Assembly (NCBI GenBank): GCA_038087875.1
Contig: CM075992.1
Span: 11,410,001 to 11,474,000, forward strand
Length of the DNA stretch: 64,000 nt
From: Malacoraja senta
Taxonomy: Eukaryota
Reading direction: 5' to 3'
A program made the translations under genes and the position numbers. This document shows positions 1-64,000 of this stretch, one piece after another (position 1 is the stretch's first letter; the number at the start of each line of letters is the position of its first letter). A model generated the notes under the pieces. That model was not told where the DNA came from. It saw only the letters and a program-made list of their open reading frames with translations, and ran no database searches.

Positions 1-1539
1 TGGGTGGCGATGGGGAATGGCTTTGCAGCTCACATGCACTCTTGTCATCATATTGTGTCACCAACCCAACAGCAGGCAAAAGCCAGTCTGGGACTTGCAC
101 CCTCTGCCAGCTTACGAACGCTAGCTGAGCTCCAGGGCCACATCTAGCCAAGGGCAGGGCAGTCATTGGATGCATTGAACACTAACTCAACTCTAAACCT
201 GCTAGACATCCACCCAGCCCATGTTGGACCCCAAGCAAACTCCTTCCAAACTCACGAGCACTCATTGATCTGTGCTGCCCGTGCTCACCTTCCGATGGCT
301 GAATCCTGGTTTGTCACCTTGCCAACCACTGTCCAATAGCCAACAATTAGAGGATCACCATATCAAGCAACCTTAAAGCCAGACGGACAACATCCCATCT
401 GCCCAGGGAGGTGCTTGAAATGAAAGGCAACTCTTCCATTCCCCAGAATCCAGGCTAGATGCTACCATGCTTATTATTGGACAGTCTGTTCAACAATGTA
501 GAAGCTATGAACTCCTGCTATGTACATGCTCAATAGAAGCAGAGAGCTGAAGCAGCTCAACTCTCAGCTGCAACTTCTTGCCTCTTTCTTCCGAAGTTTG
601 TAGCAAATTGAAACAGAGCGATGGAGGTAAGAATGGGGAGAGGGTGGCAGCAGCAATGGGGCAGTCCCAGTGGAGAGGCGAGTTACAGTCCCAAGCAAAG
701 AGAGTCAGTGCGCTGTTGCTCTTGTGCTCTGTGTCTCTCGCTTTAGAAGCAGCTGTAGCCGGCTCTGCAGGGCTCTCGTGCTTTCAATCACATTACTGTC
801 TCATGAACGTTTCTCGGGCCCTGTAAGGAAACAGACAAGACATCGAGATCAGAAACTAACCACATGGCAGCTTGTCGGGGCCAGGGCACCTGCTGGCTTT
901 GGCTGAGACAGCAGAGAACTAATGTTCTCACGAGCAGGACACCAGCACATCAGCCCTGCCAACCCCCACCATGGCACAGCCGGCAACACCACGAGAGCCA
1001 ACACAGACCATCACTGCACCTGGGGCTGTCTGAGGGGATAGATGGGGGCAAAGGGGTGAGGAGAGCGAGTGTCTTGGTGTGCGGGGAACAGTTTGTGGGT
1101 GCAGTGAGTGGCCGAATTGGAGGATGAATATTTGGGGGACACATGTTTACAGTTTGTGGGGGGGGTGTGAATGAGTGTGGGGGAGTGTGTGTGTCAGCAT
1201 GTGTGACACTGAGTGGGTGGATATATGGCCAATGATGCAGGTTTGTATGTGGGTGTGTGGGAGGCAGTGTATGGGCTAATGTGTGGGGAATGGGGTGGTG
1301 ATGCTGTGTAGCATGACAGTGTAACCTGATCTAGGCGGTGTGGGCCATGGCCGGGCCAATGAGTGGAGCATTGGTCAGATTCATTGGGATTTGGGTGGGT
1401 GAGTGCAGACTTGTGTACAATTGTAGGGTAGTGTGTGAATGGAGTGATCCCCTTACTCCAACAGCCACAGGACAATGTGACATTGTGGGTGTCAGAGAAC
1501 ATGCTGCAGATCCCTGGTAAAAGCAAAAACAATGACCAG

Positions 1540-1845
1540 GGAGGCACAGCACTGCAGCGGGTAGAGCCGCTGCCTCAGTGCCAGAGACCCGGGTTCGATC
1601 CTGACCTCAGGTGCTGTCTGTGTGAAATTTGGATGTTCTTCCTGTGACTGCATGGGTTTCCTCCGGGTGCTCCACTTTTCTCCCCGACCCAGACATGTTG
1701 GTTATTTGGCCGCTGTAAATTTGCCCTTAGTGTGTAGGGAGTGGATGCACAAATGGGATAACATAGAATATAGTATGAACGCGTGACCGATGGTCAGTAT
1801 GAAATCGGTGGGCCGAAGGGCCTGTTTCCTGCAGTATCTTTCAAT
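1540..1845 (+). mobile_element. tRNA-derived V-SINE (HE1-like); mirror copy at about 38320-38625 (-)
   Basis: B-box gggttcgatcc, V-domain-like gggtttcctccgggtgctcc, CR1-type 3' tail gggccgaagggcctgtttc. Confidence 0.8.
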
Positions 1846-2103
1846 TCTGTCAATCAAGATTGATTCTGGAAGATTCAGGTCCCCTCGAAGTGGATACTGC
1901 TAAAAACAGCCCATTTAAGTAAGAGATACAGGTGTAAACAGGCCACTTAATGGGTACATGTCCTGATACTAGTCCTTGTTATAGTCACGTGTACAGAGAT
2001 GTAGTGAGAAACGTAGTTGTGTGCTATTCAGTCACATCGCACTGTACATGAGTATAACCACTCCCCCATGACAGACACGGCACCAGACTAATCGTAACCA
2101 TAC

Positions 2104-2193
2104 CTGCGTCGATGAAGTTGACATCTCAGAGTATTTTGAGTCTTTCTTCAATCGGTACAAACGGTGGAAGAAGTTGGCGTACTCATCCCTCAC
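2104..2193 (-). CDS. ADGRE-like copy A, helix-8/C-tail exon (90 bp)
   Basis: VRDEYANFFHRLYRLKKDSKYSEMSTSSTQ; VR.EY follows NKQ as in adhesion GPCRs; tttcag/gtatgg sites. Confidence 0.85.
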
Positions 2194-3242
2194 CTGAAAG
2201 ACAAGGTGACATGGAGTGTTTACAATCCTGTCCACACCATTGCTAGTGGCCATTACATCAGGACTGTCCATGGAGTTTACAATCCAGGCCCCGAGCTGCT
2301 GGCTTCTGGCTGCCTCACTCTCATTGCCAAAGCACAAGGCAAGAGATCAGCACCAGGACAAAGGGTCACTCCAGCTTTATCTGCAGTGAGTGGGGTTGTC
2401 AGCCACAGCACCCAGGAAGTTCCTGCTCCAGTTTCCACCCCGCACCTGACACTGTTCTCAGTTCCACAACTGAACTCGGTATTGGTGGCCCATGGTTGTT
2501 AATATCTGCCAGACCCTGGAACTCTGTGGCATCTACAGATTCCTCTGTGATATTCAGCTGTGTAGATATTGTGGTTAATAATGTTGTCCATCATTGTCAT
2601 AGAGTCTAAGAAATGTGGAAACAGGCCATTCGGCCCACGATATCCATGCCAACCAGTGGGCACCAGTTTTTCCCTTGGTTTCCACAATGCCATTGGATCA
2701 CTTGATCAGGCAGCTTTATTAGACTTTGGTGAGGCAGCGTTTGGAGTATTGTGTGCATTTTCTTGTCTCCCCATTACACCAAGGATGTGGAGGCTTTGTA
2801 AAGTGTGCAAAGGAGGTTTACATGAAAGATGCCCTGATTAGGCAGTATTTGTTACAGGGAGAGGTAGGACAGACATTGCTTGTTATTTTGCTGGAGGTTG
2901 TGGGGAGACCTGATAGAAGTATATAAAATAATGAGAGGCATATATAGTGCAGACCGTCAGAAACTTTCTCCTAGGAGGGTAACATCAATTACTAGAGGGC
3001 AGAGCTTTAAGGTGAGAAGGGTAAAGTTTAAAGGAGATAGGGTGGTCAAGGACTTTGGTACATTGGCCTTCAACAGTCAGGGTATTGAGTATAGAAGTTG
3101 GAACATTATGTTAAAGTTGTACAACATGTTGGTGAGGCCACACTGTACTGTTTTCAATTTTGGTCACCCTGCTCTAGGAAGGAGGTCACTCAGCTGGAAA
3201 GAGTGCAGAGAAGATTTGCGAGGATATTGCTAGAACTTGAGT

Positions 3243-3563
3243 GGGATCAATCTTGTGAACCTACGCTGCACTGCCTCAATCACAAGGATGTCCTTCCTCA
3301 AATTAGGAGACCAAAACTGTACACAATACTCCAGATGTGGTCTTACCAGAGCCCTATACAACTGCAGAAGAACCTCTTTACTCCTATACTGAAATCCTCT
3401 TGTTATGAAGGCCAACATTCCATTAGCTTTCATCACTGCCTGCTGTACCTGCACGCCAACTTGCAGTGACTGGTGTACAAGGACACCCAGGTCTCGCTGC
3501 ACCTCCCCCTTACCTAACCTAACCCCATTGAGATAATAATCTGCCCCCTTGTTTTTGCCGCCG
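3243..3563 (-). mobile_element. CR1/HER1-type LINE RT fragment; mirror at about 36638-36958
   Basis: QRDLGVLVHQSL...LVRPHLEYCVQFWSP...VQRRFTRLIP, the CR1 ORF2 C-terminal signature. Confidence 0.9.
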
Positions 3564-4557
3564 AAGGGCCTGTTATGTGCTATAAGACTCTGAGATGTGC
3601 AAGTCAGATTTATTTACAAAAGAATGTGCTAAGTGTCTGGAATGAGTTGCTGGGTTTGGTGGTTCAGTCAGATACAATAGTGACATTTAAGAGCCTTTTG
3701 TATATGCACATGGATATGCAGGAAATGGAAACAAATGGACTATGTGAAGGCCGATCAGGGTTGGTCTTGGCAACATGTTTGGCACAGACTGTGAGCCGAA
3801 GGGCCTGTTCTTGTGCTGCACTGTTCTATATTCAATGTTAGTCAAAGAATCATACAGCGTATAAGCAGGTCCTTTGGCCCAACATACCCATGCCCCATCT
3901 ACATTAGTCCCACCTGCCTGCTTTTACAAACATCCCACTTTCTGAATGGTCCTTTTCCTTCAAACAACCTTCTCAAACCAACACGAGCAAGTTTCTGTCT
4001 AATTCCTTCAATGTTAGCCTTGCCCCAATTTAGGATTTTAACTCATGGGCTAACTCTATCCTTAACTAATCTAAACCTAATAGACAATGGCTGCTGGTGC
4101 CAAAAGGCTCATCCATGACCACTTCATCCACTTGTCCATTCCAATTACCGAAGACAAGATCAAGCATTGCCTTCTCTGCAGAAGGGCTCTCTTTATATTG
4201 CCGGAGGAAATGTTCCTGAATACATTTGACCAATTCTACCCTGTCTAAACCTTTTGCACTATGATATTCCCAGTTAATATTTGGAAAGTTAAAATCCCCT
4301 TCTATGAAAACTTTATTGGTCCTGCAGCTGCCATTTTCAATAAAGGCAGGCATAGCTGGGGCCTATGTGAATGCCCATGGCTATACCATTGATTTGAATC
4401 CATAATTCTGGTGACTGGTCACAACGTGCACGCCCACACAGGCCAGTCACTTGCCCAGCCTCATTCCCCAATGGAAGGTCCAGCATTGCCCTCTCTCTGG
4501 TTGGCCATCTACATACTGTTTGAGTAAACGTTGCTGAACAAATTCAAGGGGACTTAC

Positions 4558-4726
4558 CTGCTTGTTAAGGAGGCAGTGCAGGATGAAGATGAACATTCCT
4601 TGCATGCTGTTGATCACAGTGAAGATGTAAGCCATGACAATTGTTTCCTTCTGGAAGTGCAACATGCCAAATATCCAAGTACATCCCAGGATGCAGAGTT
4701 GAGCGACAGCAGTGAAGGTAAAGACC
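4558..4726 (-). CDS. ADGRE-like copy A, TM6-TM7 exon (169 bp)
   Basis: [56 protein letters not shown]; ttttag/gtaagt sites. Confidence 0.93.
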
Positions 4727-5236
4727 CTAAAACAAGACGCTCTTTCAATTATTTGTGTTGACTGGGTTAAAATCCAGAAATCCCCACCAAACCAAACAGT
4801 GAGACTTCAATGCACAGACTGCAGCGATAGAGATATCAGCCAGTCAGCTGATACAATAAGTGAGCCATGACTTGTGGCACACCAAACATCAAAGGATTTA
4901 TTGGAAAAGAAAAAATGATTATGTTGGCCTCTGCTGAGAAATGTTTGTTTCATACAGAATAATGCAAAACTGATTCATTCTCACACTGAGGTGTAACCAG
5001 AGAATGCCCATCCCCTAAACACATTCAGAAACCTCGACATACAACAGGACAGGAATGGCAACTGAGTGATTCACATGCTTGACCTTCCACGTGTGGTACC
5101 TAACCTATGACCCTGGAGCCGACAGTTCCTTCTATCTGATCCACACTATGGGAACGGGACAAGTGCTGGCCATTTGCATGACCTGGATACCGTATCAACC
5201 AAGGAAGGTACCAGCAGCCACACCAGTTGTTCTCAC

Positions 5237-5328
5237 CTGATTTTCTTCAACTGGCCCATATCAGGATTGACACTTGAAAACTTTTCAGCCAGTTTCAACA
5301 CAGTGATAATAAAAAATCCTCCATTGAC
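5237..5328 (-). CDS. ADGRE-like copy A, TM5-ICL3 exon (92 bp)
   Basis: VNGGFFIITVLKLAEKFSSVNPDMGQLKKIR resembles the CD97/EMR ICL3 (KL..KFS..NPDM..LKK.R); ag/gtgaga sites; in frame with neighbours. Confidence 0.9.
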
Positions 5329-5918
5329 CTTCCAAGAAAAGAAAAAGCCACATTATTCCGATTAAGATAGTGGTCTATTGAATTAATATTTTCTTGATGT
5401 TATCTTTAATTCATTTACATTTCCATAGAAACATCTAGCAGTGCATAAATAGTTGCATTTGGACATGTTTGCCTCTACATTGATCCTCAACATTCATTTT
5501 AAAATAGACAGTGATGTAGATATTACCGTAGTGTTCCATCAGCCCTGAGTGGATGACTTGAAATCTTCTCATATGCATTGTGAATCTGTAAATCTCTAAA
5601 GATTTATCATGAAAACCAGTAATAAAGGACATCATCTTTATCAATGCACTTTGGAGAATTGGAGAAACTTCATCCTATCTGATACTGCTAAATATTAATA
5701 TCCAAGATTACAGCACAAGTTAAACTGACACAAGTTCAGTAGCTGTCACCATACCAGATCTGTGCCATGCTCCAAGGCCCCTCTGTTCCTCCGCACTCAC
5801 CAAGACCCTGCCATTCATGGTTGATGTCCTATCATCATTAGTGGTTCCAAAACCCATCAGCTCACATTTTCCTGAATTCAACAGACATTCTCTCTGTTTC
5901 ATATTTTTCAAAACTTAC

Positions 5919-5985
5919 CAGAATAATCACACAGACCGGAGCCAGGAAAGCCCAGAGAAATCCCGACTTTAGATCCAACCAACAA
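5919..5985 (-). CDS. ADGRE-like copy A, ECL2-TM5 exon (67 bp)
   Basis: (Y)CWLDLKSGFLWAFLAPVCVIIL; phase matches the previous exon (TA+T=Tyr); ccccag/gtaagt sites. Confidence 0.92.
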
Positions 5986-6599
5986 CTGGGGAAAGAGGAA
6001 AAATGTTTTGTTTCCAAATGACACTGTAAAATGTTTACACTTTGCACACACACACACACACACGTACAGGTATGTTCCCACACCAGTAACATTACTGCTC
6101 AGACGGCCTCCCTGCCATGTGTGAGGCTCGGCAGGAATCGACTATTCCCGTCATGGGTACATTGCTACCTCACTCAATTCTGTGTGGACCCAGCTTGGCA
6201 TTGTTGGTCTTCATAATCATTATCATACTTTATTAGCCAAGTATGTTTTGCAACATACGAGGAATTTGATTTTGATTTACACAAGAGTGTGCTAAGTGTC
6301 TGGAATGAGTTGCCGGGTTCAATCCCTTCTTTGTTCTGCAGTCGGGGGCCTCGAGCCTTCTGATCTTTGTCCTTGTGCTGCAGGGAGTTGTGGCTGGGGT
6401 AGGGCTTTAACATTTTTAGCTCTATTCTTTCCCTTGATTATTGTTTAATGACCTTACCCCATCCATCTCCACTGCACCCCTCGTATCTGTCTCTCAGTCT
6501 CCCTATCCCACCCCAACTCACGCCCCCTGAGCTGGAGAGAGCCATGTGTGACCTCCTTGAGAACAAGTTGGGGCTGTTGGTGAAAGCTCTTGCTCCATC

Positions 6600-7968
6600 C
6601 CTGGTAGACTATATTTACAATATACAATATATATTAACGATTTAGACCAAGGAATTAAATGTAACATCTCCAAGTTTGTGGATGACACAAATCCCGGTAG
6701 CAGTGTGACTTGCGAGGGGGATGCTATGAGGCTGCAGGGTGACTTGGATAGGTTCGGTGAGTGGGCAGATGTAGTATAATGTGGATAAATGTGAGGTTAT
6801 CCACTTTGTTGGCAAAAACAAGAAGGCAGATTATCTGAATGGTGTCAGATTAGGAGAAGGGGAGATGCAACGAGACCTGGGTGTCCTTGTACATCAGTCA
6901 CTGAAAGTAAGCATGCAGGTACAGCAGGCAGTGAAGAAAGCAAATGGCATGTTGGCCGTCATAGCGAGAAGATTTGAGTATAGGAGCAAGTTGGTTCTAC
7001 TCCAGTTGTACAGGGCCATGGTGTATTGTGTGCAATTTTGGCCTTCTAATTTTGGGAAGGACATTCTTGCTATTGAGGGAGTGCAGTGTAGGTTCACCAG
7101 GTTAATTCCTAGGGTGGTGGGACTGACAGATGATGAAAGAAAGGATCGACTGGGCATATATTCACTGGAATTTAGAAGGTTGAGAGGGGATCTAATATGA
7201 AATTCTTAAGGGATTGGCCAGGCTAGATGTTGGGCAGTAGATTAGATTTTATTTCTTGTCATTTGAACCTCAAAGAGGCTCAAACGAAACTCCGTTTCCA
7301 CAGTGATGGAAGGCAAAATCTTTTCTCTCCCGTGCACCATTTTTCTCCCGATGTTGAAGCCCCAGGCGGGCAATGTTAAGTCCCACGGGAGGCCGCGCCG
7401 GGCGGTGTACTGCCTCGCTCCGGGCCCAAAAGTCACAAAGTTGGAGCCCCCGGCGGGCGTTGGAATATCCCGTGGCCATTAAAGCCGCGCCGGGCGATTT
7501 ATGGCCCCGCTCCGGGTTGTTCTAACCCCGCGCACGGGCGGGAGAAGTTGCGTTGCGGGAGCTCCGGAAAGTGGTCTCTCACCCGGACCCGTGAGCTCCC
7601 GATATCATAGTCCACAGGTCTGCAGCTGGAGCTCCGGAGTCGGGCCGCAGCAGGGGGAGTCCAGAACCAGGGGTCACAGTTTTAAAAAAAGAGGTAGTTC
7701 ATTTAGGACTGAGATGAGGAAAGACTTTTTCATCCAGAGAGTTGTGAATCTGTGGAATTCTCTGCTGCAGAAGGAAGTGGAGGCCAATTCACTGGATGTA
7801 TTCAAGAGAGAGTTGGATATAGCTCTTAGAGCTAATGGAACCAAGGGATATGGAGAGAAAGCAGGGATGGGGTTCTGATTCTGGATGATCAGCCATGCTC
7901 ATATTGAATGGCAGTGCTGGCTCGAAGGGCCGAATGGCCTACTCCTGCACCTATTTTCTTTGTTTCTA
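6600..7968 (+). mobile_element. CR1 LINE 3' part, interrupted by a GC-rich SINE-like insert at about 7242-7652; mirror at about 31760-33230
   Basis: SKFVDDTK, KCEVIHF, RDLGVLV motifs; 3' UTR ggctcgaagggccgaatggcctactcctgcacct. Confidence 0.88.
7242..7652 (-). mobile_element. GC-rich non-autonomous SINE-like retroelement fragment; mirror at about 32077-32570 (+)
   Basis: CpG-rich, no coding potential, ends aataaaatctaatct; shares the gccttccatcacagtgagg segment with 33520-33690. Confidence 0.6.
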
Positions 7969-8212
7969 GACAAACCATTGGAAGTTAATGTGCTGGTGCA
8001 GGGGTAGTCAGGATTTTGCCCATATGGACTTTAGCAAGACATTTGACAAAGCCCCACATGGTAGGCTGATCCAGAAGATTAAATTACATAGGCCACAGGC
8101 AAGCGGAACTATTGTAGCTGGGACATTGTTGGCCGGTTTAGGCGAGTTGGGCCGAAGGGTCTGTTTCCACACTGTTTCACCCTATGACTTTATGACTCTG
8201 TCTGGGGCATAG

Positions 8213-9013
8213 ATACATAGAAAATAGGTGCAGGAGGAAGCCATTCGGCCCTTCGAGCCAGCACCGCCATTCATTGTGATCATGGCTGATCGTCCCCTAT
8301 CAATAACACGTGCCTGCCTTCTCCCCATGTCCCTTGACTCCACTAGCCTCTAGAGCTCTATCTAACCCTCTCTTAAATCCATCCAGTGACTTGGCCTCCA
8401 CTGCCCTCTGTGGCAGGGAATTCCATAAATTCACAACTCTCTGGGTGAAAAAATGTTTCTCACCTCAGTCTTAAATGACCTCCCCTTTATTCGAAGACTG
8501 TGGCCCCTGGTTCTGGACTCGCCCCACATTGGGAAAATCTTTCCTGCATCTAGCTTGTCCAGTCCTTTTATAATTTTATATGTTTCTATAAGATTCCCCC
8601 TCATCCTTCTAAACTCCAGTGAATACAAGCCTAGTCTTTTCAATCTTTCCTCATATGACAGTCCCGCCATCCCAGGGATCAATCTCGTGAACCTACACTG
8701 CACTGCCTCAATCACAGGGATGTCCTTCCTCAAATTTGGAGACCAAAACTGTACACAATACTCCAGCTGTGGTCTCACCAGAGCCCTATACAACTGCAGA
8801 AGAACATCTTTACTCCTATACTGAAATCCTCTTGTTATGAAGGCCAACATTCCATTAACTTTCTTCACTGCCTGCTGTACCTGTAAGCCAACTTTCAGTG
8901 ACCGGTGTACAAGGACGCCCAGGTCTCGCTGCACCTCCCCCTTACCTATCCTAACCCCATTGAGATAATAATCTGCCCCCTTGTTTTTGCCGCCAAAGTG
9001 GATAACCTCACAT
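8213..9013 (-). mobile_element. 5'-truncated young CR1 LINE with 3' UTR; mirror at about 30720-31520
   Basis: 167-aa open RT C-terminus, 3' UTR and tttctatgt-type tail. Confidence 0.92.
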
Positions 9014-11471
9014 CACTGAAGGAGGCCTTCATCCCACCATGACTGTGCCGGTCATGATGAAAACATGAAAAATCCCATCTGTCTGTGCATGGTCTGCACC
9101 ATTCCCTATCTTCTCATGTATTTGTTTCAATGCCCATTAAACATGCTATCACATCTGCTTCCACCACCTCCCCTGCACAAAGTACCAGACACCCACCACA
9201 TGCTGTATATAAAGGAGATCTTTTGTGGGAACAGGTGACCAAAACTGAACACAATACTCTAACTGTCTTGTAACAATGTCTTGTACCACTGGATTTTTTA
9301 AAATAAACATCTTCTCTATCTATTATATCACCCAGTTTAGTGTCATCTACAAACTTACTCATCATGACTTCACAATTCTCTGGCGTGTCACTAGTCACAG
9401 ACCTCCATTCTGAATGAGAACCTTCCACCATCAAGATTCAAGATTCAAGATATTTTATTAGTCACATTCACATACACCCGGGTGTAGTGAAGTGAAATGC
9501 TTTTTGCCATTATCAGCACACAAAAAAGAGAAGAGAATACAGACACAACACCAAGATAGTCTTAACACTGAACATCCCCCCACAATGGCTCCCACCATGA
9601 GGGAAGGCACAAAGTCCAGTCCCCAACCCCAGGTGGGTTGAAGGCCTCTTTCAGTGATGTGAGGTTATCACCCTCTGCTTCCTTTCACAAAGCTAATTCT
9701 CTATCCAGTCAGTTGGCTCTCCCTGGATCCCATGTGATCTAATGATCCAGTGCAGCCTACTATGCAGAACCTCATCAAATCTCTTGCTGAAGCCAATGTA
9801 GACAATGTCTGTGGCTTTGCCCTTTTCAGCCTCTTTGATTACTTCAAAATATAAATCGATTGGTAAGTCACACTCTTCCATGTACCATGCTGAATAGCCC
9901 TGATTAGCCCCTGTCTAATGCATATATATCCTATCCCTCAGAATACTCTCTTCCTTCGAGCCCTTCTTAAATAGAGACACACCCTTCAGCCTTGCGGCAC
10001 CTCATCTGTGTGGTGAGGTGTTGGTACTCGAGGCCCTGAACTGTAGGGAATGGTTGAGCAGGCTAGATCTTTATTCCGTGAAACCCAGGAGGTGAAGGGG
10101 TGATCTTGTGGAGGTGTATGACATATGAGGGGAATAGGTAAGGTGAAAACATATCTAGAGTTTATCTAGAGTACGAGAATCAAGAACCAGGCAACATTTG
10201 TTTAAGGTGAGAAGGGAAAGATAGGAACCTGAGGGGACTTTTCACAGAGAGGGTGGTGGTTACATACAACGGCCTGAAAGAGTGGATAGTTGAGACAGGT
10301 ACTGTAATAAAATGTAAAAGACATTTAGACAGGTACATGGACAGGAGAGATGTGCCAAACATGGACAGGTTGGACTAGAGTAGATGGGGCATCTGGGTTG
10401 GCATGGGGTAGTTGGGCCGAAGGGCCTGTTTCTTTGCTGTATGACCCTCTGACTCTAATATCAAAGCACCCTCCTGAATCTCAACATCATCCATGCCCTT
10501 CCTCTTGGGGAATGCTAATGTTAAGTACACATTCAGGGCCTTGTCCATTTCTCTGGCTTCAGGCATAAATTCCCACCTGGAGTGGACCTACCGTTTTCCA
10601 AGTAACCCTTTCTCCTTACATACAAAATACCTGCAAACTCTCCTCGACCCTATTTTCCAAGCTTCTTTTACTCCTCCTAATTTCTTGTTTAAGTGTTTTC
10701 CTGATTTCTTCGTATTTCTCAGGAACCATGACTGATTTCTGTTCCTTTGATGGTGGGCCAAAGGTCCCATTTCTGTGCAAGGATAGTATTTCCCCTGGCA
10801 ACCAGGGATCATAATTAGAGTGGCTAATGAAACTGTTGCCTCAGTTCCAGAGACCTGGGTTTGATCCCGACTTTGGGTGAAGCCTTTGTGGAGTTTGCAC
10901 GTTCCACCTAAATCCACGCAAATCCCCTTTGGGTTCTGCAGTCTCCATCAACATCCCAAACACGTGTAGGTTGATAGGTAGCTGTAAATTATCCCATGAA
11001 TGATAGCATAGAACATGGAACAGTACAATATAGGAATGGGACTTGGGGATCTGGAGCAGTTGATGGAAATTTTGGGAAGAGAAAGAGGGATCAGTGTAGG
11101 ATTGGGATAAATGGGTGCTTGATGGTTGACCTCATGGGATGAAGGGCCTGTTCCCATGCTGCATGTGGAGATGGGAAGAAATATCTTCACTTAGTGGGTG
11201 GAGAACCTTTGCAATCCTCTCCCCAAGTGGGTTTTGCAGGCTCAGTCGCTGAGTGTTTTCAGACAGAGATGGATATGAAGGATATGGGGAAAATAGGGTC
11301 AGTGCAAAAAAATGGTCCTGAGGTTGTAGGTTGGTCATAGTCCAACTGAATGTTAGAATAGGTGCAAGGGGTCAAATGGCCTCCTCCGTCAACCATGTTT
11401 ATTCCTGTCACAGAAACTCAATGTGCTCCGAGTGCAATGTCTGCAAAAAAATCTGCAGTTTTCGTACTTAC

Positions 11472-11692
11472 TACTTGTCTGTTCCATATCCCTGGGAAAA
11501 CACGGCTGCTGAGATGCCAACAGTAATCAGGGGGCAACCGTAGCCAAACAAGTACATGTACGTTGGTCTCAGACTCTTTGCATTGAAGACTTTCACCAGC
11601 ATGAGGTAAAGCTGCACACCTTCCAGGAGCATCCAGGAAAAACAGGACAGGAAGAAATAATGCAGGAATCCAGCGATGACGGCACAAAGAGT
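11472..11692 (-). CDS. ADGRE/CD97-like adhesion GPCR copy A, TM3-TM4 exon (221 bp)
   Basis: [29 protein letters not shown]...[23 protein letters not shown]; secretin/adhesion 7TM motif HYFFL..F.WM..EG..LY; cag acceptor, gtaagt donor. Confidence 0.93.
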
Positions 11693-11749
11693 CTGGAAGT
11701 GATGCAAGAGAACAACAAGGGATTAATGAGCCTGAGCTGGGCTGCACAG

Positions 11750-11893
11750 GGTGGTAAACTGGCTGGTTCACTGGGTCGATTTACTGGGCCTGTGCGCTGA
11801 GTCAGTATATTGGGTTGGTATACTGGGCCGGTATACTAGGTCATTACACTGGATCAGTGCACTGGGCCAGGACACTTGGTTGGTTGTACACTG
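11750..11893. repeat. Degenerate ~13-bp minisatellite (actgggccggtat-like); mirror at about 27823-27965
   Basis: Recurrent actggg..g.t.t units immediately upstream of the TM3 exon acceptor. Confidence 0.65.
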
Positions 11894-12375
11894 CAGTTTC
11901 AGTTTAGTTTATTGTCACGTGTACCGAGGTACAGTGAGAAGCTTTTGTTACATGCTAACCAGCCAGCGGAAAGACAATACATGATTACAATTGAATCTGT
12001 TCACTGTGAGCCATACACAGTGTGTGGATAAATGATATGGGATATAAGGGATAATGCATTGGTACAAAGATACATTTCACTGACCACTCAAGTTAGACTA
12101 ACTGCCTGTAGTTTCCTATCGTCTCCCTTGCTCCTTTTCTAAAGTAGCATGGATTCTGTTTGGTCCCCTCCAAAGTGGCAACTCCATTATGTTGAATTCT
12201 GGAGACAGCATCAATGCACTCACTATTTTCACTATGACTTCCGTTGGTCTGTTTCTGTGCTGGATAACGTTCTGTAAGGTTTTAAAGAAGGAACTGCAGA
12301 TGCTGGAAAATCGAAGGTACACAAAAATGCTGGAGAAACTCAGCGGGTGCAGCAGCATCTATGGAGCAAAGGAAA

Positions 12376-12413
12376 TAGGTAACGTTTCGGGCCGAAACCC
12401 TTCTTCAGACCCT
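12376..12413 (-). ncRNA. Minimal hammerhead ribozyme motif (Penelope-type), opposite strand
   Basis: Minus strand reads gggt-CTGAAGA-A-GGGT(TTCG)GCCC-GAAA-CG-TT-acct; stem I gggt/acct. Confidence 0.68.
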
Positions 12414-12450
12414 AAGTCTGAAGAAGGGTTTCGGCCCGAAACGTTACCTA
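12413..12450 (+). ncRNA. Minimal hammerhead ribozyme motif (Penelope-type)
   Basis: CTGAAGA-A-GGGT(TTCG)GCCC-GAAA-CG-TT, with stem I taagt/accta (4 of 5 pairs). Confidence 0.65.
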
Positions 12451-12764
12451 TTTCCTTCGCTCCATAGATGCTGCTGCACCCGCTGAGTTTCTCCAGCATT
12501 TTTGTGTACGTTCTGTAAGGTTTGTCGTTTATATTGATCCACGACTTCCTCATCACCAGACTGTAATCAGTCCAGATTGCAACAACACTTGGGGAGGTCA
12601 GTACGCATGATGGACCAGGCTGTGTTCATCACTATTGTATTCTCCTTCCTTCCTAGGTGTTGAAATTGCCGAACCAGTCCATAACGCAACCAGTCAACTT
12701 CAGGAAAGCTAGGGATCCATGAACCTGTCTTCATTAATGAGGCAACAGAACAAAGAGTCAACAG

Positions 12765-12880
12765 CAGACACAAAATGCTGGAGCAACTCAGCGGGACAGG
12801 CAGCATGTCTGGAGAGAAGGGATAGGTGACATTTCAGGTCGAGACCCTTCTTCAGACTGAAGGCTCTCGACCCGAAACTT
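12765..12880 (-). mobile_element. Older Penelope pseudo-LTR fragment with decayed hammerhead core; mirror at about 27080-27195
   Basis: Minus strand gtctgaagaagggtctcgacctgaaatgtcacc (CpG-decayed core). Confidence 0.65.
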
Positions 12881-13734
12881 CAATATCAAATGTTAAATAA
12901 TGTTATGTTGTATTCTTATTAATTTGCTGCAATGGCAACGCGAATTTCACTTCACCAATGGGTGTATGTGACAATAAATGAACCTTTGAACCTTTATTGT
13001 ATCTGCCTCAACCACCAACCCTGGCAGTGCAATCCAGGCACAAACCACCCTCTGTGTAAAACAAAAGTTGCCCAGTGGATCTGCTTTAAATTTTGCCCTT
13101 TCACCTTAAAGCTATGCTCTCCAGTATTTGATTTCTTTCATCCTGGGAAAAAGGTTCTGACTGCCTGCCCTATCTATGCCTCTCATCATTTTATGTACAT
13201 CCATCAGGTTTTCCCGCAGCCTCGGCATTCCAGAGAAAACAATCCAAGTCTGTCCAACCTCTCCATGGAGCTAATCCTGGCAACATTCTAGTAAACTTCC
13301 TCTGCCCCCTTTCCAAAGCCTCCACATCCTTCCTGCAATAGGGCGACTAGAAATGCACACAATATTCCAAATGTGGCCTCACCAAAGTCCTATGAAGCTG
13401 TACCATGATTTCCTGACTCTTATACCCAATGCCCTGACCTATGAGGTGACAAAGGTGATCAATAAGGGTAGGGTGGTGGATGTTGTCAACATGGATTTTA
13501 GTAAGGTGAACTTGCACTTGGGCATTGTCTTCAGTTTAGGAAAGATTTCATTAAGCTGACGCGATAGGAAAATGGGTTTATGAGGATGTTGTTGAGACCC
13601 AAGTTCTAGAGCTACAGAGAGAGTTGGGCAGGCTAGGGCCTTAATCCTTGGAGCACTGGAGGCTGACGGGTGATCTTACAGAGATGTATAAAGTCATGGG
13701 GAGTAGATAGAGTGAATGTTTAGTTGAGTTTAGA

Positions 13735-14002
13735 GAAACAGCATGGAAACAGGCCCTTCAGCTCACCGAGTCCACATCGACCATCGATCATCCCTACGCT
13801 AGTCCTATGTTATCCTACACACTTGGTGGAATTTACAGGTCAATCATGAACGTCTTTGGAATGTGGATGGAAAGCGGAGCACCACGCGGTCACAGGGAGA
13901 ACGTACAAACTCCACAGAGACAGCACTCGTAGTCAGGATTGAACCTGGGTTTCCGGCGCTGTGAGGCAACAACTCTAACGCTGCGTCACTGTGCTGCCCC
14001 TG
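13735..14002 (-). mobile_element. V-SINE (HE1-like); mirror at about 25955-26225 (+)
   Basis: caggttcaatcc B-box, gtggagtttgtacgttctccctgtgacc V-domain, CR1-type tail. Confidence 0.78.
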
Positions 14003-15209
14003 CACAGTGTGTTTCCCATCAGGCATTTAACAACTAGAGAGCTTAAGTTTAAGGAGGGATGGGAAAGAGTTAATAGGAAACTGAAGGACAATGCTTTCAC
14101 ACAGAGGGTGCTGGATATATGGAATAAACTGCCAGAGGAAGTGGCGAGGCAGCATTTATGAAGCTCAATGTCCTTTCATAAACTGTGCTGGGTTGGAGCA
14201 GGCACCTGCTGCTGACCACAGTTCAGTACAATATGGGCGAGGACAACTTTCTCTCACTGGCCTTCTCTATCTCTACAGCTGAGTTGGTTTGTGCGCACGT
14301 GTGGTTTTCACCAGTTCTGCTCTGACAGCTCTATATCTATGGTCTAATTTGAGATGCGGAGAATGTGATGTTATTATCCTGGGTGGACCAAACCATACAC
14401 TAAATAAAACTTGCTACTTGCTGTATAATCTTACAGATCGCTTCGAGAATGCAGAAAAAATGTGTAACAAGATGTACTGAACCAGATCCTTTTATGATTC
14501 AGCATGTTGCAGAAGGACAACACATATCTTCATATATGTAGTACAGCTGATGTATAGAAACATCTCTGAATCACTCACAGTAGAATGAAAGTAGTTCAAC
14601 AATGTTTCTCACAGATCTTGGGACAGTTCAAGTCATGGAGTCGTAGAGTCGTACAGCACGGAAACTGGCCCTTCAGCCCAACTTGCCCATGACGACCCAG
14701 ATGCCCTATCTGCACTTGTCTCACTTGCTCACGTTTGGCCCATATCCCACGCAACCTTTCCTATCCAGTTATCTGTCTAAATTGTGTTCAAATGTTGTTA
14801 CAGTATCTGCCTCAACTACCCCTCTGGCAGTCCAGTCCGCTCCATATATCTACCTCCGTCTGTATGAAAAAGTTGCCTTCCAGATTCCTATTAAATGCCC
14901 TCTAATCTGTAAAACGATATCCTCTGGTTTTTGATTCCACTACTCTGGGGAAAAGATTGTGCATTCACCTCTATTTCCCCCATGATCTTATACACGTCCA
15001 TAAGATCACCCCTCAGCCTCCTGCGTTCCAAGGAATCAATTCCGAGCCTGCCTAACTTCCCTCCATAGCTCAGGCCTCCAAGTCCTGGCATCATCCTTGT
15101 AAATCCTCTCTGCACACTTTCCACCTTAACGACATCGATCCAATGCTGTGAAAAACTGAACACCTCTCCAAATGTGGCCACACCAACATCTTGTACAATT
15201 GTAATATAG

Positions 15210-15845
15210 ACACTGTCCCCTACTGCCAATTTCTCTCTAAATCAGTCCCAAGCGGAGGCTTTTCATCCTAGGACATCCGAGATGTCCTCTTTCTGTAGTA
15301 AATGTGGATTCCCCCTGCTGTCATAGACAGATCCCTCACCTGTGCCTCCTCTGTGTCCCATAGTTTTGCTCTTGCCTCCCCTTCCCCCCAAACTGAACGA
15401 GTATGGTTTCCCTGGTCCTCACCTTTCACCCCACCAGATGTAACACCTGTCCCTATAGTTCTACCCTCACATCAACCCAGGACCCCAGCAATCCTTCCAG
15501 TTGAGATGAAGTTGAGTCACGTGATCAACCTCATCTGTGTGTAGGAAGGAACTGCAGATTCTGGTTTGAACCGAAGATATACACAAAAATGTCACCTATT
15601 TGTTCACTCCAGAGATGATGCCTGTGCCGCTGAGTTAATCCAGCTTTTTGTGTCTCATCCTCTGTGTTCCAGATGTGGCCTCCTTTACATTGGCGAGACC
15701 AAGTGTAGAATCGGCCGTCTGTTTCGCTGAACACTTGCACTCGTACTAAACCATGGCCTACTGGATTTCCCGTTTGCTAACCATTTTAACTCCCCTTCCT
15801 GTTCCTACACTGACCTTTCTGTCCTGGGCCTCCTCTATCGTCATC
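15210..15845 (+). mobile_element. Degenerate Penelope-like element (RT C-terminus and GIY-YIG endonuclease); mirror at about 24121-24760 (-)
   Basis: CSRCGLLYIGETK...(F)AEHL...ANHFNSPS, a GIY-YIG signature; disrupted by frameshifts and a pLTR fragment. Confidence 0.8.
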
Positions 15846-16160
15846 TGGTTCTTGATTCTCCTATTCTAGATAAAATATAGAAACATAGAAACATAGAAAA
15901 TAGGTGCAGGAGGAGGTCATTCGGCCCTTCGAGCCAGCACCGCCATTCATTGTGATCATGGCTGATCGTCCCCTCTCAATAACCCATGCCTGCCTACTCC
16001 CCATATCCCTTGACTCCACTAGCCCCTAGAGCTCTATCTAACTCTCTCTTAAATTCATCCAGTGACCTGGCCTCCACTGGCCTCTGTGGCAGGGAATTCC
16101 ATAAATTCACAACTCTGGCAGGGAATTCCATAAATTCACAAAATACTATGTGCTCATCGT

Positions 16161-17184
16161 AATTTTACTTCGAAGTCACGTGATGTTACTGCGTGAAGAA
16201 GCCCGCCAGCCCGCATGCGCGTCAATAGTCTAATGCATTGCGCACGACTGGATGGGAGGCGTGTCGCTCCTCCAGCGGTAAATTTTAAAATCCTGCAGGT
16301 AAGTTTTTAAACTTATTCTGAGGTTGTTTTTTTCGTGGGAAATTTCTCTTTACAGAGTTTCCAATTGCTATGGATAATGGAATCCAGGGCAAAAATCCAG
16401 ACGGGCCGAGGGGAAACCAGCTACGGAGGACCACGGGAGTGCGGGTAGCTGTCAGCCGTCGGTTTAGCCGTCCGAGTCACTGACAGCGACTTCAGACTTT
16501 GGCAACCCCGAAAGGGGGCAAAGCCAAATGGAAGTCTGAGAGGCCTGTGTACTCAGGTGAGTCAGGCCAGGAGGATTCTCCTCCTACAAACGTGGATGGC
16601 GTCTTCGGGCGTTTATCCCGGATGGAACACCTTATGGAAAGTATGCTCCATCATGATATGCTCAGTGAAACGGGGACATATCAGCGCAGGTCTCCTCGCG
16701 AGCCTGCTGCAGCGCCTGGTCCAGGGCTGCTTAATATCTCCCACTCTGAGGAGGGGAGTGTACGGGGTCAGTATATGACTGACTCCAAATTCGGAGATAT
16801 GTCCATGGAACATACTGGAATGCATGACATGCATGAGGTTCAAGAATTGCCTGCCATGGCATCAAGGTTTGTGATACACTCGCAAATAGGGGAGCCGCTG
16901 CAAGAAGAGTTGGCTTCCAGCATAAACTACTTCACGTCGCATCAATTACAGGAAGAGGTGATGGTTGAAACAGCTGCAAAATATCATTCACCTGTAAATT
17001 GTGCATCCTTGAAAGTGCCGGCAGTGAAGAGCTCTATCTGGGGGTACATTGGAGGGGGCATCAAAGCCCAAGAAATGACACTCCAAAGAATTTAAAATTA
17101 CTGGCCTCAGGCATCACGGCATTTGCCAGATCTGTGGATGGCGGGCCCTTATCGGACGTCCAGCAGGATGCCCTGGCGTTGATG
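16161..17184 (+). mobile_element. DIRS element 5' end and gag-like ORF, cut by the gap
   Basis: Mirror of 22787-23810; ORF 16499-17095 contains PVNCASLKVPAV..IW. Confidence 0.85.
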
Positions 17185-17384
17185 NNNNNNNNNNNNNNNN
17201 NNNNNNNNNNNNNNNNNNNNNNNNNNNNNNNNNNNNNNNNNNNNNNNNNNNNNNNNNNNNNNNNNNNNNNNNNNNNNNNNNNNNNNNNNNNNNNNNNNNN
17301 NNNNNNNNNNNNNNNNNNNNNNNNNNNNNNNNNNNNNNNNNNNNNNNNNNNNNNNNNNNNNNNNNNNNNNNNNNNNNNNNNNNN
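17185..17384. other. Assembly gap (200 N)
   Basis: Run of exactly 200 N; a round number suggests a placeholder of unknown true size. Confidence 0.99.
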
Positions 17385-17560
17385 CCCCCCCCCCCCCCAC
17401 CCCCCCCCCCCCCCCCCCCCCACCCCCCCCCCCCCCCCACCCCCCCCACCCCCCCCCCCCCCCCCCCCCACCCCCCCCCCCCCCCCCCCCCACCCCCCCC
17501 CCCCCCCCCCCCCCCCACCCCCCCCCCCCACCCCCCCCCCCCCCCACCCCCCCCCCCCCC

Positions 17561-17591
<31 letters not shown>
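17385..17591. repeat. Poly-C low-complexity tract at contig end
   Basis: About 200 C with sporadic A directly after the gap. Confidence 0.95.
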
Positions 17592-18337
17592 TTCGAGCCA
17601 GCACCGCCATTCATTGTGATCATGGCTGATCATCCCCAATCTATAACCCGTTCCTGCCTTTCTCCCCATATCCCTTGATTCCACTAGCCCCTGGAGATCT
17701 ATCAAACTCTCTCTTAAATCAGGCAGGCGCTGTCTGTGTGGAGTTTGCACATTCTCCCTGTGACTGTAAGGTTTTTCACGCAGAGTTGTGCTGGAGGCTG
17801 GTTCTCTGGATACTTTCAAGAGAGAGCTAGAAGGGGATCTTAAAGTCATGGATATGGGGAGAAGGCAGGAATGGGGTACTGATTGGGGGATGATCAGCCA
17901 TGATCACATTGAATGGTGGTGCTGGCTCGAAGGGCCGAATGGCCTACTCCTGCGCATATTATCTATTGTCTATTGTCTATTGTCTAAATCCATCCAGTGA
18001 CTTGGCCTCCACTGCCCTCTGTGGCAGGGAATTCCACAAATTCACAACTCTCTGGGTGAAAACGTTTTTTCTCACCTCAGTCTTAAATGGCTTCCCCTTT
18101 ATTCTAAGACTGTGGCATGATTAGTAAGTTTGAAGATGCCATTAAAATAGGTGGTAAATAAGGTTGTCAATAATCAGCTGGGTAAGTGGACCATGGAATG
18201 GTTAATGGAGTTTAATAGAAAGATTAAACGAGAACTTACCAGTTTGAAGTTTGATCTTTATTTTATAAGAAGTTGCGATGAGGGATTACGTGAAGAAGCC
18301 CACCAGCCCGCATGCACGTTAACCTTTAAAGCAGTGG

Positions 18338-18800
18338 TTTGAAAAAGACTATAATAAGAAATTTGAGAAGGTGTGTGAGAACATGAAAAAGTCTGATAAG
18401 CTGATGGAAGAAATGGAGACTGTAATGAAAGAGATGGCTTTGGAAATATCGAATCTGAATAAAGTACAAAAATCTGAGGGGGAGCAACTCGTTAGAATGA
18501 CTGATAAATGTTTGGACTTGGAGGCGAGATGGAGAAGGCAGAATTTAAGAATTGTTGGAGTAAAGGAAGGACGAGAGGTACGTGGATCTCAGACACGTAA
18601 TGTCGTTGCTGACTTAGTTAAAGAAGTTTTTAAACTGCCGGAAAACCCGAGAATAGATGTTGCTCACCGGGTTGGACGCTTTCCAAAAGGGACAAATACT
18701 CCCCCAAGACAGATAATTGTGAAATTCCTCGACATTTCTTCACTGGAAAATATATTGAAGAAGAGAAATTAAAATTGAGCTGGCAAACGAACCCGGCCTG
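18338..18800 (+). mobile_element. L1-type ORF1 fragment (coiled coil and RRM) inside the DIRS 3' region
   Basis: DLEARWRRQNLRIVGVKEG...IDVAHRVG...PRQIIVKF matches the L1 ORF1p RRM motifs. Confidence 0.85.
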
Positions 18801-21396
18801 GCAATCGGTTTATTATCAAAGGTTTGGAAAAGTCCGCTCATTCGACCATCCTGCTGTCGCTAGGATGCAGTCCAGCGGAACCTCCATGAACCTTGCTGCT
18901 GATGTTATCGAAGCCCTGGTGGAGTGAGATTCAAAAACGTCAATGTTCACTCCTGCACAAGCCAATACATATCTAAACCATCTGGAGATGGTCTGCACTG
19001 AAACCCTCTTGTGTGGTTTTTTGTGGCTAACGAATATTGCCAGCTCAGTGCCTCTAAGGTTCATGTAGCCTTAAAACTTGACGAATATGTGTGACAACAC
19101 AAATCTATGGTCCATAGACTATGCCAGAAATTCCAGCTTTAGACCCAACTCAGCTTAGTTTAATTAACTCATTTACATAGAACGTTATTTTGTTTGTAGA
19201 TATAACCATTCTGTTCAGCCGTAGCTTATGCAACGACTGGACACGTTGCGCTGAAACCAACACCACGAGCATAACTACCTTATATGAGAGCCGGGCCAAA
19301 GATAAGGATTAGCTGGAGCCCACTGGCGAAGTAGTGTTAACACAATGTTAAAATCCCATACTTCCGTGTACCCGGGCCTGGGAAGATTTGTGTTAAAGAT
19401 ATCCTTCATAAATCTGGATATGAGAGGGTGAGACCCGACACAGTGGGTCCCGATCCCAGCAACAAATATGATGAGCAGGAACTTTTGGCACAGTTAATGG
19501 CACTATAACTTAATTTTTTTGTCAAAGAACCATTTGAAAATGAACTCCAAGACATCAGTTATCCGTGCAATATTATATGTTATATTAGCATTTAAACAAA
19601 ACACTTCCCATCTCATGATGAGGAAATGTACTGCTTTTTGGTGCTATCCCTCCAAGCTTCAGTGATCACGTCCATGGTTCGGTCTGACAACCCGAGCCCC
19701 AGGAACGGTCTTCTTAGAGTCTGCAAGTCAATAAATTGATTCTATCATGCAGAGGGTGGCTTCCCGAGTTACGGGATGAACCAGCAAATTTTTGTGTTTG
19801 GAAATAACCATATAAGGTTCTATTATCATTCCCAACATCAGCGAGAACCATGGCTGCATAGGCCAGTCAGGCACTACGAAAATGCCTGAAGCGGAATCTT
19901 GCTGGATTTTTTGCAAGACTCGACTGATGAGGCAAAATGGATGAAAGGCATAAAAGAACATTCCTCCTCAGTGTAGCGAGAATGCATCTATCGCCAATGC
20001 CCCTGGGTCTGGCTGCCATGCCACATATTTTTGCAACTTGATATATGGTGTTCCATACCGAGCAACAATGTCATTAAATACTTTGTGATCCAACATCCAT
20101 TCTGTGTTATCATCAAATTTACGTGACAATACACCAGCGCCAAATGAAGTTAGCTAAACTATCACAGGATACTGACTTGATTCCACACATGTGATTAATA
20201 TATGCCACCGCCGTAGTGTTATCAACGTAGTTGAACATGCAGATTATGCATATTCCCACAATAAGCCTTTAACCCATAGAATGTCCCCAGTATCTCCAGG
20301 TAGTTGATACCATATATTGAAGAATTGGTAACTCATGCACATCCCATTTGCCTCCGCAACTAGAGATGGTATTAGTAGTTCCCCATCCTTGAGCACTAGC
20401 ATCAGTTTGTAATATAAGTGAAGGTTTACTGACCAAAATGTTACTGGAGCAATGCTGAATATTGGTCGTCCACCATTGTAATTCTGATAGTTTCAGCTGG
20501 TAATAGCATAGGTCTGTTAAAATGACCTAAATGGTACTTGAGAGCTTGCTCCTTTGCACGTTGTAAATTCTGATAATGCAAAGGCCCAAATTGCACAGCT
20601 GGAAAAACAGCCACTATATTGACAATTACACTAGCCACCTGGCGAATAGAAGGCTGCTTCATAACAACAAGGTTGTTACGGACTTCTATTAATTCTAATC
20701 TCTTGCCCCAGGGAAGAGTCACAGACATATTAATAGAGTTAAAGGTAAATCCCAAATAATCAATAACTCAAGTTGGTATCAACTTAAATTTTTAACTGAA
20801 TGGATGAGAAACCCCAATTTCTCAATATGAGTTTCTTGGCTCAAACAGCTAATTTAGCCAAATACAGCGTTTTAGAATATCATCCAGTTGACCATAACAA
20901 TGTGTTTTTGAGCTCTGAGCAGCCCAAGCACCGGCTTTAGTAATTTGGTAAATAACCTGGGAGTTGAAGTTAGCCCATTAGGCAATGCTTTAAACTGCCA
21001 TAGTTGCCTCATCCAGCTAAATTTCAAATATTTCCGGTGATCCCTGAATGGGAACTGACTAGTATGCATCTTTGAGATCGATGCATGCCATAAAGCATCC
21101 TTTGGGAATCAGTTGTTAGGCAGTAACGAAGTTTCCCATTTTAAAATGTCTATACTGCACATGTGAGTTAAGTTGAGTTAAATCAAGGATGATCCAACAT
21201 CCTCCATCTTTCTTTTCTGGAGGCGCAGGGGTGTTGTCGCCGAAACGGTGAAGCTTTGCTCGTCGTGGGTGCTTTAATTAACCCAACAGCTTTTGCTTCC
21301 TCTCGATTACCACTGTTGTGTGTAACCTATGAATTTCTGCTTGTATATCCAAACCTTCTTGTTTGGAATGAATAAATGCGACTTGGTGTATGTTGT

Positions 21397-22157
21397 GGGT
21401 CGGGTACTTTTCGGCGCCACTGTTTCGGCGCCACCCATAGTTAATGCTTATCACCTTGTTCATCTTAATTCATCTAAATTTTGGAAAGCTGTTATATACT
21501 TATCACCTAGTTCATGTTCATTCCTATAGTTTTCAATAGTTTTGGGAGCCTTTATTAAATAAAATATAGATGAATTAAAAATTGGTTAAAAAATGTAATT
21601 ATAAAATAAATTCAATAACTTATTGTATTTCATAGTTATGGGATAAACCATGCAAGTATTCTAGTCGATCCCTTGTACCAAACTGTTGTACAATATTTAA
21701 AATGCGCTCATCAGCTCTCTTGTATTTAAGGAGTTTTTGTTTAGGTGCATGTCCGGCAACCAAGTGTTCATAATATGCATCACGGCCTTTCTGAATTTTC
21801 CTCAATCAATCAATGAATTTCCATATTATGGGGTGGTTAACTCCTAATTCTGCATATATTTTTCTATGTGTTTTCTATATTTTCAGCCATACTTTAAAGT
21901 TTGTAAGACAAGCAGTATAACAGCTACCCAATATTAAGATACATTAACTGATTACTGTTGTCTAAACAATGAATTAAGAAGAACTAGGTGATAAGTATAT
22001 AACAGCTTTCCAAAATTAGATTTAATTAGATCTAATTCCATGAATTAGATGAATTAGCAAAGATCGTCGCCAAAACGGAGGCGCCGAAACGGAGGAGCTG
22101 AAACAGCGGTGCCGAAACGGCGGCGTCGAAACGGCGGCGCCAAATGGTACCATTCCG
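21397..22157 (-). mobile_element. Non-autonomous Mutator (MULE)-type DNA transposon with 9-bp TSD
   Basis: TSD gtatgttgt at 21388-21396 and 22158-22166. TIRs carry tandem cggcgccgaaac-type repeats plus a 37-bp inner IR (21477-21513 / 21981-22017). Internal remnant reads HPIIWKFID*LRKIQ...DERI..IV...EYL. Confidence 0.8.
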
Positions 22158-25100
22158 GTATGTTGTATGGGTGGCAATGAGTTAAGAGGAAATTCAATTT
22201 GGAACCCTTGTATCCTGTGCAGTATAAACTGGTCTGATGTTATCCACCACCATTTGTGCAAAAACAAGTGTAATCTACCACCAACTTGTAACTGATCCAC
22301 ACACCCAATGTTCCGGAAAGAACCAGACCCACGCACCTCCATGGTTACCGGTGGTCTTATGGTAGGCCCCAAAGGCCCCTGACACGGGTTATATTTCCGT
22401 CCTCGAGGTTTGGAGGGTAGAACTGCTCGGGTGCGAGGATTGCGCATTCTCCATGAAGGCCGGCTTGGCTCTTGGCCTAAAAAAGACCTCTGCCCAGATA
22501 AATCAGCTTTCGAGCTACCACCAGCTTCAGCGAACCATTTACTGCTGATGGAGGCGTAGGGGTGTGGTCGCCGAAATGGTGAAGCCTAGCTCGTCATTGG
22601 TGCCTTGATTAGCCCGAGAGCTTTTGCTTCCTCATCCAGGTTTTTAACCTGTTTTGGTAGATCTTCCCCAAACAGAAGATTCGGCGGCTGGACATTGCTG
22701 GCCTTACATAAGCCTGCAAATTTGGGATTTAAGGCAGGTCTGATGGCGCTCTTCCGAAATCAGTTCATTTCGAAGTGTGCATTGCACATCAACGCCAGGG
22801 CATCCTGCTGGACGTCCGATAAGGGCCCGCCATCCACAGATCTGGCAAATGCCGTGATGCCTGAAGCCAGCAATTTTAAATTCTTTGGAGTTTCATTTCT
22901 TGGGCTTTGATGCCCCCCTCCAATGTACCCCAGATAGAGCTCTTCACTGCCGGCACTTTCAAGGATGCACAATTTACAGGTGAATGATATTTTGCAGCTG
23001 TTTCAACCATCACCTCTTCCTGTAATTGATGCAACGTGAAGTAGTTTATGCTGGAAGCCAACTCTTCTTGCAGCGGCTCCCCTGTTTGCGAGTGTATCAC
23101 AAACCTTGATGCCATGGCAGGCAATTCTTGAACCTCACGCATGTCATGCATTCCAGTATGTTCCATGGACATATCTCCGATTTTGGAGTCAGTCATATAC
23201 TGACCCCGTACACTCCCCTCCTCAGAGTGGGAGATATTAAGCAGCCCTGGACCAGGCGCTGCAGCAGGCTCGCGAGGAGACCTGCGCTGATATGTCCCCG
23301 TTTCACAGAGCATATCATGATGGAGCATACTTTCCATAAGGTGCTCCATCCGGGATAAACGCCCGAAGACGCCATCCACATTTGTAGGAGGAGAATCCTC
23401 CTGGCCTGACTCACCTGAGTACACAGGCCTCTCAGACTTCCATTTGGCTTTGCCCCTTTTCGGGGTTGCCAAAGTCTGAAGTCGCTGTCAGTGACTCGGA
23501 CGGCAAAACCGACGGCCACCGGCTACCCGCACTCCTTCAGTCCTCCGTAGCTGGTTTCCCCTCGGCCCGTCTGGATTTTCGCCCTGGATTCCATTATCCG
23601 TAGCAATTGGAAACTCTGTAAAGAGAAATTTCCCACGAAAAAAACGACCTCAGAATAAGTTTAAAAACTTACCTGCAGGATTTTAAAATTTACCGCTGGA
23701 GGAGCGACACGCCTCCCAGCCAGTCGTGCGCAATGCATTAGACTATTGACGCGCATGCGGGCTGGCGGGCTTCTTCACGTAGTCACATCACGTGACTGCA
23801 AAGTAAAATTACGATGAGCACATAGTATTTTGTGAATTTATGGAATTCCCTGCCAGAGTTGTGAATTTATGGAATTCCCTGCCACAGAGGGCAGTGGAGG
23901 CCAGGTCACTGGATGAATTTAAGAGTTAGATAGAGCTCTAGGGGCTAGTGGAGTCAAGGGATATGGGGAGAAGGCAGGCATGGGTTATTGAGAGGGGACG
24001 ATCTGCCATGATCACAATGAATGGCGCTGCTGGCTCGAAGGGCCGAATGACCTCCTCCTGCACCTATTTTCTATGTTTCTATGTTTCTATATTTTATCTA
24101 GAATAGGAGAATCAAGAACCAGATGACGATAGAGGAGGCCCAGGACAGAAAGGTCAGTGTAGGAACAGGAAGGGAAGTTAAAATTGTTAGCAAACGGGAA
24201 ATCCAGTAGGCCATGGTTTAGTACGAGGGCAAGTGTTCAGCGAAACAGACGGCCGATTCTACACTTGGTCTCGCCAATGTAAAGGAGGCCACATCTGGAA
24301 CACAGAGGATGAGACACAAAAAGCTGGATTAACTCAGTGGCACAGGCATCATCTCTGGAGTGAAGAAATAGGTGACATTTTTGTGTATATCTTCGGTTTA
24401 GAACCAGAATCTGCAGTTCCTTCCTACACACAGATGAGGTTGATCACGTGACTCAACTTTATCTCAACTGGAAGGATTGCTGGGGTCCTGGGTTGATGTG
24501 TGGGTAGAGCTATAGGGACAGGTGTTACATCTGGTGGGGTGAAAGGTGAGGACCAGGGAAGCCATTCTCGTTCAGTTTGGGGGGAAGGGGAGGCAAGAGC
24601 AAAACTATGGGACACAGAGGAGGCACAGGTGAGGGATCTGTCTGTGACAGCAGGGGGAATCCACATTTACTACAGAAAGAGGACATCTCGGATGCCCTAG
24701 GATGAAAAGCCTCCGCTTGGGAGCTGATTTAGAGAGAAATTGGCAGTAGGGGACAGTGTCTATATTACAATTGTACAAGATGTTGGTGTGGCCACATTTG
24801 GAGAGGTGTTCAGTTTTTGACATCATTGGATCGATGTCGTTAAGGTGGAAAGTGTGCAGAGAGGATTTACAAGGATGATGCCAGGACTTGGAGGCCTGAG
24901 CTATGGAGGGAAGTTAGGCAGGCTCGGAATTGATTGCTTGGAAAGCAGGAGGCTGAGGGGTGATCTTATGGACGTGTATAAGATCATGGGGGGAATAGAG
25001 GTGAATGCACAATCTTTCCCCCAGAGTAGTGGAATCAAAAACCAGAGGATATCGTTTTCAGATTAGAGGGCATTTAATAGGAATCTGGAAGGCAACTTTT

Positions 25101-28024
25101 TCATACAGACGGAGGTAGATATATGGATCGGACTGCCAGAGGGGTAGTTGAGGCAGATACTGTAACAACATTTGAACACAATTTAGACACATAACTGGAT
25201 AGGAAAAGTTGCGTGGGATATGGGCCAAACGTGAGCAAGTGAGACAAGTGCAGATAGGGCATCTGGGTCGTCATGGGGAAGTTGGGCTGAAGGGCCAGTT
25301 TCCGTGCTGTACAACTCTACGACTCGATGACTTGAACTGTCCCAAGATCTGTGAGAAACATTGTTGAACTACTTTCATTCTACTGTGTGATTCAGAGATG
25401 TTTCTATACATCAGCTGTACTACATATATGAAGATATGTGTTGTCCTTCTGCAACATGCTGAATCATAAATGGATCTGGTTCAGTACATCTTGTTACACA
25501 TTTTTTCTGCATTCTAGAAGCGATCTGTAAGATTATACAGCAAGTAGCAAGTTTTATTTAGTGTATGGTTTGTTCCACCCAGGATGATAACATCACTTTC
25601 TCCGTCTCTCAAAATAGACCATATAGAGCTGTTAGAGCAGAACTGGTGAAAACCACACGTGCGCACAAACCAACTCAGCTGTAGAGATAGAGAAGGCCAG
25701 TGAGAGAAAGTTGTCCTCGCCCATATTGTACTGAACCGTGGTCAGCAGCAGGTGCCTGCTACAACACAGCACAGTTTATGAAAGGACATTGAGCTTCATA
25801 AATGCTGCCTCGCCACTTCCTCTGGCAGTTTGTTCCATATACCCAGCACCCTCTGTGTGAAAGCATTGTCCCTCAGTTTCCTATTATCTCTTTCCCATCC
25901 CTCCGTAAACCTAAGCTCTCTAGTTGTTAAATGCCTGATGGGAAAAACACTGTGCAGGGGCAGCACAGTGACGCAGCGTTAGAGCTGTAGCCTCACAGCG
26001 CCGGAAACCCAGGTTCAATCCTGACTACGAGTGCTGTCTCTGTGGAGTTTGTACGTTCTCCCTGTGACCGCGTGGTGCTCCGGTTTCCATCCACATTCCA
26101 AAGACGTTCATGATTGACCTGTAAATTCCACCTAGTGTGTAGGATAACATAGGACTAGCGTAGGGATGATCGATGGTCGATGTGGACTCGGTGAGCTGAA
26201 GGGCCTGTTTCCATGCCGTTTCTCTAAACTCAACTAAACATTCACTCTATCTACTCCCATGACTTTATACATCTCTGTAAGATCACCCATCAGCCTCCTG
26301 TGCTCCAAGGATTAAGGTCCTAGCCTGCCCAACTCTCTCTGTAGCTCTAGAACTTGGGTCCCAACAACATCCTCATAAACCCATTTTCCTATCTTGCGTC
26401 AGCTTAATGAAATCTTTCCTAAACTGAAGACAATGCCCAAGTGCAAGTTCACCTTACTAAAATCCATGTTGACAACATCCACCACCCTACCCTTATTGAT
26501 CACCTTTGTCACCTCATAGGTCAGGGCATTGGGTATAAGAGTCAGGAAATCATGGTACAGCTTCATAGGACTTTGGTGAGGCCACATTTGGAATATTGTG
26601 TGCATTTCTAGTCGCCCTATTGCAGGAAGGATGTGGAGGCTTTGGAAAGGGGGCAGAGGAAGTTTACTAGAATGTTGCCAGGATTAGCTCCATGGAGAGG
26701 TTGGACAGACTTGGATTGTTTTCTCTGGAATGCCGAGGCTGTGGGAAAACCTGATGGATGTACATAAAATGATGAGAGGCATAGATAGGGCAGGCAGTCA
26801 GAACCTTTTTCCCAGGATGAAAGAAATCAAATACTAGAAAGCATAGCTTTAAGGTGAAAGGGCAAAATTTAAAGCAGATCCACTGGGCAACTTTAGTTTT
26901 ACACAGAGGGTGGTTTGTGCCTGGATTGCACTGCCAGGGTTGGTGGTTGAGGCAGATACAATAAAGGTTCAAAGGTTCATTTATTGTCACATACACCCAT
27001 TGGTGAAGTGAAATTCGTGTTGCCATTGCAGCAAATTAATAAGAATACAACATAACATTATTTAACATTTGATATTGAAGTTTCGGGTCGAGAGCCTTGA
27101 GTCTGAAGAAGGGTCTCGACCTGAAATGTCACCTATCCCTTCTCTCCAGACATGCTGCCTGTCCCGCTGAGTTGCTCCAGCATTTTGTGTCTGCTGTTGA
27201 CTCTTTGTTCTGTTGCCTCATTAATGAAGACAGGTTCATGGATCCCTAGCTTTCCTGAAGTTGACTGGTTGCGTTATGGACTGGTTCGGCAATTTCAACA
27301 CCTAGGAAGGAAGGAGAATACAATAGTGATGAACACAGCCTGGTCCATCATGCGTACTGACCTCCCCAAGTGTTGTTGCAATCTGGACTGATTGCAGTCT
27401 GGTGATGAGGAAGTCGTTGATCAATATAAACGACAAACCTTACAGAACGTCATCCAGCACGGAAACAGACCAACGGAAGTCATAGTGAAAATAGTGAGTG
27501 CATTGATGCTGTCTCCAGAATTCAACATAATGGAGTTGCCACTTTGGAGGGCACCAACCAGAATCCATGCTACTTTAGAAAAGGAGCAAGGGAGACGATA
27601 GGAAATTACAGGCAGTTAGTCTAACTTGAGTGGTCAGTGAAATGTATCTTCGTACCAATGCATTATCCTTTATATCCCTTATCATTTATCCACACACTGT
27701 GAATGGCTCACAGTGTACAGATTCAATTGTAATCATGTATTGTCTTTCCGCTGGCTGGTTAACATGTAACAAAAGCTTCTCACTGTACCTCGGTACACGT
27801 GACAATAAACTAAACTGAAACTGCAGTGTACAACCAACCAAGTGTCCTGGCCCAGTGCACTGATCCAGTGTAATGACCTAGTGTACCGGCCCAGTATACC
27901 AACCCAATATACTGACTCAGCGCACAGGCCCAGTAAATCGACCCAGTGAACCAGCCAGTTTACCACCCTGTGCAGCCCAGCTCAGGCTCATTAATCCCTT
28001 GTTGTTCTCTTGCATCACTTCCAG

Positions 28025-28245
28025 AATCTTTGTGCCGTCATCGCTGGATTCCTGCATTATTTCTTCCTGGCCTGTTTTTCCTGGATGCTCCTGGAAGGTG
28101 TGCAGCTTTACCTCATGCTGGTTAATGTCTTCAATGCAAAGAGTCGGAGACCAACGTACATGTACTTGTTTGGTTACGGTTGCCCCCTGATTACTGTTGG
28201 CATCTCAGCAGCCGTGTTTTCCCAGGGATATGGAACAGAGAAGTA
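28025..28245 (+). CDS. ADGRE/CD97-like adhesion GPCR copy B, TM3-TM4 exon (221 bp)
   Basis: [29 protein letters not shown]...GYGTEK; ccag/gtaagt sites. Confidence 0.93.
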
Positions 28246-31200
28246 GTAAGTACAAAAACTGTAGATTTTTTTACAGACATTGCACTCAGAGCACATTGAG
28301 TTTCTGTGACAGGAATAAACATGGTTGCCGGAGGAGGCCATTCGACCCCTTGCACCTATTCTAACATTCAGTTGGACCATGACCAACCTACAACCTCAGG
28401 ACCATTTTTTTGCACTGACCCTATTTTCCCCATATCTTTGATATCCATCTCTGTCTGAAAACACTCAGCAACTGAGCCTGCAAAACCCACTTGGGGAGAG
28501 GATTGCAAAGGTTCTCCACCCACTAAGTGAAGATATTTCTTCCCATCTCCACATGCAGCATGGGAACAGGCCCTTCATCCCATGAGGTCAACCATCAAGC
28601 ACCCATTTATCCCAATCCTACACTGATCCCTCTTTCTCTTCCCAAAATTTCCATCAACTGCTCCAGATCCCCAAGTCCCATTCCTGTATTGTACTGTTCC
28701 ATGTTCTATGCTATCATTCATGGGATAATTTACAGCTACCTATCAACCTACACGTGTTTGGGATGTAAATGGGGACTGCAGAACCCAAAGGGATTTGCGT
28801 GGATTTAGTTGGAACGTGCAAACTCCACAAAGGCATCACCCAAAGTCGGGATCAAACCCTGGTCTCTGGAACTGAGGCAACAGTTCCATTAGCCACTCTA
28901 ATTAGGATCCCTGGTTGCCAGGGGAAATACTATCCTTGCACAGAAATGGGACCTTTGGCCCACCATCAAAGGAACAGAAATCAGTCATGCCTCCTGAGAA
29001 ATACGAAGAAATCAGGAAAACACTTAAACAAAAAATTAGGAGGAGTAAAAGAAGCTTGGCAAATAGGGTCGAGGAGAGTTTACAGGTATTTTGTATGTAA
29101 GGAGAAAGGGTTACTTGGAAAACGGTAGGTCCACTCCAGGTGGGAATTGATGCCTGAAGCCAGAGAAATGGACAAGGCCCTGAATGTGTACTTAACATTA
29201 GCATTCCCCAAGAGGAAGGGCATGGATGATGTTGAGATTCAGGAGGGTGCGTTGATATTAGAGTCAGAGGGTCATACAGCAAAGAAACAGGCCCTTCGGC
29301 CCAACTACCCCATGCCAGCCAAGTTGCCCGATCTACTCAAGTCCAACCTGTCCATGTTTGGCACATCTCTCCTGTCCATGTACCTGTCCAAATGTCTTTT
29401 ACATTTTATTACAGTACCTGTCTCAACTATCCACTCTTTCAGGCCGTTGTATGTAACCACCACCCTCTCTGTGAAAAGTCCCCTCAGGTTCCTATTAAAT
29501 CTTCCCCTCTCACCTTAAACAAATGTTGCCTGGTTCTTGATTCTCGTACTCTAGATAAACTCTAGATATGCTTTCACCTTACCTATTCCCCTCATATGTC
29601 ATACACCTCCACAAGATCACCCCTTCACCTCCTGGGTTTCACGGAATAAAGATCTAGCCTGCTCAACCATTCCCTACAACTCAGGGCCTCGAGTACCAAC
29701 ACCTCACCACACAGATGAGGTGCCGCAAGGCTGAAGGGTGTGCCTCTATTTAAGAAGGGCTCGAAGGAAGAGAGTATTCTGAGGGATAGGATATATATGC
29801 ATTAGACAGGGGCTAATCAGGGCTATTCAGCATGGTACATGGAAGAGTGTGACTTACCAATCGATTTATATTTTGAAGTAATCAAAGAGGCTGAAAAGGG
29901 CAAAGCCACAGACATTGTCTACATTGGCTTCAGCAAGAGATTTGATGAGGTTCTGCATAGTAGGCTGCACTGGATCATTAGATCACATGGGATCCAGGGA
30001 GAGCCAACTGACTGGATAGAGAATTAGCTTTGTGAAAGGAAGCAGAGGGTGATAACCTCACATCACTGAAAGAGGCCTTCAACCCACCTGGGGTTGGGGA
30101 CTGGACTTTGTGCCTTCCCTCATGGTGGGAGCCATTGTGGGGGGATGTTCAGTGTTAAGACTATCTTGGTGTTGTGTCTGTATTCTCTTCTAATTTTTGT
30201 ATGCTGATAATGGCAAAAAGCATTTCACTTCACTACACCCGGGTGTATGTGAATGTGACTAATAACATATCTTGAATCTTGAATCTTGAATCTTGATGGT
30301 GGAAGGTTCTCATTCAGAATGGAGGTCTGTGACTATTGACATGCCAGAGAATTGTGAAGTCATGATGAGTAAGTTTGTAGATGACACTAAACTGGGTGAT
30401 ATAATAGATAGAGAAGATGTTTATTTTTAAAAAATCCAGTGGTACAAGGCATTGGTACAAGACATTTAGAGTATTGTGTTCAGTTTTGGTCACCTGTTCC
30501 CACAAAAGATCTCCTTTATATTCAGCGTGTGTTGGGTGCCTGGTACTTTGTGCAGGGGAGGTGGTGGAAGCAGATGTGATAGCATGTTTAAGGGGCATTG
30601 AAACAAATACATGAGAAGATAGGGAATGGTGGGATACAGACCATGTGCAGACAGATGGGATTTTTCATGTTTTCATCATGACCGGCACAGACATGGTGGG
30701 ATGAAGGCCTCCTTCAGTGATGTGAGGTTATCCACTTTGGCGGCAAAAACAAGGGGGCAGATTATTATCTCAATGGGGTTAGGATAGGTAAGGGGGAGGT
30801 GCAGCGAGACCTGGGCGTCCTTGTACACCGGTCACTGAAAGTTGGCTTACAGGTACAGGAGGCAGTTAAGAAAGCTAATGGAATGTTGGCCTTCATAACA
30901 AGAGGATTTCAGTATAGGAGTAAAGAGGTTCTTCTGCAGTTGTATAGGGCTCTGGTGAGACCACATCTGGAGTATTGTGTACAGTTTTGGTCTCCGAATT
31001 TGAGGAAGGACATCCCTGTGATTGAGGCAGTGCAGTGTAGGTTCACGAGATTGATCCCTGGGATGGCGGGACTGTCATATGAGGAAAGATTGAAAAGACT
31101 AGGCTTGTATTCACTGGAGTTTAGAAGGATGAGGGGGAATCTTATAGAAACATATAAAATTATAAAAGGACTGGACAAGCTAGATGCAGGAAAGATTTTC

Positions 31201-33916
31201 CCAATGTGGGGCGAGTCCAGAACCAGGGGCCACAGTCTTCGAATAAAGGGGAGGTCATTTAAGACTGAGGTGAGAAACATATTTTCACCCAGAGAGTTGT
31301 GAATTTATGGAATTCCCTGCCGCAGAGGGCTGTGGAGGCCAAGTCACTGGATGGATTTAAGAGAGAGTTAGATAGAGCTCTAGAGGCTAGTGGAGTCAAG
31401 GGATATGGGGAGAAGGCAGGCATGTGTTATTGATAGGGGACGATCAGCCATGATCACAATGAATGGCGGTGCTGGCTCGAATGGCCGAATGGCTTCCTCC
31501 TGCACCTTTCTATGTATCTATGCCCCAGACAGAGTCATAAAGTCATAGGGTGAAACAGTGTGGAAACAGACCCTTCGACCCAACTCGCCTAAACTGGCCA
31601 ACAATGTCCCAGCTACAATAGTTCTGCTTGCCTGTGGCCTATGTAATTTAATCTTCTGGATCAGCCTACCATGTGAGGCTTTGTCAAATGTCTTGCTAAA
31701 GTCCATATGGGCAAAATCCTGACTGCCCCTGCACCAGCACATTAACTTCCAATGGTTTGTCTAGAATCAAAGAAAATAGGTGCAGGAGTAGGCCATTCGG
31801 CCCTTCGAGCCAGCACTGCCATTCAATATGAGCATGGCTGATCATCCAGAATCAGAACCCCATCCCTGCTTTCTCCCCATATCCCTTGGTTCCATTAGCT
31901 CTAAGAGCTATATCCAACTCTCTCTTGAATACATCCAGTGAATTGGCCTCCACTTCCTTCTGCAGCAGAGAATTCCACAGATTCACAACTCTCTGGATGA
32001 AAAAGTCTTTCCTCATCTCATTCCTAAATGAACTACATCTTTTTCTTCAACTGTGACCCCTGGTTCTGGACTCCCCCTGCTGCGGCCCGACTCCGGAGCT
32101 CCAGCTGCAGACCTGTGGACTATGATATCGGGAGCTCGCGGGTCTGTGGTGAGAGACCACTTTCCGGAGCTCCCGCAACGCAACTTCTCCCGCCCGTGTC
32201 GCGGGGTTGGAACGACCTGGAGCGGGGCCATAAATCGCCCGGCGCGGCTTTAATGGCCGCGGGATATTCCAACGCCCGCCGGGGGCTCCAACTTTGTGAC
32301 CTTTGGGCCCGGAGCGAGGCAGTACACCGCCCGGCGCGGCCTCCCGTGGGACTTAACATTGCCAGCCTGGGGCTTCAACATCGGGAGAAAAATGGTGCAG
32401 GGGAGAGAAAAGATTTTGCCTTCCATCACAGTGAGGAGGAGATTCACTGTGATGGATGTTTTTCTGTAAATTGAATTGTTTGTGTGTCGTGTAGGAATTG
32501 TTTTGTTTGTATGGCTGTTGAAACGGAGTTTCGTTTGAGGTTCAAATGACAAGAAATAAAATCTAATCTACTGCCCAACATCGGGAACATTTCTCCTGCA
32601 TCTAGCCTGGCCAATCCCTTAAGAATTTCATATAAGATCCCCTCTCAACCTTCTAAATTCCAGTGAATATATGCCCAGTCAATCCTATCTTTCATCATCT
32701 GTCAGTCCCACCACCCTAGGAATTAACCTGGTGAACCTACACTGCACTCCCTCAATAGCAAGAATGTCCTTCCCAAAATTAGAAGGCCAAAATTGCACAC
32801 AATACACCATGGCCCTGTACAACTGGAGTAGAACCAACTTGCTCCTATACTCAAATCTTCTCGCTATGAAGGTCAATATGCCATTTGCTTTCTTCACTGC
32901 CTGCATTACCTGCATGCTTACTTTCAGTAACTGATGTACAAGGGCACCCAGGTCTCGTTGCATCTCCCCTTCTCCTAATCTGACACCATTCAGATAATCT
33001 GCCTTCTTGTTTTTGCCATCAAAGTAGATAACCTCACATTTATCCACATTATACTGCATCTGCCCACTCACCCAACCTATCCAAGTCACCCTGCAGCTTC
33101 ATAGCATCCCCCTCGCTGGTCACACTGCTACCGAGATTTGTGTCATCCACAAACTTGGAGATGTTACATTTAATTCCTTGGTCTAAATCGTTAATATATA
33201 TTGTATATTGTAAATATAGTCTACCAGGGATGGAGCAAGAGCTTTCACCAACAGCCCCAACTTGTTCTCAAGGAGGTCACACATGGCTCGCTCCAGCTCA
33301 GGGGGGGGTGAGTTGGGGTGGGATAGGGAGACTGAGAGACACATATGAGGGGTGCAGTGGAGATGGATGGGGTAAGGTCATTAAACAATAATCAAGGGAA
33401 AGAATAGAGCTAAAAATGTTAAAGCCTTCCCCAGCCACAACTCCCTGCAGCACAAGGACAAAGATCAGAAGGCTCGAGGCCCCCGACTGCAGGAGAACAA
33501 AGAAGGGATTGAACTTTTTTTTCGCCTTCCATCACAGTGAGGAATGTGGAGGAGTCACTGTGGTGGATGTTTATGTTAAAATGTCTTTTGTGTGTCTCGG
33601 TGATTTTTATTGGTATGACTGTATGGCAAATCAAATTCCTCATATGTTGCAAAACATACTTGGCTAATAAAGTATGATAATGATTATGAAGACCAACAAT
33701 GCCAAGTTGGGTCCACACAGAATTGAGTGAGGTAGCAATGTACCCATGACGGGAATAGTCGATTCCTGCCGAGCCTCACACATGGCAGGGAGGCCGTCTG
33801 AGCAGCAATGTTACTGGTGTGGGAACATACCTGTACGTGTGTGTGTGTGTGTGTGTGCAAAGTGTAAACATTTTACAGTGTCATTTGGAAACAAAACATT
33901 TTTCCTCTTTCCCCAG

Positions 33917-33983
33917 TTGTTGGTTGGATCTAAAGTCGGGATTTCTCTGGGCTTTCCTGGCTCCGGTCTGTGTGATTATTCTG
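33917..33983 (+). CDS. ADGRE-like copy B, ECL2-TM5 exon (67 bp)
   Basis: (Y)CWLDLKSGFLWAFLAPVCVIIL; identical to copy A. Confidence 0.92.
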
Positions 33984-34571
33984 GTAAGTTTTGAAAAATA
34001 TGAAACAGAAAATGTCTGTTGAATTCAGGAAAATGTGAGCTGATGGGTTTTGGAACCACTAATGATGATAGGACATCAACCATGAATGGCAGGGTCTTGG
34101 TGAGTGTGGAGGAACAGAGGGGCCTTGGAGCATGGCACAGATCTGGTATGGTGACAGCTACTGAACTTGCGTCAGTTTAACTTGTGCTGTAATCTTGGAT
34201 ATTAATATTTAGCAGTATCAGATAGGATGAAGTTTCTCCAATTCTCCAAAGTGCATTGATAAAGATGATGTCCTTTATCACTGGTGTTCATGATAAATCT
34301 TTAGAGATTTACAGATTCACAATGCATATGAGAAGATTTCAAGTCATCCACTCAGGGCTGATGGAACACTATGGTAATATCTACATCACTGTCTATTTTA
34401 AAATGAATGTTGAGGATCAATGTAGAGGCAAACATGTCCAAATGCAACTATTTATGCACTGCTAGATGTTTCTATGGAAATGTAAATTAATTAAAGATAA
34501 CATCAAGAAAATATTAATTCAATAGACCACTATCTTAATCGGAATAATGTGGCTTTTTCTTTTCTTGGAAG

Positions 34572-34663
34572 GTCAATGGAGGATTTTTTATTATCAGTGT
34601 GTTGAAACTGGCTGAAAAGTTTTCAAGTGTCAATCCTGATATGGGCCAGTTGAAGAAAATCAG
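34572..34663 (+). CDS. ADGRE-like copy B, TM5-ICL3 exon (92 bp)
   Basis: VNGGFFIISVLKLAEKFSSVNPDMGQLKKIR; canonical splice sites. Confidence 0.9.
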
Positions 34664-35473
34664 GTGAGAACAACTGGTGTGGCTGCTGGTACCTTCCTTG
34701 GTTGATACGGTATCCAGGTCATGCAAATGGCCAGCACTTGTCCCGTTCCCATCCTTTTCCCATTATTCACATGAAACTGCTGATGCTGACATGTCGTAGA
34801 GTCATACCGCATGGAAACAGGCCCTTTGGCCCAAGTCCATGCTGACCAAGATGCCCCACCTAAGCCATTCCCGTTTGCTGTTCTGATTTGGGATTCACGC
34901 ACTGATAGCTGGGCCCTTTCCAAACTTACCAAAAGGGGAAATAACATCAGGCAGATAGTGTGGATCAGATAGAAGGAACTGTCGGCTCCAGGGTCATAGG
35001 TTATGTACCACACGTGGAAGGTCAAGCATGTGAATCTCTCAGTTGCCATTCCTGTCCTGTTGTATGTCGAGGTTTCTGAATGTGTTTAGGGGGTGGGCAT
35101 TCTCTGGTTACACATCAGTGTGAGAATGAATCAGTTTTGCATTATTCTGTTTGAAACAAACATTTCTCAGCAGAGGCCAACATAATCATTTTTTCTTTTC
35201 CAATAAATCCTTTGACGTTTGTTGTGCCACAAGTCATAGCTCACTTATTGTATCAGCTGACTGGCTGATATCTCTATCGCTGCAGTCTGTGCATTGAAGT
35301 CTCACTGTTTGGTTTGATGGGGATTTCAGGATTTTAACCCAGTCAACACAAATAATTGAAAGAGGATCTAGAAGCAGCAGGAAGTTTATATTACACCTTA
35401 AAGTATGCACTGTAGTGAGTGACACAAATTAAAGTATTGTCTTGCATTCAGCTTCTTGTGCCTCTTGTTTTAG

Positions 35474-35642
35474 GGTCTTTACCTTCACTGCTGTCGCTCA
35501 ACTCTGCCTCCTGGGATGTACTTGGATATTTGGCATGTTGCACTTCCAGAAGGAAACAATTGTCATGGCCTACATCTTCACTGTGATCAACAGCATGCAA
35601 GGAATGTTCATCTTCATCCTGCACTGCCTCTTTAACAAGCAG
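35474..35642 (+). CDS. ADGRE-like copy B, TM6-TM7 exon (169 bp)
   Basis: [20 protein letters not shown]...[15 protein letters not shown]; ttttag/gtaagt sites. Confidence 0.93.
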
Positions 35643-37971
35643 GTAAGTCCCCTTGAATTTGTTCATCAACGTTCACTCAAACAGTATGTAGATGGCCAAC
35701 CAGAGAGAGGGCAACACTGGACGTTCCATTGGGGAATGAGGCTGGGCAAGTGACTGGCCTGTGTGGGCGAGCACGTTGTGACCAGTCACCAGAATTATGG
35801 ACTCAAATCAACGGTATAGCCATGGGCATTCACATAGGCCCCAGCTATTCCTGCCTTTATTGAAAATGGCAGCTGCAGGACCAATAAAGTTTTCATAGAA
35901 GGGGAATTTAACTTTCCAAATATTAACTGGGAATATCATAGAGCAAAAGGTTTAGACAGGGTAGAATTGGTCAAATGTATTCAGGAACATTTCCTCCGGC
36001 AATATAAAGAGAGCCCTTCTCCAGAGAAGGCAATGCTTGATCTTGTCTTTGGTAATTGGAATGGACAAGTGGATGAAGTGGTCATGGATGAGCCTTTTGG
36101 GACCAGCAGTCATTGTCTATTAGGTTTAGATTAGTTAAGGATAGAGTTAGCCCATGAGTTAAAATCCTAAATTGGGGCAAGGCTAACATTGAAGGAATTA
36201 GACAGAAACTTGCTCGTGTTGGTTTGAGAAGGTTGTTTGAAGGAAAAGGACCATTCAGAAAGTGGGATGTTTGTAAAAGCAGGCAGGTGGGACTAATGTA
36301 GATGGGGCATGGGTATGTTGGGCCAAAGGACCTGCTTATACGCTGTATGATTCTTTGACTAACATTGAAGATAGAACAGTGCAGCACAAGAACAGGCCCT
36401 TCGGCTCACAGTCTGTGCCAAACATGTTGCCAAGACCAACCCTGATCGGCCTTCACATAATCCATTTGTTTCCATTTCCTGCATATCCATGTGCATATAA
36501 AAAAGGCTCTTAAATGTCACTATTGTATCTGACTGAACCACCAAACCCGGCAACTCATTCCAGACACTTAGCACATTCTTGTGTAAATAAATCTGACTCG
36601 CACATCTCAGAGTCTTATAGCACATAACAGGCCCTTCGGCGGCAAAAACAAGGGGGCAGATTATTATCTCAATGGGGTTAGGTTAGGTAAGGGGGAGGTG
36701 CAGCGAGACCTGGGTGTCCTTGTACACCAGTCACTGCAAGTTGGCGTGCAGGTACAGCAGGCAGTGAAGAAAGCTAATGGAATGTTGGCCTTCATAACAA
36801 GAGGATTTCAGTATAGGAGTAAAGAGGTTCTTCTGCAGTTGTATAGGGCTCTGGTAAGACCAGATCTGGAGTATTGTGTACAGTTTTGGTCTCCTAATTT
36901 GAGGAAGGACATCCTTGTGATTGAGGCAGTGCAGCGTAGGTTCGCAAGATTGACCCCACTCAAGTTCTAGCAATATCCTCGCAAATCTTCTCTGCACTCT
37001 TTCCAGCTGAGTGACCTCCTTCCTAGAGCAGGGTGACCAAAACTGAAAACAGTAGTGTGGCCTCACCAACATGTTGTACAACTTTAACATAATGTTCCAA
37101 CTTCTATACTCAATACCCTGACTGTTGAAGGCCAATGTACCAAAGTCCTTGACCATCCTATCTCCTTTAAACTTTACCCTTCTCACCTTAAAGCTCTGCC
37201 CTCTAGTAATTGATGTTACCCTCCTAGGAGAAAGTTTCTGACGGTCTGCACTATATATGCCTCTCATTATTTTATATACTTCTATCAGGTCTCCCCACAA
37301 CCCCTCCCTGTATCTAATACTCCCTAATCAGGGCATCTTTCATGGAAACCTCCTTTGCACACTTTACAAAGCCTCCACATCCTTGGTGTAATGGGGAGAC
37401 AAGAAAATGCACACAATACTCCAAGCGCTGCCTCACCAAAGTCTAATAAAGCTGCCTGATCAAGTGATCCAATGGCATTGTGGAAACCAAGGGAAAAACT
37501 GGTGCCCACAGGGTGGCATGGATATCGTGGGCCGAATGGCCTGTTTCCACATTTCTTAGACTCTATGACAATGATGGACAACATTATTAACCACAATATC
37601 TACACAGCTGAATGTCACAGAGGAATCTGTAGATGCTACAGAGTTCCAGGGTCTGGCAGATATTAACAACCATGGGCCACCAATACTGAGTTCAGTTGTG
37701 GAACTGAGAACAGTGTCAGGTGCGGGGTGGAAACTGGAGCAGGAACTTCCTGGGTGCTGTGGCTGACAAATCCACTCACTGCAGATAAAGCTGGAGTGAC
37801 CCTTTGTCCTGGTGCTGATCTCTTGCCTTGTGCTTTGGCAATGAGAGTGAGGCAGCCAGAAGCCAGCAACTCGGGGCCTGGATTGTGAACTCCATGGACA
37901 GCCCTGATATAACGGCCACTAGCAATGGTGTGGACAGGATTGTAAACACTCCATGTCACCTTGTCTTTCAG

Positions 37972-38061
37972 GTGAGGGATGAGTACGCCAACTTCTTCCA
38001 CCGTTTGTACCGATTGAAGAAAGACTCAAAATACTCTGAGATGTCAACTTCATTGACGCAG
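37972..38061 (+). CDS. ADGRE-like copy B, helix-8/C-tail exon (90 bp)
   Basis: VRDEYANFFHRLYRLKKDSKYSEMSTSLTQ; canonical splice sites. Confidence 0.85.
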
Positions 38062-39374
38062 GTATGGTTACGATTAGTCTGGTGCCGTGTCTGTCATGGG
38101 GGAGTGGTTGTACTCGTGTACAGTGTGATGTGACTGAATAGCACACAACTACGTTTCTCACTACATCTCTGTACACGTGACTATAATAAGGACTAGTATC
38201 AGGACATGTACCCATTAAGTGGCCTGTTTACACCTGTATCTCTTACTTAAATGGGCTGTTTTTAGCAGTATCCACTTCGAGGGGACCTGAATCTTCCAGA
38301 ATCAATCTTGATTGACAGAATTGAAAGATACAGCAGGAAACAGGCCCTTCGGCCCACCGATTTCATACTGACCATCGGTCACGCGTTCATACTATATTCT
38401 ATGTTATCCCATTTGTGCATCCACTCCCTACACACTAAGGGCAAATTTACAGCGGCCAATTAACCAACATGTCTGGGTCGGGGAGAAAAGTGGAGCACCC
38501 GGAGGAAACCCATGCAGTCACAGGAAGAACATCCAAATTTCACACAGACAGCACCTGAGGTCAGGATCGAACCCGGGTCTCTGGCACTGAGGCAGCAGCT
38601 CTACCCGCTTCACTGCTGTGCCTCCCTGGTCATTGTTTTTTCTTTTACCAGGGATCTGCAGCACATTCTCTGACACCCACAATGTCACATTGTCCTGTGG
38701 CTGTTGGAGTAAGGGGATCACTCCATTCACACACTACCCTACAATTGTACACAAGTCTGCACTCACCCACCCAAATCCCAATGAACCTGACCAATGCTCC
38801 ACTCATTGGCCCGGCCATGGCCCACACCGCCTAGATCAGGTTACACCGTCGTGCTACACAGCATCACCAGCCATTCCCCACACATTAGCCCATACACTGC
38901 CTCCCACACACCCACATACAAACCTGCATCATTGGCCATATATCCACCCACTCAGTGTCACACATGCTGACACACACACTCCCCACACTAGTTCACACAC
39001 TCCCCCCCCCACAAACTGTAAACATGTGTCCCCCAAATATTCATCCTCCAACTCGGCCACGCACTGCACCCACAAACTGTTCCCCTCACACCAAGACACT
39101 CGCTCTCCTCACCCTTTGCCCCCATCTATCCCCTCAGACAGCCCCAGGTGCAGTGATGGTCTGTGTTGGCTCTCGTGGTGTTGCCGGCTGTGCCATGGTG
39201 GGGGTTGGCAGGGCTGATGTGCTGGTGTCCTGCTCGTGAGAACATTAGTTCTCTGCTGCCTCAGCCAAAGCCAGCAGGTGCCCTGGCCCAGACAAGCCGC
39301 CACGTGGTTAGTTTCTGATCTCGATGTCTTGTCTGCTTCCTCACAGGGCCCGAGAAGCGTTCATGAGACAGTAA

Positions 39375-40222
39375 AGTAAAGTAAAGTAAAGTAAGTTTAT
39401 TTATATAGCGCCTTTCAATCAGATTACTGAAACCAAAGCGCTTTACAGACAATTAACCACACAAATAAAAAATAAAAAGGTAGAATAAAAAAGACACGAC
39501 ACACTATTTAGAGATTCAACATGAACATCCCCCCACAGCAGAGTCGACACTCTCCACCATGAGGGAAAGGCACCAAAGTGTCCAGTCCTCCTCCTAGTCC
39601 ACCCGAGATCGGGGCCAGTCTGAGGGCTCCGCAGCCAGTCGCCGCAACGGCAGCCCGATGTTGTAGGCCCCACCCGCCGGGAAGCTGGAACACCGGCATC
39701 GGGTGGAAAGTCCTCAATGGCTTGGAAGTGTCTGGAGGGGCCGCTCCCTCCCCGGAGACTGCGACGCCCGTAGTCCTCAGGCCGCGCCGGTTGGAGCTTC
39801 GACTCTGACTCCGCGGTGTTTTCGACCCAGTGCCGCCCGCCCGCGGCAGGACGCCCTCAGACCGCAGCCCGCGGCTGCTCGATGTTGGTGGTCGGCGGTC
39901 ACAGCACTCCGGAGCGGCGACCCGGCAAGGCATCGCCTGCTCCGTGTTGGTGTCCCAGCGCTGCGCCGCCGAAGCTGTGGTCCCCCGGCAGGAAACGCCG
40001 CTCCAGCCCGATGGAAGGCCGCATGGGGAGACCGGAGATGCGATTTGGAGGAAAACCGCATCTCCGACCAGGTAGGACTGGGGTTAAAACAGTTCCCCCC
40101 CCCCCACATAGAAAGAATAGACTCCCAAAAAAAATAATGTTTTAGACAATAAAAAAGTTAGAGGACGGACTGCAGGCAGGCGGCCATACAAACGGCGCCC
40201 ACTCCTGCACATCCGCCATCTT
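39375..40222 (-). mobile_element. GC-rich non-autonomous retroelement, right arm only
   Basis: Absent at the equivalent left-arm site (about 792). Starts aagatggcgg, ends aataaa plus (tttac)n; shares cctacctggtcggag.tgcgg with 51817-52682. Confidence 0.8.
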
Positions 40223-41827
40223 GTGAGTGAAAGCACGAGAGCCCTGCAGAGCTGGCTACAGCTGCTTCTAAAGCGAGAGACACAGAGCACAAGAGCAACA
40301 GTGCACTGACTCTCTTTGCTTGGGACTGTAACTCGCCTCTCCACTGGGACTGCCCCATTGCTGCTGCCACCCTCTCCCCATTCTTACCTCCATCGCTCTG
40401 TTTCAATTTGCTACAAACTTCGGAAGAAAGAGGCAAGAAGTTGCAGCTGAGAGTTGAGCTGCTTCAGCTCTCTGCTTCTATTGAGCATGTACATAGCAGG
40501 AGTTCATAGCTTCTACATTGTTGAACAGACTGTCCAATAATAAGCATGGTAGCATCTAGCCTGGATTCTGGGGAACAGAAGAGTTGGCTTTCACTTCAAG
40601 CACCTCCCTGGGCAGATGGGATGATGTCCGTCTGGCTTTACGGTTGCTTGATTTGGTGATCCTCTAATTGTTGGCTATTGGACAGTGGTTGGCAAGGTGA
40701 CAAACCAGGATTCAGCCATCGGAAGGTGAGCACGGGCAGCACAGGTCAATGAGTGCTCGTGAGTTTGGAAGGAGTTTGCTTGGGGTCCAACATGGGCTGG
40801 GTGGATGTCTAGCAGGTTTAGAGTTGAGTTAGTGTTCAATGCATCCAATGACTGCCCTGCCCTTGGCTAGATGTGGCCCTGGAGCTCAGCTAGCGTTCGT
40901 AAGCTGGCAGAAGGTGCAAGTCCCAGACTGGCTTTTGCCTGCTGTTGGGTTGGTGACACAATATGATGACAAGAGTGCATGTGAGCTGCAAAGCCATTCC
41001 CCATCGCCGCCCATCATTATTTGGAGCTTTTCAAGAGCCAACAAAAAGCAGGTTGTAAATGCCACTGACAACCACATCTCCTGATTGGTTCGGGACATGT
41101 GAGACACAGATGAGCTTCTCTCTCTAGGCAGAATCGAGGGTGAAAGGCCGAAGGGTAAGAAAGCTTGGAGAGGACACACCAGTCACCAGGTAAGATGCCA
41201 GAGTCTGGCCCAGGCCGCTGCTCAGCCCTGAGTCAGGCCCAGTGCAAGTTCCTCAGCAGAGAATCACCACGAGGCAGCCTTCACATGGGACCCCATCTCC
41301 TCCCGGTTCCCTCCAGCCCCTCGGCACCATCTAATAACCGTCACCATTGAGTGATACCCACCACCATCTCACCACCACATTATCTGGGTGGAGTGGTTCA
41401 TGGATGGACCTCCCATTGTCACCCTCTCAAAGACAGTGTGGGATGGAACACTCAACCCTGCCTTTGCCTGAGGCTGATGAATGAAAATGCAGCCAGTGCT
41501 GAGCATGGCTGTGGTTCCCAGTGCCCCGGGTTTGCCCTGTAACTGCCGCAGGTGAGACAAAGGAGGTTTCACCGGCTCATACGGAGGAAGCAGGAAGGGC
41601 AAGCTGGTTACACCTTGTTACTGTGTACTGATACATGGAAATGCAAACTTTTTAAATATGCCAGGCCTTTATTTAATAAAAGTATCATCCTGATCTGTGG
41701 GTCTTGTTAATATGTTCACATTCCTCTTTTAATAATAATTTCTCATAACTTGTAAGAAGGTGTGGTCTAAACGTGAAATATTCAAAGCGTTACTGAGCAA
41801 GGGCGGTTTAGACCAAATGTGCCTGGG

Positions 41828-42380
41828 TTATTGTGTACAGTTTCGGTTTCCTAATTTGAGGAAGGACATCCTTATGATTGAGGCAGTGCAGCGTAGGTTC
41901 ACGAGATTGATCCCGGGGATGGCGGGACTGTCATATTAGGAAAGATTGAAAAGACTAGGCTTGTATTCACTGGAGTTTAGAAGGATGAGGGGGTATCTTA
42001 TAGAAACATATAAAATTATAAAAGGACTGGACAAGCTAGATGCGGGAAAAATGTTACCAATGTTGGGTGAGTCCAGAACCAGGGGCCACAGTCTTAGAAT
42101 AAAGGGGAGGCCATTTAAGACTGAAGTGAGAAAAAAACATTTTCACCCAGAGAGTTGTGAATTTGTGGAATTCCCTGACAGAGGGCAGTGGAGGTCAAAT
42201 CACTGGATGGATTTAAGAGAGAGTTAGATAGAGCTCTAGGGGCTAGTGGAGTCAAGGGAAATGTGGAGAAGGCAGGCACGGGTAATTGATTGGGGACGAT
42301 CTGCCATGATCACAATGAATGGCGGTGCTGGCTCGAAGGGCCGAATGGCCTCCTCCTGCACCTTTTTCTATGTTTCTATT
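41828..42380 (+). mobile_element. 5'-truncated CR1 LINE
   Basis: RLGLYSLEFRRMRG.LIETYKI motif plus 3' UTR. Confidence 0.9.
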
Positions 42381-42452
42381 TTACGGGAAGGCAGGAGAAT
42401 GGGAATGAAAGAGAAAAATTGATCAGTCATGATTGAATGACAGAGTAGAGTT

Positions 42453-45400
42453 TTTTTTTAATTTTTTTTAAATAATTTTTTTAATAGAAGTACGGTAGAT
42501 TACAGTAATGTACAACACGTATATATTAATACATTTTTTGTACCGCTTCACTTTTTTAAACTTTAAGAAAGAAAAAGAAAGAAGTAAGAAAAGTGAAGAA
42601 AGTGCGCAAAGGTTGTGAAGTGCAAAAGAGTGTTGGGAAAAGAAAGCCCCTTAGAAAAGAAGTTAGAGAAGGAAGTAAAGTTAGAAAATAGACCCTAGAA
42701 AAGAAAGAGAAAGAAAGAAGGAACAATCGCTCTATTATAACTCTTATAACATACTTCATAGAGAAGGAACTACCAACCAAGTCTGTTTTTGTTTTACCTC
42801 CCATTACCAGGTCCAGATACCTTTTATTTATTTATTTGTTTTTCTAAATTACTATTGCACCTCATGCTTGTAATAGGTCCAAAAACGTAGACCACGTCTT
42901 TTGAAATTGGTCTACTTTGCCTACTAGGAGGAATCTCATCTCTTCCAGATGTAATGTTTCCAACATATTTGATGTCCACATTTTTATTGTTGGTGTGGGC
43001 GCATTTTTCCAGAATTTAAGTATAAGCTTTTTTCCCATTATTAGCCCATAATTGAGTAAATTCTTCTGATACACGTTTAATTCAGGAATACCTTCCGATA
43101 TTCCAAAAATAATCCATTCTGGTTTTGGTACCAGTTTTATTTTGATTAATTTTGAAAAAATATCAAATATTTCAAACCAGAATTTTTGGATTTTTGTACA
43201 AAAAACAAAAGAATGTGCTATGGTAGCTTCTTGACATATACATTTATCACAGATTGGTGAGACGTTAGGAAAGATTTTATTTAGTTTGGTTTTTGAATAA
43301 TATAATCTATGTAATGTTTTAAATTGGATAAGCGTATGTCGTACGTTGATCGAGCATTTATGCACCTGTAATAAATGATTATCCCAACTCTCTTTTGAAA
43401 TTTTTATACCTAGATCTTGTTCCCAATCTCTTCTAATTCCATCTGTTGTGGGTATTTCTATGTTTAAGATGATATTATATAAGTATGATATTAAATTAAC
43501 TGATACCGCCTTTGTCTTCATTGCTTCATCTAGTAAGTCGGAAGGCATATTATAATAATCTTTTGTGTGTGTTTTCAAATAGTCACAGATTTGTAGATAT
43601 TTAAAATATTGATTATTTTTCAAATTATATTTCAGTTGTAGTTGTTGGAATGATAGTAATTTTTCTAATTCATACAGATCTTCGAGCGTTTTGATTCCCA
43701 TTCTTTCCCATTGTATAAATGATTTATCTATGATTGAAGGTTTAAACGATGGGTTATTGACTATTGGTATTAAGAGAGATAGGTTTCTTAATTTTAGATT
43801 CTGTTTTATTTGCTTCCATGTTCTAATAGTGCTATATATAATTGGATTTTTATTATAATTTTTATTATTCAAATTTATTGGAGAGAGAATAATCGCTCCT
43901 ATATTATTCGGGGAGCAATCCCCTTTTTCCATTATAATCCAGTCCACCTGCTGGGCAGAATTGTCCAGCAGGTGAATCATATTTTTAATATTTACTGCCC
44001 AGTTATAATACATAAAGTTAGGGAGCGCTAGACCCCCCAACTCTTTTCGTTTGTTAAGGTGTGTTCTTTGTATTCTGTGGGATTTGTAATCCCATATAAA
44101 ATTTGTAATGTCTGAGTCCAGTTTTTTGAAAAACTTTTTTGGGAGATATATAGGTATTGATTGAAATAGGTAAAGGATTTGTGGTAAGAAAATCATTTTT
44201 ATAGCATTTATCCTACCTATTAAGGACATCGGAAGTGTTTTCCAAAATTTAATCAAATTATTTAATTTCTTAAGTAGGGGATTATAATTAGCTTTAAACA
44301 TATCATGGTAATTTCTAGTGATCTCAATTCCTAAATATTTGAATTTTTCCATAGCTATTTTAAAAGGGAATTTCCTGAGATGTGTTGAGTCTTTTGGTTT
44401 AATCGACATAATTTCACTTTTGTTCCAATTTATTCTATATCCTGAAAAGGATCCAAAGTCCTCAATTAAGTTTAATATATTTGGTATACTAATTTGTGGT
44501 TTTGTGATGTACAGTAGTACATCATCAGCATATAGGGATGGTTTGTTGTTTGAATATTTTGTGTTATAACCGTGAATATTCGAGTGTGTTCTTATTTTTT
44601 CAGCAAGGGGTTCAATTACCAAAGCAAATAACAGCGGTGATAGTGAACATCCTTGTCTGTTGCCCCTAGATAATTCGAATTTTGAAGATAATATATTATT
44701 AGTTAGTATTCTAGCCGTAGGTTTGTTATATAGTAGTTTTATCCATGCAATAAAGTTTTCTCCCAATTGGAATTTTTGCAATACTTTGATCATATAGTCC
44801 CATTCTACTTGATCAAACGCTTTTTCTGCGTCCAGTGAGATGATAGCTAACTCTTGGTCATAAGATTTATGTGAATGCATTATGTTAAGCAAACGTCTCA
44901 AATTATTAAATGAGTGTCTCTTAGGTATAAATCCTGTTTGATCCTCATGTATTAGTCTACTAACATACTTGCTTAATCTATTGGCTAATGTTTTTGCTAT
45001 TATTTTCTGATCCGTATTTAACAAAGCAATAGCTCTATATGATCCTGGTTCTTCTATATTTTTATCTTTTTTAAGTATTAATATGATCGTTGATTCCGCT
45101 AGTGTTTCAGGTAGGTTTTGCTCTTTATAAGCATATGTATACATTTTTTGTAATCGTGGAGTAACTATATCATAAAAAGATTTATAAAATTCATTACTGA
45201 ATCCGTCTGGTCCTGGTGTTTTTCCATTTTTTAGTGTTTTTATTGTGTCTTCTATCTCCTTAGAAGTAATTTGTGCTCCCAGTTCCTCTTGTTCCCTGCG
45301 TTCTAATTGTGGTAGATTACAATTATCTAAAAATTCTGAGATTTTATTATTGTCTATTGACGTTTTAGATGTGTATAGATTCTGGTAAAATTGAGCAAAT

Positions 45401-45781
45401 CTTTTATTAATATCCTTGGGTAGTGTTAATACTTCCCCTCTATCTGATTTAATCTTTAATATTGCATTCTCTTTTTCCCGTTTTTTAAGTTGTCGTGCTA
45501 GAAGTTTGTGGGGTTTGTCCCCGAATTCGAAGTGTTCTTGTTTTGTGATTTGAAATAATGTTATAACTTTCTCTGACAGTAATTTATTTAACTGAAATTT
45601 CAGTAGTAGTATTTTATTATGTTTATCCATAGTTGGGTCTTTAGCATTATCTATATCTAACTGTTTTATTTGATCTTCTAAGTGTCTTTGTTCATTCTTA
45701 TTCTTTTTATTTTGATAAGCTTGAAATGAAATAATGACTCCTCTTATAAATGCTTTGAAGGATTCCCATAATAACGTGGGG
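42453..45781 (-). mobile_element. Young 5'-truncated L1 LINE with open ORF2 (RT to C-terminal Cys domain)
   Basis: 922-aa ORF 42862-45630 (KTPGPDG, SLDAEKAFD, RQGCSLSPLLF, YADD, CDKC..H...C). A-rich tail at 42453-42485. TSD atgacagagtagagtt at 42437-42452 and 45782-45797. Confidence 0.97.
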
Positions 45782-46029
45782 ATGACAGAGTAGAGTTGAT
45801 GGGCTGAATGGCCTAACTCTTCTCCAATGTCTTATGGTCTTATGCCCTGGGGAACAAGAAGTCATTCCTGAAACCCAGGACTGAGATTCCTTCCTGCACT
45901 TGGCCACATGCATCAATTGGTCAGAACTTGCAAGAACATTTGTGGTTGGTAAACACTGTCTCCACCACCGTCTACAGATGCTGACTGTCTACACCAGTGT
46001 ACACCTGTCTACAGTTAGTGCCCACTGTC

Positions 46030-46552
46030 TTGCTAATGAGGGAGTGCAGCGTAGGTTCACAAGGTTAATTCCCGGGATGGCAGGACTGTCATATGCTGAG
46101 AGAATGAAGCGGCTGGGCTTGTATACTCTGGAGTTTAGAACGATGAGAGGATATCTTATTGAAACATATAAGATTATTAAGGGTTTGGACACGCTAGAGG
46201 CAGGAAACATGTTCCCGATGTTGGGGGAGTCCAGAACCAGGAGCCACAGTTTAAGAATAAGGGGTAAGCCAATTTGAACGGAGACGAGGAAACACTTTTT
46301 CTCACGGAGAGTTGTGAGTCTGTGGAATTCTCTGCCTCAGAGTTCTCTGGATACTTCAGGCCGGTTCTCTTGATACTTCCAAGAGAGAGCTGGATAGGGC
46401 TCTTAAAGATAGCGCAGTCAGGGGATATGGGGAGGAGGCAGGAACTGGGTGCTGATTAGGGATAATCAGCCATGATCACATTGAATCACATATGGTTCGA
46501 AGGGCCGAATGGCCTACTCCTGCACCTATTATCTATTGTCTTTTGTCTATTG
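46030..46552 (+). mobile_element. 5'-truncated CR1 LINE
   Basis: EGVQRRFTRLIPGMAGLSY..R motif, 3' UTR, (ctattgt)n tail. Confidence 0.88.
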
Positions 46553-46908
46553 CCTGTACTAAGTCCCTCTATGTTTAAAAAGTGCCTTGCAAATTTTATT
46601 TAAACTTCCTCTCACATCTTAAACCTATGCTCTTCAGAGTTTGACCGATCAACCCTGCGAAAAGGGCTCTGACAATCAACCCTATTTTTCTTCTGTACCA
46701 TTTTCACGTTGCCCCTCAGTCTGCAACCCACCAACTTAAACCGTCCAAGTTTGTCCAAGCTTTCATTGGAGCTAATAGCCTCCAATGCAAGCAACATACT
46801 GGTGAAATATTCTGCATCCTTTCTAAAGCCTCCACATCCTACCTAGAGTGTGTCAACCAGAATGCACAAAATACTCCAAATATGCACAAATACAGCAAAT
46901 CCTGAATA

Positions 46909-47436
46909 GACACAAAATGCTAGAGTAACTCAGCGAGAGAGGCTGCATCTCTGCATCTCTGGAGAGAAGGAATGCATGACGTGTTGGGGTCAAGACCCTT
47001 CTTCAGAATGAGTGAGGGGAGAGGGAGTCTAGAGATATGGAAGGGTAAGGTGTGAAAATGACAGATCAAACAGACGATGATAAAGAGGTAGAATGGTTCA
47101 TTGTTAGCTGAGGGGAAGATAACATGGAGGCATACAATCAGTAAAATTAATCAGGAGGACAGTGAGACTAGTGGGAGAACTAGAGTGCGGGAGGGACGGA
47201 GAGAGAGGGAAAGCAAGGGTTGGAGAAATCAGGATTCATACTGCCGGTTTCCGTTATTGCCGTATGTCCACTATAACCGAGTAAGGTATTATCATTGTAT
47301 AAATAGTAGAAACAAACAACTGCAGGTGTTGGTTAATACACAATGGACAAAAATGCTGGAGTAACTCAGCAAGTCGGGCAGCTTCTCTGGAGAACATGGA
47401 TAGGCAACGTTTCTGGTCAGCATCCTTCTTCAGACT
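46909..47436 (-). mobile_element. Penelope 3' end with two decayed pseudo-LTR copies
   Basis: Two copies of caaaatgctggagtaactcagc...cttcttcaga homologous to the 12317-12410 unit. Confidence 0.6.
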
Positions 47437-48404
47437 CTTGGTCCAGAACAGGAGCTGAAATCCAGGTGAGTTGATGGCCCTGGCCTGTGGCAGTCGGGCG
47501 TGAAGTGAGGAGAAGCCAGAGCACAGATAAGGATTGGCCATGGCGGTGGTTTCGGTGCCAAGAGCAGTAGGCAGGGCATGGGATCGATGGGTGTGGTGGG
47601 GATGGTGGTGGTGGCGATGGCTGCTGTGGTGGCAGGTGTGGCCAGGGTGCCGGTGGCGGCAAAGGCAGGGACGGCGTGCCCAGGGGCTGCTAGCCATGGC
47701 GATGGTAGGTGTTGCCGGAGCGGTGATGGTGGTAGCGTTGCAAGTAGCAGGAGAGGCGCCAGAAGCCAAGGGTGGCCAGCGCTGTGGACGGTGAGGAAGG
47801 CGTGGGTGGACAGCACTGCGGGCGGCCAGGGCGGCGACATGAGCTGGGGGTGGCTAACACTGCGAATGGCATGTGGTGTTTGGATGCATGATCTTGCATT
47901 GAGCTTCTAGAATGTACCAACCACCCCACAATTGTCTGGATTAAACTCCATCTGGAATTTCTCAGCCCAAATTTCCAGCTGAACTATTTCCTGCTGCTTT
48001 CATTAGCAACCTTCGTCACTCTCCACAATTCCAATTTTCATGTCATCTGTAAACTTATTATTCAGCTCCCTTACATTTTCATCAAAATCATTGGACAAAG
48101 CACTGCTACTTACAGATCAGCACAGCTCATAGACGTCCAGTCAGAAAAACACATCTCCAAGTCCCTCTGTCGTCTGTGACCCAGCCAATATGGATCAAAT
48201 CGCCCAAATCTCCGAGGATCCCATATGATTTAATCTTCTAAACCCACCTATCATGAAGAACATTGTCAAATGATTTACTAACTACATCTATGTAGACTAC
48301 ATCCATTACCCAACGCTCATCACTTAATGTCGTCACCTCGATAAACTCATTCAAATTTGTAAGATTGTAAGGGACCTGCCCCACATAAAGCCACTCTGAA
48401 TATC

Positions 48405-48448
48405 CTATCTATCTATCTATCATATATCATATCTATCTATATACTTTT

Positions 48449-48479
<31 letters not shown>

Positions 48480-49120
48480 AGCGTGTCATTTTGCATGTAA
48501 AACGTATCTCCTCGAAAACCAGATGCCAAAATGGGTACATTTTTACAAATTTCATTAGAGATTTTCCTCATGAATTTAGAAATCCACTCCACTGTATATT
48601 TGGCACATTATTTTCCTGACTTTTTTATTAAAATTGTTGACCAATCTGACCTTTTTTTTTAAAATCTGACCGCTGCCCAGCTGCTGACATTACAATAACA
48701 GTGAAACTTTTACATCTTCTGGTAGAAATTTTCCTTATGATTTCAAAAATCCAATCCTCTATCGATTTGGTCAATTATTTCCCGAGATATTTACTAACAT
48801 TTATAACCAAACTGACATTTTTTTTAAATATTAAGGTTGCCCAGCTGCTGATCTCACAATGCCTTTGCATCTGGCCCAACAGCCTCCTGGCCCCGCCCGG
48901 CCTTGCCCCTCCCCCCCCACCTGCCTCCCGGCCCCACCCCGCCCTCCATCCTGCCAGGTTGTTGATTCCATTGTTTTTCATTGAATTGAATTTAATCATT
49001 CCTCACTTAACATCACTAATACTTAACATTAACTTTTAATTTCAAAGGCAGTTTAAAAAAAAAAAATTGCTGTCTTCATTGACAGCTTAGATCGGACCTG
49101 CTGTGTGTGTGCGTGTGTGT
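48405..49120 (+). mobile_element. Possible non-autonomous Helitron-like element with (TG)n microsatellite
   Basis: tctatctatatac...aaaact(gt)n...atctcctcgaaaacc start and an internal duplicated module; no 3' CTAG end recognised. Confidence 0.35.
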
Positions 49121-49126
49121 GTGGAA

Positions 49127-49693
49127 GGGTGGGTGGCAGACAGGAAGCAAAGAGTAGGAGTAAACGGGTCCTTTTCAGAATGGCAGGCAGTGACTAGTGG
49201 GGTACGGCAAGACTCAGTGCTGGGACCCCAGCTATTTACAATATATATTAATTATTTGGATGAGGGAATTGAATGCAACATCTCCAAGTTTGCGGAAGAC
49301 ACGAAGCTGGGGGGAAGTGTTAGCTGTGAGGAGGGTGCTAGGACGCTGCAATATGACTTGGATAGGCTGGGTGAGTGGGCAAATGCATGGCAGATGCAGT
49401 ATAATGTGGGTAAATGTGAGGTTATCCACTTTGGTGGCAAAAACAGGAAAGTAGACTATTACTTGAATGGTGGCCGATTAGGAAAAGGGGAGATGCAACG
49501 AGACCTGGGTGTCATGGTACACCAGTCATTGAAAGTAGGCATGCAGGTGCAGCAGGCAGTGAAGAAAGTGAATGGTATGTTAGCATTCATAGCAAAAGGA
49601 TTTGAGTATAGGAGCAGGGAGGTTCTACTGCAGTTGTACAGGGTCTTGGTGAGACCACACCTGGAGTATTGCGTACAGTTTTGGTCTCCTAAT
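49127..49693 (+). mobile_element. CR1 RT fragment
   Basis: RKQRVGVNG..SEW..VTSGV.Q.SVLGP.LFTIYIN..KFAEDTK. Confidence 0.9.
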
Positions 49694-49694
49694 C

Positions 49695-49985
49695 TTTTTT
49701 TTTTTTTTTGTGATATAAATTTTTATTAGAAGCAAACATATTATAATGTAGAGTAACATATTATAATAGGAGAAGAAAAAACTTTTCATATACATCAATC
49801 ACTCATACATTATTAAATTTGTCAATTGTCAGTTAATTCTGCTTCTAGTGTTTTTTTTTAATATAGATAGAAAAAGAAAAATAGAGAGAAAGAAGAATTA
49901 CAATATCAAAAAAGAAAAAGAGGTGGAATGAATTACTTATAATACGTCATAGGAGATAAGTTCGTAGGTTTTGAAATATAATTAG
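49695..49985 (-). mobile_element. L1-like 3' UTR fragment with poly-A tail
   Basis: T15 on the + strand, aataaa upstream on the minus strand, composition like the L1 3' UTR at 42453-42860. Confidence 0.55.
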
Positions 49986-51074
49986 AGATTCAAAGAAGAG
50001 GAGGTGCGGACACTTTTGAAAAATATGAAAACGGATAAGTCTCCAGGTCCTGACAGGATATTCCCTAGGACATTGAGGGAAGTTAGTGTAGAAATAGCAG
50101 GGGCTATGACAGAAATATTTCAAATGTCATTAGAAACGGCAATAGTGCCGGAGGATTGGCGTACTGCGCATGTTGTTCCGTTGTTTAAAAAGGGTTCGAA
50201 GAGTAAACCTAGCAATTATAGACCTGTTAGTTTGACGTCAGTGGTGGGCAAATTAATGGAAAGGATACTTAAAGATAATATATATAAGCATCTGGATAAG
50301 CAGGGTCTGATTAGGAACAGTCAACATGGATTTGTGCCTGGAAGGTCATGCTTGACTAATCTTCTTGAATTTTTCGAAGAGGTTACTAGGGAAATTGATG
50401 AGGGTAAAGCAGTGGATGTTGTCTATATGGACTTCAGTAAGGCCTTTGACAAGGTTCCTCATGGAAGGTTGGTTAAGAAGATTCAATTGTTGGGTATTAA
50501 TGGTGGAGTAGCAAGATGGATTCAACAGTGGCTGAATGGGAGATGCCAGAGAGTAATGGTGGATGGCTGTTTGTCAGGTTGGAGGCCGGTGACTAGTGGG
50601 GTGCCTCAGGGGTCTGTGTTGGGTCCACTGTTGTTTGTCATGTACATCAATGATCTGGATGATGGTGTGGAAAATTGGATTATTAAGTATGCAGATGATA
50701 CTAAGATAGGTGGTGTTGTGGATAATGAAGTAGATTTTCAAAGTCTACAGAGAGATTTAGGTCATTTGGAAGAGTGGGCTCAAAGATGGCAGATGGAGTT
50801 TAATGCTGACAAATGTGAGGTGCTACATCTCGGAAGGACAAATCAAAATCGGACGTACACGGTAAATGGTAGCGAATTGAGGAATGCAGTTGAACAGAGG
50901 GATCTAGGAATAACTGTGCATAGTTCTCTGAAGGTGGAATCTCATGTAGATAGGGTGGTAAAGAAAGCTTTTGGTGTGCTGGCCTTTATAAATCAGAGCA
51001 TTGAATATAGAAGTTGGGATGTAATGTTAAAATTGTACAAGGCATTGGTGAGGCCAATTCTGGTGTATGGAGTA
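49986..51074 (+). mobile_element. CR1 RT core fragment (same subfamily as 60016-61705, opposite orientation)
   Basis: KSPGPD, NYRPVSLTS, YMDFSKAFDKVPH, GVPQGSVLGP, YADDTK. Confidence 0.95.
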
Positions 51075-51186
51075 CACTCTGTGGTTGGGGTGAGAGCAGT
51101 CCTTGGCGATGCTGAGCGCCCTTCGCAGACAACGCTTGCTTTGGACAGCCTCAATGGTGGGGAGTGAGGAACCGGTGATGTATTGG

Positions 51187-51816
51187 GAATGCCGCCATAT
51201 CCAGGAATGTCGTCATATCCGGATATGTCGTCATATCCAGGCACATCGTCATATCCGGGAAACTCGTCATATCCCAGTACGTCGCCATATCCGGGTTTGT
51301 CGTCATATCCGGGAATGTCATCATATCTGGGTATGTCGTCATATCCGGGAATGTTGTCATATCCGGGAATGTCGTCATATCCGGGTATGTCGTCATATCC
51401 GGGAATGTCGCCTTAACTGGGTATGTCGTCATGTCCGGGAATGTCGTCATATCCGGGAATGTCGTCATATCCGGGTATGTCGTCATATCTGGGAAACTCA
51501 TCATATCCCAGTACGTCGCCATATCCGGTTATGTCGTCATATCCGGGTATGTCGTCATATCCGGGAATGTCGTCATATCCCAGTACGTCGCCATATCCGG
51601 TTATGTCGTCATATCCGGGTATGTCGTCATATCCGGGAATGTCGTCATATCCGGGTATGTCGTCATATCCGGGAATGTCGTCATATCCGGGTATGTCGCC
51701 ATATCCGGGTATGTCGCCATATCCGGGAATGTCATCATATCCAGGAATGCCGCCATATCCGGGTATGTCGTTATATCCGGGTATGTCGTCATATCCAGGA
51801 ATGTCTTTATATTCGG
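51187..51816. repeat. 18-bp minisatellite, block 1 (ATGTCGTCATATCCGGGW, about 35 units)
   Basis: Directly visible tandem array. Confidence 0.97.
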
Positions 51817-52682
51817 TCCACCTGGGGCGCCGTCGAGTATGGCTGCCCTGCCAGCAGCTGTTAGTTTTTTCACCCTTTTTTTATTTTTAGTTAGTTGAAA
51901 GTGTTTGTTTTGGAGGTCTTTAGTCTTTTTATGTGGGGGGTGGGGGGTGGGGTTAGGGGGAAACTATTTTCTCAGTACCTACCTGGTCGGAGTTGCGGCT
52001 TTTCTCCGAGCCGTATCTTCGCCCCTTCCTCGCGGCCTACGGGCAGACTGGAGTGGCATTTTCCTGCCGGGACCAGCCAGGACTTCAGCTTCGGCGGCGG
52101 CGCAGCGCTGAAGTACCATCGCGGAGTGGGCGATGCCTAACCCGGGTCGCCGTGCAGTAAGCTCCGGAGTGCTGTGACAGCTGGCACCAACATCGCGAAG
52201 CTGCGGTCTGCGGTCTGCGGAGCTTCCAGCCGCGGGCGGCGCTGAGCTTGGAACACCGCGGAGCCTGGGATCTCACGACGAGGTCGCCAGAGTCGGAGCA
52301 TCGACCAGCGCGGCTCGTGGACTTCGGGAGCCGCGGTCTACTGGTAAGAGGCGGCCGCTCCAGACACTCCGGGCCGCTGAGAGTGTTCACCCGACGCCGG
52401 AGCTTCATCATCCGGCGAGAGGGCCTGAGGCATCGGGCTGCCGTATCGGCGACTGCAGAGGCCTCAATAGGCCCCGACTATGGGTGAACTGGGGATGGGA
52501 CTGGACTTTGCTGCCTTCTCCCACAGTGGGAACCATTGTGGGGGGATGTTTTTATGTTTATTGTTAAATTCTTTGGTGTAATCTTTATTTGTGTGCTGCA
52601 TGGCAAGTCAAATTTCACTGCACCAATTGGTGTATGTGACAATAAATGTCTATCTATCGATCTATCTATCTATCTATCTATC
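51817..52682 (+). mobile_element. GC-rich non-autonomous retroelement inserted in the minisatellite
   Basis: Homologous to 39375-40222; ends gtgacaataaatg plus (tatc)n. Confidence 0.8.
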
Positions 52683-52684
52683 AT

Positions 52685-53364
52685 ATGTCGTCATATCCGG
52701 GAATGTTGTCATATCCGGGTATGTCGTCATATCTGGGTATGTCGTCATATCCGGGTATGTCGTCATATCCGGGAATGTCGCCATATCCGGGTTTGTCGTC
52801 ATATCCGCGAATGTCGTCATATCCGGGTATGTCGCCATATCTGGGAATGTCGCCATATCCGGGAATGTCGCCATATCCGGGAATATCATATCCGGGTATG
52901 TCGCCATATCCGGGAATGTCGCCATATCCAGGAATGTCGCCATATCCAGGAATGTCGCCAAATCCGGGAATGCCACCAGAACCGGGTATGTCGTCATATC
53001 CGGGTATGTTGTCATATCAGGGAATGTCGTCATATCCGGGAATGTCGTCAAATCCAGGTATGTCGTCATATCCGGGTATATCGTCATATCCGGGAATGTC
53101 GTCATATCCGAGTATGTCTCCATATCAGGGAATGTCATCATATCCGGGAATGTCGTCATATCTGGGTATGTCGCCATATCCGGGAATGTCGCCATATCCG
53201 GGAATGTCGCCATATCCGGGAATGTCGCCAGATCCGGGTATGTCGTCATATCCAGGAATGTCGTCATATCCGGGTATGTCGCTATATCCGGGTATGTCAC
53301 CATATCCGGGTATGTCGTCATGTCCGGGTATGTCGTCATGTACGGGAATGTCGTCATATCCGGG
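52685..53364. repeat. 18-bp minisatellite, block 2 (about 38 units)
   Basis: Directly visible tandem array with the same unit. Confidence 0.97.
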
Positions 53365-56300
53365 AACAGGCTGCTGGAGGATCGGTGTTTCCGGGAGTCA
53401 TTCATCCGGTTTTGGGTGAAGTGGAGAGAGAGGCAAAGGTGCTTCTCTTCCCTTAGGCAGTGGTGGGATGTGGGGAAAGCTCACATCCGTCTCTTTTGTA
53501 AGGAATACACGTGGGGGTCGACCGGACGGCGGGACTCAGCGGTCGAGAGGCTTGAGAGGGAGCTAATGGACCCAGAAACTCTCCAGGGTCGGGTTGGTGA
53601 TGACTCCTGCAAATGGGGAGAGTTTCAGAAGAAGGAAGCCTTGAGGAACCTGCTGCTTGAGCGGTCTCGAGGTGATTACATGAGGTCGCGGGTCCAGATG
53701 CTGCACGATCTGGACTGAGCTTCACCTTTCTTTTTCTCTCTGGAGAAAGGACGGGGAGCCCGCAAGCAGCTCATAGAGCTGCTCGCAGATGATGGCTCCT
53801 CTGTCACTGATCCAGTGAAGATCAGTGCCTTGGTCAGGTCCTTTTATGGGTCCCTGTTCTCCGCAGGTGGTTTCAGCGGGGAGGCTCAGCAGGACTTGTG
53901 GGAGGGTCTACCAGCTGTGGATAGGGAGGTGGCCGATTTTTTTGATGGCCCCTTATCTTTGAAGGAGTTGACTCGTGCCCTGCATCAGCTCAGGAGGGGT
54001 AAGTCCCCCGGGCTGGATGGGTTGACGATAGAATTTATTAGAGCTTTCTGGGATATCCTGGGGGGTGATGGGGGAGAGCCTGGCGACCGGGGAGATGAGT
54101 TGGTTCTGGGGGAGAGCCTGGCGAATGGGGAGATGTTTCTCTTGTGGCGTAGGGCAGTTGCTGTCTTGCTGCCCAAGAAGGGCGAACTCTGCATGTTGAA
54201 GAACTGGCGCCCGGTCTCTCTCCTATGTAGAGTATAAAGTTTTTGCACGTGCGATGGCAAATCGCCTGGGCTCTGTGTTGTCTCAACTGATTCATCCTGA
54301 CCAGTCCTAGACAGTCCCTGGCCGGTCCATTCAGGATAACATCCACCTGGTTAGGGACCTGATTCATCTAGCCCAGGGTACTGGTCAGTCAGCTGCTTTT
54401 CTGTCTCTTGATCAGGAGAAGGCTTTTGATAGGGTAGAGCATGAATACCTCTTTGGGACGTTGCAAGCGTTCGGATGTGGACCGCATTTTGTGGCCTGGA
54501 TCCGGCTTTTGTACGCTGCAGTGGAGTGTTTTGTGAAGGTTAATGGTGTGTTGTTGGCTCCCTTTCATTTTGGGCGGGGGGTCTGTCAGGGGTGCCCCAT
54601 GTCTGGTCAGTTGTACTCGGTCTGTGTGGAGCCGTTCCTGTGTCTTCTTCGGAGGTGGTTGACAGGCCTGGCCCTACCTGGCCCGGATATGGAGGTGGTT
54701 CTTTTGGCGTATGCCGATGATGTACTGCTTATGTTCACTGATGATGGTGACCTGCGGAGGATGCGTGACTGCGAGAGGATTTTCTCGGCTGCATCTTCTG
54801 CCAGGGTTAACTGGAGTAAGTGCTCTGGACTTTTAGTGGGTCAGTGGCAGGTAGACTCCCTGCCGGAGGAGATGACAATGTATGCGTGGAGCACCACGCA
54901 CCTCCTCTATCTGCGGGTGTACCTGAGTCCCACTGAGGATGCTTGGCCGGCAAACTGGCAGAAGTTGGATATGAAAGTGGTTGCCCGGCTGGGGCGCTGG
55001 TCAGGCCTGCTTGGAGTTCTTTCCTTTCAGGGGAGGGTGTTGGTCATAAACCAGCTGGTGGCCTCCATGTTATGGTACCGGCTGGCTACTCTTGTCCCGC
55101 CTTCCATATTTGTAACTGCTTTACAGAAGAAGCTGGTAGATTTCATTTTGGGAAATAAGAAGCACTGGGGTTCCGCAGTGGTTCTGAGTCTCCCGTTAGA
55201 GGAGGTCGGCCTGTCCTTGGGATGCGTGCGTACCCAGGTGGCGGCTCTCCGTCTCAGGACTCTGCGGAGGTATATGTATGTAGAGAAACCCCCCAGATGG
55301 CACGCTCTGGCCACGTATTTTTTCCGTCGGGGTCATTGCCTAAGGGGGGTCTCGCGGCTCCCGGTGGCGGGCATCAGTCGACCCACCCTAAGGGGCTTGC
55401 CTGTTTTCTACCGGGATGTGCTAAAAGTCAGGAATTTGGTTGTTTTCAGCCAGCGTGTTGCTCAATGAGGGGAGAGGGATGTTGCGGCTGCGGGAGTGGC
55501 CGGTCCTCACCCTGTCATGGCGGGTGTCGAGGAGAGGCGCGCACCTAGAGTGGTTCTGACTGAGCTCTCACATGCTCCGTCAGATCTGTTCATCAGGCCT
55601 AGGCTCCGGGATATTTCTCGGGCACCGGCTCCACACAACCTGAGCCGCCTTTCTGAGATGACCAGCATGCCATTTCGTGATGCGAAGAGACGCGCACTGT
55701 ACAGAATGTTCCTGCATATTCTGCACCTCCTTGCCTTCGTCTCCCGTCCTGACACACCATGGCAGACAGTGTTACCACCCGATGGCGGGGGAGGTCCCCA
55801 GTGGGGTTCCCTCTACAAGGCAGTTGTCCCCCTTTACATTGGGGACCTGTGGTGGAGAGTGTGCACAGAGCGGTGGTGTGTAATAAACTTTTGAGTCGGT
55901 TCTCGGGCTCGTCCGCCGCATGTATTTTCTGCGGTGAGGAGGAGACCGTGTTCCACGCGTATATGGAGTGTAAGAGGTTACTGCCCCTGTACCAATATCT
56001 GAAGGGGTTGTTCCTCAAGTTCTGGTTGCATTTTAGTCCCACGATTCTAGTGTTTGGACATAAGGCACGGAGTAAGGAGAGCCGACCAGGGGGGGTGGGA
56101 CTTCCCTGTCGGTTTGCTCCTGGGCCTGGCCAAGATGGCCATTCGCGGGTCCAGGCAGCGGGCGGTCGATGGTCAGGCTAGAGTCGGCTGCCTGCCCCTC
56201 TTTTGGGCCTACGTCCATGCACGTGTGTCCCTGGAGAGGGAACACGCGGTGTCCACGGGGACTTTGGTGGCCTTCCGTGGGTGCTGGTGACCGCGTGGGG

Positions 56301-56522
56301 TTGAGACTATTGTAAACAATGAATGCACTGTTGTACTATAATGATTATTTGTTATAGTGTAATTTCTGATTATGTTTTGATGTGTTGTATCATATGACTG
56401 TCGAATAAAGTTTTTGAAAAGGAAAAAAAAAAGAGAGTCCATCCTCATTCCTGTTCTAATCAAGAGTTTGGGTTGTTGCTTAAATCATAACACTAGTGTT
56501 TTGAGAATTTGAAAGTTTGCAC

Positions 56523-57900
56523 CTTAAGACTTGGCTGGACTTAGACTTGGGCTTAGTTCCTCCCACACTGTTGAGTGCATTGGTCAGCAAGCTTTCGCCA
56601 TTCTGTTCGGTCATGTGCAACGTCTTCCACCCTCGATAGGTTAGCATCCCGGGCTTCCAAATCCTTCTGGTATTTTCGACTCCATGTGAGTTTTGGTCGG
56701 CCTCTTTTCCTTCTTCTGTCAGCTTGCCATATCATTGCTACCTTAGGTGCATGTTCTGGTGACATTCTGAGTACATGTCCTACAAATTTCATCCTGCGTC
56801 CCTCTATGTAGGTATGTTACGAAACTTACCTTCAGCGGCGCTGCAGTTCTGCCACTGGCCGTGTGCGTGACTTTGGCGCCTTTGAGAGGGGGGCGGGATT
56901 AAAATGCCGTTTTCACCTGCCTGTCGGAGTCGATCTTTCTCAGGCTGTTCAGCTGCTGCAGAAAATTCGCTCTGACATCCGTTCTCTGAAGTTTTTGAAA
57001 AACATCGCTGGACAATTTAATCGCAGGAGTAAAATAAAAATCTACATCTTACGCCGTCAAGGCCGACAACGGGACGGATCTCCCGTATGGGTCAAAACAT
57101 AAGGTAAGCCGTTTATTTTACATATAAACTTGCTTCTTAGGATTACTTTAATCCAAATTTCATCTGCAAAAAGGTGATTTAGGCCCCATACGAACCGGCA
57201 ATATTTTTCCTGCCGATATGGGGTTTAAATTCACCGCAAAGTTCCAAACGATCGCATTCCACAAAATCCCACTTGCAAGATGATTTAAATAGCCATTAAT
57301 TTACGGGAATTAAACACTAAATTCCTTCCATTTGGCCTATAAATTCATGACGAGATTTAAAAATCATGTTATATTGTGAATTATTGTGTGAATGTTATTT
57401 GGACACCTAGGCTATTTAAAAATGTTAACATTTTCTTAAGAAATGGATAGATGTTTAGATCTAGTAATTGAATTTTGCAATTAGCTACAATTAGGTAACT
57501 AACTAATTATATGCTTTAATTTCAGGTCATCCAAGTAAGATTGTTTCATATTTGTTTCAGAATGCTTCAATCTATAACAACTGATGATTTCATTCCGTTC
57601 TCTTAATTTTTAAGAAAGTTATGTGCTTTTGACTGTCCTCGATCACACCTTTTGAGTTAAGTCGATGGAAAAGCAGTATGGAACAAGATGCTAATTTCAG
57701 AGTATGAACATGGCCATAACTTTTTTAATACTGAAGATATGAAAGTGAATTAGGTGTCTAATTAAACTTCGTTTTATGCTTTATCTGATGGGATAAATTG
57801 CAGACTTGATTTTTAAAATCTCAAAATGTTGTAACATTGCTACTCTATGTCCTGGCTGAGAGGCTTTGTTGCAGTATCCCAGTAGACAAATGCATTCTCG
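56523..57900 (-). mobile_element. RTE-clade LINE 3' fragment, split by a TIR element
   Basis: Rejoined frame PLSQDIEGRRMKFVGHVLRM...RKRGRPKLTW...AHDRTEWR. Confidence 0.8.
56809..57842. mobile_element. Non-autonomous TIR DNA transposon (TAG...CTA ends, 7-bp TSD)
   Basis: TIR taggtatgttac / tagcaatgttac (10/12); TSD ctctatg at 56802-56808 and 57843-57849. Confidence 0.8.
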
Positions 57901-58211
57901 GTGTCTTTCCTTTGAGAACCACCAACTTACAAGAGATACAGCTGTATCAATTGCTGAAATGAAGTATGGGAAATCAGTGATGCCATTGCCAGCATAAATA
58001 TTGACTGGGAATTAATTAATTAAAATGTTAAAATTATTAAAAATATGTATATTTTTGTCTTTGTAAACGCAGTGGAAAGGAAGAAATGAATAAACCAAAC
58101 ACAAGTAGAATATTGAAAATCATGAACTTGGTGGGTAGTGATATAACCATATAACAATTACAGCACGGAAACAGGCCATCTCGGCCCTTCTAGTCCGTGC
58201 CGAACACTTAC

Positions 58212-60015
58212 TGTAGATTGATTGATTACAAAATTCTTAAGGGGTTGGACAGGCTAGATGCAGGAAGATTGTTCCCGATGTTGGGGAAGTCCAGGACAAG
58301 GGGTCACAGTTTAAGGATAAAGGGGAAATCTTTTAGGACCGAGATGAGAAAAACATTTTTCACACAGAGAGTGGTGAATTTCTGGAATTCTCTGCCACAG
58401 AAGGTAGTTGAGGCCAGTTCATTGGCTATATTTAAGAGGGAGTTAGATGTGACCCTTGTGGCTAAAGGGATCAGGGGGTATGGAGAGAAAGCAGGTACAG
58501 GATACTGAGTTGGATGATCAGCCATGATCATATTGAATGGCGGTGCAGGCTCGAAGGGCACCTATTTTCTCCTGCACCTATTTTCTATGTTTCTATGATT
58601 GTGCATGTTAATCATTACGCTGAGGACCGTAAAATTTTCCTGCTCGTAGGGATGTCGTTCGCAAGATGCTCAAGGTGCACGAGAGAGAGTGTCCGCAACG
58701 TGCATGTCCTTACCCTTTTTGTAGGTAATAGAGAAGTCGAAGCGCTGCAGCTGCAGGCGAGCTGGTGCGGCGTGGATGGGCTTGTTCAGGATTGTTACCA
58801 GTGGCTGGTGGTCCGTCTCGACCGTGAAAGTGTTCCCAATGATGAAGTCACTGAATTTGGAGCAGGCAAAGACGACAGCCAGCAGCTCCTTCTCGATCTG
58901 CGCGTAGCGCTGCCATGGTGCGAGAGGCATACGGGACAGGTAGCAGAGTACCATCGGCAGATGGTTGTACGCAGGCTGCGCCGAGCCCAAATCGTGAGGC
59001 AACGCAGGTGATCGTCACCGGGCGTTTCAAATCGAAAAATGTCAGGGTCGGTGCGCTGGTCAGTTTAGACTTTAAAGCGTCAAACGCAATCGGATGCTGC
59101 TGGAACCACGACCAGGCAGTGTCCTTTTTAGTCAACCGAGATAGTTTACCATGCCCAGGAAACGCTGCAGGCCGTGCACGTCTGTGGGGGCAGGCATTTC
59201 CGTAAGGGCAGCGGATCAGGTTTGAGGCCGTCGGGAGTGAAAACGTGGCCGACGTAGGAGACCTCTGATTTTTTTTGTGTGATCCATACGACAGATACAG
59301 CAAACCACTTAGGCCTCTACTGCCGGGCCAGGTAGTCCGTTTACAAACCTCAACTGGACATTCCCGTCTGGGCACCATTGTTAACCTGGCTGATGAACCA
59401 CGATCCTATCTTGTGGACTGTGAGGGAGCGGTATACCAGAGAAATCGACAACACCTGCTTGCTGTGCGGGAACTTCGTCCACCACCAGCCAGTCCTTATG
59501 CTCCACCGCTCCAGTTCCAGCTGCCCGCTGGCATGTCCCCGCATGCCTTGCACCCCTCCACGTCCCGCGGTCGTGACTAACCACGGGGCCTCCCCTCCTG
59601 CATGTTTCCCTTTTCGGTCACCACAAGCCTCTCCCGCGCCATTCTCGCCTCCGGGTTCTCCGCCTCGTCTTTCAGGAGAGGGAGGAGAGGGTTTGGTCCG
59701 CACGCGCTCGGGCCGTGTCAGTAGACCGCCAGATAGATATGGCGAGTATGTTTAACTCCATGGCATGGATGCCCTTTTACACTTAGTCTTTCGGGGGAAG
59801 GATGTAGATTGATTGTGCATGTTAACCAATCACATATAGTTCGCATCACTAACCCCACCCCACTATAACGTTTATATTAAAACTTGCTTCTGGCACTACT
59901 CAGTTCGAGCAGCAGTTGGCCTGTTCTGACATCTAACCATCCTTTATGCTGTTAACGTTTATATGCTGATTAAAGATGATTTTGGATCACATAGCGTGTC
60001 TGGAGTCTGTCTACA
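58212..60015 (+). mobile_element. Internally deleted and rearranged Gypsy-type LTR retrotransposon
   Basis: TGTAG...CTACA ends; TSD cttac at 58207-58211 and 60016-60020; PPT gggggaagga before the 3' LTR (59803-60015); RNase H (YAQIEKELLAV..ETDHQPL..ADTLSR) on the minus strand and integrase C-terminus on the plus strand. Confidence 0.88.
58226..58596 (+). mobile_element. CR1 3' fragment inserted in the 5' LTR
   Basis: YKILKGLDRLDAG..TRGHSL motif, 3' UTR and tttctatg tail; LTR sequence resumes at about 58597. Confidence 0.85.
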
Positions 60016-61705
60016 CTTACTCTCACCTAGTCCCATCTACCTGCACTCAGACCATAACCCTCCATTCCTTTCCCGTCCATATACCTATCCAATTTATTTT
60101 TAAATGATAAAAACAAACCTGCCTTCACCACTTCCTCTGGAAGCTCATTCCACACAGCTACCACTCTCTAAAGAAGTTCCCCCTCATGTTGCCCCTAAAC
60201 TTTTGTCCATTAATTCTCAAATCATGTCCCTCTTGTTTTAAATCTTCCCTACTCTCAATGGAAAAAGCTTATCCATGTCAACTCTGTCTATCCCTCTCAT
60301 AATTTTAAAGACCTCTATCAAGTCCCCCTTAACCTTCTGCGCTCCAAAGAATAAAGACCTATCTTGTTCAAACTTTCTCTGTAACCTGGGTGCTGAAACC
60401 CAGGCAACATTCTAGTAAATCTCCTCTGTACTCTCTCTATTTTGTTGACATCGTTCCTATAATTTGGCGACCAGAATTGTACACCATATTCCAGAATTGG
60501 CCTCACCAATGCCTTGTACTATTTTAACATTACATCCCAACTTCTATACTCAATGCTCTGATTGATAAAGGGCAGCATACCAAAAGCTTTCTTTACCACC
60601 CTATCTACATGAGATTCCACCTTCAGGGAACTATGCACAGTTATACCTAGATCCCTCTGTTCAACTGCATTCCTCAATTCGCTACCATTTACTATGTACG
60701 TCCTATTTTGATTTGTCCTGCCAAGATGTAGCACCTCACACTTATCAGCATTAAACTCCATCAGCCATCTTTCAGCCCACTCTTCCAAATGGCCTAAATC
60801 TCTCTGTAGACTTTGAAAATCTACTTCATTATCCACAACACCACCTATCTTAGTATCATCTGCATACTTACTAATCCAATTTACCACACCATCATCCAGA
60901 TCATTGATGTATATGACAAACAACACAGATCCCTGAGGCACCGCACTAGTCACCGGCCTCCAACCTGACAAACGGTTATCCACCATTACTCTCTGGCATC
61001 TCCCATTCAGCCACTGTTGAATCGATCTTGCTACTCCACTATTAATACCCAACAATTGAATCTTCTTAACCAACCTTCCATGTGGAACCTTGTCAAAGGC
61101 CTTAGTGAAGTCCATATAGACAACATCCACCGCTTTACCCTCATCAATTTCCTTAGTAACCTCTTTAAAAAATTCAAAAAGATTAGTCAAACATGACCTT
61201 CCAGGCACAAATCCTTGTTGTCTGTTCCTAAGCAAACCCTGATTATCCAGATGATTATATATATTATCTCTGTATCCTTTTCATTAATTTGCCCACCACT
61301 GACGTCAAACTAACAGGTCTATAATTGCTAGGTTTACTCTTAGAACCCTTTTTAAACAATGGAACAACATGCGCACTACGCCAATCCTCCGGCACCATTC
61401 CCGTTTCTAATTACATTTGAAATATTTCTGTCATAGCCCCTGCTATTTCTACACTAACTTCCCTCAATGTCCTAGGGAATATCCTGTCTGGACCTGGAGA
61501 CTTATCCACTTTTATATTTTTCAAAAGTGTCAGTACTTCTCTTCTTTGATTCCTCATAGTTTCCATTGCTACTCTACTTGTTTCCTTTACTTCACATAAT
61601 TCAATATCCTTCTCCTTGGTGAATACCGAAGAAAGGAAATTGTTCAATATCTCCCCCATCTCTTTTGGCTCTGCAGATAGCTGTCCACTCTGACTCTCTA
61701 ATGGA
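60016..61705 (-). mobile_element. CR1 LINE (its 3' tail is at about 58140-58211, displaced by the Gypsy insertion)
   Basis: RT motifs in ORFs 61411-61659, 60519-61235 and 60318-60509. Confidence 0.93.
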
Positions 61706-61707
61706 CT

Positions 61708-64000
61708 AATTTTACTTCGGAGTCACGTGAGTGACTACGTGAAGAGCCCGTCCAGCACGCATGTGCGACATTAGCGTTCACGCAGTGCAACAGCGACGAA
61801 CGGGAGTACAGGCGCTCCCGCTACAAGTTTAAACGGACCATCAGGTAAGTACTTACTCTGAGGTCGTATTCAAGAACCTTTGCTCTGCTTTGTCAATTCC
61901 AGGCAAGAACCTGGGGAAACTGAGCAAAGCACGGCAAGGGAAAAAGACCGCCCCCCGTTCGACTCCAACAGAACGGGAGTGTCCCATCAGTGGGGGGCGA
62001 GAGGCAGCACCTGGACCGCATATGCTGCGGTCCACCCTCATTGAGACCGAGCCGAGCCCAGTACCGCTAGCGCAGCCTGACCAACAGCAGTGGACTGGAG
62101 GCAAATCAAGACAAAAAACTGACCGGCCGGTTATTTCTGACTCCAATGAGGAGGGCTCTCCGCCTTAGAGCGGCAGAGCTAGCCGCCTGAGCCGCATGGA
62201 AAGGCTCATGGAACAAATGCTCCAGCGAGACTTGCTTCGGGAGCTGGAGCAGTCTCGCCAAGGGAACTCAGGCACTCCCACATCAGTGCTCTACAATGCA
62301 CTGGCCATCGCTTCCCCCTCAGCTGAGGGCAGCGTTGGCGACCAGGGCTGGGCTGGTCAGGAACAGGGGGTCATTGGCTGAAGATGTCGGGAGTACGCTT
62401 GGGGTACAGGATCAGGAAGAGCTGCTGGGTGTGGAGAATCGCTACGTGGCTACACCACGAGCAGGGCGGCCGTTGCAGTCAAAACTGGCGGCCAGCATTA
62501 ACCACCTGTCCCTCAAACCCCTATAAGAAGAGAAATCTGGGGGTATGTTGGACAGAGTATCCGGAAACAGGAGCTAAAATTACACGTATCCTCAAGCTCC
62601 TGACGACAAGGATAACATCCTATGCTCGTTCCGTGGATGGGGTGGATATGACCACCAACCAGCAAGACACTCTGGCTCTGCTGTGCAACACTCAATATGA
62701 GATAAACAACCTCCGCAAGGAGAGAATAAGACCTGCCCTCAATTCCAAAAATGCAGGACTGTGTACAACACCGGCCTCAGAGCCGCAGATCCCGTTATTT
62801 GGAAAGGACTTGACAAGTGAAAGACCTGGAGGAAGAGTCCAAAGCATTTGGCCTCATGAGGCAGGCCCCGGAACGAGCAGACCCACACAACCCAGAAGGC
62901 AGTACCCACCGCATCCACCAGTCGACGTCAAACTTATGGGACTGGTGAAAGCTCGGGGTCCGCATACCATCCCCGAAAGCCTTTTTTAGGCCAGGGCCCA
63001 GAGCGGACCCCATGGAAAATGCGCCACCCCCAACCAGCAGTACATCCAGCAGTACAACAACGGATGAAGAAACTGACGAAAGGAACACTTCCATAATTAT
63101 GGAGGTAGGTGGGTCTGGTTCCTACCAGCATATAAAAAGTGGGAGAACTGTACTAACAGGGGAGATTACACCTGTTCATTGAAGCATGGAGGTCTGTCAC
63201 GAATGATAGTTATATACTTAACAATATTCGTGGATATAAAATAGAGTTCATTCAAGAAAATATGCCACCAGTTCAGCATGTACCCCAAAGGGTCTTTACC
63301 CTCTCAGTCAAAGAAAAACTAGAGGGTCAAGCAGAACTGGTGAGGTTACTTACAAAGGGTATCATTGAGAAATCCAAACATGAACCTTTGGAATTTGTCT
63401 CAAATATATTTACCAAAGACAAAAAAGATGGTGGATGTCGCATCATCATTGACTTCACTAAATACCTTTGTTAAGTATGTACATTTCAAAATGGAAACAT
63501 TTGTAACTGCCAAACAATTGATTTCCAAAGGATACTTTATGGCAGGTATTGATTTAAAAGATGCCTACTATACAGTACCCATTCAAAAGGGTTATCGCAG
63601 ATACCTGAAATTTACCTGGATGGGGCAACTATGGCAGTTTAAAGCGTTGCCTAAATGGGTTAACATCAGCCCAAAACTATTTACCAAGATATTAAACCGG
63701 CCTTGGCAACATTGAGAAAACACAGACATATTGTCATAGCATATCTTGATAATATTCTAATAGTAGGAAAAACCATGGAGTTGGCTAAATCAGCTGTATT
63801 AGCTACCAAACAATTGTTTGAAACCCTGGGATTTGTCATACATCCAGATAAATCTAAGTTGACGCCATCCACAACTATGGACTATCTGGGATTCACGATT
63901 AACTCAGTCCACATGTCCGTAATGTTGCCAAAAGATAAAGTAGCAGACTTGGCACAGACGTGTAACAATTTAATGGTTAGCAATCGACCAACCATCCGAC
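61708..64000 (+). mobile_element. Second DIRS subfamily element (5' end, gag, RT), continues beyond window
   Basis: Terminus aattttacttcggagtcacgtga..acgtgaaga matches the terminus at 16161; RT motifs KKDGGCRIIID, HFKMET, IDLKDAYY, FKALP, YLDN. Confidence 0.9.

What the first reader, a model, noticed from the sequence alone, without database searches (positions are those of the whole stretch)
1..41013. At least 17-kb-armed inverted duplication carrying a head-to-head pair of ADGRE-like receptor genes, with an assembly gap near its centre
Seen: the arms are collinear reverse complements with scattered SNPs (12 differences in 639 coding bp by my count), insertions private to each arm and deletions in both directions. 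Known: ADGRE/EGF-TM7 leukocyte receptors occur in duplicated clusters, and haplotype false duplications typically sit at scaffold gaps. Inference: this is either a recent palindromic paralogue pair, prone to arm-to-arm gene conversion and inversion and able to form long dsRNA on read-through, or two alleles mis-joined. The gap makes the artefact explanation a serious alternative.
Basis: partly seen in the sequence, partly recalled or inferred. Interest (0 to 1): 0.7.

Follow-up and report, generated by a model that had tools for sequence, protein, structure and literature searches.

The report
Skate receptor palindrome, likely assembly join
Two 98%-identical back halves of a skate immune-cell receptor gene face each other across an assembly gap, both missing their front halves at that gap, so the apparent palindrome is more likely an assembly join of two matching contig ends than a real chromosome structure.

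Summary
The arms are in the sequence: 1-17184 mirrors 41013-22787 at 1.9-2.3% substitutions plus 38 indels. But they do not carry a pair of genes. Each holds only the last six exons (TM3 to C-terminus, 223 aa) of a skate ADGRE-like receptor. No EGF, GAIN/GPS or TM1-2 exon lies anywhere in the 64 kb. The left arm stops exactly at the 200-N gap, inside a decayed DIRS-like element; the right contig starts with 207 bp of poly-C. Both contigs end in the same intron, 5.4 kb apart. Divergence is flat along the arms (p=0.41), far from the >99% of conversion-maintained palindromes. Most likely (0.67) two homologous contig ends were scaffolded nose to nose: alleles (about 0.37; little-skate heterozygosity is 1.6%) or mis-joined paralogues (about 0.30; relatives carry several copies, pN/pS 0.93). 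A real head-to-head pair with both gene heads missing from the gap (0.18) or a fold-back of headless copies (0.12) is not excluded. No run found holds more than 0.52 of the words and all are short contigs, so the junction was not tested.

The parts
1..17184 (+). Left arm (open at the window start; ends at the gap)
22787..41013 (-). Right arm, reverse complement of the left arm
17185..17384 (.). Assembly gap, exactly 200 N (a round placeholder size; inference)
17385..17591 (+). Poly-C start of the right contig, 197 C and 10 A
17592..22786 (.). Spacer seen once: retroelement scraps, an L1 ORF1-like fragment (18323-18772) and the rest of the DIRS-like element
18284..23784 (-). Decayed DIRS-like tyrosine-recombinase retrotransposon in the intron before the TM3 exon; 39-nt inverted ends 18284-18322 / 23746-23784; ORFs broken by stops and frameshifts
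   Evidence: Pfam Phage_integrase E 9.4e-5 (below cut-off); RVT_1 E 0.026
16186..17184 (+). First 1 kb of the same DIRS-like insertion in the left arm, cut by the gap
11472..11692 (-). Left copy, TM3-TM4 exon (first exon present)
5919..5985 (-). Left copy, ECL2-TM5 exon
5237..5328 (-). Left copy, TM5-ICL3 exon
4558..4726 (-). Left copy, TM6-TM7 exon
2104..2193 (-). Left copy, tail exon
788..820 (-). Left copy, last coding exon with stop
28025..28245 (+). Right copy, TM3-TM4 exon (first exon present)
33917..33983 (+). Right copy, ECL2-TM5 exon
34572..34663 (+). Right copy, TM5-ICL3 exon
35474..35642 (+). Right copy, TM6-TM7 exon
37972..38061 (+). Right copy, tail exon
39347..39379 (+). Right copy, last coding exon; last residue and stop come from the inserted element
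39375..40221 (-). 847-bp insertion private to the right arm, with an (AGTAA)n end; probably a truncated retroelement (inference)
12268..12508 (.). 241-bp insertion private to the left arm, with a 16-bp target-site duplication

Best explanation
The palindrome is made by scaffolding. Two contigs each carry the 3' half of a skate ADGRE-like gene and each ends in the same large intron (between the TM1-2 and TM3-4 exons), at or 5.4 kb short of a long poly-G/C tract (shown). The tract probably starves long-read coverage and breaks contigs there (inferred). Because both ends belong to the same kind of locus, a scaffolder joined them end to end, which necessarily draws an inverted repeat centred on the gap (inferred). 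The two halves are either the two alleles of one gene (about 0.37 overall) or two recent paralogues of a multi-copy cluster placed in the wrong order or orientation (about 0.30 overall). The missing EGF/GAIN/TM1-2 halves would lie on other contigs. As receptor, a complete gene would work like ADGRE: EGF-mediated adhesion, GAIN autoproteolysis, tethered-agonist signalling through the 7TM; none of the first three parts is in the window.
For: Arm match runs to the last base before the N run and stops mid-ORF. Right contig opens with 207 bp poly-C; HiFi dropout is reported at long A/G- or T/C-rich low-complexity sequence (PMC7545148, passages). Both copies lack everything upstream of TM3, with only 5.5 kb (left) and 10.6 kb (right) of repeat-filled intron up to the gap, whereas most relatives are 600-900 aa with GPS and EGF domains. 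Gaps between duplicated pairs on one scaffold are a listed mark of false duplications, which are enriched where heterozygosity is 1.5-1.8 times that of correctly assembled regions (PMC9516828, passages). Little-skate heterozygosity is 1.56-1.6% (PMC10115646, passages), so 1.9% fits alleles. Contigs of two other samples (X1, X2) are 2.0% and 1.8% from the right arm over spans where the left arm is 2.3% and 2.7% away, so the left arm is no closer to the right arm than other animals are. Divergence is uniform (chi2 17.7, df 17, p 0.41) with no trend toward the centre (Spearman 0.20, p 0.43). For the paralogue branch: 6 ADGRE-like models in Rhinoraja, 3 in Amblyraja, 2 in Leucoraja among the clusters read, differing within species by 4-18 residues against 9 of 213 here.
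Against: Nothing tested the junction: no run held more than 0.52 of 967 words, all 4 runs laid were short contigs and the stretch laid (22000-41900) did not include the gap. No genome is held, so the left contig cannot be followed. The 10 non-synonymous to 3 synonymous differences (pN/pS 0.93; P 0.011 under omega 0.2, 0.06 under 0.3) are awkward for two healthy alleles and also fit two headless pseudogenes. A 17-kb half-depth overlap would often be purged (own knowledge; the pipeline is unknown). The sequencing platform is unknown, so the dropout cause is assumed. One search for a paper describing inverted haplotype joins gave 2 papers and no passage that I read describes this geometry.
Confidence: 0.67

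Rival explanations
1. A real head-to-head pair of recent ADGRE-like paralogues. The 200-N placeholder hides a large central block with the rest of the left DIRS-like copy, both 5' halves and both promoters, which broke off at poly-G/C tracts and is unplaced.
For: The family is multi-copy in skates. Contig depths in organism A are 9-21 (X1) and 98-215 (X2) on the 16 pieces listed, with minor contigs near 3-5 and 22-54, and X1's contigs total only 1,233 million letters against 2,132 for X2 of the same organism; this hints at several near-identical copies, though the tool states that depth is no copy number. Both frames are open over 223 codons with all GT-AG sites kept. Mammalian EMR2/CD97/EMR3 are cited as evolving in concert (PMC2720389, passages).
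Against: Needs two whole gene heads absent from the scaffold while their flanks are joined. No conversion signal between the arms. Nothing links the arms physically.
Confidence: 0.18
2. A real fold-back inverted duplication of a 5'-truncated gene copy, centred on or near the G/C homopolymer, leaving two headless pseudogenes that have drifted neutrally since.
For: pN/pS 0.93 and coding divergence (13 of 666, 2.0%) equal to the arm-wide 1.9%. Several changes hit columns otherwise constant among the 14 skate rows (A16S, L139I left; K34N, L41R, T105S, L180F right). An element sits in the right copy's last exon. The two copies are sisters in the tree (92/88, not strongly supported).
Against: No stop, frameshift or splice loss in either copy, where neutral decay would give about a one-in-eight chance of none (rough hand estimate from the substitution and indel rates). 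The truncation coincides with an assembly gap, which explains it without a mutation. Only 13 coding differences, so the ratio is loose.
Confidence: 0.12
3. A palindrome held together by ongoing arm-to-arm gene conversion, like those of mammalian sex chromosomes.
For: Arms over 10 kb with a small spacer; one 449-bp identical run, longer than 99.5% of 5,000 simulations.
Against: Identity is about 98% with large private indels, uniform along the arm; such palindromes are described as over 99% or 99.9% identical (abstract starts of PMC8981503 and PMC3723533).
Confidence: 0.03

Closest known systems
Heterotype false duplication (Ko et al. 2022, PMC9516828; passages read)
   Same: Two diverged copies on one scaffold with a gap between them; partial gene duplicated; divergence near or above the species-level heterozygosity known for a skate.
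   Different: Here the copies are inverted, with both contig ends in the same intron; 'inverted' does not occur in that paper's main text. Half depth and one-copy k-mers could not be tested.
ADGRE (EGF-TM7) adhesion GPCRs of skates, e.g. XP_078285495.1, XP_078285657.1, XP_078285490.1 (Rhinoraja longicauda), XP_032906737.1 (Amblyraja radiata)
   Same: TM3 to tail 8-14 of about 212 residues different from the three closest Rhinoraja models; same exon order; multi-copy family.
   Different: No signal peptide, EGF, GAIN/GPS, Stachel or TM1-2 in the window; right copy ends in an inserted element.
Mammalian X/Y palindromes with arm-to-arm conversion
   Same: Long inverted arms around a short spacer.
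   Different: 98% rather than over 99% identity, private insertions, no complete gene, centre is an assembly gap.
DIRS1-like retrotransposons
   Same: Inverted ends, about 5.5 kb, RT-like then recombinase-like pieces in order.
   Different: Heavily decayed; Pfam hits below cut-off; a passenger in the intron rather than the cause of the duplication.

Membership tests
ADGRE/EGF-TM7 receptor | Secretin-class 7TM region closest to ADGRE-annotated proteins | tested here: met
   Pfam 7tm_2 E 9e-22; top hits are skate ADGRE-like models at 89-92%. TM3-TM7 only.
ADGRE/EGF-TM7 receptor | GAIN domain with GPS and tethered agonist before TM1 | tested here: not met
   No exon in the 64 kb; may lie beyond the gap.
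ADGRE/EGF-TM7 receptor | N-terminal EGF-like repeats | tested here: not met
   No exon in the 64 kb; may lie beyond the gap.
ADGRE/EGF-TM7 receptor | Orthology to a particular mammalian ADGRE1-5 | not tested
   The tree held cartilaginous-fish rows only.
Heterotype false duplication | Gap between duplicated pair on one scaffold | tested here: met
   200 N at the exact end of the left arm.
Heterotype false duplication | Half read depth and one-copy k-mers on both copies | not testable with these tools
   No run holding the stretch nearly whole among 21 listed; best share 0.52.
Heterotype false duplication | Copy-specific variants segregate as alleles | tested here: inconclusive
   Of 40 rows shown (569 not shown), 19 carry the left-arm letter, 18 differ from both arms where the arms agree, 1 is a third letter, 2 lie outside the arm; at 27418 X1 has the left letter and X2 the right. 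Fits alleles or paralogues.
Conversion-maintained palindrome | Arm identity above 99% | tested here: not met
   97.7-98.1% plus 38 indels.
Conversion-maintained palindrome | Both arms on one molecule in inverted orientation | not testable with these tools
   No long reads on offer.
DIRS1-like retrotransposon | Inverted terminal repeats | tested here: met
   39 nt, 90% complementary, 5,423 nt apart.
DIRS1-like retrotransposon | RT and tyrosine recombinase ORFs | tested here: inconclusive
   Phage_integrase E 9.4e-5 and RVT_1 E 0.026, both below cut-off; methyltransferase-like piece recognised from recall only, no Pfam hit.
DIRS1-like retrotransposon | Internal complementary region | not tested
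   Not looked for.

The most novel reading that the evidence does not exclude
The palindrome is real: a fold-back at a G/C homopolymer duplicated a headless ADGRE-like 3' half, and the skate ADGRE cluster turns over by such homopolymer-seeded inverted duplications, leaving TM3-TM7-only copies with open frames.
Probability: 0.12. Interest if true: 0.5.

Novelty: not a real feature. Interest (0 to 1): 0.15.

Why it matters
If the best reading holds, the value is practical: ADGRE gene counts and 'truncated' models in skate assemblies are unreliable, because contigs can break in one intron at a poly-G/C tract (two Leucoraja models sit on 135-kb and 159-kb contigs and several skate models are partial). 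If the orientation is real, it is one more inverted paralogue pair in a family known for duplication. Only the fold-back reading would say something new about how this cluster turns over.

Tried and rejected
Whole-genome look-up: none held. Motif scan for GPS/EGF exons: no match in a credible exon; confirmed by tblastn and profile slices. ORF 12116-12358 as a possible GAIN exon: no Pfam hit; it overlaps the private insertion. Sequencing runs: no RNA holder listed; X21 covered 13 of 30 bins and its 8 listed pieces lie in repeat fragments, so it gave nothing on expression. Joints and loose ends were swamped by repeats (11,689 and 14,662 rows not shown), so presence of the arm-specific insertion junctions in other animals could not be read; listed contigs of X1/X2 run across 27451 without the left insertion, keep the 96-bp segment, and one leaves the stretch at 40222, which shows the empty forms exist and not that the insertions are absent. 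Gene-conversion gradient: none. Tree: left and right are sisters at 92/88 only, skate branches largely open; P0001 was left out of the tree because its model is aberrant in this region, as were P0005, P0008, P0011, P0015, P0017-P0019. The pN/pS of 0.63 used a wrong frame for the last exon and is replaced by 0.93. Earlier findings: 3 look-ups answered, all empty. One paper search on ADGRE with cartilaginous fish or shark listed 20 of 3,206 papers, none by title on ADGRE clusters in skates; that is one search of an open-licence library, not proof of absence. PMC9605692 gave no heterozygosity passage. Supplements were not opened for any paper.
Full report
Observation. Self-BLAST shows seven collinear inverted blocks joining 1-17184 to 41013-22787 at 94-99% identity. 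A global alignment gives 382 substitutions in 16,881 columns and 38 indels, or 301 in 15,683 (1.92%) after masking misaligned patches. The only N run, exactly 200 bases, starts one base after the last matching base of the left arm. The contig to its right opens with 207 bases of almost pure C. The left arm is open at the window start and no genome is held, so its full length is unknown.

What the arms carry. Each arm has six exons with intact GT-AG sites encoding 223 residues, from TM3 to the stop, of a secretin-class 7TM receptor. The best database matches to the first exon are ADGRE-like models of skates (Rhinoraja, Leucoraja, Amblyraja; 89-92%), followed mostly by rays and sharks. Over the five larger exons the left copy is 8-11 residues from the three closest Rhinoraja models, the right copy 11-14. 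Most of those relatives are 600-900 residues long with GPS and EGF domains. None of that upstream part is in the window. tblastn with 19 relatives found only TM3-onward exons. Seventeen profile slices covering residues 180-540 of a 767-residue relative gave no hit better than E 0.02 in 2,951 six-frame segments, while all 11 slices reaching beyond 540 hit both arms strongly. From the first exon to the gap there are 5.5 kb on the left and 10.6 kb on the right, filled with repeats. The 'head-to-head pair' has no heads.

The centre. The intron holds a decayed DIRS-like element with 39-nt inverted ends at 18284-18322 and 23746-23784 and broken RT-like and recombinase-like frames (hits below cut-off). 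The right contig contains the whole element, 0.7 kb of repeat scraps and the poly-C. The left contig contains the same insertion at the same site and stops 1 kb into it. Read in gene direction, both contigs end upstream in the same intron, 5.4 kb apart. Long low-complexity A/G- or T/C-rich tracts are reported to deplete HiFi coverage (PMC7545148, passages); that this caused the break here is inference, since the platform is unknown.

How the palindrome most likely arose. Two homologous contigs that end at the same obstacle and are joined at those ends give an inverted repeat centred on the gap. That geometry is my inference; I found no passage describing it. Gaps between duplicate pairs on one scaffold are a listed mark of false duplication, and such regions are 1.5-1.8 times more heterozygous than correctly assembled ones (PMC9516828, passages). 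The pattern of divergence gives no help to a converting palindrome: it is uniform over 18 bins (p 0.41), shows no trend toward the centre (p 0.43), and has a single over-long identical run of 449 bp (P 0.005). Converting palindromes are described as over 99% identical (abstract starts).

Alleles or paralogues. For alleles: the little skate is 1.56-1.6% heterozygous (PMC10115646, passages). The left arm holds 0.505 of the right arm's 31-mers in 26900-36000, the same share as the two best runs, X1 and X2 (0.52, 0.50). Their listed contigs differ from the right arm by 51 of 2,534 and 45 of 2,497 bases, where the left arm differs by 57 of 2,433 and 64 of 2,401; a more distant organism (X3) differs by 89 of 2,470 (one X2 piece running past the arm and two beyond it were left out). 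For paralogues: the clusters read hold 6 Rhinoraja, 3 Amblyraja and 2 Leucoraja models, 4-18 residues apart within species against 9 of 213 here, though some of those models could themselves be alleles. Contig depths in X1-X3 are several times those of minor contigs at the same places, a hint of several copies that the tool warns is no copy number. The coding differences are 10 non-synonymous to 3 synonymous (pN/pS 0.93), pointing to relaxed constraint. Of the 40 variant rows shown, 19 carry the left letter and 18 separate both arms from the other animals, so the arms share some derived changes, as alleles or species-specific duplicates both would. I put alleles at 0.37 and mis-joined paralogues at 0.30.

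Real-palindrome readings. A true head-to-head pair whose central block is missing from the gap (0.18) fits the open frames and the multi-copy family but needs two gene heads to be unplaced. A fold-back that left two headless pseudogenes (0.12) fits the neutral-looking ratio, the changes at otherwise constant columns and the insertion in the right copy's last exon, but neither copy has a stop, frameshift or lost splice site. None of the four runs laid could test the junction: all were short contigs and the stretch laid did not include the gap.

Comparison and verdict. The sequence works like the C-terminal part of an ADGRE receptor; membership of a complete gene fails on GAIN and EGF within this window and stays open beyond it. 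aGPCR copy-number change by local duplication is already described (PMC13197933, passages), as is concerted evolution of EMR2 with CD97 and EMR3 (PMC2720389, passages citing it). The inverted arrangement is more likely than not a product of assembly. Earlier notes of this scan held nothing on it. Interest 0.15.

Noticed in passing
window 39347-39379 (+) and 39375-40221: The 847-bp insertion lands on the last codon of the right copy; its (AGTAA)n end supplies a new last residue (K for M) and a stop, so the frame stays the same length.
   Followed up: partly
window 42862-45831 (-): 989-codon open frame with RVT_1 (E 2e-40); an L1-like ORF2 lacking its start, apparently young.
   Followed up: no
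window 51185-51816 and 52685-53366: Two arrays of an 18-bp unit (35 and 38 copies) that read open in several frames, flanking a piece 70% like the right arm's private insertion (51956-52525).
   Followed up: no
window 49987-51076 and 60478-61552: Two retroelement copies (RVT_1 in the first), 93% identical, in inverted orientation about 9.4 kb apart.
   Followed up: no
window 62327-64000 (+): A second DIRS-like element, 72% like the intron copy over 500 bp (RVT_1 E 0.00026).
   Followed up: no
window 53453-56181 (+) and 58670-59755 (-): Broken LINE-like RT frames (RVT_1 E 2e-24) and a Gypsy-like RNase H fragment (RT_RNaseH E 9e-14).
   Followed up: no
window 37611-37750 (+) and 2415-2554 (-): The odd C-terminus of Rhinoraja model P0001 matches intron sequence here at 77-90%, so introns are conserved between these skates and that model probably mis-splices.
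   Followed up: no
window 21409-22103: A 0.6-kb A+T-rich insert with inverted ends and a 14-bp tandem unit lies inside the DIRS-like element.
   Followed up: no
window, left run starting near 9528: 449-bp stretch identical between arms, longer than expected (P 0.005); a possible short conversion or recombination tract.
   Followed up: partly
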